IMG/VR virus record: IMGVR_UViG_3300042402_007287 | Reading direction: 5' to 3' (one strand) | From: a virus | Lineage: Duplodnaviria > Heunggongvirae > Uroviricota > Caudoviricetes | Length of the DNA stretch: 39,004 nucleotides | Shown: positions 1 through 39,004 of the stretch, piece after piece | How positions within the stretch are numbered: position 1 is the stretch's first letter | Layout of the letters: every line of letters begins with the position of its first letter | The notes under the pieces: generated by a model | What the model was told of the DNA's origin: nothing | The model's input: the letters and a program-made list of their open reading frames with translations, nothing else | Database searches by the model: none | Translations under genes and position numbers: made by a program

Positions 1-252
1 TATAACAGAATTTTTATTTACCTCTTCGTTGTAAAAAAATCTTGAGTGAGACGACTCATCCAAAAGTTGAATCACTTCTCCTTTTTTGGTTATCACAAAA
101 TTAGGTATTCTATCAAACCTTTGGTTATATCTAAATCGAAGGGAGGTTAGATATTTATCTACCTCCCTTGACGTATGACATAAAATGATTTGTTTTTTAT
201 TTCTGTATTTACCTAACGCTTTGAAATTTCCGTATTTATTGAGAGTTGACAT
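1..252 (-). CDS. N-acetylmuramoyl-L-alanine amidase (Amidase_2-like), putative endolysin; 3' end outside window; not in ORF track
   Basis: ATG at 252 overlaps the upstream gene end; open to position 1: MSTLNKYGNFKALGKYRNKKQIILCHTSREVDKYLTSLRFRYNQRFDRIPNFVITKKGEVIQLLDESSHSRFFYNEEVNKNSVI. The IILCHT...PNFVITKKGEVIQL...N..SVI pattern matches the Amidase_2 N-terminal half. Confidence 0.7.
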   Translation of the reverse strand, partial: MSTLNKYGNFKALGKYRNKKQIILCHTSREVDKYLTSLRFRYNQRFDRIPNFVITKKGEVIQLLDESSHSRFFYNEEVNKNSVI

Positions 253-856
253 TTTTAGTATAACTCAAAACTTTATATTCGGGTTTATCTTCCTTTTCTT
301 GATTGGGAACCTCCTCAGGTTTTACTTCTTTAGTAATCTCAGTTGGTTGGGCTTTAATAATTTCCTCAACTTTAATTTCTATTTGTTTTTGTCTTTCATC
401 CTGCTCAAATTTGACCAACATGTGTAAAAAGGATAAAGAAATTATAGGTAACATTCCGCCTGCAAATATTGCCAAAAATCTTTTGTGACCTATAGGGTCA
501 CCTGAATCAACACCCATGAAAGAAACAATAGGGTCGACTAAATCAACCCAATCTTTAAATGCTTGTGAACCAACATCTATATAAGAATATGCAAAGTAAA
601 TGTTTCCCAAAAATTGAATTAAAGTAACGATACCAAATGGGAAATATACCTTTTTACCCATTCTCGCACTTATCGCAGCTAAAGCTGAAAGTGCCGCAAT
701 TTCAATACCAATCGACAGGTAAATAGCCCAGCTAAATGGGTTTGATATACCGTACCATTTTGTGACGTGTGATATTGAGACGAAAGCTACTGTTAAAATT
801 GGAACCAAAAAAGCAGCATATATTATACTTTTGAAATTTTTTTGTATCCAAGTCAT
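236..856 (-). CDS. Multi-pass membrane protein (about 4 TM) with charged C-terminal tail; possible holin-like protein
   Basis: 206 aa with four hydrophobic segments, then a Glu/Lys-rich tail; lies directly upstream of and overlaps the amidase gene. Confidence 0.6.
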   Translation of the reverse strand: MTWIQKNFKSIIYAAFLVPILTVAFVSISHVTKWYGISNPFSWAIYLSIGIEIAALSALAAISARMGKKVYFPFGIVTLIQFLGNIYFAYSYIDVGSQAFKDWVDLVDPIVSFMGVDSGDPIGHKRFLAIFAGGMLPIISLSFLHMLVKFEQDERQKQIEIKVEEIIKAQPTEITKEVKPEEVPNQEKEDKPEYKVLSYTKNVNSQ

Positions 857-859
857 TTT

Positions 860-1138
860 TTAATTATTTAATCTTTTGATTTCATCTTCAATTTCTGTTT
901 GTCTTCTTACATCAAGAAGTTTTCTATCAGTTGCTTGAATCATTCTTTTTTCAGCCTCTAATCCAGAAATTTTTAATTTTTTTTCCAATTGAGTTTTTGT
1001 GAATGTTGAGTCTTTAATAGCCTGTACTTCTTTTCTCATTTTGGAAAGTTCTCTGCTATCTCCACACCCTTTGAAAAAACTCAGAAGTGCTATGACCAAA
1101 ACTATTACAGTAAAATTTGTCTCGATAAACTTTTTCAT
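860..1138 (-). CDS. Small lipoprotein or membrane-anchored coiled-coil protein (spanin-like candidate)
   Basis: MKK, hydrophobic stretch, then LSFFKGC (relaxed lipobox) and a charged helical C-terminus. Confidence 0.55.
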   Translation of the reverse strand: MKKFIETNFTVIVLVIALLSFFKGCGDSRELSKMRKEVQAIKDSTFTKTQLEKKLKISGLEAEKRMIQATDRKLLDVRRQTEIEDEIKRLNN

Positions 1139-1166
1139 ATAATTGTAATTTTAATATACCCCCTAA

Positions 1167-1205
1167 ATTATAAAGGGTGTATATAATAAATACACCCTTT
1201 ATAAT
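1167..1205. terminator. Perfect 16-bp hairpin between the sigma gene and the lysis cassette; probable terminator
   Basis: ATTATAAAGGGTGTAT (1167-1182), loop ATAATAA, ATACACCCTTTATAAT (1190-1205); starts 4 nt after the sigma stop; only a weak U-tract. Confidence 0.65.
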
Positions 1206-1209
1206 CTTT

Positions 1210-2007
1210 TTACATGTAGTCGAACAGACTACCTGTTTCATTTCGAAGTTTTCGTAAAGCCTTCTCTTTTATTTGTCTTACCCTTTCTTTAGTCAAATCA
1301 AAATCATTACCAATATCTTCCAAGGTTCGTGTTGAACCCGATAACCCAAAATAATCCTCAACTATAACCCTTTCGCGTTCGTCAAGTACATCCAACATAC
1401 CAAGTAATTTGTCTTTTAGAGTTTGCTCCGTAGAAAGATTGGAGTCTGCAGATTCGGCGTTTGGGTTTACTAATACATCCATTAGAGTGTCTCCATCCTC
1501 ATTCAAAGGACTATCTAGATTTACAGTGTATGGTAAATTCACGAACTTTTCAGGTAACTCTACACCGGCATTTTCAAGTTCCTTTTTAGCTTTCTGAAGT
1601 TCTTGGACAACATTTACGGGAAGGCGAATAGTTCTTGCATTTTCATTCAATGATTGTAGAATCGACTGTCTAATCCACCAAACAGCGTATGATATAAATC
1701 TTAGTTTTTTCGACCAATCAAAATTATCAATAGCTTTCATTAGACCATAATTCCCTTCAGCAATCAAGTCAGGAAAATCTAAACCCTGATTTTGATATTG
1801 TTTACTAACTGTGATAACAAACCTTAAATTGCCTTCAACAAGTTCTTTTTTGATATCTTCCTTTTCTCGTTCCGAAATGTTATTTGATAACATTCTTTCA
1901 GCCAACTCCCTTTCTCTTTCAGGGGTCATAACTGATATTTTACGAATGTCTTTGAGATAAACCGCAATTTCTTCTTGATTGATTGGAATAACTGATTTTT
2001 CTTTCAT
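1210..2007 (-). CDS. rpoD: Phage-encoded sigma70 factor, Bacteroidota primary-sigma type (no region 1.1)
   Basis: Region 2 NLRFVITVSKQYQNQGLDFPDLIAEGNYGLMKA...FISYAVWWIRQSILQ, RTIRLP; region 4 HTH TLEDIGNDFDLTKERVRQIKEKALRKLR. Confidence 0.93.
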   Translation of the reverse strand: MKEKSVIPINQEEIAVYLKDIRKISVMTPERERELAERMLSNNISEREKEDIKKELVEGNLRFVITVSKQYQNQGLDFPDLIAEGNYGLMKAIDNFDWSKKLRFISYAVWWIRQSILQSLNENARTIRLPVNVVQELQKAKKELENAGVELPEKFVNLPYTVNLDSPLNEDGDTLMDVLVNPNAESADSNLSTEQTLKDKLLGMLDVLDERERVIVEDYFGLSGSTRTLEDIGNDFDLTKERVRQIKEKALRKLRNETGSLFDYM

Positions 2008-2011
2008 GATA

Positions 2012-2506
2012 TTAGTTTTTACTATAATTTTCTAAGATTTCTTTTTCGTACAAGCTAAGGGAGTTTACCCCACCCGATAAAATTTTTTCTAATATTTCGT
2101 CTAAGGTTGGTTTCTTTCTTGATTTCTTGATACCCTCCAAAAGTAATGCCACGATTTCTTCATCTAATTCTTCGTCAAAATTTTTTGAGGGTTTCCATTT
2201 TAAATCCATCGTTTCTTTGTCTAAGTCCAATAAGTGTTCGCTGACAGATGAAGGAAGGAAAACTGACACCTTGTCAGTATTTTCTGTCAGAAAAAAAGAC
2301 GTACACTTCTCACCAACTGTGACTATGATGTAGTCAAACATCTCTTCTTGACTTACTTCAGATGCGAAATGAAATACTAATGAGCCGGTTGTTTGATTGA
2401 ATTTCAAAGTTGGTGAATCAACAATAGGACTGAGAGATACTACAATATCTTTAGTCTCGGATTCATTTTCAAAATTTCCTAAAAGGATTAAAAAGTAATT
2501 TTTCAT
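2012..2506 (-). CDS. Hypothetical protein with C-terminal DUF6576-like helical motif
   Basis: C-terminus LDEILEKILSGGVNSLSLYEKEIL resembles the ILDKI..SG..SLT..EK..L motif; has its own upstream TAnnTTTG box. Confidence 0.55.
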   Translation of the reverse strand: MKNYFLILLGNFENESETKDIVVSLSPIVDSPTLKFNQTTGSLVFHFASEVSQEEMFDYIIVTVGEKCTSFFLTENTDKVSVFLPSSVSEHLLDLDKETMDLKWKPSKNFDEELDEEIVALLLEGIKKSRKKPTLDEILEKILSGGVNSLSLYEKEILENYSKN

Positions 2507-2512
2507 GAGCTA

Positions 2513-2520
2513 CAAATGTA
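2513..2520 (-). promoter_or_regulatory. Bacteroidota -7 promoter box TACATTTG
   Basis: Matches TAnnTTTG; 6 nt upstream of the ATG at 2506. Confidence 0.7.
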
Positions 2521-2524
2521 AGGT

Positions 2525-3916
2525 TTATTTATTATAAATTAGGTTTTGATTCAATTTTTTTGGTATTCCGAAGTAAAATCGGTTATATTTTTTTTTCATA
2601 TTTTTATACCAAACTGATTTTGAGGTTGTAATAAACAAATCAAAAATTTTTTCATAATCTCCTAAATTATTTTCGTTCCACCATGTCTTGAATTCATCAG
2701 TAAGATTATTTTCAACATCCTCAACTGGTATAGTTCTACATGCACCTGGACTGCTATTTCTTGTGATGTCATAATCACAGTAACCAAAATAATCGGTGGA
2801 TGATTTAGAGGGGTTACCAGTAAAATAAAATGATTTTGTTGGGTTGGGATTTATTTCATACACAAAACTCATCTTTTTTAAAATGGGATTTCTAAAATAG
2901 TATCTGATTTCGTTTCTGTGATTTATCTTTTTATAATTGTCTACATTCTCAAGCTCCGACAAAAATCTATCTGAAAGTTTAGTCTTTATCTCCTCCAAAT
3001 ATTTCCAAATCACCTCAAGTTTTTTTGATTTGAGTTCCTCATTTTGACTGTTCAATACTTTCAAATGTGCAAGTCCTTGGAACCTGAGATTGGAATCTAA
3101 ATCCTTCAAATCAGAATTGTATAATCTAATCATTCTATCGATGAACTCCTCCCTATTTTCATTCCTGCAAGACAGAAATATGCTTTCACAGGGGACCGAC
3201 CCTAAATAAGTTCTTTTGAATATCTGATTGTAATTCCAATAATCTTCATTATTGTTTATTTTATCAGACTTTTCTTTTTGGACGTATTTCAAAACTATAA
3301 AAATCATTTTAAGTGATGCTGATTCAAAGAGTCCGTTGGGTATTTCTTTCACATATTCAATGTCAAATTTTTCATGAATTAAATTTTGGAACCTGACGAA
3401 AAACTTAGAGTTGTTCGTAAAAAGTGTTTCAGGCATTATGAATCTTATTTCACCCCCATTACCATTTTCCTCTATGATTTCTAAACATCTAAGGAGAAAA
3501 AATACCGATTCTTCACGTATACCTTTTACATCATACTTTTTACACAATTTCTTTACAAAATCGGGATGTGAACGTAATGAGTAAGCTGGGGTTCTGAATG
3601 GTGGATTTCCAACAAAAATTATTTTTTTGTTTGTTTTGAACTTCCAATCGTAAAAATTTATTAGATATTTTTCAAAACTAAGTTCAGACGCAAACTCAAA
3701 AAGGGTCGAATCCAATTCACATCCAACAACTTTATTAATGTCAACACCCCTTTTTAGAAGAGCTTGTATAAAATTACCAGTACCGAAAGATGGTTCTACA
3801 TAAACGATATTGTCAGATATCTCAAGTTCTGATAAAAGCTCAGTAGCTAAATCCACAGGGGTCATATATTGACCAAGGAAATAGTTATGGTTGTTTATAC
3901 TTTTGTTTTCTATCAT
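2525..3916 (-). CDS. N6-adenine DNA methyltransferase (gamma class)
   Basis: Motif X GQYMTP, motif I EPSFGTGNF, motif IV VGNPPF in gamma order. ATG at 3916 is preferred over the TTG at 3934. Confidence 0.88.
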   Translation of the reverse strand: MIENKSINNHNYFLGQYMTPVDLATELLSELEISDNIVYVEPSFGTGNFIQALLKRGVDINKVVGCELDSTLFEFASELSFEKYLINFYDWKFKTNKKIIFVGNPPFRTPAYSLRSHPDFVKKLCKKYDVKGIREESVFFLLRCLEIIEENGNGGEIRFIMPETLFTNNSKFFVRFQNLIHEKFDIEYVKEIPNGLFESASLKMIFIVLKYVQKEKSDKINNNEDYWNYNQIFKRTYLGSVPCESIFLSCRNENREEFIDRMIRLYNSDLKDLDSNLRFQGLAHLKVLNSQNEELKSKKLEVIWKYLEEIKTKLSDRFLSELENVDNYKKINHRNEIRYYFRNPILKKMSFVYEINPNPTKSFYFTGNPSKSSTDYFGYCDYDITRNSSPGACRTIPVEDVENNLTDEFKTWWNENNLGDYEKIFDLFITTSKSVWYKNMKKKYNRFYFGIPKKLNQNLIYNK

Positions 3917-3956
3917 ACTAATAAATAGTACCAAATTTCATTAAGGAATTAAATAC

Positions 3957-4526
3957 TTAATGATTTTTAACATGGTTGAGAATTTCTAAAATGTATTCGT
4001 CAGTAAGACCTAAGTTACTCTGTGTATAATCAATTGGTCCTGTGCTGAGAAGGTAAGTGGCCATACTTTTGAATTGTTGTGTAAAAGTAATTTGACCCTC
4101 AAGTTCATTGCCCTTGTGTTGTCTTTGTAAGGTCAATTTACCGTCTTCTTTGTTTTCTTTACCTGCAACTTGGGAAATCTTGTCAGTTTTGATTACCCAC
4201 CACTCAGTAAACTCAGGAAATTCAGCTGCAACTAAAATTTTATTATAAAGAGCGGGTTTAACCTGCTGAAGTTTAGGTGAGGAACCAAGAGCATCAAATT
4301 GTTTTAGTTCAACTTTATCCGTGGTGAAAAAATATTCTTCACCAGTACGAAAATCGTAGTCAGTTGTTTCAGGACGAGGTTCACCAAGTGTGAATCTCAT
4401 ACGAGCTTCCAAGAGTTCTGATTTCTCTTTACCACTCAAACTCATATTATAATTTTCACCGATGATATTGAACAACTGTCTAACTTGCTCCTCAGTAAAT
4501 TGTTCTGTGTCGATTGTAATTTTCAT
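3957..4526 (-). CDS. Putative PD-(D/E)XK endonuclease; candidate Type II restriction enzyme
   Basis: TDYD...VELK acidic/Lys motif, 189 aa, directly upstream of the MTase in the same orientation. Confidence 0.45.
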   Translation of the reverse strand: MKITIDTEQFTEEQVRQLFNIIGENYNMSLSGKEKSELLEARMRFTLGEPRPETTDYDFRTGEEYFFTTDKVELKQFDALGSSPKLQQVKPALYNKILVAAEFPEFTEWWVIKTDKISQVAGKENKEDGKLTLQRQHKGNELEGQITFTQQFKSMATYLLSTGPIDYTQSNLGLTDEYILEILNHVKNH

Positions 4527-4531
4527 AATTG

Positions 4532-4539
4532 CAAATGTA
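4532..4539 (-). promoter_or_regulatory. Bacteroidota -7 promoter box TACATTTG
   Basis: Matches TAnnTTTG; 5 nt upstream of the ATG at 4526. Confidence 0.7.
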
Positions 4540-4547
4540 TGTAAAAA

Positions 4548-5021
4548 TCAAATATAAACTCTTCCTTTTTTTCCACTGTGTTGTTCATACCATTTACCCT
4601 CACCATCCATCCAAACATAAGGGTCTTCAGGATTCTCAACCCAATTATATTTGACGTAAAATTCAGGTTCTTTCTTCAATAGATTAGCTCTGTGAGAGGA
4701 ATGAAATCTTTCATTACCAATGAATGGTGGATAAGTAACTAATTTTGGAATAGTCTCAATTGCCATGGTGTTCTTGAAACCTCGACCAATCCATTCTTCA
4801 ATTGAAATATTCATATAGACTTTGAGAGCATCCACATAATCTTTCCACATCACAGTACAAGGATGATTCAACCATCCTTTGTATGGAGAACCGTCAAGTT
4901 TTGGTCTACGTGTGATTGCAGAGATTATTTGATATGTTTCAACTCTCTGTTTACCCAATCTCTTATTATCCAATGTTTGAAGAGATGCTCTAAAGTCAGG
5001 ATAGGGTAGAAATATTTGCAT
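4548..5021 (-). CDS. Pyrimidine-dimer DNA glycosylase / T4 endonuclease V-like (MSMEG_6728 family)
   Basis: MQIFLPYPDF...LDNKRLGKQRVE...GWLNHPCTVMW signature. Confidence 0.88.
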   Translation of the reverse strand: MQIFLPYPDFRASLQTLDNKRLGKQRVETYQIISAITRRPKLDGSPYKGWLNHPCTVMWKDYVDALKVYMNISIEEWIGRGFKNTMAIETIPKLVTYPPFIGNERFHSSHRANLLKKEPEFYVKYNWVENPEDPYVWMDGEGKWYEQHSGKKGRVYI

Positions 5022-5025
5022 GAGA

Positions 5026-5033
5026 CAAAAGTA
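5026..5033 (-). promoter_or_regulatory. Bacteroidota -7 promoter box TACTTTTG
   Basis: Matches TAnnTTTG; 4 nt upstream of the ATG at 5021. Confidence 0.7.
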
Positions 5034-5056
5034 AGGAATTAAAACAATAAAAAAAA

Positions 5057-7435
5057 TTATTGTATTACTCTTGAAACATTATCTGACTTGGAAATTTTCA
5101 AAGTGTTATTACCCCATGCATTGATAAGAGGGTTGTGTGAGATTACAAAAATTTTCTCGAAATACTCTCTCATCTTTTGGAAAAATTCACCCACCATGTC
5201 TAAGTTATCATTCGATATTTTACCAAAGACTTCATCCCATACAATCACGTTAGGTTTTGGAAGTGAACAAACTTTACTTAGTACTGCTCTCAGTGCCATA
5301 GCTGCAATTGTTCTTTCATAACCAGAACCAGAAACCATTAGTTTCTCAATACCTGTTGAGTTATCAATCATGACAAATTCCACTTCGTTCTTTTCATTGA
5401 TTCTAATTTCCAAATTGAAATAACAAGAATCAATTAAAAGTCTCTGAAGTTCTTGGTTTATCAGTGGCATCATAGTTTTCATGATGATTTTACTGATACC
5501 ATTTTTTCCGAAGATGTCCAAGTAAATCTTGTATACTTTTTCTTTTTCGTATTCTTCAGCTATTTTGAGAATCAGTTCATTGTTTTTCTCAATCCTTTCT
5601 TCAAGGAATGTTATTTGATTCTGGTTTGTTGTTTGTACCTTCTCGTAGTCTCGTTTTTCTTTAATTAGTTCATCAAGTCTCAGACCGGCCTTTACCAACT
5701 GTGCATCAATCTCATTGTTCTTTTTGATTTTATCTTGAACCTCCAAATACCTTTTCATTTTATCTTGGAATTGTTCAAGTTTTAAATCATTGGCCTCCAA
5801 AGACGCTTCATACTTTTCTTTTACGAGTTTGGCCTTTTCATATTCATCAAAGTCCTTTTTAAGTTGTGTGAATGATTGTTCTTTTTTTTCTAAACCTTCT
5901 AACTCTTTTTTAAACTCTTTGACCAGTTTTTTATATTTTTCTAACTGTTCGATTTTCTTTTTGGTGAGTTCGGCTTCCATAAGTTTAATACCACAATGTT
6001 CACATTGGATACCATCACCATACTTTTTAATTAGGTCTTCTATTTCTTCTACTTTGTTTTCCGCGAGAACAAGTTCCCCATTTGTGGATTTGATTTTCTC
6101 CCTTACCGAGTCGTGCTGGTCTTCGTGATAAAACTTTTTAGGTTCAACGATTTTAATCTCTTGTATTTGTGATTTTAATCGACCAGAGATTGTTTTATGC
6201 TCCTCGATTTGAATTTGTAATCTATCTGGATTCAAAATAACTAAGTCTTGGTCCAAATCGGTGAATTTGGATTTCAAAAGATTGTCTTTATAATCTTGAC
6301 CCTTTTTCAGTCGATTATCAACATCTTTTATTTTTGTTTGAGCATCTGCAATTGAACTATTACACTCAATTATCTCCTCCTCAGAATTTTGATTATCATT
6401 TTTCAAGGATTCGGTGTTGTATACATTTGACAACATCCCTTTGGAAAATTCCGAATATATTTCTTTACCAAACTCTTCTTTTTTCTTCAAAAATTCCAAC
6501 CCCAAAAATCTTGAAAGAACTTGACCACGAGCTGTTGGTTTTGCTTCTAACAAATCTTCTAAATTTGATGCTGTAGTAACAATAGTCATCAAAAAATCCT
6601 CCATGTTACCAATGGATTTTTTTATGAAATCTTCAGTTTCTCTTCGTTGTTCTCCGGTGAAGTTTTGAAGTTGTCCATCAGACAACTTTTTAAAGAAATC
6701 CAATTCAGTTTTGACATTCCATTCCCCACTCTTCGCCTTTTTCCTCTCTATCTTTCTTGCAATGATATACTCTTCCCCGTCAATAAGAATTTCCCCTCTA
6801 ACAGATACCGCATTTTTATCTGTGAACCTGTTGAAGATTTCCTCAGCTTTTTGGGTTTTAGTAGTCGTATTAAAAAATAAGAAAAGTAATAGGTCAACGG
6901 TCAAAACTGTTTTACCACCGAAATTTGGTGGGTCAGATTCGACAACAGTGATACCATTACATTTTTCAAAGTCAATTATTTGGTTTTCACCGTAAGAAAG
7001 GAAATTACTGAATTCTATTTTCTTGATATACCATCTCTTGAATGGACTTACTTCAACATCCTCAGCGGAAATTCTGTTTTCAACCGCAAGGTCAATATTC
7101 ATCAATTGGTCGAAATACTTTTCTTGTCCTTTTGATTCCAAAAGTGACTTGATTAGTTCCCTTTGATAATTCTTGTCCATTATATTGACAGAAACATCTA
7201 CAGTCTGTTGGGTTTCATCTGTGGTTTTAACTTTCGTGATAACATTTACGTTGGTAGAATTGTATTTTTTGTAAAAGTATTGTTTTACAGATTTAATTTT
7301 CTCCTGTGTAAAGTTTTCTGCAGTGTCTTCCCAAATAACCTGAATGTTAGGATTATCCAAAGACGAGATATCAAGTTTTTTACTCATGTTTTTCAAATTG
7401 AATTCAGGATATGGATTGAATAAATTCCATTCCAT
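5057..7435 (-). CDS. sbcC: SbcC/Rad50/gp46-like SMC ATPase with an N-terminal extension of about 130 aa (alternative start 7387)
   Basis: IKKIEFSNFLSYG, Walker A variant PPNFGGKT, coiled coils, zinc hook CEHC, signature SGSGYE, Walker B VIVWDEVFG, H-loop VISHN. Confidence 0.9.
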   Translation of the reverse strand: MEWNLFNPYPEFNLKNMSKKLDISSLDNPNIQVIWEDTAENFTQEKIKSVKQYFYKKYNSTNVNVITKVKTTDETQQTVDVSVNIMDKNYQRELIKSLLESKGQEKYFDQLMNIDLAVENRISAEDVEVSPFKRWYIKKIEFSNFLSYGENQIIDFEKCNGITVVESDPPNFGGKTVLTVDLLLFLFFNTTTKTQKAEEIFNRFTDKNAVSVRGEILIDGEEYIIARKIERKKAKSGEWNVKTELDFFKKLSDGQLQNFTGEQRRETEDFIKKSIGNMEDFLMTIVTTASNLEDLLEAKPTARGQVLSRFLGLEFLKKKEEFGKEIYSEFSKGMLSNVYNTESLKNDNQNSEEEIIECNSSIADAQTKIKDVDNRLKKGQDYKDNLLKSKFTDLDQDLVILNPDRLQIQIEEHKTISGRLKSQIQEIKIVEPKKFYHEDQHDSVREKIKSTNGELVLAENKVEEIEDLIKKYGDGIQCEHCGIKLMEAELTKKKIEQLEKYKKLVKEFKKELEGLEKKEQSFTQLKKDFDEYEKAKLVKEKYEASLEANDLKLEQFQDKMKRYLEVQDKIKKNNEIDAQLVKAGLRLDELIKEKRDYEKVQTTNQNQITFLEERIEKNNELILKIAEEYEKEKVYKIYLDIFGKNGISKIIMKTMMPLINQELQRLLIDSCYFNLEIRINEKNEVEFVMIDNSTGIEKLMVSGSGYERTIAAMALRAVLSKVCSLPKPNVIVWDEVFGKISNDNLDMVGEFFQKMREYFEKIFVISHNPLINAWGNNTLKISKSDNVSRVIQ

Positions 7436-7440
7436 TTTGA

Positions 7441-7620
7441 TTAGTTTTCAGTTTGTCCTGAAGTTTCCTCATTCTTTTTTTTCAATTCATCAATCTGAGC
7501 CTTGATGGCTTCGTTGAATAGTTTTTGCATAGCGGATTGCTGAGCTTTCACTTGATTGTTTCTGTTTTCGATTTTTTTTCGGTGTGCCTTCGCTCCACCT
7601 CTTTTTTTACTTTGGGGCAT
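7441..7620 (-). CDS. Small basic hypothetical protein
   Basis: MPQSKKRGGAKAHRKK...; ATG lies 1 nt after the upstream stop. Confidence 0.6.
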   Translation of the reverse strand: MPQSKKRGGAKAHRKKIENRNNQVKAQQSAMQKLFNEAIKAQIDELKKKNEETSGQTEN

Positions 7621-7621
7621 T

Positions 7622-7822
7622 TTAACCTTGTTTAATTTCAAATTTAATGTCTTTACTTACTACCTTTCCTTCAGGGTCCAATAAAAATCCTGAGGTATAG
7701 TATCTAAGTCTTTTTTCACCCTCTTCCAATAATCTCTTTTTCACTTCTTGTGCCGAAATATTGTTGGGGAAAGGAAAATCATTTATTTTGATTTTCATTG
7801 TGAATTCTGCGTTGACTTCCAT
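7622..7822 (-). CDS. Hypothetical protein
   Basis: MEVNAEFT...; packed between neighbours with gaps of 1-4 nt. Confidence 0.55.
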   Translation of the reverse strand: MEVNAEFTMKIKINDFPFPNNISAQEVKKRLLEEGEKRLRYYTSGFLLDPEGKVVSKDIKFEIKQG

Positions 7823-7826
7823 AGTT

Positions 7827-8162
7827 TTATTTTTTTTCAAACCATTCGATAATCGAGTTTATGGCCCACGTAGAGCCTGATGCTAACAAACCATCAAAAA
7901 ACCAAGAGACGTATGGATTTACTTCTAGTATTTGATGTACAGGAGAATATAAGAAAATTCCGAAGAAGAATCCAACCCATGTTGGAGTACACATCATACA
8001 ACTGAGCATGTCTCTCAAGAAAATGAAAAAATCCATAAAATAGTTTTCCTCATTTTCCGATTGTTTGATGATGTAATTTCTTGGTCTATCAAATATGCTT
8101 CCGTAAACAAGAATGTTACTGAGTCCATAAACCATAACCATCCATAAAAATAATTGTGTCAT
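7827..8162 (-). CDS. DUF1360-like membrane protein
   Basis: Hydrophobic segments with the SCMMCTPTWVG (CxxC...W.G) motif. Confidence 0.6.
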   Translation of the reverse strand: MTQLFLWMVMVYGLSNILVYGSIFDRPRNYIIKQSENEENYFMDFFIFLRDMLSCMMCTPTWVGFFFGIFLYSPVHQILEVNPYVSWFFDGLLASGSTWAINSIIEWFEKK

Positions 8163-8168
8163 AAAGTT

Positions 8169-8993
8169 TTATTTATAAAGTTTATCATCTAAGTTTGAAC
8201 CCCGCAAATATACGGCTTGTTTATTTTGAATTGATTGAATTTCTTTTATTGTTTGTTCAAGTTTGGTGATTTTTTTTTCTTTCTCGATGTTGTCCTCTCG
8301 TAACTTGCTAATTGTGTTTTGAAGCGCCTCAATTTTGGATTTATCGATATTGTTCTCCTTTTCTATAACTATCTCTTTGACAACCTCAATCGGGACTTCT
8401 TTAACTATTTCTTTTGTTACCTCAACAATCTTTTCTTGTATAACTACCTTATCGACAGGAACCTCTTTAACCACCTCAACTATTTTGGGAGGTTGGTTTT
8501 CCAACTGTTGTATTTTTGATAAAAGTTCATTTATTTGGGTATCATCACTAACATATTCTGTTTTGGTGACAACTTTCTCTACAGGCACCTCTTTTATCAC
8601 TTCTTGGACTACTACCTTTTCGACAGGTACCTCTTTGGTAATCTCAACAATCTTTTCAACCACACGTTCAACAGGCACCTCTTTAACCACCTCTACAATT
8701 TTTTCAACTGTAACTTCTTTAACAATTTCAACAGGTTTTTCAACCTCAACATATTCAATTTTGACAACCTCTTTGATGACTTCAACAGGTATTTCCACCC
8801 GTTTTTCAACAATCACCTCTTTTACCACCTGTTTTTCTTGAGATACCCCTGAATTTAGCAAACCATACCTTTCAATATTAAATCCAGTTGTAAAGGAATC
8901 CTTGACAACTGAACTTATAAGTAAATCATTCAGGTTACAATAAGAAACCAATTCTTTATGTTCCTGATTGGATAATTTAATTTTTACTTCCAT
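8169..8993 (-). CDS. Val/Glu/Lys repeat protein (EKIVEV / KEVPVEK repeats) with a C-terminal coiled coil
   Basis: About 150 aa of VKEVPVEKIVE-type repeats flanked by a short N-terminal domain and a heptad-like tail. Confidence 0.75.
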   Translation of the reverse strand: MEVKIKLSNQEHKELVSYCNLNDLLISSVVKDSFTTGFNIERYGLLNSGVSQEKQVVKEVIVEKRVEIPVEVIKEVVKIEYVEVEKPVEIVKEVTVEKIVEVVKEVPVERVVEKIVEITKEVPVEKVVVQEVIKEVPVEKVVTKTEYVSDDTQINELLSKIQQLENQPPKIVEVVKEVPVDKVVIQEKIVEVTKEIVKEVPIEVVKEIVIEKENNIDKSKIEALQNTISKLREDNIEKEKKITKLEQTIKEIQSIQNKQAVYLRGSNLDDKLYK

Positions 8994-8994
8994 A

Positions 8995-9774
8995 TTAGTA
9001 ATTGACTAACTTCTCAGAGCCGTCAGCCAAACAATCAATAGAGTTTATATAAAAAGACAGGAATGGTTTTGGGTTTGGTAAATCAATGAAGTCATATTCG
9101 TCTTTTTCTAAGTCATATACTCCATAACCATGTTTCCTAACGGATTCACCAAAATTCTGTTGAATGGTTGACCCAATCATGTATGCTTTCTTACCACCAG
9201 GAATATCGAAGATTTGTCTCTTGTGAATATCACCACACAATACTAAATCACAACCTTTGAATTTACTCTTGTCAAACCCATCTTCAAACTTATAACCAAT
9301 GTCAGTATACAATCCTTGAATTGGTCCGTGAAATAATCCAATATTTTTATTTGTAGATTTGTTTATGTCAGGTGGTATGTTATGTTCCATTAAAGAGTAT
9401 ACACACCAATTTACATTTTCATCCTCATAAACCCCCCTATTCTTTAGGTAAACTATGTTTTCATTCTGAAGAGAATCAATAATCGGAGTCAAAGCATCTA
9501 ACCTTGAGGTGTTATTCTCCAAAAAATCATGGTTACCAATTATTACAATTGTCTTAGCAATTTTACTGCATTCAGTGAGAACCCAAGCAACAAACTCAAT
9601 CAACTCTGGTGTCATTTGATTTTTTGAATGAACTAAATCACCTGTAAAAACAATCCTATCGGGGGATATGGACTTCCATTCTTTAAGTGCAGATTCAAGG
9701 ATTGAACGATAAAGTTCATGGTCCTTGAATAACCTCACGTGTAGGTCTGAAAAATGTACGAGTCTTTTAATCAT
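8995..9774 (-). CDS. sbcD: SbcD/Mre11/gp47-like metallophosphoesterase nuclease (nuclease domain only)
   Basis: FSDLH, TGDLVH, IGNHD, FHG, GDIHKRQ, GSTIQQNFGE motifs; only 259 aa long. Confidence 0.88.
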   Translation of the reverse strand: MIKRLVHFSDLHVRLFKDHELYRSILESALKEWKSISPDRIVFTGDLVHSKNQMTPELIEFVAWVLTECSKIAKTIVIIGNHDFLENNTSRLDALTPIIDSLQNENIVYLKNRGVYEDENVNWCVYSLMEHNIPPDINKSTNKNIGLFHGPIQGLYTDIGYKFEDGFDKSKFKGCDLVLCGDIHKRQIFDIPGGKKAYMIGSTIQQNFGESVRKHGYGVYDLEKDEYDFIDLPNPKPFLSFYINSIDCLADGSEKLVNY

Positions 9775-9785
9775 TTACTCTATCT

Positions 9786-10028
9786 TTATTCGTTTTCTAC
9801 GAGTTTTGAGTTTTCCTCAAATGGATTGAATCCTTTATTTACGTGTCCACAGTCTTCGCATCTAAAGACAGGAACTGGAACATTTTGGTCCATTGGTGCC
9901 CCTTGTAATTTAGAGACCTTTTTCAAAATGAGAGTTTCTTTAAAATAAATTCCTCCACAATTTTCACATTTTATAGTTTCACAATCTCTTAGGTCAATTC
10001 TAGGTTGAGATAAATCTTTAATATCCAT
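9786..10028 (-). CDS. Small zinc-ribbon protein
   Basis: Two CxxC pairs: CENCGG and CEDCGH. Confidence 0.75.
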   Translation of the reverse strand: MDIKDLSQPRIDLRDCETIKCENCGGIYFKETLILKKVSKLQGAPMDQNVPVPVFRCEDCGHVNKGFNPFEENSKLVENE

Positions 10029-10058
10029 AACGGTTTTTTTTAAATATAGTAAATTTTA

Positions 10059-10901
10059 TCAGTTCTTCAAATAATTTTTCATGTCCATCTCAAGAACGGT
10101 ATTTATCACTTCTTTAGGTACTCTAAACTCCTCAAATTGAGTGTCTTCCCTAAGATGAGCAACAATACACCCATAAAGTTTGATGTTTTCATATTTCGTA
10201 CCTTGAAGCATTTTTATAAGTAGTTTACCATAAAGTGGGAGTTGAACGAAATAGTGTCCCAAAGCGTTGTTTGGTAATTTCTCAAACGGAGTGAACATTC
10301 TTTCAGTAAAATCTGTCTGCTGGAAATTTTTAGGTTTGTTTGTTTTCCAATCAGTAATTAGAAAACCAAACTCGTCTCCCGTTTTATTCATTGTCAACCA
10401 AACCTTATCGGGTTGTCCTGTATAACCCAATTCGGGGTCACCCAAAACAATCTCAGTATCCAACAACACAACATTACGTTGCTCCAACAATTCTAAGTAC
10501 CTTTTTCCTGCAACAATCATCTTGTCACTCTTCATAAGTTGTGTAAGGTCACACTCAAAGATAGGCTTTCTGACATCTTTGTAAGAACCATTTCTTTTTA
10601 CTAACTCATCTTCCAAAACAAAATGGACCCTACTACCCAAATTTGTGGAATAGGTACCCGCAGCTGCCCATTGTTCGATTAGTTCTTGTTGTTTTTCGGG
10701 GTCTCCACCAGCTTTGTTATAAGCAGCTTCTTCAGTAGGGAATGCCCTGTAAAATGTTTTAAGAACTTTGGAAACTGATGGCCAACTTGTTTTACCATTC
10801 ATGGTGTAAATGTGACGTTCCTCTTCGAAAACAAGTCCCAACTCTTTCTGTCTTTTGGAAATCAATTCTCTAATCTCCTGTGCTGCAATGGATAGATTCA
10901 T
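10059..10901 (-). CDS. PD-(D/E)XK RecB-family phage exonuclease
   Basis: SVSKVL, GSRVH, TEIVL, GQPD, ITDWKT, QLPLY motifs; TGATG overlap with the upstream gene. Confidence 0.85.
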   Translation of the reverse strand: MNLSIAAQEIRELISKRQKELGLVFEEERHIYTMNGKTSWPSVSKVLKTFYRAFPTEEAAYNKAGGDPEKQQELIEQWAAAGTYSTNLGSRVHFVLEDELVKRNGSYKDVRKPIFECDLTQLMKSDKMIVAGKRYLELLEQRNVVLLDTEIVLGDPELGYTGQPDKVWLTMNKTGDEFGFLITDWKTNKPKNFQQTDFTERMFTPFEKLPNNALGHYFVQLPLYGKLLIKMLQGTKYENIKLYGCIVAHLREDTQFEEFRVPKEVINTVLEMDMKNYLKN

Positions 10902-11056
10902 CACTTTTCAAATTTTGGTTTAAGATACATGAGTAAGTATTTAGCATACTCTGTCAAAAAATCATGACCATCGAAAGTAAACTTTTCCTTTTTGTTGTTG
11001 GAAGCTTTCAGATACTGAAGTTTGAATCTTGTGTAGGTGTCGATTGTAAAGGTCAT
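10901..11056 (-). CDS. Small hypothetical protein
   Basis: MTFTIDTYTRFKLQY...FTFDGHDFLTEYAKYLLMYL; its stop overlaps the downstream start. Confidence 0.6.
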   Translation of the reverse strand: MTFTIDTYTRFKLQYLKASNNKKEKFTFDGHDFLTEYAKYLLMYLKPKFEK

Positions 11057-11103
11057 GTCTGTAATTTTAGCTAAGATATGGAATCTCAATCAAACTACAA
11101 AAT

Positions 11104-12018
11104 TTATTTTATCTCAAAATAATATTCATCAATTTGACCTTTCAAATCACAAATATCTTTATCACGAGGTAACTTGACAATTTTTACCTTGTTATAGAGT
11201 CTACCTCCGTTTAGTTCATGATAGATTTTTAAACCATCCTCCCAAGCATCTCCATCACAACAAACTATAATGTTTCCGTTTGCCCTATTATACAGATTTT
11301 CGAATAGTAGTCTACTCATTTTTTTTCCCAACATAACAATTGGATTTTCCAAGAAGAATGAGTCAAAAACTCCCTCGACCAAGAAAATATCTTTGTTCCA
11401 ATCAATTAGACCCTCATTGAAAATGATTTCGTCTTTTTGTGCGGTCGGGTTTTTATATTTCATCTTCTTGTTTGTCCATGACCTAGCCACAAAATAATTT
11501 AATTGACCTTCCGCATTGTATGATGGAACAATTATCCTGTAAGCAAAATCCCCCTTCACCGTATAACCTATCTTATATTTCTCAATTATTTCATCGGTGA
11601 TACCTCTACTTTTTAAATAATTGTAAGCTTCGATGTGAGGTATGAATCTTGGATTTGAATCTTTGAACGTCATGTACCCTTCTGGAAGTCTGAACCAGAC
11701 ACGTTTCTTTTCCTCTTGTTTGAGTTCTTCAGGTTTTATGAGTTCATATACCTTTTTTTGTTTTTTAGTTCCGAATTTGTCAAATAATTTACCTAAGGGA
11801 CCATGTGTGCCCAAGGTTTCACCACAAGCCCAACATTTATAAACATGTCTTGAGTAATTTATTTCGAGGTTACCTTTACCATCACCGTTTTCGAGACCCT
11901 TTTCTGCCGCACAGACTGGACAATCGAATGATATCTGCGCCTTGGACTCATAATGATTATGGGGGTCGCCAAGCACATCAGTAAGTAATTCAACCAATAC
12001 TTCGACTTCGTCTTGCAT
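11104..12018 (-). CDS. dnaG: DNA primase (zinc-binding domain plus TOPRIM)
   Basis: CPVC...KCWAC zinc domain, YLKSRGI, VEGVFD, CCDGD, KDICD; TAATG overlap fixes the start at 12018. Confidence 0.9.
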   Translation of the reverse strand: MQDEVEVLVELLTDVLGDPHNHYESKAQISFDCPVCAAEKGLENGDGKGNLEINYSRHVYKCWACGETLGTHGPLGKLFDKFGTKKQKKVYELIKPEELKQEEKKRVWFRLPEGYMTFKDSNPRFIPHIEAYNYLKSRGITDEIIEKYKIGYTVKGDFAYRIIVPSYNAEGQLNYFVARSWTNKKMKYKNPTAQKDEIIFNEGLIDWNKDIFLVEGVFDSFFLENPIVMLGKKMSRLLFENLYNRANGNIIVCCDGDAWEDGLKIYHELNGGRLYNKVKIVKLPRDKDICDLKGQIDEYYFEIK

Positions 12019-12200
12019 TATCCTCTGAAATTTTTCCAACTGTCATCTGGGTCGGGGGCAACAATATGTTTCCTCCACCATTTCTTGATTGGGTTTGTTT
12101 CATTGAGATGATTTTCAATTATAACTCCAAAAAAGAATCCAATAGCGAAGATACAAAATAAGATAAACCAAACGGTGACCAAAAATTTTACAAGTTCCAT
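12018..12200 (-). CDS. Small single-TM protein
   Basis: Hydrophobic N-terminal segment; coupled to both neighbours. Confidence 0.55.
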   Translation of the reverse strand: MELVKFLVTVWFILFCIFAIGFFFGVIIENHLNETNPIKKWWRKHIVAPDPDDSWKNFRG

Positions 12201-12201
12201 A

Positions 12202-12564
12202 TCAATTCCATTTTATTTTTTTTATATCATGGTAAGTCCAAAGGTCAGCAGAGAAAAGTCTGCACCTTCTACGAACGTCTTCGAATAAACTTTTACGAAG
12301 TAACCTATTCAATTTGACCTTAGATATATTCTTATAGATACCGATAATTTCATTTCCATACCACTGAGCCGGAGTTCTTCCAATCTTACAGAAAATTTCT
12401 CCTTTGAAAACTACATCAACTTCTTCTTTGTAAGAATACTTCCTATAACTTGTAATTGTGAAATGTCCTCGAATCTTTTGAGTATCTACTTTTATACCTG
12501 TAGAAAACTTTTTAATGAAATATCTTTTTTCGAGCGCTTGTTCGCTTCTTTGCATTTGTAACAT
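12202..12564 (-). CDS. Hypothetical basic protein
   Basis: 120-aa ORF with an upstream TATCTTTG box. Confidence 0.6.
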   Translation of the reverse strand: MLQMQRSEQALEKRYFIKKFSTGIKVDTQKIRGHFTITSYRKYSYKEEVDVVFKGEIFCKIGRTPAQWYGNEIIGIYKNISKVKLNRLLRKSLFEDVRRRCRLFSADLWTYHDIKKIKWN

Positions 12565-12568
12565 AACA

Positions 12569-12576
12569 CAAAGATA
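12569..12576 (-). promoter_or_regulatory. Bacteroidota -7 promoter box TATCTTTG
   Basis: Matches TAnnTTTG; 4 nt upstream of the ATG at 12564. Confidence 0.7.
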
Positions 12577-12591
12577 GTAAATTTAAAAAAA

Positions 12592-13212
12592 TCACCAAAT
12601 TTCTTTTGACTTCATATAGCCCAACGCCGCACAGTAAGCATCGGTTTGGTCAAAATTTTCTTTACTCAGGGTATTATTTCTAGTGTACTGCCACGTAATT
12701 TGAGGTTCTCTTTTTGCAACAAGTTCCCAAATAATCATCTTTTTATCACAATCTTTTGGGTGTGCCCCAAAAAGAACAAATTTTCCTTTGTCGTTTTTTT
12801 GAACTAAATGAGGGAAGGCGAACTTCCTTGAATTATATGTTGAGATGAACTCAGGTACTATGTTTAATATATCATAAATCTCCCTACAAATGAGTGTGTT
12901 ATATCTCATCAGAGTTCCAACTGTATATATGTTGTTGGAGTTCAATAATGGTTCTTCAATTATAACTTTCTCGATTCCCAAACCTACGTATTGTTCAAGT
13001 TTTTTTCTGAACACCTGACTTTTCAAAAGTAATTCTTCAATTTTACTTTCAGTTTTTTTTATTGGTCGAGGTGAAACGTGAGTCAATTCCAACAAATTTT
13101 TGGTTCCAATATCAAATAAAGCAAATCCTATTGTTTTAGTAGAAACGTCCAATCCCAAAACTTTGGGTGAATCTATTTTAACATCTTTTTTGTTTTTTTT
13201 ACCACTTCTCAT
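12592..13212 (-). CDS. ruvC: RuvC-like Holliday junction resolvase
   Basis: VLGLDVSTKTIGFA, VIIEEP and DQTDAY catalytic acidic motifs. Confidence 0.82.
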   Translation of the reverse strand: MRSGKKNKKDVKIDSPKVLGLDVSTKTIGFALFDIGTKNLLELTHVSPRPIKKTESKIEELLLKSQVFRKKLEQYVGLGIEKVIIEEPLLNSNNIYTVGTLMRYNTLICREIYDILNIVPEFISTYNSRKFAFPHLVQKNDKGKFVLFGAHPKDCDKKMIIWELVAKREPQITWQYTRNNTLSKENFDQTDAYCAALGYMKSKEIW

Positions 13213-13267
13213 GTATTAAATGAATAATAGATAAAAATATAACCTACTTGTGCAAGTAATGAATAGA

Positions 13268-15514
13268 TTAGAAATCTAATTTGACCAAAAATTGCTGAAT
13301 ACCCTGTCTAATTTGGGGGGATTGTAATTTTGATAGAACTAACAAATCATAATTTTCGTCAAATAGACCTATTTCAGTAATGTATGAAGTGGTCCCCGAT
13401 TGCCAAGTCGGATTTGTTGTATTTGTGAATTGATTTCTTCCGAGTGTAACTTTGTATCTCATTTCGTATATTGTTGCCGAAATGTCCGTTTCAAAATTAC
13501 CATAGAAATAGTATTCCTGACCGAAATTCAATGTTTGACCTGTAGCACCCCAAAGAGGAATATTTATGTAGTTAGCTAAATTATACAAATTGGAGGCTGC
13601 GGCGTTGTACATGTCGCCATCAATTTGGAAGGTAGTTCCTGTCATTCCACTCATTGTCAAATATCCATTTATGGTATTTGCACTCATAGAATTAGTGACG
13701 TCAATTCTTCTCCAAGAGGTTGAAGAGGGTTTAGTATCACCCGTTACTTTCTGTACGAGAAGAATCAAATTGTTGGCAACAAATCCTGTGAAACCACTCA
13801 AAGGTATTGGTCCAAAATTTTGACTCATAAAAGGAAACTCAGGTCCAAATTTTGTAATGACGTTGAAAGGATTCGTTACAGAGGTACCTGTAGGAGCCAA
13901 TACTTGTGAATAATAATTACAATGTAGAGAATTGGTAAATCCTGTATTCGTGAACAAATACGTCAACCAAAGTCTCTCACTTGGATTTGTGAACAATGGC
14001 GTACCTGTTTGATTAGAATCACAAAGGTTTGGTGGAACAGTTGAAAGACGGGGTGCAGGTAGTGTCCAATTTCTGTTAGCTTTATAAGACATAGCCGCAA
14101 CAATCTCTTCGTCATCAAAAATAATTGTCTGAGAATCAGGAAAAACTTTACCAACCCTGTTTAAATTACCATTCGTATCTGGGTTCAAATCCCACAATTG
14201 GAAGTACCTTAAACCCGGGTCGTTCATATCAGGATTCTTAGATGATTTCATGTAATGTGGGACACATAGATTATAACCTGGTGGGTCAATCATAAAAGTT
14301 TGACCAATAGTATTTCCCGTGGATTTGTGCCACATTAAAGTGGGAAGTTTTACTTTCAGGTGTCTAGCCAAACCAGTCTGGTTAGTTGGGTTTTGAGGGT
14401 CAAAAGGTAAAGTTGCAAACTTTTCACCATAAGGAAAATCAATATCCTGATTAGTGAAATGTACTATTGCAATCGCTTTTTGATTTTTTGGTAAAACATT
14501 TATTTTTTCATCATATGAATTGTAGTAGTAGGTGTCAGTAGTTTCGGCACTGAATCTATTAGAAACAAAAAAGGTTTGACCTGAAGACTCTTGGTAACCA
14601 AAGTATTCTTTACTACCTAAATAAGTTACCGCAGAGTAAGTCGAATAATCTTGATAAGTACTTGGAAATAATCCTGCAGGATTTTCCGACCAAGGAATAT
14701 TCATATTCCAGACCGGAGTTTCCTTATTTAGAATACTACATGGTTCGTCAAATGTCAAAGTAGTTGGGTCCCAATATATTTGAGGAACCTCCGAATCATA
14801 TAGAACTGTCATCCCTGAAGGATAAATTTGGGCTCGAGCATAATTTCCTGAAGTAGTCGTTCCGGTATAATTTGGTACTGGTCTGTCAAGATAAACGTGC
14901 CAAGGTGTTTGCGCGGTTGTTCCCGTCGATGGAACTAAACCTACGATTTGGTATGTAAGAATAGGTACTGTATTTATTGAGTTACAATCTCCAACACCAT
15001 CAAAATAAATTGTTATGAAATCACCAATGCTTGGAGTTCCTGAAGTTGCAGAACAATAATCAAAATCCAAATAAATGTCTGTTTGACCAGACAAAGTAGT
15101 CATATCTATGAAATAATTCGACGTTACTGTGTAGGCCGAACTTGTTTGTACGATTGTAGTCGCTGTGGATGCAGAAAAGAATCCTTTAGGACCCTGAGTG
15201 TTGTAAACAATATCATATCCACTATCCATGAATGGAATACCATATTTAATACCAGAACCACTTTGTACATAATATGGGTATTTTATTTCCTCTTTGTTGG
15301 ATTGAGGATATCCTGTATCATTTTGTGCGTTGAAAGATGGCATTAAAATATTGTTCCTTACCTGATTGTATGGAGTTGCAGCTGAATAGCTAACTTCGCT
15401 ATCACCAATTTGAAAGTAAGAAATTTGAAAATTTCCCTGAGATATTTTTCTCCTCCCTACATCCGTAAGTCTGGTACTAATTAAACCTGAAGTATTTTTT
15501 ATAATATATGACAT
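13268..15514 (-). CDS. Putative baseplate / tail-collar structural protein
   Basis: N-terminal LTDVGRRKISQG..ISYFQIGD and C-terminal ITEIGLFDENYDLLVLSKL resemble the two ends of phage tail-collar/baseplate domains (DUF3751-like); Thr/Gly/Asn-rich interior. Confidence 0.6.
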   Translation of the reverse strand: MSYIIKNTSGLISTRLTDVGRRKISQGNFQISYFQIGDSEVSYSAATPYNQVRNNILMPSFNAQNDTGYPQSNKEEIKYPYYVQSGSGIKYGIPFMDSGYDIVYNTQGPKGFFSASTATTIVQTSSAYTVTSNYFIDMTTLSGQTDIYLDFDYCSATSGTPSIGDFITIYFDGVGDCNSINTVPILTYQIVGLVPSTGTTAQTPWHVYLDRPVPNYTGTTTSGNYARAQIYPSGMTVLYDSEVPQIYWDPTTLTFDEPCSILNKETPVWNMNIPWSENPAGLFPSTYQDYSTYSAVTYLGSKEYFGYQESSGQTFFVSNRFSAETTDTYYYNSYDEKINVLPKNQKAIAIVHFTNQDIDFPYGEKFATLPFDPQNPTNQTGLARHLKVKLPTLMWHKSTGNTIGQTFMIDPPGYNLCVPHYMKSSKNPDMNDPGLRYFQLWDLNPDTNGNLNRVGKVFPDSQTIIFDDEEIVAAMSYKANRNWTLPAPRLSTVPPNLCDSNQTGTPLFTNPSERLWLTYLFTNTGFTNSLHCNYYSQVLAPTGTSVTNPFNVITKFGPEFPFMSQNFGPIPLSGFTGFVANNLILLVQKVTGDTKPSSTSWRRIDVTNSMSANTINGYLTMSGMTGTTFQIDGDMYNAAASNLYNLANYINIPLWGATGQTLNFGQEYYFYGNFETDISATIYEMRYKVTLGRNQFTNTTNPTWQSGTTSYITEIGLFDENYDLLVLSKLQSPQIRQGIQQFLVKLDF

Positions 15515-15538
15515 CTAAAATAAATATTGAATTTTTGA

Positions 15539-17644
15539 TTATGAACAACTTCCTATGTTTTGTATTATACCTGAGCCGTTGGTTATGTTCAAAGTACCTT
15601 CCCTTGCACAAACAGTTGTAGCCCCAAAGAATGTTTGAGTTGTGTAATTTCCATTACAATCTTCCCACTCGATACTCAATCCATATGGTGTTGAAGGCGT
15701 ACAAGTATAAGCTAAACAGGCCAAACTAGTCAAAACGCCAACAACTCTGTGAGTGAGTGTTATAGGTTCCTGAATATATTCAACATTCGCACAAACTCCA
15801 CCCTTTAACGTAACATTCTGCAATGAAATACCAATATCTTGTACCCCTGTAGACACACAATTGTCCTGAGTAGTAGGATTGAACACATCAATGAATGATA
15901 AAGAATTACCACTGAACGTATCGTTTGCAGATATAGTAACATTTTTACTTTGAGAAATGGAAGTTTGTTCCATAGTCAAAGTCGAAGGAGAACACACATT
16001 AGGTAATGTTTGAACTGAAGTTGAATTCACAGCCAAAACAATCGGCACTTGGTTCTTTTCTATGTTGTTAGAACTTGTAATTGTCATAGTCGTGTTAGGA
16101 CTAGCATTAAAAGGTCCTTGTTTTTGTTGTACCGAATTGACCAAATAAGTAAATTCGATAGAAGGTCCCGCAGGTAGAGGTGGCACCACTTCTACATGCC
16201 AGTCTATCCTTCTAGTGTTTTGATTCAGATTTGTCACTCCGTCGACAACAAGTGATAATGTATAAGTTGTAAAGGTAGAATTATATGTTATTGTCACAGA
16301 TTGGGTAAGTATAGTTCCCAAAGAGTCTTTGACTATTAGTCCATATGTAGTTGGACAAAGATTCAAGAATATATTACTTGATTGGTAGTTTTGCGAATCG
16401 ATTGAATATGAATATGGGGGAACACCTCCTTGAGTGTTTACAAAAATTGAGCCAGTACAAGTACCTGTATTACAACTTGAAGGTACTACTTGTAAAGTGT
16501 ATGTAAGAGGAGTCACTGTTGGACAATTACCAACTGTTGAGATAATTGTTCCATAAGTTGTTGGTGTACCTAAAATCACCCAACCACTCGAAGGTATCAA
16601 GCTTGGATTTGTGTTTACTGGTATACCTCCGTAACTCCAATTAGTTATTTCCCATCTATTGTTCGTAATTGACCAAGTGATAGTCAGGTTCTGAGAACTA
16701 TTATACCATGTTGGTTTACCATTAGCATTACCCGATGGAACGAAAGTAAGCTGAAGACCCGCTTGTTGACCTGATGAACCGTAGCTTCCAAGAGGTGTGA
16801 ATAACAGACACAAACTTGTTAAACTCAAACTTGGCGTTGGTGTCATTGTAAGAGTAGGTGTCGGAGTAGCAGTTGAAGTGGGCCCAATCAACGAACATGT
16901 TGTTGTTGCTGAAAAGTCTCCATAGTAATCTATTACAAGAACCGTATAGTTTCCCACAGGTGCATTTGAAATAGTCTGACTTCTTTCACCGGTATTCCAA
17001 TAAAAATTATAAGGAGGGGTACCACCAGTGACATTTACATATAAAATACCATCAAAAGAAGTTGAAGTAGTTGGATTTTGAACTGTTATACACTCAATTT
17101 CCATAGGAAAAATAGTAATAGGTTCACACTCGTTATAGTAAACAACTGCAGGAGTTTGACTTGGTGTTGGTGTGAGTGTTGGTGTTGCACTTTGTGTTAT
17201 TGATGGCGTTAGAGTTGGGGTTGAATTAGGTGTTGGAGTGGGAGTTTGGGAGGTTGTAGGAGTTTGGGTAGGAGTTGCACAAATTTCTGAAGTAGGAACA
17301 TTCAGAATTTTAATTCCGTTGTATGGTAGACCGTAGTTTAATGAAACTATCTGTCCTGGAGTATTACCTCTTACGAAATTTCCACAGCAGTCTGTATAAT
17401 AATAACCTACATCGGTTATACCTTGACCACAGACCACAGGTGTAGGTGTGGGTGTTGTATCCACACAATCTGTGATTTCTAAAATTATTGTTCCTCTTGA
17501 AGTAGCTAAAGTTCCATCAATAATACAATCTGTATAAACTGCAGTACCACCTACTATAGGTCCACTTGCATCTGTACCACCACAATGGGTGGCGTACCAA
17601 TTACCATCATTTTCACTATAAATAAGATACTTAGAACACGACAT
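15539..17644 (-). CDS. Putative virion surface protein with Pro/Thr linkers, Cys-rich modules and two SprB-like repeats
   Basis: GILYVNVTGGTPPYNFYWNTG...GNYTVLVID and GSIFVNTQGGVPPYSYSID...YGLIVKDSLG; TPTPT linkers. Confidence 0.7.
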   Translation of the reverse strand: MSCSKYLIYSENDGNWYATHCGGTDASGPIVGGTAVYTDCIIDGTLATSRGTIILEITDCVDTTPTPTPVVCGQGITDVGYYYTDCCGNFVRGNTPGQIVSLNYGLPYNGIKILNVPTSEICATPTQTPTTSQTPTPTPNSTPTLTPSITQSATPTLTPTPSQTPAVVYYNECEPITIFPMEIECITVQNPTTSTSFDGILYVNVTGGTPPYNFYWNTGERSQTISNAPVGNYTVLVIDYYGDFSATTTCSLIGPTSTATPTPTLTMTPTPSLSLTSLCLLFTPLGSYGSSGQQAGLQLTFVPSGNANGKPTWYNSSQNLTITWSITNNRWEITNWSYGGIPVNTNPSLIPSSGWVILGTPTTYGTIISTVGNCPTVTPLTYTLQVVPSSCNTGTCTGSIFVNTQGGVPPYSYSIDSQNYQSSNIFLNLCPTTYGLIVKDSLGTILTQSVTITYNSTFTTYTLSLVVDGVTNLNQNTRRIDWHVEVVPPLPAGPSIEFTYLVNSVQQKQGPFNASPNTTMTITSSNNIEKNQVPIVLAVNSTSVQTLPNVCSPSTLTMEQTSISQSKNVTISANDTFSGNSLSFIDVFNPTTQDNCVSTGVQDIGISLQNVTLKGGVCANVEYIQEPITLTHRVVGVLTSLACLAYTCTPSTPYGLSIEWEDCNGNYTTQTFFGATTVCAREGTLNITNGSGIIQNIGSCS

Positions 17645-17701
17645 TTAAACTAATGTATATCCTATAATTATAAGGATTAGAATTATTTTATAAATCTAAA
17701 A

Positions 17702-18358
17702 TCAACATAAACCATAATCCAAGATAATTCCTGAAGAATCAATTTGGACTGAATAGTTGTTTCCATTGAACTCCATAAGTAACCAATTACTTCCACCATT
17801 GAACGGTGAATAAAGAACAGAATTATTTTGTACTGTATAAACTTTAGCACCTACAACAGGTACTAAGTTAGCTTCGGCAATATAAGTATAATAATTTTGA
17901 ATTGTTACATGGTCGTTACAACATTCACCTGATGAAGGCCACGTTCTATCTGTACAACCCTGACCCACAGCATGTGAGGCGATGTTTGGTGTCACAGAAA
18001 TAGTAGGTGTTTGGGTGGGAGTAGATGTTAAAGTTGGAGTATTACTCGGTGATTGTGTTGGTGAAACCGTGGGTGTTTGTGTTTGAGTTAGAGTTTGAGT
18101 TGGGCTTATGGTTGGTGTTGGAGTAAAACTCGGTGTAGGTGTGGGAGTAATCGGAAATGGTAAACCTAACTCACAACCCTGAGTATCAACAATTTTTATT
18201 ATGAAATCAGAGTCACAATAAGGCACTGGAACATCAAAAACAAATGGAAAAGTCGCAACTGTTGAGACGTACACACATGAGGCACTCATTGCGTCACAAT
18301 AATAAATGTCTACGGGGGTGTTAGCAGTTAAAGATTTTATGGTTATTTGTTCACTCAT
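17702..18358 (-). CDS. Pro/Thr-linker protein with N- and C-terminal Cys-containing beta domains
   Basis: Start reassigned to MSEQ at 18358 (ATGA overlap with the upstream gene); TPTPT linker of about 60 aa. Confidence 0.7.
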
Positions 18359-18567
18359 TCTGCAGTATTGATTATTTGGCAACCTTGAGCATCGACTAAT
18401 TTTAACATATAAACAGTAAGTTCGTCGTAAGGTTTTGGTATTTCAAAAGTGAAAGGTATTGTTGATGTTTCTGTTATATAGAAACAATTTGTACCGAGTT
18501 CATCACATATGTAGACATCATATGGAGAGGTACCTGTAACCGCATCTATTGAAATAAGTTTTGACAT
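18355..18567 (-). CDS. Small beta-domain protein, paralogue of the N-terminus of 17702-18358
   Basis: Shared pattern P.D(I/V)Y.CD....C.Y.......PF.F..P.PY.......K.VD.QGC. Confidence 0.7.
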
Positions 18568-18568
18568 A

Positions 18569-21500
18569 TTATGATTGTGGATAAGTTATTTCGAAATATA
18601 TTATGTCACCCGCACTCAAATCTTTAGGACAAGGTACTGATATACAATTTATATCAGACAATACTGATGTTAAAATCTCACCATTTGGAATCGATAAATT
18701 GTTTGGTCTAAATTCTACTTTAGTACCAATAAATACGTTGTTTATGTAAGTGTTCACGTTGAATACTAAGTAAGGTGTACTCGCTGAAATTATTACACCT
18801 AAATCTATAAAATCATACTGATAAGAAGTCCCGCCTGATATTGGTATGTTTACAAGTTTCGAAACTACTCCACCTCCAGCAATCACCTCTGAGTCAGGGA
18901 ACAATTCGAAATTGAAGTTAGGGTCACCTGTGGTAAACTTAGTTCCATAGTTGGGACTATTCAAGTTTGTTGTATTACCGCTTGGTATAATTAAATCTAT
19001 TGATTCCTCCACTGACCATTGGAACGTTACAGGAACTGTCTGTGATAAACATGTTGTACAATCATTGTATTGTACTTGTCCGAATCCTGCGAAATAGTTA
19101 CCTGTCCAAATTATTTGTGTAGTACCAGGATTTGAATATGGTGTTGTCACAATACCCAAATATTCCCAACAATAATTTCCTTGTCTGAAAGTTTTATTCA
19201 GTGTAATTGGGAACTGAAGTGGTGACGTTTGGAAAACAATTGTGGCACTGTCTATTTGGTCACATTGTTTGAAAACATAATAAATAGTTGGTGTTGCAGA
19301 TGGTGTTGGTGGTGGTGTACAAATGTTACCACAGAATCCCCTTTGACTCGCAATAAATGGCGGTGGAACCAATTCGGTGCAAACCAAGGTACCCTCAACT
19401 GCACAAACCGCATTTTTAGCTTGGTTAGCCAATAATGTTGTTTCCAACGTACCATCACAACTGAAATACTCAAATGAATATTGATTATAATTAGGTGAAC
19501 CATCGTCAATCAAAACCAAATAGTTTATACATGCCGCACAACTTGGTGTAGGTGTATTAGATGGTGTAATAGATGGGGTATTAGTAGGTGTTTTGGTCAT
19601 GGTCGGTGTTTGAGTGGGAGTGGGTTCAGGTGTTGCTCCAATTGATTGAGTTGGACTTGGTGTAATTTGTGGTGTTCTCGTCGGAGTTTGAGTAGGTGTT
19701 TGAGTGGATGTCTGAGTTTGAGTAGGTGTTTGAGTGGCAGTAGGTGTTTTAGTCGGAGTCGGAGTAATTGTTGCTGTTTGTGTTGGTAAACAGAATGAAC
19801 AATTACCAAACACATTTTGAATATCAGTTACTATTGTGTTAGGAGATAATGTCTCTGTATCACCCACGTAGGTTACACACATAGGATTACCGTTCAGAGT
19901 GGCATAAATCACAGTGCCTGGTACCACAACGTTATTTCCGACCACCAAATCACTCGCGGTATAATATCTTTCTCCTGTTGAACAATTTTCTAATATTTTC
20001 ACATTCACACAGTTGAATGGTGAATTCACTATGTTGAAACTTACCAACCCACCAGCTGGGATGGGTGAAGCAACAGGAGTTTTAGTAGGAGTAGGTGATG
20101 GTGTGGCCGTAGGTGTAGATTGTAAAACACTGAACAAGACACTTTTTCCTGAACAACCAACCGTTGCTGAAGGTGTAGGTGTAAGTCCAAATCCTGTAAA
20201 TGTAAAATCAACATCATCACAATCTATACTAGGCGATGGGGTTGGTACAGGTTCCCAATCACAATCAAAATACGCAACAAAATCAATTGTACATGCCGAT
20301 GGAGATGGAGTTGGGGTTGGACACGGACCTGAGTTGAAAAAATTCGCAGATATATCAGGACAACTAGAGTACAAAGGTGTTGCACCTTGTAATATACAGG
20401 CTCCTCCCAAAGTTTCAGAAAGACACCAATAATTTTCTGTTGAGGATGTAAAATAATAAATTACGGCGGTTGTTAAACCATCACCAGAGTATGTTGGTCT
20501 GTTGTTAAAAAATGAACCTTCACTGTAGTTTCCAGTGTATGCACTGAGTGATGGTAAATTAGTTTGAAGACAAAAATCAGTGCTAGTACAACCCGATGGA
20601 GTTGGAGAAGGTGTGGGGGTAATAGTTGGTGTTGCTGATGTAATTGTGGGGGTTGGTGTAGTTTTACAATAGAAACAACTTTTAAAATCAGGCTCCCCAA
20701 AATATGGTCCACCAGGTCCTGAAAATTCAATAAACTCATAACATTCCCCTTGGTAGATGTAGGCCGCCCCATCGAAAGCAACATCTTCATCAACAGTGGC
20801 ATATAATACAGCCCCGTCTGAACATCTGGCAAAAAGAGCTGCCCTCCAATTAGTTCTCGGACAAACATCTGCTTCACATCCCGCAATATTAGTAAATGTA
20901 ACACCATTCGAATTATAGATTGGTCCTGTCTCAAATCCAGAAACCACTGTAGCACATCCCGAAAACTCCAAACTTCCTGAGATGTAATATGTTTCATCCA
21001 AGGGTAATGCCATCATTGATGGACCACCGAATCTAAAGATAAATTCTAAATTATCACAATCTTGGAATTGGACAATATTCAAAGGGGTACTTGTGGGTGT
21101 CGGTGTTTGAGTTGGAGTAGTATTTGGGGTTTGGGTCTGAGTTGGAGTAGGACTAGAAGGTGGTGTTGAGGTGGGTGTTTCAGTAGCTGTGGGCGATGCT
21201 CCTATAGTTGAAGTGGTTGTTGGTGTTTGTGTATTAGTTGGAGTTTCCGTTGGCGTTTCTGTTGGGGTGGTAGTTGGTGTTTGTGTATTAGTTGGAGTTT
21301 CCGTTGGCGTTTCTGTTGGGGTGGTAGTTGGTGTCGGAGTAACACAACAATCAACAAATGTGTCCGTCCCGTAAGAACTTACAGGAAAGAGTGTTATGTT
21401 GTTTTTGTAATAGTATGTTGCTTGAACATAATTTGCACAGAATGAATTGTTAAATGTTCCCGCATACGCAAAACTTGCAGTATTGAGAACATTATAACAA

Positions 21501-23488
21501 TCGTAGTAATCGATAAACACGGTATTATTGAGACTCGAAGGTGTATTACCTGTAGCATCGTCCAAGTCGGCCTGAGCTATTGTAACATCGAAATATGTGC
21601 AATTACAGGGAGTTGAAGGGGTTGGAGTTTGTGTTGGCGTCTCTGTAGTGGTCGGAGTTGCCGATGTATCAACAGTAGGTGTATTTGTCGGGGTTTCTGT
21701 GGTGGTTGGGGTAGGTGTTGGAGTCTCTGTAGTAGTTGGTGTTGCTGAGGTATCAACGGTAGGTGTTTGTGATGGTGTTTCAGTGGGAGTAGTAGTTGGA
21801 GTAGGTGTAATACAACAATCAACAAATGTGTCCGTATCAAAGGACGATACAGGAAAGAGCGCTGTATTGTTTTTATAATAATATGTTGCCTGAACATAAT
21901 TCGCGCAAAAAGAATTATTAAAAGTACCCGCATCGACATAACTCAACGTGTTCAATACGTTGTAACAATCATAATAATCAACGAAAATTGTGTTGTTCAA
22001 AGATGATGGTGTATTACCTGTCGCATCATCTAAATCCGCCTGAGCAATCGTAACATCAAAGAATGTACAATTACAAGGAGTTGATGGGGTAGGTGTTGGG
22101 GTTGGTGTTTCTGTATTAGTTGGAGTTGGAGACAAATCAAATGTAGGTGTGGTCGTTGGTGTCTCAGTTGTAGTAGGTGTTTCAGTTGGAGTTTCTGTAG
22201 GCGTTTCAGTTGGCGTGTCTGTTGGAGCTGGAATTGGAGGGTCTGGGTCTGTTGGGGTAGGTGTTGGTGTTTCTGTATTTGTGGGTGTATTAGTGGGAGT
22301 TTCTGTATTTGTGGGTGTATTAGTTGGAGTTTCTGTGTTTGTGGGTGTATTTGTAGGTGTTTCAGTTGGAGTTTCTGTAGGCGTTTCAGTTGGCGTTTCA
22401 GTTGCAGTTGGTGTTCCTCCCACTGTAGCTGTTGTTGAGGGTGTCGGACTATTTGATGCGGTGTTTGTTGGAGTCTGCGTTGGTGTTTCAGTTGGTGTCT
22501 CGGTGGTTGTAGGTGTTGTTGAAGGTGTGTTAGTAGGACTTTCGGTCAAAGTGGTAGTGGTTGTTGGAGTTTGTGTTGGTGTTTCTGATGGCGTTTGAGT
22601 TGGTGTCTCGGTGGGTGTTTCCGTGGGTTTCTCAGTAATTGTGGGTGTTGTTGAAGGTGTGTTAGTAGGACTTTCGGTCAAAGTGGTAGTGGTTGTTGGA
22701 GTTTGTGTTGGTGTTTCAGTAGGACTTTCTGTAATAGTAGGCGTGTTGGTAGGAGTTTCTGATGGAGTTTGAGTTGGTGTCTCTGTCGGAGTCGCCGATG
22801 GTTCAGGTTCAAATCCACAAATATAGTACGGATTACCCTCGAAAGTAACTTGGGTAGGTGTGACCCCAGTTACTGTGATGTTAGCACTTGACGTGGGACT
22901 TCCCTGAATGAAAGTATTTGAGGTTTCTGCCGATTGAGAACCTGACCCTATAGTCAAAGTCCAATCAGAAGTATTTGTGTCGGTGCTGATTGTTCCACTG
23001 ACTGTGACACTTTCGTCAACAGGCCAAGGATTCAAAGCAACGTTTACACCAAAATAATTATAAATTCCTGATTGTGGAATGGGAGAAATTTCAGTAGCCA
23101 CAATGTTTACACAAGAAATAGGTGTCGGTGATGGTGTGGGTGAAAGTGTGGACGTAGGAGGTATGATGTTTTTAGCAACAATCTCAACATCGTTTGATGT
23201 TGTAACATTTATAGTTGTAAAATCGTATATACCATCTCCCGTCCAACTGAGTTGTTGGTTTAAACTATTATCAATATATAATTCCAAATAAGGAAAACTG
23301 TCGGTTACACCAGTCCATCCTACTTCTACAATACCTGAAAAGTTTTCAGTATCTCCAGAAACATAATTTCCTGATTCACTAGGACCAATTGGAAAACTAC
23401 CAACAAGATTGCTATACAATGAGGGTGTAATACCGGTTATTGAGCCAGTAGTCAAAGAAAGGTCATAAAGTGCGGAAAATACACCCAT
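18569..23488 (-). CDS. Large (1639 aa) mucin-like virion protein: Cys-rich modules separated by long Thr/Pro linkers
   Basis: Hundreds of residues of [12 protein letters not shown], several Cys modules and an internal domain duplication. Confidence 0.75.
21335..22087 (-). repeat. Internal duplication of a 6-Cys domain of about 95 aa (copies at about 21805-22087 and 21335-21619)
   Basis: PSTPCNCT(F/Y)[24 protein letters not shown]...FVDCC twice, 468 nt apart; 12 amino-acid differences by manual alignment. Confidence 0.9.
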
Positions 23489-23585
23489 TAAAAAATTCTA
23501 TTTATACAATAAATAACCCGATTGAGGATTTTATACATTTAAAATATAATTTCATAAACATTTAAATAAAGGAAGGGTTTGATAA

Positions 23586-23593
23586 TATTTATA
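23586..23593 (+). promoter_or_regulatory. TATTTAT(A/T) motif, putative phage late promoter
   Basis: TATTTATAAGT-ATG. The same motif lies 3-4 nt before the ATGs at 3916 and 15514, and also at 23508-23515 and 1185-1192. Confidence 0.45.
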
Positions 23594-23596
23594 AGT

Positions 23597-23782
23597 ATGA
23601 AATTATTGAAGACAATAAAGAAAATTATTCAAGAGGCCGAAGAACAATATAATTTAGCCTGCGAGAGTAATACACCTATTGAAGAGTTAGATAGGCTTGA
23701 AAAGCATTACAAAGATTCACTCAGACTGATGAAACTTTATAATGGAAAAGAAAAAGAAAGTTTGAAAAAAACTTCTAAATAA
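23597..23782 (+). CDS. Small helical hypothetical protein
   Basis: MKLLKTIKKIIQEAEEQY...; fills the gap between two minus-strand blocks; upstream TATTTATA motif. Confidence 0.6.
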   Translation: MKLLKTIKKIIQEAEEQYNLACESNTPIEELDRLEKHYKDSLRLMKLYNGKEKESLKKTSK

Positions 23783-23784
23783 TT

Positions 23785-25149
23785 TTATTTGTAATTTTCT
23801 AAGTAAAACTTCAAATCTTCAGGAGTACCGAGTCCGAACATTTTTTCTACATCATAGGTCTTTATTCTTTTTTTATCCTCAATAGCCTCATTAAAAACGG
23901 GACAAACATAAAATTCATTATTGGTTCTTATGTTTTTTGAAATCATTTGTTCTGCATATCTTACATAATCACTTCCTTTCGACCAATAGTAAATCCCAAC
24001 AGTTGCTTTGTCTGAAATAGGTTTTTTTTCTGCAACCTCGGTAACATATCCGAATTCATCACATTTAACGAACGACCATTTTGGATGGGTGGATTTGAAA
24101 GTGAGGATAGCAGCATCTAATTTAGTTTCATAAACTTTATAAAGAAACTCATTTGAGTTCCACTCTACGTATTGGTCTGAGTTTGAAATAAGAAGAGGTC
24201 GTTCATTATTTATTAAACTCTTAGCCAAAAGAGTGGTCACTGCGGCACCTTGTGTAACACCATCAACCTCAACAATTTGACAATTTGGCGTTATCAAGTT
24301 TAATAGGGTATCAAGATTATATTTTTCCCTGTGATTCCTCTGAACGATATAAATAAAATTAGCATCAATATTCAAATTTTCGACAATAACTTTAATCATG
24401 GGCTCTCCATTCACATCAATCAATGGTTTTGGGAAGGTATATCCCGCATTTTCGAATCTAGAACCAGCTCCCGCCATAGGAATTAGTACGTTCAAATTAT
24501 TATCTTTCCACTTAGGTTTTTTGTAAACTATATTTTTTTCCAAAATTGATAAAATTTTTTCGTATGTGACATCCTCGGGATTGTTGACCCTGAGTACGTG
24601 AGCTTTACTTCTATTTGCAGCCAACAAACCGTGTGGTGAATCCTCTATTATAAGTGTCTCGTCAGGTAAAAAACCCATACTACTCATAGCAGACCAATAA
24701 ATTTCGGGATGTGGTTTACCGTTTTTAACATCTTCGTTAGAAAGAATCAAATCCATGAACTCAATCAATCCAAGCTTGGATAACATGATAAGAACAGAAC
24801 GACGGATAGAATTAGAACAACATGCAATTTTAAAATTTTTTTCTCTAAGTTTTTTCATTATTTCTATCAGTCTATTGTTTGGAGAAAGTTTACTGATAGA
24901 ATTCAAAGTCAAATTCTGTTTTAGTTCCCAAATTTCTTTATAAAACTCTTCCGATAAACCCTTTTCTTTGGTGAGAATTTTTAGTTTTTCATAGGTTTTC
25001 AAACCGTCGTAAATTGATAGATGTTCCTTTTCTGAGATAATAAAATTAGAACCCCCAATTGACTCTATGGCGTTATTTAAAGTTAGAAAATGTATGTGTT
25101 TAGTTTCGACTAAAACCCCATCCAAATCAAAAATTATGAGTTTTATCAT
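23785..25149 (-). CDS. HAD phosphatase / sugar-phosphate nucleotidyltransferase fusion
   Basis: N-terminal FDLDGVLV, CCSNS, GKPHP, IEDS (HAD); C-terminal LIPMAGAGSRF...PKPLI, ISNSDQ, VAEKKP, GLGTPED (NTP transferase). Confidence 0.88.
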   Translation of the reverse strand: MIKLIIFDLDGVLVETKHIHFLTLNNAIESIGGSNFIISEKEHLSIYDGLKTYEKLKILTKEKGLSEEFYKEIWELKQNLTLNSISKLSPNNRLIEIMKKLREKNFKIACCSNSIRRSVLIMLSKLGLIEFMDLILSNEDVKNGKPHPEIYWSAMSSMGFLPDETLIIEDSPHGLLAANRSKAHVLRVNNPEDVTYEKILSILEKNIVYKKPKWKDNNLNVLIPMAGAGSRFENAGYTFPKPLIDVNGEPMIKVIVENLNIDANFIYIVQRNHREKYNLDTLLNLITPNCQIVEVDGVTQGAAVTTLLAKSLINNERPLLISNSDQYVEWNSNEFLYKVYETKLDAAILTFKSTHPKWSFVKCDEFGYVTEVAEKKPISDKATVGIYYWSKGSDYVRYAEQMISKNIRTNNEFYVCPVFNEAIEDKKRIKTYDVEKMFGLGTPEDLKFYLENYK

Positions 25150-25574
25150 TTTCTATATTCTAATGGTTTATCAGTACAGACCCCATATAATGTATCAGGG
25201 AGTATTTTATAATCAAGTTCAACAATGATACTCTCAGGGACAATTACGTTGTAATTACACCAAATAAAACCTTTACTCGTAATTGTCATTCTGTCATTTT
25301 CGTGCCAAAACCAATTTAATTCTGTTTGTTTCAAAATTCTTATTGAATCTAAATTTTTTGAATGAACCCACAAATTATCTTTCACTTCGTAAAGCCATTC
25401 TAGTGTCACAGATTCCTCAGGACTATCGTGACCCAAAAAAAAACCTTTTTCTGTATGCCAAAAATCAATCTCAACATCAAATCCTAATTCTATTGCTCTA
25501 ACCACACTTGATTTCTTGTTCTCTTCGTCCACTTTATTACCAAATAAATTTCCTCGGTGTGATATAATTTTCAT
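25146..25574 (-). CDS. Small GDPD / PLC-like phosphodiesterase-fold protein
   Basis: IISHRGN...EN...GFDVEID...LGHD...WVHSKN motifs. Confidence 0.75.
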   Translation of the reverse strand: MKIISHRGNLFGNKVDEENKKSSVVRAIELGFDVEIDFWHTEKGFFLGHDSPEESVTLEWLYEVKDNLWVHSKNLDSIRILKQTELNWFWHENDRMTITSKGFIWCNYNVIVPESIIVELDYKILPDTLYGVCTDKPLEYRK

Positions 25575-25581
25575 ATTCCTA

Positions 25582-26418
25582 TTATTTTGAGGCTAAACAA
25601 ATTCCTTCGTGGGAATGTAAAAGATACCCGTTCGATTTTAGATAATCGGTAAGAATTTCTTTTTGCTCTGGCACAAGATTATAATCTTCAAATATTATAA
25701 AATTTGTTAGAAATTTAGGGTGAAGTGATAATATTAAATTTGCATCCAATCCTTCGACATCTAAGTGAATCCAATCTAGTTTACCATCGCAATTTTTTTC
25801 AATGAAGTCGTTGATACTCATAGAATCTCTGACTGTACAATTTATCTCTTCTTTTTCCCAATTTTTAATCACAGTTTCATCCACACTATTTGTATAACCT
25901 TGACCCCCTTCATAGAATTTTACTTCACCCCCATTTGGAGTAATCAATTGTCTAAATGTTTTTATACAAGAATTATTATTGTAATTTAAGTTCAACTTGT
26001 TAAATTGTTTTTCGGACGCCTCAACTAAAAACATCTTAGCTTCTCTTCTCAAAGCAATTGGTACCCATTCACCAAATTCCCCATCATGTGTACCGATAAC
26101 CAAACCTTTTGGAAAAATACCATTAGAAATGAGTTTTTTATTATACAAAAATAAAGCCTTGTAAAAATAGTTACCATGCTCTATGACGTCCCAATTTTTT
26201 CTATACAAAATATGACCAAAAGAGTCAGAAATTTCTACGTCAAACATCTCAGTGTTTGGATAAGTTGCAAACCAAAAATCATGAACATTTGTTTCCCATT
26301 GTGTCTCTCCACTGACATGTTTTTTTATTTTTAGCCTCAAAGGTAAATTATTGTTGAACTTACTTATTTCACCAAAGTCAACTCGTATACCGTCTTTATT
26401 ATAAGTAACATTTATCAT
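25582..26418 (-). CDS. FkbM-family O-methyltransferase with an N-terminal beta domain
   Basis: GLVIGTHDG, FLVEAS, IHLDVEG motifs. Confidence 0.78.
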   Translation of the reverse strand: MINVTYNKDGIRVDFGEISKFNNNLPLRLKIKKHVSGETQWETNVHDFWFATYPNTEMFDVEISDSFGHILYRKNWDVIEHGNYFYKALFLYNKKLISNGIFPKGLVIGTHDGEFGEWVPIALRREAKMFLVEASEKQFNKLNLNYNNNSCIKTFRQLITPNGGEVKFYEGGQGYTNSVDETVIKNWEKEEINCTVRDSMSINDFIEKNCDGKLDWIHLDVEGLDANLILSLHPKFLTNFIIFEDYNLVPEQKEILTDYLKSNGYLLHSHEGICLASK

Positions 26419-26963
26419 TTTTTATGTTTTTCAATGAAATAATTTATATCGGAACTCCAAAGAATCATTCCCTCCTCTTTGATTTTGCTTTCATCCCAAG
26501 ACCACCATTCTATTTTCAGTAACTCTTCAATTTGACTTTTATCGAAGCGGTATTTTAATAATTTTGCAGGATTGCCACCCACTATGGAATATGGTTCAAC
26601 ATCTTTTGTCACCAACGCACCCGCAGCTACTATGGCACCATCCCCTATTTTCACTCCTGACATAATTGTTGATTTAGCACCAATCCAAACATCATTACCC
26701 ACAATAATATCCCCTTTACAAGATGGATGACCCATTTGCATGTGAAGAGATGCTATCTCAGGAGTAACAGGTCCCCAAAGTTGTGAGCTAGTTGTAATCC
26801 AATCAGGTCGGTGATTGGCGTGTAAGAAAAAATTACAATCTCTACCTATCGAACAATATTTACCAACTCTAACTTTATACTCATCGCTCCAAGAAATTAT
26901 ATTGACATTCCTGTCAAAATAAGTTCCTCTGTCGGCTAACCATAAATGAAGATTTTCTATCAT
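26415..26963 (-). CDS. Hexapeptide-repeat (LbH, CatB/Vat-like) O-acetyltransferase
   Basis: VGKYCSIG, H..DWITT, IIVGNDVWIG, IGDGAIVAAGALVTKDVEPYSIVGGNPAK. Confidence 0.88.
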   Translation of the reverse strand: MIENLHLWLADRGTYFDRNVNIISWSDEYKVRVGKYCSIGRDCNFFLHANHRPDWITTSSQLWGPVTPEIASLHMQMGHPSCKGDIIVGNDVWIGAKSTIMSGVKIGDGAIVAAGALVTKDVEPYSIVGGNPAKLLKYRFDKSQIEELLKIEWWSWDESKIKEEGMILWSSDINYFIEKHKK

Positions 26964-27889
26964 AATTTCTGAAGTGTGTTATGTTTAATTTTTTTTATTA
27001 TCTCTGTAATGTTTTTATTTGTATCAGCAATTTGTATACTAGTATTCTTTATTTCATTTTTCTTATATCCCAAATCAATTAAATCAAGGTTATTAATTTT
27101 ACGGGTATATTTTATATTATCTATAATAATTTTGACTTCGATTTCATCGGTTATGTCGTAAAAAAATAATTTTACATTTTCATCTTGTTCATCATTTTTT
27201 TCTATAAAAAACTTGACGGAATCAAATGGTGAAAAATTTAAAAAATCCTTATTCTCGTAATAAAATATTTCATCTTCTACCGGTATTTTTTCTATGTCAG
27301 AATTCAATTGTTTCCGATATACCTCTAACCAAGAAAAAGCATCACTGTTTTCCACACTTAAATAATTTTTCAAAGTAATCATAGAAGAAAATTTTTCTAA
27401 GTTTAACCTATCGAATATCATAAAGTGTAATCCAAAGGGCCAAATTTGATTATCTCTTTTGGATGGAAAAATTGAACATTTTCTATCGGAATTGAAAAAT
27501 TCTTTGAAGTCCTCTGTGATTTTAATATCATATATCATGTGAAAAAATTGTTCATATCCAAAGGTTAGTGCAATATCACTCAATTGTTTGACTTGATACA
27601 ATCCCGCAAAACCATAATCTGCGTATGTCACAGATAATTTGTAACTAGAATTATTATTACTTAGAATTCTCCAATAAAACATCGAACGTTCAGGCCAATC
27701 TAAAATTGGATTATCTTTTGTAATAAAAAAGTAATCACACATTTCCGTAATTTTCTTATCTATAACAAAAGGACTTATAACCAAAACATCAATACCTTGG
27801 GACTTGACTATTGATATGTTTTTTTTTAAAACATCTAACTTTTCATTTGTATCACAAAAGGAACTTATTAGTGCGATTTTTTTATTCAT
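26960..27889 (-). CDS. Hypothetical protein of the glycosylation locus (GT-like)
   Basis: 309 aa coupled by ATGA overlaps; IALISSF start and HMIYD motif; no family recognised with confidence. Confidence 0.5.
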   Translation of the reverse strand: MNKKIALISSFCDTNEKLDVLKKNISIVKSQGIDVLVISPFVIDKKITEMCDYFFITKDNPILDWPERSMFYWRILSNNNSSYKLSVTYADYGFAGLYQVKQLSDIALTFGYEQFFHMIYDIKITEDFKEFFNSDRKCSIFPSKRDNQIWPFGLHFMIFDRLNLEKFSSMITLKNYLSVENSDAFSWLEVYRKQLNSDIEKIPVEDEIFYYENKDFLNFSPFDSVKFFIEKNDEQDENVKLFFYDITDEIEVKIIIDNIKYTRKINNLDLIDLGYKKNEIKNTSIQIADTNKNITEIIKKIKHNTLQKL

Positions 27890-29538
27890 CTCATTTCATT
27901 TATAATTCCATTATCTGAATGGAACGGTTCGTTTATTTTTCTTTTTTCCAAAACTAACATACTATCATAATAGTGAATACCAAAAATATTTTTAGTTTCA
28001 TATCTTATCTCCTGTTGTTTGGAATGCCACGCATTTATATAATCAATAAAGTTTTTCGAATATTCTATAAAAGTACCCTCCTTTTTTAATCCTCCTCCGT
28101 AGAATTTGGGCCAATAGGATGTATGTAAATCTTCGCAGATGTATATGGAATCATCAGTCATATGGTCAATCATATGTTCATACGTGATAATTTGTTGACT
28201 CATTGTGTGCCCCCCATCGTCTATTATTATATCCAATTTTGGAATTTTAGTTTTTAGCGATTCTAAAAATTCTTCATCATCTTGGGAGCCTATGAATATT
28301 TCTATTTGTTCTTCTTCGTATATTTTACAATTAGTGTTTATATCTACTCCATAAATTTTTACCTTAGGTCCGAAATAATTTTTCCACATCTCAAGTGAAC
28401 CTCCGTTTTCTACACCAATTTCTAAAATACAAATTTCTTTACCTCTAAATTTAGAAAAATACCTATCGTAGACCTCTAAATAATGAAACCACTTATGAAT
28501 ATTTTTTTTCCCCTTTTTATTCAAGAAAAAATTCTCGAAATCATTTTTAGGTTGAATGTGTTTAATTTTTTCAAAAGTCTCATAATAATTTTTTTCTTTC
28601 TTTTTTGCAAAAATTAATCCTATGTCTGAATTAAAATCTTTTCCCTCCTCAAATTCCCAATCGAATTCATTTCTTTCTAATTTATCGATAAGAGATTTTA
28701 TCCTGAAGTCAGTGTTGAAGTGAAATTCAACATGTATTTTTTTTATTGTTTTAAAAAAAACGTCAGGTATAGATTCAAAAACCTCGTATTCCGTACCCTC
28801 ACAATCTATTTTCAAAAAATCTATTTTTTCAATCCCTTGTGATTTAATAAAATCATAAAAATTAACACACTGGACTTGGTAGGATTCTTTATAATCAACA
28901 ACACTGTCGTAAATAGATGAACCCAAGGTATTGTCTCCCTCGTAAAAAGTTAAAGTCTCATTTTTATCCGAAACTGCAAGATTGAAAACTTTAACAATAT
29001 CTTTTCTTGGGTAATCTTTCAACTTTTCAAAAATGTTTTTATTTGGTTCGAATCCGTAAATTTTTGAAGCTTTCTTCATAATTGCCCCTAAAGAAAAAAT
29101 ACCGTGATTGAATCCTATATCTACAACTACATCTCCTTCTTCCACATCTACAATATTTTCGTATTGTCTATCGCAGAAATGTTCTCTCAGAACATCGTTT
29201 ACACCCGCTTGTTGTCCGAGAGTATTTTGTTTTTGAACATTTGTAAGATAGTTTTCATAATCGTACTCTCTCAAATCTATATTTCCATCAAAAACAAATG
29301 GAGCAATCAATTCGTTGGTTTCTAAATCGTAAAAAAAAGCTCTCATATTTTTCCAACTACCAGGAATATATGTGAAATAATGAATGTTTGGATTTGTGTC
29401 AAGTTCCAAGTAATTACTGAACATAAAACTATTGGTGTATCCTTCATATAAATCTATCCTAACATGTAGTTTTTTATTCGAACAATTTAAATATTTTAAT
29501 TTTCTTTCTGATGCAGAATACTCGATAAACCTAATCAT
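27886..29538 (-). CDS. Double methyltransferase: FkbM domain plus class I sugar O-methyltransferase (MycE-like)
   Basis: VVVDIGFNHG, YGFEPN, LKIDCEGTE; then HKW.HY...Y, ILEIGVENGGSLEMW, GVDI, IIIDDGGH, YICED. Confidence 0.85.
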   Translation of the reverse strand: MIRFIEYSASERKLKYLNCSNKKLHVRIDLYEGYTNSFMFSNYLELDTNPNIHYFTYIPGSWKNMRAFFYDLETNELIAPFVFDGNIDLREYDYENYLTNVQKQNTLGQQAGVNDVLREHFCDRQYENIVDVEEGDVVVDIGFNHGIFSLGAIMKKASKIYGFEPNKNIFEKLKDYPRKDIVKVFNLAVSDKNETLTFYEGDNTLGSSIYDSVVDYKESYQVQCVNFYDFIKSQGIEKIDFLKIDCEGTEYEVFESIPDVFFKTIKKIHVEFHFNTDFRIKSLIDKLERNEFDWEFEEGKDFNSDIGLIFAKKKEKNYYETFEKIKHIQPKNDFENFFLNKKGKKNIHKWFHYLEVYDRYFSKFRGKEICILEIGVENGGSLEMWKNYFGPKVKIYGVDINTNCKIYEEEQIEIFIGSQDDEEFLESLKTKIPKLDIIIDDGGHTMSQQIITYEHMIDHMTDDSIYICEDLHTSYWPKFYGGGLKKEGTFIEYSKNFIDYINAWHSKQQEIRYETKNIFGIHYYDSMLVLEKRKINEPFHSDNGIINEMR

Positions 29539-31397
29539 ATTTCCAAGATTGTTTTTAGAATAATTCTATTTTTATTTTTCTCGATTATATCAATATAATA
29601 TTTTCCGTGGTGCAAATTTATGTCCGAAATAAAAAAAGTCCAATAATTAAAAATTTTTTGATTTTGTAAATTTAGAATTTCTTTTTTTTCACTATTTCTG
29701 ACAACGAAGTTGACAGTATCTTCAATTTTTTTACCTGTTAAAAAAGAGTTTCTTTGAAAGAACAATGTGTTGTTTTTAAAGTTTACCAAAAAATCATCCT
29801 CGCACAAAACAGTTTTACCGTAGTTTTCTCTTATTTTTTTGTAGAATTCAAAGTCTTTGAATCCGTGAAATATATAAATCTCATTTTCATTTTTTGGTAA
29901 TTTAACATGTTCGGAAATTAAACTTATATTGTAGCTGTAATTTTTAATTTTTTGCATATCTAAAAATGGTGATTCTTCCATATCAATTAATGGAAGTGAT
30001 TTTTTTAATTCATATTTAGATAATAATATATTAGCCGAGTCTTCGTCGTGTAATCTGAATATCCCTGGTTTTGTATTTTTGTATTTGTTGTATATTTCCA
30101 TCTGTTCTTCAAAGAACCATCTTGAATTTTTATCAAAAAGGATTACGTTGCATTTTCTTCTAGGAAATATTCTTATTGGTATATTAGTGACCTCTGACAA
30201 TATATCTAAAGTGCTTACCCATTCACGTGTAGGTAATATATCGTTAGCATAAAGTCTATCATGGACGTGGGAATTCATCAAAGGATAATTTTCGATTTCA
30301 TCGAAAAAGTTTCCTAAGTCATCGGAAACATTGGTTAAATAAACATCAGTGTCAATGTAAACAAATTTAGTATCACTTAGATAGTTTATCGCATCCGAAA
30401 GAATAATTGGTTTTGATGATAACACAGTTATATCTCTTCCATTTACGTCTAAATCACCTTTTGGTAAATCTAATCTCCTAACTATGAACTGTTCATCTAA
30501 ATTAGTAATAAGTTCAGAGGTATAGTTTATTGTATACAAAAGACATTTTCTGTTTGAATATTTTCGAATGGAATCGATAAAACCCTCGAGTAATTTTTCA
30601 TAATTTTCAGTGAAGTAGGTCACCCACATGAAGTCATCAGAAAATTTTTTGGAGTTTGTGCAAGTTATCGTATTACCAATTCGACTCAGTTTTGTGTTAT
30701 TCTTATTATAAAAATGATGTAGTAATTTTTCTTCCGAGTTTACATAAACCTTTCCTCCAAACCATTTACAATTTGGAATCAACTTTCCTTCTATAACATC
30801 AAAATTTGAACAATCATAAAGAATTTTTACTTTGGAATTTTTTTGATGAAGTTCGTTTAATTCATTTTCATCGAAAGCAATTACATCGTAGTTTATTAAA
30901 TTGTTTACGAATTCAGCAAACTTTATTTTGTAAATAGTTCTGTTTTGCTCGGTGTTTTTAATTATGGTAAGGGGTCCAGAAATTCTATCATGATAGTTTC
31001 GTTCTCCAAAAGAAATAACATCGAAAGATTCCAAATACGGGTCAACAAATTTTCTCAAGTCACCAAAAAGAGTATCAATGTCGTAATGCCCAAAAAAATC
31101 ATAACCTCTCAGATGTTCAGAAAACAAATCACCCAAAGATGATTTTAAAATACAAACATTCCTGAGATTATTAATTTTGTAGTCTATCCCAATTTTCGAC
31201 TTGATGAGTTTTTTTAAGGATTCTATCCCTACTTTAATAACTTTGTAATTTTTACTATTCAAATCAATATCTTGGTCAGTTACAAAAAGAAAATCTATAT
31301 TTAGATTTTTAGTTGTTTCATAGTGATACCAAAAATAATCAGGTATTTTTCCAATCCAAAGTTGAATAAGGATTATGTTGGGGTTTTTTATCTGCAT
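29535..31397 (-). CDS. Two-domain putative glycosyltransferase (DUF6625-like plus a GT-A-like domain)
   Basis: WIGKIPDYF...YDFFGHYDIDTLFGDL (DUF6625-like); second domain SKP...FVYIDTD...HDED. Confidence 0.7.
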   Translation of the reverse strand: MQIKNPNIILIQLWIGKIPDYFWYHYETTKNLNIDFLFVTDQDIDLNSKNYKVIKVGIESLKKLIKSKIGIDYKINNLRNVCILKSSLGDLFSEHLRGYDFFGHYDIDTLFGDLRKFVDPYLESFDVISFGERNYHDRISGPLTIIKNTEQNRTIYKIKFAEFVNNLINYDVIAFDENELNELHQKNSKVKILYDCSNFDVIEGKLIPNCKWFGGKVYVNSEEKLLHHFYNKNNTKLSRIGNTITCTNSKKFSDDFMWVTYFTENYEKLLEGFIDSIRKYSNRKCLLYTINYTSELITNLDEQFIVRRLDLPKGDLDVNGRDITVLSSKPIILSDAINYLSDTKFVYIDTDVYLTNVSDDLGNFFDEIENYPLMNSHVHDRLYANDILPTREWVSTLDILSEVTNIPIRIFPRRKCNVILFDKNSRWFFEEQMEIYNKYKNTKPGIFRLHDEDSANILLSKYELKKSLPLIDMEESPFLDMQKIKNYSYNISLISEHVKLPKNENEIYIFHGFKDFEFYKKIRENYGKTVLCEDDFLVNFKNNTLFFQRNSFLTGKKIEDTVNFVVRNSEKKEILNLQNQKIFNYWTFFISDINLHHGKYYIDIIEKNKNRIILKTILEI

Positions 31398-31449
31398 TCT
31401 ACTTTAATTATAGTTTGAATTTAACTATATTTCAATAAAATTTGTCCTA

Positions 31450-33732
31450 ATGATTAAAATATATGCACACGGTTCCTACGTTGGAAATACAGGTTATAAT
31501 CAACACACGAGGGATTTTTTTAGACATTTATCAAAACATGCCAAAATAAAGTTCCGAAATTTTACCGTTGGAAACTCTTGGAAAGGTTACAACTTAGAAC
31601 CTCACAATGAAGAACCATATTTCAACCAAACAGATAGAGAATTATTATATGAACAAGTACTTTGGGATGATGCCGCTAGAGGTAAAAGAAGTAATTATAA
31701 AATCTATCCTGATGAATCCAAAGAGTTCGAACAGGACTTGAACATAGTTTTGTGTGAAACTAATCATAATCTTTTTTATGATGAATACGAGGGTCCAAAG
31801 ATTGCATATAATGTTTGGGAGTCTACACTACAACCACAGGGTTATTTTAATAAATTATTAGAGTTTGACGAATTGTGGGTTCCTTCTGAATGGCAGAAAG
31901 ATTGTACTGTGAAACAAGGATATCCCTCAGATAAAATAAAAGTTGTCCCTGAAGGTGTAGACATCAAAACTTTTTATCCCGATAAGAATGCAAAACACCC
32001 TTTGACCGAAGGAAAATTTACATTCTTCTTAGCCGGTCGTTGGGACTACAGGAAATCGATAAAGGAAATTATCGAAACATTTATAAAAACGTTTGATAAA
32101 ACTGTAAATGTTGAATTGATAATATCAGTAGATAATCCTTTTTCCAACGATGGATTGAGCTCCACTGAAGAAAGATTGAAACATTATGAACTTGAAGATG
32201 AAAGAATAAAAATTTTACATTTTCCACCAAGAGAAGAGTACATCAAACTTCTAAAATCATGTAGTGTATTTGTTTCATGTGCGAGGTCTGAAGGTTGGAA
32301 CCTTCCTCTAATTGAATCTATGGCTTGTGGTACACCATCAATATATTCGAACTGTTCAGGTCAGTTAGAATTTGCAAAAAACAAAGGTCTTCCTGTAAAA
32401 ATATCACACGAGCTACCTGTAAGTGCAAGTACTTACAACCATTTTAACGACAATGTTGGGAATTACTATGAACCTGATTTTGAGGATTTATCGAGAGTAA
32501 TGAAATACGCCTACGAAAATTACGAATCCATTAAAAAAACTGCGTTGATTGATTCCGAAAAAATTAGAAAAGATTTCAATTGGGAAAATGTTGCTAAGAT
32601 TGGGTTAGATACAATCAAAGATTTTTTGAAAAGACATAAATCATTACCCCCCAAACCAAAGAAAAAAAATGAAATTATTGTTTCATATTTAGATGGTCCG
32701 AGAGTTGAGGTTTTGGGAGACGATAAGGAAAATTATCTTGTTGAATTTATAAATTCGGATACAGGAGAAGTTATACATTCACAAACAATAAGTAATAACA
32801 TGTGGACCGCTTGCGGAAAAAAATATTACATTCCATGGGAAATAAAGATAAATGGAAAATTATTCGATAAGTTAGACTTAGAGGGTAAAGAAGTGATGAT
32901 AACCTTGGAGTCAAGTTCTCTTGGTGACACAATAGCTTGGACACCATATGCCGTAAAATTTGCAGAAAAACATAAATGTAAAGTTATTATGGCAACCTTT
33001 CATAATGAGTTTTTCCAAAATTTAAAGACATACGAAAATATCAAATTTATTAAACCAGGTGTTTCTCATACGTGTCATGCAATATACAGGATTGGCTGGT
33101 TCAAAGAAAATAATAAATGGGAAGTTTTTGACAAATACCCAAATCAAGTAAATTTAATCCCAATACAACAGACATCCTCAGACATTTTGGGATTAGATTT
33201 TCAAGAATTGAACTTAGGTTTAGATTTCAAAAAAGGTGATTCTCCATTAGATAAAGATTATGTTGTATTTGGACCAAACGCAACTTCAGGTTGTAAAGAA
33301 TGGGACTATAATAGTTGGGTAACCTTATCAAAATTGTTGCAAGAAATAGGATATGAAGTTGTTATCATAACAAAAAACCCTTTCATGATTGAAGGTACGA
33401 CAAATATTTGGGGTGAAAGTTTGAATGTGGTTGCAAATTACTTATATCATGCAAAAGCATTCATAGGGTTAGGTTCAGGACTTTCTTGGTTGAATTGGGG
33501 TTTGGGTAAACATACTTACATGATAAATGGTTTTTCTAAACCTGGTCATGAATTCACAAGTAAAATAACACGTATTCAAAACAACGTTTGTATATTTTGT
33601 TGGAATGATGAAGTATTTGTTTTTGATGCTGGAGATTGGGATTGGTGTCCCGTCTATAAGGGAACTAAAAAACAGCACATCTGTCAAAGGTCAATAACAC
33701 CATTACAAGTTTTCCAAAGTTTAGAATTATGA
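31450..33732 (+). CDS. Fusion of a GT4 glycosyltransferase and an Aah/TibC-type (BAHT) O-heptosyltransferase
   Basis: GT4 SEGWNLPLIESMACGTP; then beta-barrel YLDGPRV...DTGEVI...KKYYIPW, SSLGDTIAWTPYAVKF, FIGLGSGLSWL and iron-finger CIFCWND...WCP...IC. Confidence 0.85.
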   Translation: MIKIYAHGSYVGNTGYNQHTRDFFRHLSKHAKIKFRNFTVGNSWKGYNLEPHNEEPYFNQTDRELLYEQVLWDDAARGKRSNYKIYPDESKEFEQDLNIVLCETNHNLFYDEYEGPKIAYNVWESTLQPQGYFNKLLEFDELWVPSEWQKDCTVKQGYPSDKIKVVPEGVDIKTFYPDKNAKHPLTEGKFTFFLAGRWDYRKSIKEIIETFIKTFDKTVNVELIISVDNPFSNDGLSSTEERLKHYELEDERIKILHFPPREEYIKLLKSCSVFVSCARSEGWNLPLIESMACGTPSIYSNCSGQLEFAKNKGLPVKISHELPVSASTYNHFNDNVGNYYEPDFEDLSRVMKYAYENYESIKKTALIDSEKIRKDFNWENVAKIGLDTIKDFLKRHKSLPPKPKKKNEIIVSYLDGPRVEVLGDDKENYLVEFINSDTGEVIHSQTISNNMWTACGKKYYIPWEIKINGKLFDKLDLEGKEVMITLESSSLGDTIAWTPYAVKFAEKHKCKVIMATFHNEFFQNLKTYENIKFIKPGVSHTCHAIYRIGWFKENNKWEVFDKYPNQVNLIPIQQTSSDILGLDFQELNLGLDFKKGDSPLDKDYVVFGPNATSGCKEWDYNSWVTLSKLLQEIGYEVVIITKNPFMIEGTTNIWGESLNVVANYLYHAKAFIGLGSGLSWLNWGLGKHTYMINGFSKPGHEFTSKITRIQNNVCIFCWNDEVFVFDAGDWDWCPVYKGTKKQHICQRSITPLQVFQSLEL

Positions 33733-34619
33733 AAACAATCTTGATTAAACTACTTTCAAACTCATTAGGAGATACAATCGCCATCATGCCATGTGTTGAT
33801 TATTTCATTGAGCGAAGTAGTGATAATGTTTTGTTACAAATAAACAAAAACTTCGAATTTTTATTTAGAAATTCTTTTCCGAAAATAAAATATTTTTCGG
33901 AGGATATGAATTTTGATAAAAAAATTGATTTGGTCTATAACCACACTAAACCATTACAAACAGGATACGCCAATCAACTCGGATTTATAGATTGGTCATA
34001 TATTAGACCAAAAGTTGATTCATTCACATCTGATAGACCAATAAAAAATAAATATGTTTCCATGAGTATACACTCAACATCACAGTTAAAATATTGGAAT
34101 CATAAAGATGGTATCTCTGTTCAACCATTATCACCAAATTGGTCCGAACTTTCAGGTATGATAAGAAAAAAGGGATATACCCCTGTAATAATTGAAAGGG
34201 ATGAAATGTTCGGACTACCTCCATTCAGAAATGGAATGCCAACAAAAGCCCAAAAAGTTTTTGGTATATCCCTTTTGGATACTATGAATTACATTCACCA
34301 CTCAGAGTTTTTTATTGGACTTTCTTCAGGACTTTCATGGTTGGCTCATGCCATGGGAAAAAAGGTTTGTATGATTTCTAATTTCACCGAAGAATCACAT
34401 GAATTTGATTTATCAACAAATGATTACGTTAGAATTACAAATAAATCTGTTTGTCATGGATGTTGGAATCAGGTCGGAAAGGGACTATATTTTGACAATG
34501 AAGACTGGTATTGGTGTCCCAAACATAAAGGTACTGAGAGACAGTTTGAATGTCACACATCAATAACACCACAAATGGTGATGGATAAAATAAATAATTG
34601 GTTAAATTATGAAAAATAA
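33729..34619 (+). CDS. Aah/TibC-type O-heptosyltransferase lacking the N-terminal barrel
   Basis: SNSLGDTIA, HST...K.W, FFIGLSSGLSWLAHAMGKKVCMISNF and iron-finger CHGCWN...FD..DW.WCPKHKGTERQFECHTSITP. Confidence 0.85.
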   Translation: MKTILIKLLSNSLGDTIAIMPCVDYFIERSSDNVLLQINKNFEFLFRNSFPKIKYFSEDMNFDKKIDLVYNHTKPLQTGYANQLGFIDWSYIRPKVDSFTSDRPIKNKYVSMSIHSTSQLKYWNHKDGISVQPLSPNWSELSGMIRKKGYTPVIIERDEMFGLPPFRNGMPTKAQKVFGISLLDTMNYIHHSEFFIGLSSGLSWLAHAMGKKVCMISNFTEESHEFDLSTNDYVRITNKSVCHGCWNQVGKGLYFDNEDWYWCPKHKGTERQFECHTSITPQMVMDKINNWLNYEK

Positions 34620-35241
34620 AACTTACGGTTTAGTTATTAGTTCATACAAATATGGTCACTTAGCATCCCATTGCATAGAATCAGTTCTATGTCAAACAAA
34701 AAAATTTGACAAAATATGGTTTGTAGACGATGGTGTAGGTGATTGTTATTTTCTTGAAAAATTATATCCTACAATACATTTTGTTTTCAGGAAAGAAAAT
34801 TATGGGGTTGTCAAAAATTTCCAAGATATGCTCCAAAAAGTAGATACTGATTTCGTAATGTTTTTAGGTGCGGATAATTGGTTGCGTGCAGATACACTAG
34901 AGCGTTTAACTTATATGAAACCTCACACCGATATTGTAACTTTTGATGTTATAGTTACAGGAACACTAAGACATGAAATAATTACTACTTACCCAAATGA
35001 AATAACTAAAACTATGGGTGATTTTTATTGGTCCAGAAAATTCAAACATCATGGGTCTATGTTATATAACACAAAACTTGCATTAGAAAGTGGTGGTTAT
35101 GCAAATAATTTTACAAGTATAAGGACAGATGAGGACCTGAATCTATGGGAAAAAATGATAAAAAGAGGTGCGACTTTAAGTCATGTGGAAGAGGGTCTCC
35201 TCTATTATCGAAGACATCAAGAAAATTTTTATAAATATTAA
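34609..35241 (+). CDS. GT2-family glycosyltransferase
   Basis: SSYKYG...CIESVL.Q, VDDG, FLGADNW, DEDLNLW, YYRRH. Confidence 0.85.
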   Translation: MKNKTYGLVISSYKYGHLASHCIESVLCQTKKFDKIWFVDDGVGDCYFLEKLYPTIHFVFRKENYGVVKNFQDMLQKVDTDFVMFLGADNWLRADTLERLTYMKPHTDIVTFDVIVTGTLRHEIITTYPNEITKTMGDFYWSRKFKHHGSMLYNTKLALESGGYANNFTSIRTDEDLNLWEKMIKRGATLSHVEEGLLYYRRHQENFYKY

Positions 35242-35978
35242 GGGGTTGCTACTCCTCTTTTAGAAACCACTATCGAAGATTTTTCATTAGCATAGATTAT
35301 TGACTCTTCAATGTCTTTTGTTTTGAAATAAGCCAATATAAAGGCAGTAGTGAATGTATCACCAGCTCCACTGACATCTATCGTTTCTTGTGGTTTGGGG
35401 CTTTTATAAATGGTACCGTCATACTTAGCACCTTTTTCCCCTAAAGTGACTATTATGTTTTTACAATTTTGTAAATCTAAATTGTTATTAGCCTCTTTTT
35501 CATTCAACTTTACAAACGTAAATGAATCGACTATTTCTCTATTTAGTTTTCTTTTGGAGTCGAGAATGGAAAGTTTGGAGAATTTCCCCAAATATTTTAA
35601 CCATTCATCATCTAAAAAACCTTTATTATAATCAGATACAATAACAATATCGAAATTTTTTATACTAGACAATCTTTCCTGTGAATGGGTCATAGGTGAA
35701 ATATATGACTCACCGTCATCCAATCTCAAAAACATGTGATTAGTTTTTCTATCAACAAATCTAGTTTTGAATACTCTTTCACTTTGATACCAATGCTCAA
35801 TACTACAATCTTGCTCAAGAGCCTTGAGGTTCTCCACAACATTACCTGACATTCCAGGATTTTGTATGGTTTGTACAGGATTCATTACAGGAACTGGAGC
35901 TTCAGGACAAAGTCTTTTACACTCTCCGTATATGAAATTATCTTCACAAAGTTCTCCAACAACAAGTATTTTTATCAT
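35238..35978 (-). CDS. rfaE1: RfaE/HldE domain I: heptose-7-phosphate kinase (PfkB family)
   Basis: ILVVGE..ED..IYG...RLCPEAPVPV, GMSGNV, SDYNKG, LDSK, VKLNE.E, DVSGAGDTF. Confidence 0.88.
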   Translation of the reverse strand: MIKILVVGELCEDNFIYGECKRLCPEAPVPVMNPVQTIQNPGMSGNVVENLKALEQDCSIEHWYQSERVFKTRFVDRKTNHMFLRLDDGESYISPMTHSQERLSSIKNFDIVIVSDYNKGFLDDEWLKYLGKFSKLSILDSKRKLNREIVDSFTFVKLNEKEANNNLDLQNCKNIIVTLGEKGAKYDGTIYKSPKPQETIDVSGAGDTFTTAFILAYFKTKDIEESIIYANEKSSIVVSKRGVATP

Positions 35979-36364
35979 TTTTTATAATAATTTAAAATTT
36001 TTGTTGAACTATAGTTTGGTATTTTTTCAAAGAAAACAAGTTTTTTTGCGTGTTCACTTCCGTACACTATTTGTTCTTTATAATCATCACCGATGACCAT
36101 AATGTCAGGTGAGAAGTTTTTTACGTTTTCGATGAGTTCTTCTCTTGAATCGAATAACACCACTTCATCAACAAATTTTATGGATTCTAGCATTTTTTTT
36201 CTATCATCTTGAGTGTTGAAGGGTCTGTCTTCCCCTTTCAATTCTTTAACTCTTTTATCTGTGTCTATTCCTACTCTTAAATAACCAAATTGAGATGCAA
36301 ATTCCAAAAGTTTTATATGACCTATGTGTAATATGTCAAATGTACCATTTACCCAAACTTTCAT
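35975..36364 (-). CDS. rfaE2: RfaE/HldE domain II: heptose-1-phosphate nucleotidyltransferase (cytidyltransferase-like)
   Basis: VNGTFDILHIGH, GIDTD..VKELKG..RP, VDEVVLFD, GDDY, YSST. Confidence 0.85.
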   Translation of the reverse strand: MKVWVNGTFDILHIGHIKLLEFASQFGYLRVGIDTDKRVKELKGEDRPFNTQDDRKKMLESIKFVDEVVLFDSREELIENVKNFSPDIMVIGDDYKEQIVYGSEHAKKLVFFEKIPNYSSTKILNYYKK

Positions 36365-36666
36365 AATTCTTCAATTCTTTTTGATTTGTCACAAATTATC
36401 AAATCATAATGGGGTTTGTGGTTCATTTTTAATTCGTGAAACTTACAACCCCACTCATTCAATTGTTTGAATGTCAGTTCACTCCAATCACGTTTTGTTT
36501 TCTGCCCTCTTGCAGTATAATAAACAATCGTGTGACCTTCATCATACAATTTATTTATTTTATCAATATGATGAGGGAATGGTTCCGCTTCGTTATAATC
36601 TTTGACTAAACTACAAATAGTCCCATCTATATCTACGTATATTATTTTTGGCTGTCCCCTTTCCAT
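36361..36666 (-). CDS. Small HAD phosphatase (EcbF/BcbF capsule-biosynthesis type)
   Basis: YVDIDGTIC, YYTARG, KPHYDLIICDK motifs. Confidence 0.8.
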   Translation of the reverse strand: MERGQPKIIYVDIDGTICSLVKDYNEAEPFPHHIDKINKLYDEGHTIVYYTARGQKTKRDWSELTFKQLNEWGCKFHELKMNHKPHYDLIICDKSKRIEEL

Positions 36667-37028
36667 ACTCTATATGAATCTGAATCAAAATGTTGAGTTG
36701 ATACTTCAAATACTTCGCCATCAGTGATAGCTTCTAATTGATGTGGTTGACCAGGTAATTGTCTAACAGTATCACCAGGTTTTAGTATTGTTTCCATAGT
36801 ATCTGCGGTTTCCACATCAATCCATCTATAAATAAACTCACCTGAATTTACATACCAAGTTTCGTCTTTAATCATATGATAATGCATAGAGAACTTTGCA
36901 CCCTTTTTGAATACTAAAACTTTACCACAATAAAGTGGGTCATTTATTATAATAATTTCATGCCCCCAACCCTTTGGTATTTTGCATTCGGGACACTCAT
37001 GAACATTTACAACTGAAGGTTTCCTCAT
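36642..37028 (-). CDS. Cupin-fold sugar isomerase/epimerase
   Basis: KGWGHE, SMHYHMIKDETWYV, PGQPHQL, FEVST cupin metal motifs. Confidence 0.82.
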   Translation of the reverse strand: MRKPSVVNVHECPECKIPKGWGHEIIIINDPLYCGKVLVFKKGAKFSMHYHMIKDETWYVNSGEFIYRWIDVETADTMETILKPGDTVRQLPGQPHQLEAITDGEVFEVSTQHFDSDSYRVWKGDSQK

Positions 37029-37056
37029 GTTTTTTCTTTTAATATAACAATTAAAT

Positions 37057-37087
37057 AAAAAAAAAGGAGAGAATTTCTTCTCTCCTT
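37057..37087 (-). terminator. Rho-independent terminator after the fibre gene
   Basis: Minus strand AAGGAGAGAA-GAAA-TTCTCTCCTT followed by a T run: 10-bp stem with a GNRA loop. Confidence 0.85.
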
Positions 37088-37097
37088 GAATTTATTT

Positions 37098-39004
37098 TTA
37101 AGGTTTCGTTGGAATGTATTCGAGTAGTGGTGGATTTACGTCTTTACGTTCAGCTTGTATGAAGAAGTAAGCGTTTATATTTCCTTTTTCTGAATCAACA
37201 TAAACTTTATTATCTTCAATTTTAACAACAAAGTGAGTGTTTGGTTCTCCGATTGATGTAAACTGAACCGTTATACTATTTGAATCAACTAACTCGGTCC
37301 AATAATCTGGTAATTCAATTACATTTGAAGTTACAACACCTCTGACATATACACCATGTTCAGGACCTTCCAACACACCGTATCTCAACCTCATTCCAGA
37401 TTTTGTTGGGTGAGGAATGTCGAATGATTTAGAAGACGCTGTAAAGTCTCCATACAAAGTGAATGTTGCTTCTGTCTGTAATCCCATTACAGCGTTTGTA
37501 CCATCAAACGTAAAGTTTTGTTCACCATTTATGACACCAGCAGTTCCTGTTGCGGTAAGAATGTAGTTGTTTGTGTTGTTATTGATTGTTGCAGTTCCTG
37601 ATGTACCTGAGCTACCGCTCGTACCAGATGAACCAGACGTTCCTGAGCTACCTGAGGTTCCTGATGAACCAGACGTTCCTGAGCTACCTGAGGTTCCTGA
37701 TGAACCAGACGTTCCTGAGCTACCGCTCGTACCTGATAAACCACTCGAACCAGATGTTCCTGAAGAACCAGATGTACCACTCGAGCCACTTGTTCCTGAT
37801 GAACCTGATGTTCCACTTGCTCCACTAACTCCACTAGTACCCGATGAACCAGAGGTTCCTGAGCTTCCGCTTGTTCCTGAAGAACCTGAGCTACCACTTG
37901 TTCCAGATGAACCAGATGTTCCACTTGAACCTGAGCTACCTGATGTTCCACTTGAACCTGAGCTACCTGATGTTCCACTTGAGCCAGAAGAGCCAGATGT
38001 TCCTGATGAACCTGATGAGCCAGATGTTCCTGATGAACCGCTCGTACCAGATGAACCAGACGTTCCTGAGCTACCTGAGCTTCCGCTTGTTCCTGAAGAA
38101 CCTGAGCTACCACTTGTTCCTGAAGAACCTGAGCTACCACTTGTTCCAGATGAACCAGATGTTCCACTTGAACCTGAGCTACCTGATGTTCCACTTGAGC
38201 CAGAAGAGCCAGATGTTCCTGATGAGCCAGATGTTCCTGAAGAACCTGATGAGCCAGATGTTCCTGATGAACCTGATGAGCCAGATGTTCCTGATGAACC
38301 GCTCGTACCAGATGAACCAGACGTTCCTGAGCTACCTGAGCTTCCGCTTGTTCCTGAAGAACCTGAGCTACCACTTGTTCCTGAAGAACCTGAGCTACCA
38401 CTTGTTCCAGATGAACCAGATGTTCCACTTGAACCTGAGCTACCTGATGTTCCACTTGAGCCAGAAGAGCCAGATGTTCCTGATGAGCCAGATGTTCCTG
38501 AAGAACCTGATGAGCCAGATGTTCCTGATGAACCTGATGAGCCAGATGTTCCTGATGAACCGCTCGTACCAGATGAACCAGACGTTCCTGAGCTACCTGA
38601 GCTTCCGCTTGTTCCTGAAGAACCTGAGCTTCCGCTTGTTCCTGATGAACCGCTCGTACCAGATGAACCAGACGTTCCTGAGCTACCTGAGGTTCCTGAT
38701 GAACCTGATGAGCCAGATGTTCCTGATGAACCTGAGCTACCACTTGTTCCTGAAGAACCTGAGCTACCTGATGTTCCTGATGAACCTGAGCTACCGCTCG
38801 TACCAGATGAACCAGATGTTCCACTTGAACCTGAGCTTCCGCTTGTACCTGAAGAACCAGATGTACCACTTGAGCCACTTGTTCCTGATGAACCTGAGCT
38901 ACCGCTCGTACCAGATGAACCAGATGTTCCACTTGAACCTGAGCTTCCGCTTGTACCTGAAGAACCAGATGTACCACTTGAGCCACTTGTTCCTGATGAA
39001 CCTG
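37098..39004 (-). CDS. Tail-fibre-like protein with a collagen-like (Gly-X-Ser)n region and a conserved C-terminal domain; 5' end outside window
   Basis: The frame of track ORF 37098-37487 stays open to 39002: (GSS/GTS)n, then GTATINNNTNNYILTATGTAGVINGEQNFTFDGTNAV, then M...KSFDIPHP...LRYGVLEGPEHGVYVRG...IELPDYW. At least 634 aa. Confidence 0.88.
   Translation of the reverse strand, partial: GSSGTSGSSGTSGSSGTSGSSGSSGTSGSSGTSGSSGSSGTSGSSGTSGSSGTSGSSGSSGTSGSSGTSGSSGSSGTSGSSGSSGTSGSSGSSGTSGSSGSSGTSGSSGTSGSSGTSGSSGTSGSSGSSGTSGSSGSSGTSGSSGTSGSSGTSGSSGSSGTSGSSGSSGTSGSSGTSGSSGSSGTSGSSGSSGTSGSSGTSGSSGSSGTSGSSGSSGTSGSSGSSGTSGSSGTSGSSGTSGSSGSSGTSGSSGSSGTSGSSGTSGSSGSSGTSGSSGSSGTSGSSGTSGSSGSSGTSGSSGSSGTSGSSGSSGTSGSSGTSGSSGTSGSSGSSGTSGSSGSSGTSGSSGSSGTSGSSGSSGTSGSSGTSGSSGSSGTSGSSGTSGSSGTSGVSGASGTSGSSGTSGSSGTSGSSGTSGSSGLSGTSGSSGTSGSSGTSGSSGTSGSSGTSGSSGTSGSSGTSGSSGTSGTATINNNTNNYILTATGTAGVINGEQNFTFDGTNAVMGLQTEATFTLYGDFTASSKSFDIPHPTKSGMRLRYGVLEGPEHGVYVRGVVTSNVIELPDYWTELVDSNSITVQFTSIGEPNTHFVVKIEDNKVYVDSEKGNINAYFFIQAERKDVNPPLLEYIPTKP
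37599..39002 (-). repeat. About 156 Gly-X-Ser triplets with nested 261-nt and 108-nt direct repeats
   Basis: 1404 nt in register. Identical sequence recurs at 38041, 38302 and 38563 (261-nt period); a 108-nt period is present near the window end. Confidence 0.9.

Follow-up and report, generated by a model that had tools for sequence, protein, structure and literature searches.

The window, i.e., the whole 39,004-nt stretch of phage DNA analysed here, contains three Thr/Pro-rich proteins (A-C), an island of putative sugar-processing enzymes (D-Q) and the C-terminal part of a collagen-like fibre (R). The coordinates are given in Table 1. A check of open reading frames and translations placed every listed gene where the first-pass annotation, which had proposed a self-contained system for O-heptosylation of virion proteins, had put it.

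Table 1. Genes and features of the island and its surroundings.
Feature	Position	Strand	Assignment	Supporting match
A	15539..17644	-	701 aa, Thr/Pro-rich, SprB-type repeats, no signal peptide	PF13573
B	17702..18382	-	226 aa, central Thr/Pro/Ser/Gln linker	phrog_15511, phrog_21885 (neither with assigned function)
C	18569..23488	-	1639 aa, Cys-containing globular domains joined by long Thr/Pro linkers	
D	23785..25149	-	Fusion of beta-phosphoglucomutase-like HAD and sugar-1-phosphate nucleotidyltransferase	PF13419 E 3e-30; PF00483 E 9e-9
E	25146..25574	-	142 aa, no assigned function	phrog_34507; weak GDPD-like leads
F	25582..26418	-	FkbM-type methyltransferase	PF05050 E 6e-7
G	26415..26963	-	Hexapeptide-repeat acetyltransferase	PF00132 E 3e-11
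H	26960..27889	-	309-aa phage-only protein	
I	27886..29538	-	FkbM and Methyltransf_24	PF05050 E 1e-16; PF13578 E 1e-5
J	29535..31397	-	DUF6625, then GT8-like C-terminal half with DxD-type motif	PF20330 E 7e-28
K	31450..33732	+	GT4 and full-length TibC/Aah-type (BAHT) domain: beta-barrel, thumb, four-Cys iron finger	PF00534 E 4e-16 (GT4)
L	33729..34619	+	Barrel-less TibC/Aah-type paralogue	TIGR04414 188 bits, profile positions 83-372
M	34609..35241	+	GT2, last gene of the K-L-M operon	PF00535 E 3e-13
N	35238..35978	-	HldA-like (RfaE domain I-like) PfkB sugar-phosphate kinase	TIGR02198 E 3.5e-36
O	35975..36364	-	HldC-like (RfaE domain II-like) nucleotidyltransferase	TIGR02199 E 5e-28
P	36361..36666	-	101-aa mini-HAD phosphatase, candidate GmhB stand-in	HAD-IIIA 27.7 bits, below cut-off
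Q	36642..37028	-	128-aa metallo-cupin, candidate sedoheptulose-7-phosphate isomerase replacing GmhA	PF07883
Hairpin	37057..37085	-	Terminator-like; 8-bp GC-containing stem, GAAA loop, T-run	
R	37098..39004	-	C-terminal 634 aa of collagen-like fibre; N-terminus outside the window	PF01391 226 bits

Transferases, donor operon and candidate acceptors

In K, the TibC-type domain lies downstream of the GT4 domain, and residues 406-758 matched the NCBIfam model TIGR04414 (hepto_Aah_TibC) with 215.4 bits. This model is an equivalog built on heptosyltransferases, with a curated cut-off of 200 bits. L scores below the cut-off because its alignment begins at profile position 83, the N-terminal barrel being absent. 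Against the TibC structures 4RAP and 4RB4, the two proteins gave E-values of 1e-31 to 1e-37 (K with 4RAP, 1e-36 across residues 407-754; L, 1e-31). The first-pass annotation had suggested HMM searches with TIGR04414 and the RfaE models, and these upheld its assignment of K and L as Aah/TibC-type transferases and of a heptose-type donor operon. The last 4 nt of K are also the first 4 nt of L. The relatives of L number more than 100 (about 293 aa, 57-83% identity), and the catalytic and iron-finger residues are invariant in the 18 that were aligned. Both K and L retain Asp110, Thr226, Lys230, Trp305 and Cys339/342/358/370 (TibC numbering, residues defined in PMC4358343). In TibC, Trp305 bonds heptose O4, and Arg286 touches adenine N1, its alanine mutant being inactive (PMC4358343). 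This arginine is replaced by Val in K and by Thr in L, which makes the donor nucleotide uncertain. At the stereoselectivity position, Pro300 of TibC, K has Gly and L has Ser.

Removal of the barrel inactivates TibC (PMC4358343), and L has no barrel. The prediction of a K-L complex scored 0.66 (best control, 0.00), passing a mark that was attained by 58 out of 80 solved complexes and by 2 out of 110 mismatched pairs, and this pass may mirror mere likeness, since the TibC dodecamer has already been solved. The runs share at least 90% of contacts, the partner pLDDT is at least 90, and the predicted interface involves the iron finger and the base of the thumb. A hetero-oligomer is the probable working form of the TibC-type domains of K and L. 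In the Microcystis phage Mel-JY01 and in genomes G020-G022, the TibC-type domain lies inside a longer ORF of 1213-1234 aa. The GT4 match of the Mel-JY01 ORF was confirmed; its methyltransferase part was recognised by an FkbM annotation and a tblastn match to I. We counted the fused TibC-type/GT4 ORFs in favour of one putative common glycan.

Among genes D-J, D also matches TIGR02009/TIGR01990 and Arch_glmU/rmlA_long, and probably provides a second NDP-sugar donor route. The three methyltransferase domains (FkbM in F, FkbM and Methyltransf_24 in I; Pfam) and the acetyltransferase (G, of the hexapeptide type) were found as originally described. The set of GT2, GT4 and DUF6625-like glycosyltransferases was retained in part: M is a GT2 enzyme and K carries a GT4 domain, but DUF6625 has no assigned family function, and in J only the C-terminal half gives a GT8 lead (Atlas score 0.94). 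Searches of Pfam, NCBIfam and PHROG gave no match for H. In Atlas, H has hypothetical viral proteins as neighbours and weak leads to WavE/GT25, by which it is possibly a further transferase.

The heptose-activation operon reported at 35238-37028 corresponds to N-O-P-Q. N and O are closest to RfaE domains I and II, with scores below the equivalog thresholds (125 bits vs. a cut-off of 345, and 98 bits vs. 181.5, respectively). For N, ribokinase (8e-13) ranks first among families outside the heptose pathway, and the best solved relative is D-beta-D-heptose 7-phosphate kinase (4E84). In the case of O, TagD is the runner-up (2e-22), and the relatives in the PDB have the cytidylyltransferase fold. 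P gave weak matches to GmhB and EcbF/BcbF, and E 9e-11 with the 'capsule biosynthesis protein' 9IQW of the PDB. His49, His51, Glu56 and His96 of Q are invariant; its fold resembles several kinds of cupin, sugar isomerases and type-II PMI domains included, a match that does not separate isomerase, epimerase and other cupin activities. No GmhA (SIS) gene was found in the window by NCBIfam searches, and the 'self-contained' nature of the system depends on the candidate cupin Q replacing GmhA. The label is weakened by the complete sister genomes G020 and G021, which possess a TibC-type transferase and lack the donor operon. Of 80 viral loci anchored on the cupin, 59 contained the kinase and 59 the nucleotidyltransferase, and 67 had no TibC-type gene inside 10 kb; each of the five large viral records with the cupin encodes a TIGR04414 match that exceeds the cut-off. 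The operon of sister phages (cupin, nucleotidyltransferase, kinase) continues with an HldD-like SDR (193 bits, E 7e-57, on ADP-glyceromanno-heptose 6-epimerase vs. E 1e-11 for GalE). There is no epimerase in this window, so a D,D-heptose product is expected.

R is the primary candidate acceptor. Its portion within the window includes 157 G-[S/T]-S triplets and ends in a C-terminal domain of 130 aa. X is Ser in 90 triplets and Thr in 64, Y is Ser in 156, and Pro is absent, which agrees with the approximately 156 Gly-X-Ser triplets counted at first reading. The DNA of R shows higher-order repeats of 261 nt and 108 nt, and the hairpin, read from the sequence, is placed between the R stop codon and the Q start. 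The C-terminal domain recurs in T4-like cyanophages, adjoining the gp5 baseplate hub. It also ends a 'tail fiber-like protein' of a Flavobacterium phage, and viral collagen and tail proteins in BFVD have similar C-termini.

A and C are secondary candidate acceptors. Their Thr/Pro-rich composition was confirmed (Thr 0.17 and 0.22, Pro 0.08 and 0.12, respectively), and C contains 159 [ST]P/P[ST] dipeptides. A has no hydrophobic segment and weakly matches a PHROG annotated 'virion structural protein', which suggests that it is possibly structural. A T4-late-promoter-like TATAAATA is located 11 nt upstream of the ATG of C. Together with the weak PHROG and SprB-repeat matches of A, it speaks for A-C as putative virion proteins.

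Linkage of the enzyme and the fibre across phages

A census covered 78 viral loci with a TibC-type enzyme of 30-67% identity, and the flank was scored for a proline-free collagen ORF in which X and Y are both Ser/Thr. Such an ORF was present in 17 of 54 clusters at 95% identity and in 10 of 30 at 70% identity, mostly convergent to the enzyme and at a distance of 7 bp to 8.5 kb. Among ten viral records selected by the enzyme, nine carry a collagen gene in which X, or X together with Y, is Ser/Thr, within about 9 kb in six of them; in one enzyme-bearing record (64% complete) no collagen gene was found. Distances of 14-47 kb between the enzyme and the fibre also occur in some records. When large records were selected by a 10-triplet Ser/Thr tract only, the enzyme was found in six of nine (212-313 bits); the three records of at least 90% completeness all belong to these six.

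Six 100%-complete sister genomes were picked via an unrelated gene: four have both the enzyme and the tract, two have neither. This comparison may represent one event, since the island, including the Thr/Pro-rich proteins, was gained or lost as a block in the lineage of the window, and the two kinds of candidate acceptor are therefore not separable there. In the relative G001 (complete, 317 kb), 51 kb separate the enzyme from three ordinary collagen fibres (G-A-Q/G-P-T), and the sole G-[TS]-[SDN] fibre lies 1.7 kb from it. G003, G004 and G005 each have a single collagen ORF, of the Ser/Thr type and 1-2.5 kb from the enzyme. The N- and C-terminal domains of the tract-bearing proteins are unrelated, which leaves the Ser/Thr tract as their common element. 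The expected linkage of the enzymes to Ser/Thr-rich structural genes is thus present in related genomes and is specific to proline-free G-[ST]-[ST] collagen-like tracts. These comparative tests support the fibre as the likely acceptor.

Proposed mechanism and alternative explanations

Enzyme family membership, conservation of catalytic residues and recurrent genomic coupling of the enzyme to one fibre type are observed. Because the link recurs across many phages, this large lake phage probably sugar-coats its own fibre: from sequence comparison, we give a probability of roughly 0.55 to the island being a cytoplasmic protein O-glycosylation system that acts on R. We infer the sugar, the acceptor and the role of the cupin as follows. 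The kinase N, nucleotidyltransferase O, phosphatase P and metallo-cupin Q would produce nucleotide-activated D-glycero-D-manno-heptose, Q taking over from GmhA the isomerisation of sedoheptulose-7-phosphate. K and L, by their TibC-type domains, would put heptose on Ser (perhaps Thr) hydroxyls of the proline-free G-[S/T]-S tract. Against this stands that the Ser targets of TibC lie in beta-helix repeats and not in a collagen-like sequence (PMC4358343). The GT4 domain of K, together with M, J, D, the three methyltransferase domains and G, would lengthen and cap the glycan, and the glycosylated fibre would be incorporated into the virion. The modification may influence folding, stability or adsorption of the fibre. 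A literature search found no paper on such enzyme-fibre sugar transfer in phages.

It seems rather unlikely that A, B and C are the main acceptors, modified on their mucin-like linkers, and that the collagen-like fibre merely adjoins. These genes, with their long Thr/Pro linkers, lie immediately upstream of the island. G020-G022 encode relatives of C at a distance of 7-8 kb from the TibC-type gene, and none was detected in G023/G024, the two sisters lacking the enzyme. Thr/Pro-rich ORFs near the enzyme are also found in loci L005, L011, L013/14 and L040-44. However, a Thr/Pro-rich ORF flanks 3 of the 30 enzyme clusters at 70% identity, vs. 10 for Ser/Thr collagen, and the Thr/Pro-rich proteins follow the presence of the enzyme in one lineage only, where they belong to the same island. 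Moreover, their linkers are mostly Thr, whereas TibC modifies Ser, not Thr (PMC4358343). Transfer to the fibre of a sugar other than heptose, e.g., a hexose from the NDP-sugar of D, with the N-O-P-Q product used elsewhere, is unlikely. K passes an equivalog built on heptosyltransferases, Trp305, Thr226 and Lys230 are retained, and each of the five large records with the operon has the enzyme; on the other side stand the replacements of Arg286 and Pro300, the frequent distance between operon and enzyme, and the operon-less, BAHT-bearing G020/G021, for which a Gram-negative host could furnish ADP-heptose.

Serotype-converting phage glycosyltransferases are well known (review PMC12619734), and the GT2, GT4 and GT8-like proteins with methyl- and acetyltransferases look like polysaccharide gene clusters. 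The island might accordingly alter host LPS, capsule or surface proteins, e.g., against superinfection, instead of the virion, which we consider very unlikely. A hydrophobicity and Pfam scan revealed no membrane segment in any island protein, and no flippase, polymerase, ligase or lipid-priming transferase was found in the island by Pfam and membrane-segment scanning. The defining family consists of cytoplasmic protein O-glycosyltransferases (PMC4358343), and the strong association with one fibre type would be left unexplained. That association would be equally unexplained if the sugars were put on phage DNA, an explanation with hardly any chance. DNA glycosylation is frequent in large T4-like phages, and virus-encoded DNA-hypermodifying transferases are among the work cited in PMC12619734, but TibC-type enzymes work on protein Ser, and profile searches of the window found no hydroxymethyl-pyrimidine or other acceptor-base enzyme.

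Comparison with known glycosylation systems

The proposed fibre glycosylation shares with the TibC-TibA and Aah-AIDA-I systems of E. coli (BAHT; PMC4358343) the GT-B core and cytoplasmic enzymes. The catalytic Asp, the Thr/Lys/Trp donor contacts, the beta-hairpin thumb region and the four-Cys iron finger of TibC are alike in K and L, which would likewise heavily modify Ser of a long, highly repetitive structural protein from a nearby gene, with a heptose donor from the ADP-heptose pathway. In contrast to the E. coli systems, the setting is a phage with no autotransporter, and the candidate acceptor is collagen-like Gly-Ser/Thr-Ser, not a beta-helix. The phage enzyme is fused to GT4 and has a co-encoded barrel-less paralogue, the adenine-contacting Arg286 is missing, and the phage carries its own donor operon. 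Compared with the ADP-L-glycero-beta-D-manno-heptose pathway (GmhA, HldE or HldA+HldC, GmhB, HldD), N resembles HldA, O resembles HldC, and P is a HAD phosphatase, here a mini-HAD of 101 aa. The SIS-fold GmhA would be replaced by the 128-aa metallo-cupin, and the HldD-like epimerase of the sister operons has no counterpart in this window.

The collagen-like part of BclA from the Bacillus anthracis exosporium is densely O-glycosylated and forms a trimeric filament that covers a dormant particle; O-linked oligosaccharides with a terminal modified sugar from a dedicated operon are attached to its Gly-X-Thr-type repeats (PMC10050317). This system differs in being bacterial, in a glycan that begins with GalNAc, and in having unrelated transferases, no heptose and no TibC-type enzyme. 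The BclA repeats also contain Pro. Mycobacteriophages encode glycosyltransferases that act in the cytoplasm on structural proteins of the same phage (Freeman et al. 2023, cited in PMC12619734). As cited there, glycosyltransferases of other families act on the C-termini of capsid and tail tube, and the account includes no donor-synthesis operon, TibC-type enzyme or collagen-like acceptor. In the case of Mimivirus, clustered viral genes for nucleotide-sugar synthesis, several transferases and a methyltransferase decorate the surface fibrils (PMC9614988). This is a eukaryotic virus that uses other enzyme families and Rha, viosamine, or Glc on hydroxylysine, and its L230 is a viral enzyme that glycosylates viral collagen-like proteins (PMC9614988).

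Layout of the island and its TibC/Aah-type transferases

The window is AT-rich (G+C of about 30-41%), and 18 closely packed genes lie in the region of interest. The positions of the main features are collected in the table below. The gene set of the left part (positions 1-12100; sigma factor, SbcC/SbcD-like nucleases and an exonuclease) is like that of large T4-like phages. Used as a neutral marker, the SbcC-like gene recovered about 80 related viral contigs, of which six measure 309-326 kb. Since a terminator-like hairpin separates the collagen-like gene R from the heptose operon, we do not claim co-transcription of the two. A megablast comparison of the island with 50,697 phage records returned no match. 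At least 20 metagenome runs from lake water or freshwater, with dates from 2017 to 2024, contained all sampled words of positions 31450-37100, so that the island phage persists in lakes. Among the runs listed for this segment, none was an RNA run.

Features of the window in and around the candidate glycosylation island
Feature	Position	Strand	Description
Sigma-factor-like protein	1210-2007		left part of window
SbcC-like nuclease	5057-7435		left part of window
SbcD-like nuclease	8995-9774		left part of window
Exonuclease	10059-10904		left part of window
A	15539-17644	-	Thr/Pro-rich protein
B	17702-18382	-	Thr/Pro-rich protein
C	18569-23488	-	Thr/Pro-rich protein
TATAAATA boxes	23499-23506 and 23586-23593	-	T4-late-promoter-like; upstream of C
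D	23785-25149	-	beta-phosphoglucomutase-like HAD domain fused to sugar-1-phosphate nucleotidyltransferase
J to D gene run	31397 down to 23785	-	overlaps mostly 4 nt
K-L-M operon	31450-35241	+	genes overlap
Q-P-O-N operon	37028 down to 35238	-	genes overlap; convergent with K-L-M
Terminator-like hairpin	37057-37085		between R and Q
R, collagen-like gene, 3' end	37098 to window end	-	upstream of Q-P-O-N operon

The search with the heptosyltransferase model TIGR04414, which the first-pass annotation had called for, gave 215.4 bits for K (a GT4 protein with a TibC/Aah-type domain) at residues 406-758, which is over the curated equivalog cut-off of 200. Its paralogue L scored 188 bits, under the cut-off because only profile positions 83-372 are covered. 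Both proteins match the TibC structures 4RAP/4RB4 with E values of 1e-31 to 1e-37. In TibC, Asp110 is the catalytic base, Thr226 and Lys230 contact the beta-phosphate, and Trp305 bonds heptose O4 (PMC4358343); the equivalents of these four residues are kept in K and L in the TibC alignments. The cysteines of the four-Cys iron finger (Cys339, 342, 358 and 370) are also kept in both as a C-x2-C ... W-C-P ... C pattern. This pattern and the catalytic and donor-contact residues were invariant among 18 L-type and 12 K-type relatives aligned.

Other positions have changed. Arg286 of TibC contacts adenine N1 and underlies the ADP specificity, and its Ala mutant is inactive (PMC4358343); here K has Val and L has Thr, by an alignment in which a local shift is possible. 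Pro300 makes TibC selective for D,D-heptose, and Aah has Ser there (PMC4358343); the residue is Gly in K and Ser in L. The N-terminal beta-barrel of TibC (residues 1-97), deletion of which abolishes activity (PMC4358343), is aligned in K from profile position 9 with a weak TibC_1st match (19 bits, cut-off 27), and is absent from L altogether. Judged by sequence, K and L are true members of the bacterial autotransporter heptosyltransferase (BAHT) family; the nucleotide part of their donor is uncertain because the adenine-contacting Arg286 is not kept.

The barrel-less form represented by L is common, with more than 100 clusters at 57-83% identity and 3,418 matches at E <= 1e-5 in metagenomes. 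A viral search with L as a single protein gave no match, whereas an alignment-based search recovered 78 enzyme loci, 28 of which contain two BAHT domains. In the gene tables of three contexts, the L-type gene comes straight after a K-type gene or with a single methyltransferase gene in between. A search of 50,697 deposited phage genomes recovered the TibC-type domain from no more than four, namely Microcystis phage Mel-JY01 and three huge uncultured phages. A K-type motif search of genome contigs returned only two MAG contigs and was uninformative on bacterial relatives.

TibC forms a ring-shaped dodecamer held by thumb and iron-finger contacts (PMC4358343). The predicted K-L complex reached a score of 0.66, in comparison with 0.00 for the best control; the mark used for this score is reached by 58 of 80 solved complexes and by 2 of 110 mismatched pairs. 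The prediction runs agree in at least 90% of contacts with a partner pLDDT of at least 90, and the predicted contact is made via the thumb base and the iron finger. Because the TibC ring has already been solved, this contact may reflect memory of that structure and is taken as a likeness, not a proof.

The probable fibre and its genomic coupling to the transferases

The substrate of TibC and Aah is a nearby autotransporter with strand-loop-strand repeats, whereas the recurrent neighbour of the phage enzymes is a collagen-like tract. No autotransporter, pertactin or AIDA match was obtained for the large neighbours A, B, C, a 748-aa protein and R. The collagen-like protein R matches PF01391 with 226 bits and has 157 uninterrupted Gly-X-Y triplets inside the window, with Ser (90) or Thr (64) at X, no Pro and no charged residue. 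The earlier count of about 156 Gly-X-Ser triplets was accurate, as Ser occupies Y in 156 of the 157. At the DNA level, 261-nt and perfect 108-nt higher-order repeats are present.

The C-terminal domain of R (130 aa) recurs in T4-like cyanophages, where it is encoded just after the gp5 baseplate hub gene. It also forms the C-terminal end of a 'tail fiber-like protein' of a Flavobacterium phage, whose gene has structural genes on its flanks. Its predicted structure resembles the C-termini of viral collagen-repeat and tail proteins; a fold search of the domain against the PDB gave no significant match. In a related viral genome (G002), the fibre (L029 18999-20891 (-) and L088, both contig ends) carries a long G-[ST]-S tract and an ordinary G-A-Q/G-P-Q tract in one polypeptide, and its C-terminal segment looks by eye like the S74 intramolecular chaperone found in phage fibres. 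Two collagen chemistries can thus share one polypeptide. Given the recurrences of the C-terminal domain and the architecture of the G002 fibre, R is very probably a fibre of the virion. In the fibres of G001 and G002 (L087 2970-4073 (-) and L088), the N-terminal domains hold Gly/Thr/Ser-rich repeats of about 20 residues, which look like beta-helix strand-loop-strand repeats and are a second conceivable acceptor of TibC-type enzymes. These domains matched no Pfam or PHROG family.

On the record of phage Mel-JY01 (L001, PP395634.1), a 1016-aa open frame at 2-3049 (+) has 202 Gly-X-Y triplets and runs off the record start. Ser/Thr occupies 90% of its X and 69% of its Y positions. Directly downstream of the frame come a 'structural protein' and the long TibC-type gene, which carries an FkbM methyltransferase annotation. 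On the strand opposite the frame, GenBank gives Pro-rich ORFs (1-651, 739-2298), and the fibre gene appears to be unannotated. In locus L002, the Ser/Thr tract (11701-16716 (-)) likewise lies opposite a called gene (12152-16399 (+)), as it does in L005 (14466-18284), and the window has the same Pro-rich shadow frames opposite the R tract (37529-39004). Gene calls on metagenome contigs often take the Pro-rich opposite-strand frame, so that Ser/Thr fibre proteins are largely missing from protein databases.

By the first-pass annotation, absence of a link between these genes and Ser/Thr-rich structural genes in related genomes would have spoken against the proposed system; such a link was found for Ser/Thr collagen tracts. 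The enzyme-first set comprised 78 viral loci with the enzyme at 30-67% identity. When these were clustered at 95% identity, 17 of 54 clusters had a Ser/Thr collagen ORF (Ser/Thr at X and Y, no Pro) in the flank; at 70% identity, 10 of 30 did. The ORF is usually convergent with the enzyme and 7 bp to 8.5 kb off. In the complete 317-kb genome G001, the single G-[TS]-[SDN] fibre is 1.7 kb from the enzyme, and the three ordinary collagen fibres (G-A-Q, G-P-T) are at a distance of 51 kb. The sole collagen ORF of three other records (G003, G004, G005) is of the Ser/Thr type and lies 1-2.5 kb from the enzyme. Five further enzyme records (G006-G010) were chosen without a long tract in the flank. A 30-triplet tract lies 1.2 kb from the enzyme in G006, Ser/Thr tracts are 14 and 38 kb away in G009 and G010, and a mixed tract is 46 kb away in G007; no collagen tract was found in G008, a 64% complete record.

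The fibre-first set was built with a DNA pattern that encodes ten triplets of the G-[ST]-[ST]-like type and matched more than 120 viral stretches. The enzyme was present in the short flanks of 5 of 80 such loci, and a sixth (L101) has a fused GT4 at its edge. Six of nine large records with no TibC-type match in the flank hold the enzyme (212-313 bits), and it was found in all three large records that are at least 90% complete. As a lineage control, five 100%-complete genomes of 309-326 kb were chosen via the SbcC-like gene. Three carry the enzyme and 46-181 tract-pattern matches, and two carry neither; the reversed-pattern control gave zero. When G001 is added, enzyme and tract are both present in four genomes and both absent from two, with no discordant genome. 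As the terminal domains of the tract-bearing proteins are unrelated, the tract itself is the common element. Clustering is not required for co-occurrence, since these features are dispersed in the complete 326-kb genome G022 (TibC-type gene at 307 kb, Ser/Thr tracts at 28-31 kb and 98 kb, cupin operon at 213 kb).

Putative heptose donor operon and tailoring enzymes

The kinase N (246 aa) matched TIGR02198 (HldA-type kinase) with an E value of 3.5e-36 and 125 bits, the cut-off being 345. The next-best families were the bifunctional HldE model and then ribokinase at 8e-13, and the best solved relative was HldA (4E84). By these matches, heptose-7-phosphate kinase is by far the nearest family of N. 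The nucleotidyltransferase O gave 97.7 bits with TIGR02199 (RfaE domain II, of the HldC-type heptose-1-phosphate adenylyltransferase; cut-off 181.5), with TagD-type glycerol-3-phosphate cytidylyltransferase not far below (79.5 bits). P is a mini-HAD of 101 aa, and the cupin Q (128 aa) has the invariant metal-site residues His-His-Glu-His. The best families of N and O belong to the heptose pathway, as proposed; both proteins, like P and Q, score under the curated cut-offs.

No SIS-domain protein, and thus no SIS-fold GmhA (sedoheptulose-7-phosphate isomerase), was found in the island, and the operon has a metallo-cupin instead. For this reason, we propose that Q may act as the isomerase. The predicted fold of Q (pLDDT 70) matches cupin sugar isomerases, type-II phosphomannose isomerase domains and other cupins. 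Assignment of an activity from the fold alone was rejected, as the matches span the CapF cupin, KdgF, lyxose isomerase, cupin PGI and PMI, and oxalate decarboxylase. An HldD-type ADP-heptose 6-epimerase is absent from the window. In the 315-kb and 227-kb sister contigs (L216 and L217, 10001-12297), the operon consists of cupin, nucleotidyltransferase, kinase and then an SDR, which matches TIGR02197 (ADP-glyceromanno-heptose 6-epimerase) with 193 bits and an E value of 7e-57 (GalE, 1e-11). This variant operon is without the HAD phosphatase, and no TibC-type gene lies within 10 kb of it. Among 80 cupin-anchored viral loci, the kinase was found in 59 and the nucleotidyltransferase in 59, and all five large viral records with the cupin (G012, G022, G025, G026, G027) carry a TIGR04414 gene above the cut-off. 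The operons of the relatives, as read from sequence, lend independent support to a heptose product. The complete genomes G020 and G021 have the transferase and lack both cupin and kinase; the donor operon is therefore an accessory supply. The idea of a self-contained system holds for this phage, which has the operon, but only for some of the others.

The fused protein D suggests a second donor route; it would form a compact two-step path from sugar-6-phosphate to NDP-sugar. The three methyltransferase domains reported earlier were recovered, shared out over F and I. Of the other island genes, G is a hexapeptide acetyltransferase, M is a GT2, and J joins DUF6625 to a GT8-like half. Relatives differ in the tailoring genes that they carry and retain the TibC-type genes, a pattern like that of variable glycan loci. 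The TibC-type domain of Mel-JY01 and of G020-G022 is part of a longer ORF (1213-1234 aa). The GT4 match of the Mel-JY01 ORF was confirmed, and its methyltransferase part is based on the FkbM annotation and a tblastn match to I. This shared ORF argues that GT4, TibC-type and methyltransferase activities work on one product.

Candidate acceptors, mechanism and known systems

In the mechanism that we favour, K and L would O-glycosylate the Ser-rich tract of R in the cytoplasm with phage-made activated heptose; extension, methylation and acetylation of the glycan by the other island enzymes would follow. We infer each of these steps from what is shown, namely family membership and genomic coupling. 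TibC modifies synthetic peptides and prefers Ser over Thr (PMC4358343), and an unfolded Gly-Ser-Ser chain would thus be compatible with a TibC-type enzyme. A glycan may also stabilise the putative proline-free triple helix of R, an idea that is attractive by analogy with BclA and worm cuticle collagen. The latter carries glycosylated Thr, and hydroxyproline stabilises the collagen helix in animals. BclA is densely glycosylated (PMC10050317). In the most detailed form of this reading, almost all triplets of a proline-free Gly-Ser/Thr-Ser collagen would bear a methylated and acetylated glycan primed by heptose, which would take over hydroxyproline's role, with the donor made by a GmhA-independent cupin-isomerase route. 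We give it roughly one chance in four.

An alternative is that the Thr/Pro linkers of A-C are the main acceptor. The earlier view of A-C as virion proteins is kept as a putative assignment, for which the signs are SprB repeats, a weak match to a structural PHROG and, 11 nt ahead of the ATG of C, a late-promoter-like TATAAATA. The box occurs 7 times in the window, which is not above chance (4.2 expected), and none precedes the glycosylation genes; only the position of the copy before C is suggestive. Relatives of C split among the sister genomes as enzyme and tract do. Because the whole sister-lineage island behaves as one block, the lineage test cannot separate the two acceptor candidates. Near the enzyme, Thr/Pro-rich ORFs were found in 3 of the 30 clusters at 70% identity.

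A donor other than heptose is another alternative; the changed Arg286 position leaves room for it, and the operon matches point to heptose. Remodelling of the host surface by the island enzymes was ranked low, as was DNA modification by glycosylation. No membrane segment was found in D-J or M, and no flippase, polymerase or lipid-priming enzyme in the island, which is more in keeping with a soluble route in the cytoplasm that acts on protein than with a lipid-linked polysaccharide pathway.

To our knowledge, glycosylation of phage virion proteins has been proven experimentally only in mycobacteriophages. Glycosylation of R by K and L, if true, would be a second, mechanistically different and apparently widespread phage case, L having more than 3,400 metagenome relatives. 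It would take the BAHT family beyond pathogen adhesins to phage fibres and account for working proline-free Ser/Thr collagen tracts, with a bearing on phage adsorption, stability and recognition. The detailed form would add a new class of glyco-collagen virion fibre, a new class of BAHT substrate and a new entry step of heptose biosynthesis. The database name 'autotransporter strand-loop-strand O-heptosyltransferase' would then be wrong on the substrate of the phage genes. The enzyme adjoins a Ser/Thr fibre in the cultured Microcystis phage Mel-JY01, so the idea is open to direct test.

Full-text searches found no literature on phage Mel-JY01 and none linking BAHT-type enzymes, heptose and phage fibres. 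Precedents are the glycosylation of mycobacteriophage virions, as cited in PMC12619734, of giant-virus fibrils (PMC9614988) and of BclA. What the window contributes is a heptose operon placed between transferases and fibre, together with a genome-level link of this operon to the transferase.

Follow-up and report, generated by a model that had tools for sequence, protein, structure and literature searches.

TibC and AAH, the described enzymes closest to the gene pair reported here, attach heptose to E. coli adhesins. They are bacterial autotransporter heptosyltransferases (BAHT), which use ADP-heptose to modify Ser of a protein and whose gene precedes that of the autotransporter substrate; in these enzymes the finger is an iron site (1Fe-0S) and the thumb, a beta-hairpin with a hydrophobic tip (Phe-265/Val-266), joins dimers into a ring-shaped homododecamer. 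The LPS enzymes WaaC and WaaF (CAZy GT9) belong to the same GT-B superfamily, probably use the same kind of donor and show that two paralogues may act one after the other, but their acceptors are lipid-linked sugars and not protein. Collagen-like repeats that are O-glycosylated are known from the GXT repeats of Bacillus anthracis BclA and from giant-virus fibrils, and mycobacteriophages reportedly glycosylate their virion proteins. In TibC of ETEC (PDB 4RAP/4RB4) the N-terminal flattened beta-barrel comprises residues 1-97 and the protein without it is inactive, Arg-286, a residue highly conserved in BAHT, contacts the adenine of ADP-heptose and its mutation abolished or largely diminished activity, and the four-cysteine (Cys4) finger consists of C339/C342/C358/C370 (PMC4358343). 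In the TibC numbering used as reference below, Asp-110 is the catalytic base and Thr-226, Lys-230 and Trp-305 make sugar or phosphate contacts. A literature search on phage O-heptosyltransferases, jumbo-phage heptose and Mel-JY01 yielded no description of phage TibC-like enzymes.

The window (the whole stretch of DNA analysed, 39,004 nucleotides) derives from a large uncultured phage from lake water. ORF calling placed two genes on its plus strand, ORF1 (31450..33732, 760 aa) and ORF2 (33729..34619, 296 aa), whose products are 31.5% identical to each other and whose frames overlap by 4 bases at the junction ATGA. An 11-base overlap connects ORF2 with a gene for a GT2 (GT-A) glycosyltransferase (34609..35241, plus strand; Pfam Glycos_transf_2, 3e-13), which is a likely glycan-extending enzyme of the ORF1/ORF2 operon. 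The phage setting is evident from related contigs, which encode a T4-type neck protein, a terminase, a RecA-like recombinase and a DnaB-type helicase. Exact copies were present in 19 DNA sequencing runs from lakes or fresh water, and the sole RNA run contained 6% of the words. When the 3.2-kb stretch was compared with 50,697 phage records at the DNA level, no match appeared.

ORF1 is a fusion of a GT4 module, a beta-barrel and a TibC-like catalytic domain, as delimited by Pfam, TIGR04414, Foldseek and an AF2 model with a pLDDT of 89.7. The GT4 (GT-B) module occupies residues 1-398 (31450..32643, plus strand). Pfam Glycos_transf_1 (PF00534) matches it at 179-312 (4e-16; 59.4 bits against a cut-off of 26.4), the E-x7-E motif reads SEGWNLPLIES in the translation, and its fold matches MshA, GlgM, BshA and HepE (Foldseek E-values of 1e-12 to 1e-13), a chlorella-virus GT and SdgB also being among the matches. 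The preliminary description of this DNA had been silent on these first ~398 residues, which form a separate glycosyltransferase domain. The module is 24-26% identical to glycosyltransferases of Streptomyces phages. Like those of the mycobacteriophages, the latter are phage enzymes decorating the phage's own structural proteins, but these systems are not known to include a TibC-like module, a pathway for heptose or an acceptor of the collagen-like kind.

The TibC-like part of ORF1 begins with the barrel at residues 406-478 (32665..32883, plus strand), where AF2 places strands between 408 and 474 and PF21129 (TibC_1st) matches weakly at 414-467, the alignment starting at TibC residue 22. The catalytic GT-B domain follows at residues 479-760 (32884..33732, plus strand) and contains D493, T612, K616, W680 and the Cys4 finger C714/C717/C733/C745 (33589-33684, plus strand). 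Its thumb segment, TKNPFMIEGTTN, is a 12-residue loop as opposed to the 21 residues of AAH, and this shortened form is common to the whole ORF1 clade. ORF2, in contrast, is a barrel-less catalytic domain that starts ~10 residues ahead of the catalytic SLGD. It contains D15, T117, K121, W204, the Cys4 finger C242/C245/C263/C275 (34452-34553, plus strand) and, at 156-176, a thumb-length segment of 21 residues, counted on the TibC alignment, with Pro-Phe at the tip positions. The earlier reading of one paralogue with and one without the barrel was thus correct, ORF2 spanning only positions 83-372 of the TIGR04414 profile.

Both proteins had been ascribed to the Aah/TibC-type heptosyltransferases on the strength of short motifs, all of which are found in the translations: SLGD (ORF1 490-493, ORF2 12-15), FIGL.SGLSWL (FIGLGSGLSWL at ORF1 671-681, FIGLSSGLSWL at ORF2 195-205) and the Cys4 finger, spaced x2-x15-x11 in ORF1, as in TibC, and x2-x17-x11 in ORF2. 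The finger does separate the pair from the LPS enzymes, since WaaC, WaaF and WaaU of E. coli lack a CxxC and show a gap at this place; barrel and thumb are likewise missing from WaaC and WaaF. Profile searches gave the same picture. ORF1 scored 215.4 bits against TIGR04414 (cut-off 200; E 1e-63, residues 406-758) and ORF2 188 bits (E 2e-55), the latter below the cut-off because the 82 profile positions of the barrel are missing. Against the LPS heptosyltransferase I profile TIGR02193 (cut-off 185.3) the scores were 22.4 and 17.7 bits, respectively. PF01075 matched ORF1 (28.9 bits, cut-off 22), which is kinship at the superfamily level only, and did not match ORF2.

In a PDB sequence search, TibC was the sole match of ORF2 and of the C-terminal part of ORF1, at E 1e-36 in one case and 1e-31 in the other. 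The two proteins are 27-30% identical to TibC. Foldseek returned TibC as the top 21 hits of both, followed in ORF1 by GT4 enzymes; for ORF2 the TibC match had an E-value of 9e-25 and a TM-score of 0.83, and GT9 appeared at 1e-9. Matches were also obtained in 212 plasmid records, and among those listed all annotated ones were autotransporter O-heptosyltransferase genes (29-35% identity). Given the HMM and PDB E-values of both proteins, homology with TibC, and not chance resemblance, is confirmed at the sequence level. In phylogenetic trees, which had been proposed as a check, both proteins group away from the LPS enzymes: the GT9 branch (WaaC/WaaF/WaaU) splits off with a support of 96 in FastTree and 97 in IQ-TREE. 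ORF1 and ORF2 fall into separate clades in both trees, and their placement as sister clades was not rejected by the AU test (p 0.278). Within the GT9-related GT-B glycosyltransferases, both belong to the TibC/AAH-like branch with the Cys4 finger, and they diverged from each other long ago.

The equivalents of TibC D110, T226, K230 and W305 and the four cysteines, all present in ORF1 and ORF2, are essentially invariant in 142 diverse domains of the family, the cysteines in 141 of them; the catalytic and contact residues are also invariant, or almost so, in the separate family alignments of ORF1 and ORF2. The finger may hold a metal here as well. The position of Arg-286 is more variable: 43 of the 142 domains have Arg, 35 have Thr and 26 have Val. 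ORF1 carries Val at this place and ORF2 carries Thr; with the adenine contact replaced in both proteins, the nucleotide part of the donor may differ. At Pro-300, the site of D,D/L,D-heptose selectivity in TibC, ORF1 has Gly and ORF2 Ser. The two structural losses tend to be complementary, in that 47 of 51 barrel-less domains keep the thumb and 34 of the 38 short thumbs occur in barrel-bearing domains. A homododecamer of the TibC type would be disfavoured for this pair, as judged from its sequences, because ORF1 lacks the thumb that builds it and ORF2 the barrel. The assignment to BAHT stands only in part: HMM, PDB, Foldseek and tree results place the pair in the TibC/AAH-like Cys4 lineage, but several strict defining features of Yao et al. 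2014 are missing, namely the thumb in ORF1, the barrel in ORF2, Arg-286 in both, an autotransporter partner and the level of similarity (~30% identity to TibC, versus >50% homology within BAHT as defined). Further differences from TibC and AAH are that the enzymes are phage-encoded, that ORF1 is fused to GT4, and that two paralogues are coupled here and fused in relatives.

The same succession of a long and a short gene was found in related lake-phage contigs (L002-L006, L012-L014, L098-L101, L107 and L110). In two other loci (L116 and L120) a barrel form without GT4 is followed by an overlapping barrel-less form. Moreover, both module types are joined in single-chain tandem fusions (P0246, P0248, P0244, P0252, P0254, P0249 and P0243), one of which sits in a phage locus. 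Structure prediction of an ORF1/ORF2 heterodimer gave a score of 0.75, the best control reaching 0.00, and was counted as a pass by a mark that 58 of 80 solved complexes attain, as do 2 of 110 mismatched pairs; contact agreement between runs was at least 91% and partner pLDDT at least 90. The predicted interface is small (~35 contacts), and as TibC is a solved homo-oligomer, the pass may reflect likeness to that oligomer or the predictor's prior exposure to it. Two genomes, a 390-kb phage contig and Microcystis phage Mel-JY01, have the long form but no short partner for it, so that a complex is not obligatory for ORF1-type enzymes. Fusions, recurrent overlapping pairs, complementary loss of barrel and thumb, and the complex prediction together give indirect support to an ORF1/ORF2 hetero-oligomer.

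The pair lies within a genomic island of glycosylation-related genes. Four overlapping genes on the minus strand (35238..37028) encode an HldE-kinase-like protein, an HldE-adenylyltransferase-like protein, a small HAD phosphatase and a cupin, a candidate pathway for an NDP-heptose donor. The first two scored 124.9 bits with rfaE_dom_I and 97.7 bits with rfaE_dom_II, both below the NCBIfam cut-offs, and a profile search of the window found no GmhA-type isomerase. The same kinase/nucleotidyltransferase/HAD/cupin operon lies 0.8-1.3 kb from TibC-like genes, in convergent orientation, in four other viral loci (L129, L152, L156 and L176); the HldE-kinase-like protein has no match in Mel-JY01. Upstream of the pair, on the minus strand (23785..31397), Pfam identified tailoring or donor genes coding for a HAD+NTP-transferase, FkbM methyltransferases, a hexapeptide acyltransferase, a 550-aa double methyltransferase and a DUF6625 protein, a set that also precedes the pair in L002-L006 and L012-L014. 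No autotransporter gene was found near the pair, its neighbours being glycosyltransferase, sugar-activation and fibre genes.

Two proteins of the window are candidate acceptors. A (Gly-Ser/Thr-Ser)n collagen-like fibre gene, of which the 3' part is present before the end of the window (37098..39004, minus strand), lies 2.5 kb downstream of the pair and contains 156 GX[ST] triplets in a repeat without proline. It is the most likely acceptor, in place of the beta-helix passenger domain modified by TibC and AAH. Like BclA and the giant-virus fibrils, it would bear dense O-glycans on the collagen-like Gly-X-Ser/Thr repeats of a surface fibre; those systems differ in their transferase families and sugars, whereas the repeat here is proline-free and TibC-like enzymes are the candidate transferases. 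In L002-L006, L013 and L014 an orthologous fibre gene comes immediately after the pair. Among 80 IMG/VR loci that carry a TibC-like gene, 41 also have a GX[ST] collagen-like ORF (23 within 1 kb and 30 within 3 kb), a linkage inflated by the frequency of such fibres in these phages and by several near-duplicate loci among the 80. The second candidate is a 1639-aa protein (18569..23488, minus strand) in which long Thr-Pro linkers join repeated Cys-rich domains and which has 124 [TS]P[TS] sites; similar TP-rich giant proteins flank the island in L006, L012 and L013.

We consider it probable, though far from assured, that ORF1 and ORF2 cooperate in the O-glycosylation of the phage's own fibres, and that the sugar is probably heptose. 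During infection, the two enzymes would take NDP-heptose and transfer the heptose to Ser/Thr hydroxyls of repeat-rich fibre proteins, the (Gly-Ser/Thr-Ser)n fibre being the first acceptor candidate and the Thr-Pro linkers of the 1639-aa protein the second. They would act as a physically associated pair, in which ORF1 provides the barrel and a finger without the thumb, and ORF2 the thumb and a finger without the barrel. As TibC loses its activity together with the barrel (PMC4358343), ORF2 might be inactive on its own. Extension of the sugar would then fall to the GT4 module of ORF1 and the coupled GT2 enzyme, and its tailoring to the methyl- and acyltransferases of the island. A bolder version, which we regard as rather unlikely, is that an obligate hetero-oligomer of new architecture, fused in some phages, replaces the TibC homododecamer and processively hyper-heptosylates every third residue of the proline-free Gly-X-Ser fibre. 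The glycan, and not (hydroxy)proline, would in that case stabilise or shield the triple helix, and TibC-like enzymes, instead of being confined to the adhesins of pathogens, would be widely used by freshwater jumbo phages to glycosylate their virions.

The preliminary description had considered both a hetero-oligomer and a split of acceptor specificity. It is conceivable, if on balance doubtful, that no stable complex exists and that the two enzymes divide the labour, either by serving different acceptors (Ser of the Gly-X-Ser fibre and Thr of the Thr-Pro linkers) or sequentially, one priming protein-O-heptose and the other adding the second heptose, in the manner of WaaC and WaaF on the LPS core. 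The 31.5% identity and separate clades of the pair, the different residues at the Pro-300 position, the ability of ORF1-type genes to stand alone and the presence of both candidate acceptor types beside the island would all fit such independence. It leaves the complementary pattern of barrel and thumb unexplained, however, while tandem fusions and tight translational coupling suggest 1:1 proximity and the complex prediction passes its controls; labour could also be divided within a complex. It seems extremely improbable that ORF2 is a duplicate that is catalytically dead or in decay, such as a scaffold or regulator without transferase activity. Its missing barrel, which TibC needs for activity (PMC4358343), and its TIGR04414 score of 188 against 200 might be read in this way, but the low score is explained by the missing profile positions, the model is highly confident (pLDDT 96.1), and the ORF2 family numbers thousands of members of constant length, with catalytic and sugar-binding residues and all four cysteines invariant across 60 members, down to 34% identity.

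Other readings concern the target. Host structures (adhesins, autotransporter-like proteins or LPS) might be modified, for instance to block superinfection or alter the cell surface, as the family members that have been characterised modify adhesins of the bacterial surface (PMC4358343) and relatives occur in the genomes of 465 bacterial species. We judge this improbable, since no autotransporter or host-type gene is nearby, the island is bordered by fibre and structural genes, a close association with GX[ST] fibre genes recurs across viral contigs, and PADLOC found no defence-family match for ORF1, ORF2, GT2, the DUF6625 protein or the double methyltransferase. Hypermodification of the phage DNA with sugars, such as heptosylated 5-hydroxymethylcytosine (5hmC), is very improbable. 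Mono- and di-heptose on 5hmC have been reported for the 'contig 53' cluster, whose enzymes are a phage GT-B, a HAD/APH enzyme and a cytidylyltransferase (bioRxiv 10.1101/2023.12.21.572611). The island likewise combines GT-B transferases with HAD, kinase and nucleotidyltransferase genes, and the GT4 module of ORF1 shares an MshA/BshA-like fold with those DNA glycosyltransferases. The transferase described there is T4 beta-GT-like and not TibC-like, however, and enzymes with the TibC fold, finger and barrel are known only to act on proteins. Furthermore, the window ORFs scanned include no dCMP hydroxymethylase, 5mC methylase or TET-type gene that could form 5hmC, and their sole DNA methylase match is of the N6-adenine type.

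The TibC-like family comprises ~1,100 clusters at 50% identity and is represented in at least 577 IMG/VR viral contigs as well as in the bacterial species mentioned above; the viral relatives were found with an alignment as query, a single ORF2 sequence returning no loci. The best match in the genome collection (L018) is a Saprospirales MAG contig that encodes a 661-aa tandem GT9-like protein and whose gene content fits neither phage nor host decisively. The BAHT enzymes, known as virulence-associated modifiers of the autotransporter adhesins of Gram-negative pathogens, are thus a small corner of a far larger family, many members of which are multi-domain or paired, and the viral ones adjoin collagen-like Gly-X-Ser/Thr fibre genes. 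The likely action of TibC/AAH-type enzymes on the phage's own serine-rich fibres is a use for which we found no published description. If the cooperating pair acts as proposed for the phage's fibres, the island would be a self-contained viral system of protein O-heptosylation, with donor synthesis, two transferases and tailoring enzymes. The pair would then be a natural experiment in which the ring architecture of TibC is divided between two subunits that complement each other, and it would account for a possible stabilisation or masking of collagen-like fibres that have no proline.

ORF1 (31450-33732, + strand, 760 aa), ORF2 (33729-34619, + strand, 296 aa) and a GT2 gene (34609-35241, + strand) form three coupled genes, in which the start ATG of ORF2 overlaps the ORF1 TGA and the GT2 gene overlaps ORF2 by 11 bases. 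The motifs on which the preliminary description had based its assignment of two Aah/TibC-family heptosyltransferases were found in both proteins, namely SLGD (490-493 in ORF1 and 12-15 in ORF2), FIGL(G/S)SGLSWL (671-681 and 195-205) and the four-Cys motif (C714/C717/C733/C745 and C242/C245/C263/C275). The x2-x15-x11 Cys spacing of ORF1 is that of TibC Cys-339/342/358/370 (PMC4358343), and the middle loop of the ORF2 motif is two residues longer than in ORF1 and TibC.

The NCBIfam profile of the autotransporter strand-loop-strand O-heptosyltransferases (TIGR04414, cut-off 200 bits) matched residues 406-758 of ORF1 with 215.4 bits and ORF2 with 188 bits, the latter over profile positions 83-372 only, and the LPS heptosyltransferase I profile (TIGR02193, cut-off 185) gave 22 and 18 bits, respectively. 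TibC was the sole solved protein with a sequence match to ORF2 (E 1e-31) or to the C-terminal part of ORF1 (E 1e-36). A tblastn search of 72,556 plasmids with the ORF1 C-terminal module matched 212 records, and the matches listed were, where annotated, all autotransporter O-heptosyltransferase genes (29-35% identity). When the AlphaFold models (pLDDT 96.1 for ORF2 and 89.7 for ORF1) were compared with solved structures using Foldseek, 21 TibC chains ranked first for both (E about 1e-24 to 1e-27), followed for ORF2 by GT9 enzymes (E 1e-9). The LPS enzymes WaaC, WaaF and WaaU formed an outgroup branch in a FastTree phylogeny of 142 TibC-like domains (support 96) and in an IQ-TREE mixture-model phylogeny of 86 rows (support 97); in the alignment they lack CxxC and have a gap at the finger site. 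On the agreement of the HMM, PDB, plasmid, Foldseek, tree and finger data, the pair does not cluster with the LPS GT9 enzymes, in line with the separation proposed before.

[quoted passage not shown] 2014, PMC4358343). Deletion of the barrel (residues 1-97) abolishes activity, dodecamer formation needs the thumb with its Phe-265/Val-266, and Asp-110, Thr-226, Lys-230, Arg-286 and Trp-305 are named as key residues (PMC4358343). As in TibC, the Asp, Thr, Lys, Trp and four Cys are kept in ORF1 and ORF2, and these residues hardly vary in the two family alignments or among the 142 diverse domains. However, ORF1 has Val and ORF2 has Thr in place of Arg-286, and Pro-300, the stereoselectivity site, is replaced by Gly and Ser, respectively; its equivalent in AAH, which accepts both heptose epimers, is Ser-294. 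ORF1 shares the barrel with TibC (strands at 408-474 in the AlphaFold model), but its thumb is cut down to a 12-residue loop, conserved across the ORF1 clade with the consensus T-[KQ]-x-P-F-x-I-[DE]-G, and it has in addition, at its N-terminus, a complete GT4 glycosyltransferase that contains an E-x7-E motif. Conversely, ORF2 keeps a 21-residue segment of thumb length and lacks the barrel, as had been noticed earlier. Unlike in BAHT loci, no autotransporter gene was found among the window neighbours of the pair, and both proteins are about 30% identical to TibC. Because of these departures, we file ORF1 and ORF2 under a wider TibC-like Cys4-finger lineage, outside BAHT in the strict sense; the original family assignment thus holds for the former and not for the latter.

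The catalytic part of ORF1 shares 31.5% identity with ORF2, and the two fall into separate, well-supported clades (100 and 93-98, FastTree and IQ-TREE), whose sister relation is not rejected (AU test, p 0.278). In all loci fetched via an ORF2 relative of at least 55% identity (L002-L006 and L014), the 760-aa form lies directly upstream of, and overlaps, that relative, and the same order is found in L012, L013, L098-L101, L107 and L110. With the gene overlap, the identity and the recurrence of the pair, the two coupled paralogues of the preliminary description were confirmed, and we regard them as old paralogues that travel together. In L116 and L120, a barrel form is followed by an overlapping barrel-less form, without a GT4 domain. 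The metagenomes yielded 3,418 ORF2-like matches of about 293 aa and, in proteins 418-1330 aa long, 1,579 matches to the TibC-like part of ORF1, almost all of the 120 top-ranking ones measuring about 760 aa and including a GT4 domain; contigs holding relatives of the pair reach 320-390 kb. The long form also occurs alone, in L011, a 390-kb contig that encodes terminase and a T4-type neck protein, and in the cultured Microcystis phage Mel-JY01 (L001, PP395634). The 1227-aa Mel-JY01 protein (L001 4747-8430) is a GT4, middle domain, barrel and TibC-like fusion scoring 317 bits with TIGR04414, and is publicly annotated only as 'methyltransferase FkbM'. In the 652-aa metagenomic protein P0216, ankyrin repeats replace the GT4 domain next to an ORF1-clade module, so that the N-terminal partner domain appears exchangeable.

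Several observations point to cooperation between the two modules. Among the representatives of 1,099 clusters, several proteins contain two or three TibC-like catalytic domains per chain. In P0246, encoded in a phage locus beside a T4 neck-protein gene, an ORF1-type barrel-plus-catalytic unit precedes an ORF2-type unit that is 41% identical to ORF2, with ~10 residues between them; the order is the same in P0248 and reversed in P0244, whereas P0254 consists of GT4 and two barrel-less units and P0243 of three TibC-like units. Across the 142 domains, 47 of the 51 barrel-less units keep the thumb and 34 of the 38 short-thumb units have the barrel. When ORF1 400-760 and ORF2 were modelled as a complex, the prediction scored 0.75 (best of three controls, 0.00), with at least 91% of contacts in agreement between runs and partner pLDDT of at least 90. 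Solved complexes attained this mark in 58 of 80 cases and mismatched pairs in 2 of 110. In the predicted interface, what is left of the ORF1 thumb (643-646) and the ORF1 finger loop (726-732) meet the N-lobe (26, 29, 64, 66, 73, 83-88) and finger (250-254) of ORF2, in whose model the last strand of the N-lobe, as read from the secondary structure, spans 64-68. We infer that this N-lobe face is the one covered by the barrel in TibC. As TibC is a solved homo-oligomer, the pass may stem from likeness to TibC rather than from binding of the pair's own.

Between the pair and a fibre gene lie the GT2 gene and four overlapping genes coding for HldE-kinase-like, HldE-adenylyltransferase-like, small HAD and cupin proteins. 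They are a candidate pathway for an NDP-heptose donor. The HldE-like genes score under the curated HMM cut-offs and no SIS-type isomerase was found with this operon, so that this donor is putative. The same set recurs 0.8-1.3 kb from, and convergent to, the TibC-like genes of L129, L152, L156 and L176, which are built differently from the pair; this recurrence ties the operon to the transferase family. After the pair of L013 (13989-15119), only a PfkB kinase and a cupin are present, the nucleotidyltransferase and HAD being absent from the locus; the operon is thus modular, and kinase and cupin may be its core. Elsewhere in this gene island, a fusion of HAD phosphatase and sugar-phosphate nucleotidyltransferase (23785-25149, - strand) suggests a second sugar-activation route, and a 550-aa protein (27886-29538, - strand) has two methyltransferase domains (FkbM and Methyltransf_24). 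An APS-kinase-like gene, sulfotransferase genes and a 2OG-Fe(II) oxygenase adjoin the pairs of L012 (15545-17986) and L014 (10497-11252), a hint that glycans or fibres of such phages may be sulfated or tailored in other ways.

The fibre, the likely acceptor, is encoded on the - strand downstream of the pair by a gene that contributes its 3' part to the window, with 156 triplets of (Gly-Ser/Thr-Ser)n. In relatives, an orthologous fibre gene directly follows the pair in convergent orientation, with 452 Gly-X-Ser in the 1668-aa L006 fibre and at least 541 in that of L002. Among 80 IMG/VR loci selected only for a TibC-like gene, some of them near-duplicates, 41 have a GX[ST] collagen-like ORF, which is within 1 kb in 23 of the 41 and within 3 kb in 30, compared to roughly a tenth expected within 1 kb under uniform spread over the 10-kb flanks. 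Public calls on the wrong strand over these fibre genes in L002 (11384-16453, +), L006 (12152-16399, +) and L013 (15544-20592, +) give 'PEEPEVPDEP' proteins of 1400-1700 aa; what these genes actually encode, on the minus strand, are (GSS/GTS)n fibres whose C-terminal domain is conserved (FDIPHP...LRYGVLEGPEHGVY). At Mel-JY01 (L001 1-3049), a + frame of about 200 Gly-X-Y triplets upstream of the 1227-aa gene overlaps minus-strand CDSs, and a collagen-like gene may therefore be mis-annotated there. Thr-Pro-rich giant proteins lie on the other side of the island in the window, L006, L012 and L013. In the 1639-aa one of the window (18569-23488, - strand), a Cys-rich domain that begins with CNCT[FY] is present in two or more nearly identical copies, with TP linkers separating them, and this domain recurs in L006 1-643.

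Modification of the host surface by the pair found no positive support, and no matches to defence families were obtained. A role in DNA hypermodification has a precedent in a 5hmC heptose made by a phage GT-B enzyme, HAD/kinase and cytidylyltransferase (preprint, 10.1101/2023.12.21.572611), but 5hmC-forming genes were not found among the scanned window ORFs, and this role likewise lacks positive support. The same applies to a catalytically inactive ORF2, against which the full conservation of its catalytic residues in the family alignment argues. Recruitment of the TibC-like pair to virion fibre glycosylation is the most likely reading of the gene content.

Exact copies of the sequence occur in 19 metagenome runs of lake or freshwater origin, spanning 2016 to 2023. 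A 701-aa protein with SprB repeats (15539-17644, - strand), a primase closest to those of Flavobacterium phages (11104-12039, - strand, 32% identity) and the best genome-collection match of ORF2, on a contig assigned to a Saprospirales MAG (L018), are weak hints of a Bacteroidota host. The sigma-70-type factor (1210-2007, - strand), T4 denV-like pyrimidine dimer glycosylase (4548-5021, - strand) and SbcC/Rad50-like protein (5057-7435, - strand) are ordinary large-phage genes.

Automatic annotation already names many metagenomic TibC-like relatives of the pair, and our literature search found no paper describing phage TibC-like enzymes. The phage genes described here present a known architecture, that of TibC, in what is, judged from sequence, a paired, partly fused and complementary form.

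Follow-up and report, generated by a model that had tools for sequence, protein, structure and literature searches.

Heptose nucleotides build the LPS core and decorate adhesins, and ADP-heptose triggers the innate-immune sensor ALPK1. To our knowledge, GmhA is regarded as the universal entry to these nucleotides. The DNA analysed here, from a large uncultured phage (39,004 nt, hereafter the window), raises the question of whether a virus can make an activated heptose by another entry. A sequence-only reading of this DNA had described a heptose operon of four overlapping genes encoding a PfkB-type kinase, a nucleotidyltransferase (NT), a small HAD protein and a cupin, with neither gmhA nor hldD. 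Our analysis confirmed this gene content and both absences. Four ORFs with ATG starts occupy positions 35238-37028 on the minus strand: the cupin gene (36642..37028, 128 aa), the HAD gene (36361..36666, 101 aa), the NT gene (35975..36364, 129 aa) and the kinase gene (35238..35978, 246 aa). Successive overlaps, measured on the window, are 25, 4 and 4 nt. Profile scores support the four family assignments, and a six-frame scan of the window turned up nothing resembling GmhA, HldD or another SDR. When 50,697 phage records were searched at the DNA level, megablast matched none of them to the region. The four-gene arrangement is not due to chance, since linkage of these genes recurs in cyanophages and across most of 80 related viral loci.

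The operon most likely makes activated heptose from scratch, the cupin taking the place of GmhA and the mini-HAD that of GmhB. We consider it quite probable that the four proteins convert sedoheptulose 7-phosphate (S7P) into NDP-heptose, with non-homologous stand-ins for GmhA (SIS fold) and GmhB (HAD-IIIA). The His-His-Glu-His metal site of the cupin would turn the ketose S7P into the aldose heptose-7-P, a seven-carbon counterpart of the conversion of fructose-6-P to mannose-6-P by small cupin phosphomannose isomerases (PMIs). The HldA-like kinase would then add a phosphate at the anomeric O1, the HAD would strip the 7-phosphate and the HldC-like transferase would attach the nucleotide. All substrates and products, the nucleotide and the acceptor are what we infer; gene anatomy, family relationships, conserved catalytic residues, linkage, fusions and phyletic complementarity were established directly.

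The bacterial ADP-L-glycero-beta-D-manno-heptose pathway (GmhA, HldE or HldA plus HldC, GmhB, HldD) shares this logic of isomerase, anomeric kinase, 7-phosphatase and nucleotidyltransferase, and the kinase and NT of the window are homologous to its HldA and HldC (split RfaE). However, the candidate isomerase of the window is a metal cupin, whereas GmhA has the SIS fold, and the candidate phosphatase is a capless HAD of the AfhF/1xpj type instead of the HAD-IIIA protein GmhB. The bacterial pathway also includes HldD, which has no counterpart in the window.

The kinase belongs to the PfkB family (57.8 bits, cutoff 25.8). Its best NCBIfam match is rfaE_dom_I (TIGR02198, 124.9 bits), the next being ribokinase (48.4 bits), and its best solved relative is the HldA of Burkholderia (4e84, 2.4e-11), the similarity including an N-terminal PEAPVPV stretch and the GAGDT motif. 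It falls below the HldA equivalog cutoff of 345, and hence outside HldA / RfaE domain I as defined by that model, and is about 70 residues shorter than HldA. Judged by these matches, the protein is a divergent, shortened relative of HldA, and we propose that it acts as a heptose-7-P 1-kinase.

The NT belongs to the cytidylyltransferase-like proteins (CTP_transf_like, 66.8 bits, cutoff 21), carries a HIGH motif and matches phrog_7878 (4.8e-39). Here too the best NCBIfam match is an RfaE domain, rfaE_dom_II (TIGR02199), whose score of 97.7 bits lies below the equivalog cutoff of 181.5 and thus does not place the protein in HldC; the TagD model gives 79.5 bits. Its PDB neighbours are ECT, TagD and HldC (5x9q), and it is about equally near to glycerol-3-P and ethanolamine-P cytidylyltransferases. 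The C-terminal NYSST stretch lacks the Arg of the STTR5 motif (PMC11573728). We propose that this HldC-like protein is a heptose-1-P nucleotidyltransferase; for the nucleotide, our best guess is ADP.

The HAD protein has intact motifs I-IV (D12, D14, T51, K84, D88 and D93 are conserved) and lacks GmhB features, as had been noted: it scores 17.7 bits with the GmhB model PRK08942 (cutoff 178) and 27.7 bits with the HAD-IIIA model TIGR01662 (cutoff 44.6), which leaves it outside both families. The GmhB of E. coli (2gmw) ranks only seventh in Foldseek (TMq 0.53), and GmhB chains have 179-185 aa compared with 101 aa here. The earlier label "EcbF-type" did not hold, since the EcbF/BcbF model TIGR01689 gives 17.8 bits against a cutoff of 162, a distant resemblance, and AfhF of E. 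coli phage HY126 is nearer. AfhF (PDB 9iqw) is the nearest solved relative (phmmer 8.7e-11, top Foldseek match, 36% identity), and this homology, together with the intact motifs, places the protein among the miniature AfhF/1xpj-type HAD sugar-bisphosphate phosphatases. According to He et al. 2026, as cited in PMC13326640, AfhF is a Mg-dependent arabinose-1,5-bisphosphate phosphatase that strips the non-anomeric phosphate. This reaction corresponds to the GmhB step and favours the HAD as a GmhB replacement. Like the protein of the window, AfhF is a miniature HAD in a phage pathway of isomerase, kinase, phosphatase and transferase; however, this UDP-arabinofuranose pathway handles a pentose, serves DNA hypermodification and draws its partner enzymes from other families. 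We therefore propose that the HAD is a capless heptose-1,7-bisphosphate 7-phosphatase analogous to GmhB.

The cupin belongs to the metal-dependent cupin superfamily: it matches Cupin_2 (34.3 bits, cutoff 27.2) and phrog_7851 (3e-39) and contains both motifs, G-x5-HxH-x4-E-x6-G and G-x6-PG-x2-H. In an alignment of 28 phage and bacterial sequences, H49, H51, E56 and H96 are invariant, and K19, K36 and K54 are likewise invariant across phage and bacterial members. Since the protein is a cupin beta-barrel, it is not a member of the GmhA family (SIS fold, TIGR00441), and it may act like GmhA without belonging to it. Profile searching of the PDB returned no more than weak, generic cupin matches. Besides the generic cupin models, members of the cupin family exceed cutoffs only for families of aldose-ketose isomerases. 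For instance, the relative P0311 exceeds those of PF01050 (type II PMI; 24.9 bits, cutoff 23.6) and Lyx_isomer (PF07385; 27.2 bits, cutoff 20.8), and P0256 that of PF01050 (24.8 bits). The cupin of the window scores 19.1 bits with Lyx_isomer, below the cutoff, and has no PF01050 match at E<=0.01.

The AF2 model of the cupin (pLDDT 92.9) has small cupin PMIs and D-lyxose/mannose isomerases among its top structural neighbours. The PMIs of Thermococcus (7zvm, 7zvy) and the D-lyxose/D-mannose isomerases (2y0o, 7nzo-q) are single cupin barrels of comparable size whose metal site is likewise His/His/Glu/His; they take manno-configured substrates and reach Z 14.3-15.2. However, the cupin of the window is merely 19-24% identical to such small isomerases, and its proposed substrate is a seven-carbon sugar phosphate. 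Moreover, small PMIs and lyxose isomerases tie as fold neighbours with the CapF cupin, KdgF and dioxygenases (Z 14-15.6, Foldseek and VIA-align), so that the modelled fold does not distinguish the isomerases from the rest. We propose that the cupin is an isomerase converting sedoheptulose-7-P to D-glycero-D-manno-heptose-7-P, hence a GmhA analogue. Our literature searches found no published description of a cupin-type S7P isomerase in a heptose pathway.

Comparative evidence from linkage, fusions, GmhA absence and complementarity supports the suggestion, made from the sequence, that the cupin and small HAD are non-orthologous replacements of GmhA and GmhB. Hundreds of uncultured large phages carry the cupin. 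Of the 80 related viral loci, 62 have it within 6 kb of the NT and 60 within 6 kb of the kinase. Fusions with HAD account for 101 of 120 longer cupin relatives. Among 148 representatives of the cupin family, four are HAD-cupin, three NT-cupin, one cupin-NT and one HldE-kinase-cupin fusions (the latter, P0310, with PfkB at 134.9 bits). A true gmhA elsewhere in the genome had been named as evidence that would count against the replacement; no GmhA was detected at E<=0.01 in four jumbo-phage relatives (95-100% complete) or in three complete cyanophage genomes that carry the cassette. The mini-HAD was found in only one of the four jumbo phages. Across the 50,697 phage records, SIS-type GmhA is present in 11 and the cupin in 36. 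Two GmhA-bearing phages were set aside: in Caulobacter phage Cr30, considered as a control having GmhA instead of the cupin, the kinase is not of the PfkB type (no phmmer match) and probably belongs to a GDP-heptose route, and the GmhA of megaphage LR756504 has no linked kinase or NT.

The cassette is kept in cyanomyoviruses (T4-GC 304-307), where homologous NT, kinase, mini-HAD and cupin genes stand together in the "LPS/heptose" cluster T4-GC 304-308 (PSSM2_309-313 in P-SSM2). Identity between the cupin of the window and its cyanophage counterparts is 45.5% for P-SSM2 and reaches 51% for others. Gene order is NT-kinase-HAD-cupin in the cyanophages and cupin-HAD-NT-kinase in the window. The cyanophage cluster also includes a carbamoyltransferase and an HldD-like SDR, whereas the window has TibC-type transferases and a Gly-X-Ser fibre. 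In P-SSM2, this SDR (TIGR02197, 209.9 bits) follows the cassette, giving five genes for the five canonical steps. Databases label the cyanophage HAD "phosphoheptose isomerase" and the cupin "cysteine dioxygenase"; we consider both to be mislabels.

In bacteria, the cupin was compared with GmhA in the family of genome G008 (Binataceae, 121 genomes) and in the class of genome G128 (Planctomycetes class, 151 genomes). In the Binataceae, the cupin is found in 114 genomes, HldE in 110 and any GmhA-like match in 29, none of them above cutoff; 78 of the 121 genomes have HldE and the cupin without GmhA. The weak SIS matches were rejected as GmhA, since the protein in question resembles ribokinase and is fused to an SIS of the KpsF/GutQ type. 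At one Binataceae locus, the cupin stands amid two GT9 heptosyltransferases and HldE. In the Planctomycetes class, the mutual exclusion of cupin and GmhA that had been put forward as a check was found: all seven genomes with the cupin lack GmhA, whereas 140 of those without it have GmhA and four do not. The Fisher p of 1.1e-9 overstates independence, as the seven carriers may form one clade. All seven retain HldE (335-369 bits) and a ManA-like PMI. Exclusion is not universal, since one Bacteriovoracaceae genome carries the full cassette together with a near-cutoff GmhA (207.7 bits).

An alternative that accepts NDP-heptose as the product would have the cupin tailor the sugar after activation, as a CapF- or RmlC-style epimerase or ketoisomerase acting on NDP-4-keto-heptose, with heptose-7-P provided by the GmhA of the host. 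The cupin domain of CapF, a nucleotide-sugar C3-epimerase, is indeed the top structural neighbour (Z 15.6) and a weak profile match. Furthermore, an SDR lies beside the cupin in 41 of the 80 viral loci, the representative being Fcl-like, i.e. of the 3,5-epimerase/4-reductase type, and Bacteroidota MAGs with probable mis-binned phage contigs have GmhA, so that hosts may supply heptose-7-P. However, the other 39 loci have no SDR near the cupin, and its absence from the window indicates that the cupin is independent of such a partner. In the forms observed, fusions of the cupin involve the kinase, the NT and the HAD but not an SDR, and the named families reached by its relatives are sugar isomerases, not RmlC or FdtA. 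Tailoring would also leave unexplained the bacteria with HldE and the cupin but without GmhA, as well as the strict complementarity of the two genes. We thus consider this alternative unlikely.

Another reading of low probability keeps the logic of the operon but changes the sugar phosphate: fructose-6-P would be converted to mannose-6-P and then ADP-beta-mannose, with the cupin as a PMI, or a pentose would be activated as in the Afh system. Several observations agree with it: the JGI annotation of the cupin family ("mannose-6-phosphate isomerase-like") and its marginal PF01050 match, the close structural similarity to small archaeal cupin PMIs, the pentose substrate of the nearest characterised HAD homologue, and the RfaE scores of the kinase and NT below equivalog cutoffs. 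Moreover, neither type I nor type II PMIs were recognisable in the Binataceae set, where one cupin adjoins a GDP-mannose dehydratase (Gmd), so in this family the cupin might equally well stand in for the lacking PMI. However, both the best family and the best solved relative of the kinase are heptose-7-P kinases. The contexts are also heptose-specific, with TibC/Aah-type transferases in the window and in all four complete jumbo-phage relatives, GT9 heptosyltransferases and HldE near the cupin in bacteria, and a cyanophage epimerase resembling HldD, and the seven carriers of the Planctomycetes class lack GmhA while having a ManA-like PMI. An NDP-arabinose pathway, suggested by the AfhF match, was rejected: the Afh SIS isomerase, APH-like kinase and MurU-like transferase have no homologue among the genes of the window. 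Finally, that the cupin is a cysteine-dioxygenase-like or other oxygenase, incidental to the operon and without a role in sugar activation, is highly improbable, because the PHROG and RefSeq label "cysteine dioxygenase" stems from weak fold-level similarity alone (dioxygenases and decarboxylases being among the fold neighbours), and for an unrelated oxygenase one would expect neither proximity to the pathway genes in about 60 of 80 loci nor fusion with three pathway enzymes nor complementarity with GmhA.

Returning to the S7P-to-NDP-heptose pathway, its product is likely used by enzymes encoded next to the operon. Enzymes of the BAHT family O-glycosylate serines of a repetitive protein with ADP-heptose. 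The window encodes a 760-aa protein (31450..33732, plus strand) in which a GT4 domain (Glycos_transf_1, 59.4 bits) is fused to a TibC/Aah-type O-heptosyltransferase domain that exceeds the TIGR04414 cutoff (215.4 bits, cutoff 200) and therefore belongs to BAHT. Like the enzymes of the TibC-TibA and Aah-AIDA-I systems, it has a four-Cys iron-finger, C-x2-C-x15-C-x11-C, with the spacing of Cys339/342/358/370 in TibC (PMC4358343). However, it is phage-encoded, fused to GT4 and accompanied by a donor pathway, and its candidate acceptor is a collagen-like Gly-X-Ser fibre instead of a beta-helical autotransporter. This protein likely consumes the heptose donor. A second TibC/Aah-like protein (33729..34619, plus strand, 296 aa) scores 188 bits, slightly under the cutoff, and covers positions 83-372 of the TIGR04414 model; it lacks the N-terminal barrel (about 80 model residues) but keeps an iron-finger, C-x2-C-x17-C-x11-C. 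The following GT2 glycosyltransferase gene (34609..35241, plus strand, 210 aa; Glycos_transf_2, 50.3 bits) is convergent with the kinase gene, which it overlaps by 4 nt.

Directly upstream of the cupin gene and on the same strand lies a proline-free collagen-like fibre gene (37098..39004, minus strand) that encodes at least 634 aa and extends past the window end. Of its 157 Gly-X-Y triplets, 90 are GSS and 63 GTS, and Ser occupies the Y position in all but one (156 of 157). Viral TibC-like clusters were gathered with an alignment query, as queries with single GmhA or TibC-like sequences returned no loci. Among 51 non-redundant clusters of this kind, 30 have such Gly-X-Ser ORFs beside the TibC-like genes, compared with four of 78 control loci. 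We propose that the fibre is the heptose acceptor; literature searches found no published description of heptosyltransferase-linked collagen-like phage fibres. The donor would most likely pass to the two adjacent TibC/Aah-type heptosyltransferases to give O-heptosylated serines on the fibre. We tentatively suggest, at somewhat less than an even chance, that the window carries a full system for glycosylating the virion independently of the host, combining the S7P-to-NDP-heptose pathway with TibC-type heptosylation of Y-position serines of the fibre. In this broader picture, the products of the nearby GT2, GT4, methyltransferase and acetyltransferase genes would build further on the glycan, and glycosylation may help the proline-free triple helix to fold or may shield the fibre. 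The cupin would be a widespread, unrecognised second family of S7P isomerases, found in phages, Binataceae and some Planctomycetes.

If this is true, surveys of heptose capacity based on GmhA miss whole clades and many viruses, and the labels "cysteine dioxygenase" and "phosphoheptose isomerase" are wrong on hundreds of phage genes. Furthermore, some heptose routes would escape GmhA-directed inhibitors. Large aquatic phages would encode an entire donor pathway, taking only a central metabolite from the host, and the linked TibC-type enzymes and Gly-X-Ser fibres would give this pathway a concrete purpose.

The four genes of the cassette lie on the minus strand as ATG-started ORFs, in the order cupin (37028..36642, 128 aa), HAD (36666..36361, 101 aa), nucleotidyltransferase (NT; 36364..35975, 129 aa) and PfkB kinase (35978..35238, 246 aa), with overlaps of 25, 4 and 4 nt between consecutive genes. 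The sequence-only reading had described the same four-gene operon, and Pfam, NCBIfam and PHROGs concur with its gene labels. The top NCBIfam models are RfaE domain I for the kinase (124.9 bits, under the equivalog cutoff; runner-up ribokinase, 48.4) and RfaE domain II for the NT (97.7 bits, under the curated equivalog cutoff). As that reading had noticed, the small HAD lacks GmhB features (17.7 bits on the GmhB model for a cutoff of 178). Its assignment to the HAD proteins holds, but the name "EcbF-type" has very weak backing (17.8 bits versus 162). The absence of gmhA and hldD from the window was also confirmed: a scan of all six frames found neither GmhA nor HldD, nor an SDR of another kind. 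No DNA-level relative of the window was found among 50,697 phage records. In IMG/VR viral contigs, 437 relatives of the cupin were found; many of these contigs reach 200-335 kb and four are rated 95-100% complete. With its overlapping genes and operon structure, the window is consistent with a large phage that infects prokaryotes.

Phage and bacterial members of the cupin family share invariant H49, H51, E56 and H96, the classic set of cupin metal ligands, as well as K19, K36 and K54, and R120 is nearly invariant. The AF2 model is confident (pLDDT 92.9) and its fold neighbours are tied (Z 14-15.6), among them KdgF, the cupin of CapF, D-lyxose/mannose isomerases and two phosphomannose isomerases (PMI) from Thermococcus. 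Hence, the modelled fold permits a GmhA-like isomerase without deciding between these neighbours. Generic cupin models aside, relatives pass Pfam cutoffs solely for aldose-ketose isomerases (PF01050 and Lyx_isomer). Furthermore, HAD-cupin fusions of about 229 aa account for 101 of the best 120 longer relatives. An exhaustive profile search returned 3,020 family representatives (E<=1e-10); the 148 newly returned among the top 150 include four HAD-cupin, three NT-cupin, one cupin-NT and one HldE-type kinase-cupin fusion (protein P0310, confirmed by Pfam). Being fused with each of the other three enzymes, the cupin is tied to the heptose pathway, and the kinase-cupin fusion suggests that these two enzymes act at adjacent steps. 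Two other relatives (P0121 and P0122) combine the cupin with a methyltransferase domain of the FkbM family, similar to that encoded at 27886-29538 of the window, which hints at heptose methylation coupled to the pathway.

The cassette is conserved in other viruses. By tblastn, 37 phage records encode the kinase and 36 the cupin, mostly the same cyanomyoviruses. The cassette of P-SSM2, S-SSM7 and S-CAM1 runs NT, kinase, mini-HAD, cupin (T4-GC 304-307). The cyanophage HAD is annotated as "phosphoheptose isomerase", which looks wrong by fold; "cysteine dioxygenase", given to the cupin, also looks wrong, its basis being fold-level resemblance only (PSSM2_311 and PSSM2_312 of P-SSM2, L001:5652-6333; likewise loci L002 and L003). 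The SDR adjoining the P-SSM2 cassette is HldD-like (TIGR02197, 209.9 bits), so that, if the cupin is the isomerase, five genes of P-SSM2 match the five canonical steps. When ORFs within 6 kb of the cupin were clustered without bias at 80 viral loci, the NT was found at 62, the kinase at 60 and an SDR at 41 of them. The representative of these SDRs is Fcl-like (GDP-fucose-synthase-like) rather than HldD-like (e.g. L056:5871-6749, L018-L097); therefore, some SDR-bearing phages may make 6-deoxy or epimerised heptoses. Two SDRs are present at some cassette loci (L018-L097). The mini-HAD is less constant than the other members (phmmer, 22 of 97 loci; one of four complete relatives).

SIS-type GmhA is encoded by only 11 of the 50,697 phage records. 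A search at E<=0.01 did not find it in the four jumbo relatives that are near complete, nor in three complete cyanophage genomes. Bacteria offer the case of a pathway hole without any host to supply the missing step. Among 121 genomes of Binataceae (the family of genome G008), 114 encode the cupin and 110 HldE, while 29 have a GmhA-like match at E<=1e-10, none above the cutoff; 78 have HldE and cupin without GmhA. The conclusion is unchanged without the six genomes flagged as unpublished, G026, G049, G051, G066, G079 and G093 (cupin 108, HldE 104, GmhA-like 28 and HldE with cupin without GmhA 73, out of 115). At one locus (L009), the cupin lies amid two GT9 heptosyltransferases, a GT4 and a fused HldE. 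Weak SIS matches within long Binataceae ORFs are not GmhA but KpsF/GutQ-type domains fused to a ribokinase-like kinase. One such ORF (L100:262-2076) encodes a 604-aa ribokinase-like PfkB and KpsF/GutQ-type SIS protein without CBS domains, which recurs in genomes G005, G006 and G008.

Mutual exclusion of cupin and gmhA, which had been proposed as a check, was observed in 151 genomes of a Planctomycetes class (that of G128; GmhA counted at E<=1e-20). GmhA is encoded by 140 genomes, none with the cupin, and all seven cupin carriers belong to the 11 GmhA-negative ones (Fisher p = 1.1e-9, a value that overstates independence if the seven form one clade). All seven encode HldE (335-369 bits, five over the equivalog cutoff). 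Four genomes (G160, G184, G198 and G211) have neither GmhA nor cupin, which gaps in the assemblies or else a third isomerase type would explain; all except G211 were examined for HldE, and these three encode it (351-366 bits). Taken with operon linkage, fusions and GmhA-less phages, HldE-positive bacteria without GmhA support the proposal that the cupin would replace GmhA.

In Binataceae, the cupin could instead fill a missing PMI. Recognisable PMIs are rare in this family (type I in one and type II in two of 121 genomes), and one cupin adjoins a GDP-mannose 4,6-dehydratase (L013:8400-9446), an enzyme that the family has; therefore, this family alone cannot separate a missing GmhA from a missing PMI. 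Two options fit these genomes, a bifunctional cupin or the use of another PMI type. However, all seven planctomycete carriers encode a ManA-like type I PMI, so the cupin is unneeded as PMI in them. Regarding replacement of GmhA, one Bacteriovoracaceae genome encodes the full cassette plus GmhA (207.7 bits). GmhA is also encoded by Bacteroidota MAGs into which phage contigs were probably mis-binned, and thus hosts may have it.

All four HAD motifs are conserved in the mini-HAD. Its closest solved relative is AfhF of phage HY126 (9iqw), in sequence (8.7e-11) as well as in fold (36% identity), GmhB being a distant fold neighbour (TMq 0.53). According to the account of He et al. (2026) available in PMC13326640, AfhF is a Mg-dependent phosphatase converting arabinose-1,5-bisphosphate to arabinose-1-phosphate. 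This corresponds to the GmhB step on a pentose and is part of a phage pathway of the same four-step logic. As described there, the isomerase, kinase and transferase of the Afh pathway come from families different from those of the window, which rules out that the operon is an Afh pathway. By analogy with AfhF, the earlier suggestion that the HAD stands in for GmhB is well supported, its substrate being the presumed one.

The window cassette shares the logic, kinase and transferase of the ADP-heptose pathway, whereas its isomerase and phosphatase fall outside GmhA and GmhB in both membership tests and appear to be analogues. Viral heptose nucleotidyltransferases are already known (PMC11573728), and the literature mentions cyanophage heptose genes by database label only; our literature search found no publication that proposes a cupin as isomerase, or this mini-HAD, for making heptose. 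Comparative evidence makes a heptose cassette with cupin and mini-HAD as putative stand-ins well supported.

The NT carries the HxGH motif, whereas the STTR5-motif Arg, linked by Tang et al. (PMC11573728) to CTP/UTP promiscuity, is missing from it; among PDB structures, TagD and ECT are as close to it as HldC. ADP-heptose is what TibC-type and GT9 enzymes use, which makes ADP the best guess for the nucleotide of the donor. Convergent with the kinase, the 31450-34619 block encodes a 760-aa GT4-TibC fusion (215.4 bits versus 200 for TibC/Aah-type O-heptosyltransferases, TIGR04414) and a 296-aa TibC-like protein, both of which keep the four-Cys iron-finger of TibC; a GT2 gene is also convergent with the kinase.

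Further along the minus strand, seven overlapping genes (23785-31397) encode probable glycan-tailoring enzymes: a 454-aa fusion of beta-PGM-like HAD and NTP_transferase, a DUF6625 protein, a hexapeptide acyltransferase and two methyltransferase proteins of the FkbM type, one of which contains three MT-like domains, together with two family-less ORFs. This block may be a second sugar-nucleotide route. Three very large minus-strand ORFs (748, 701 and 1,639 aa) occupy 13268-23488, where GC (0.36-0.41) and a positive GC skew are above those elsewhere in the window. One of the three contains SprB repeats and weakly matches a virion-structural PHROG, and the 1,639-aa protein matched no Pfam family.

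The gene immediately upstream of the cupin, also on the minus strand, is a Gly-X-Y fibre gene (37098-39004) with 157 triplets, 156 of them with Ser at Y. TibC-type enzymes score above cutoff in all four complete relatives, in two of them beside Gly-X-Ser ORFs, and an ORF of this kind was found within 8 kb at 38 of 80 TibC-centred viral loci. With near-duplicates merged, it accompanies 30 of 51 TibC clusters, compared with 4 of 78 cupin-centred loci that lack TibC (p = 1e-11). The fibre genes by TibC/Aah genes of large phages (L112-L191, L107, L109, L081 and L087) are collagen-like and proline-free, some exceed 2,500 aa, and they are usually immediately downstream and convergent. Hence, from this gene association, the Gly-X-Ser fibre is the likely acceptor of the heptose.
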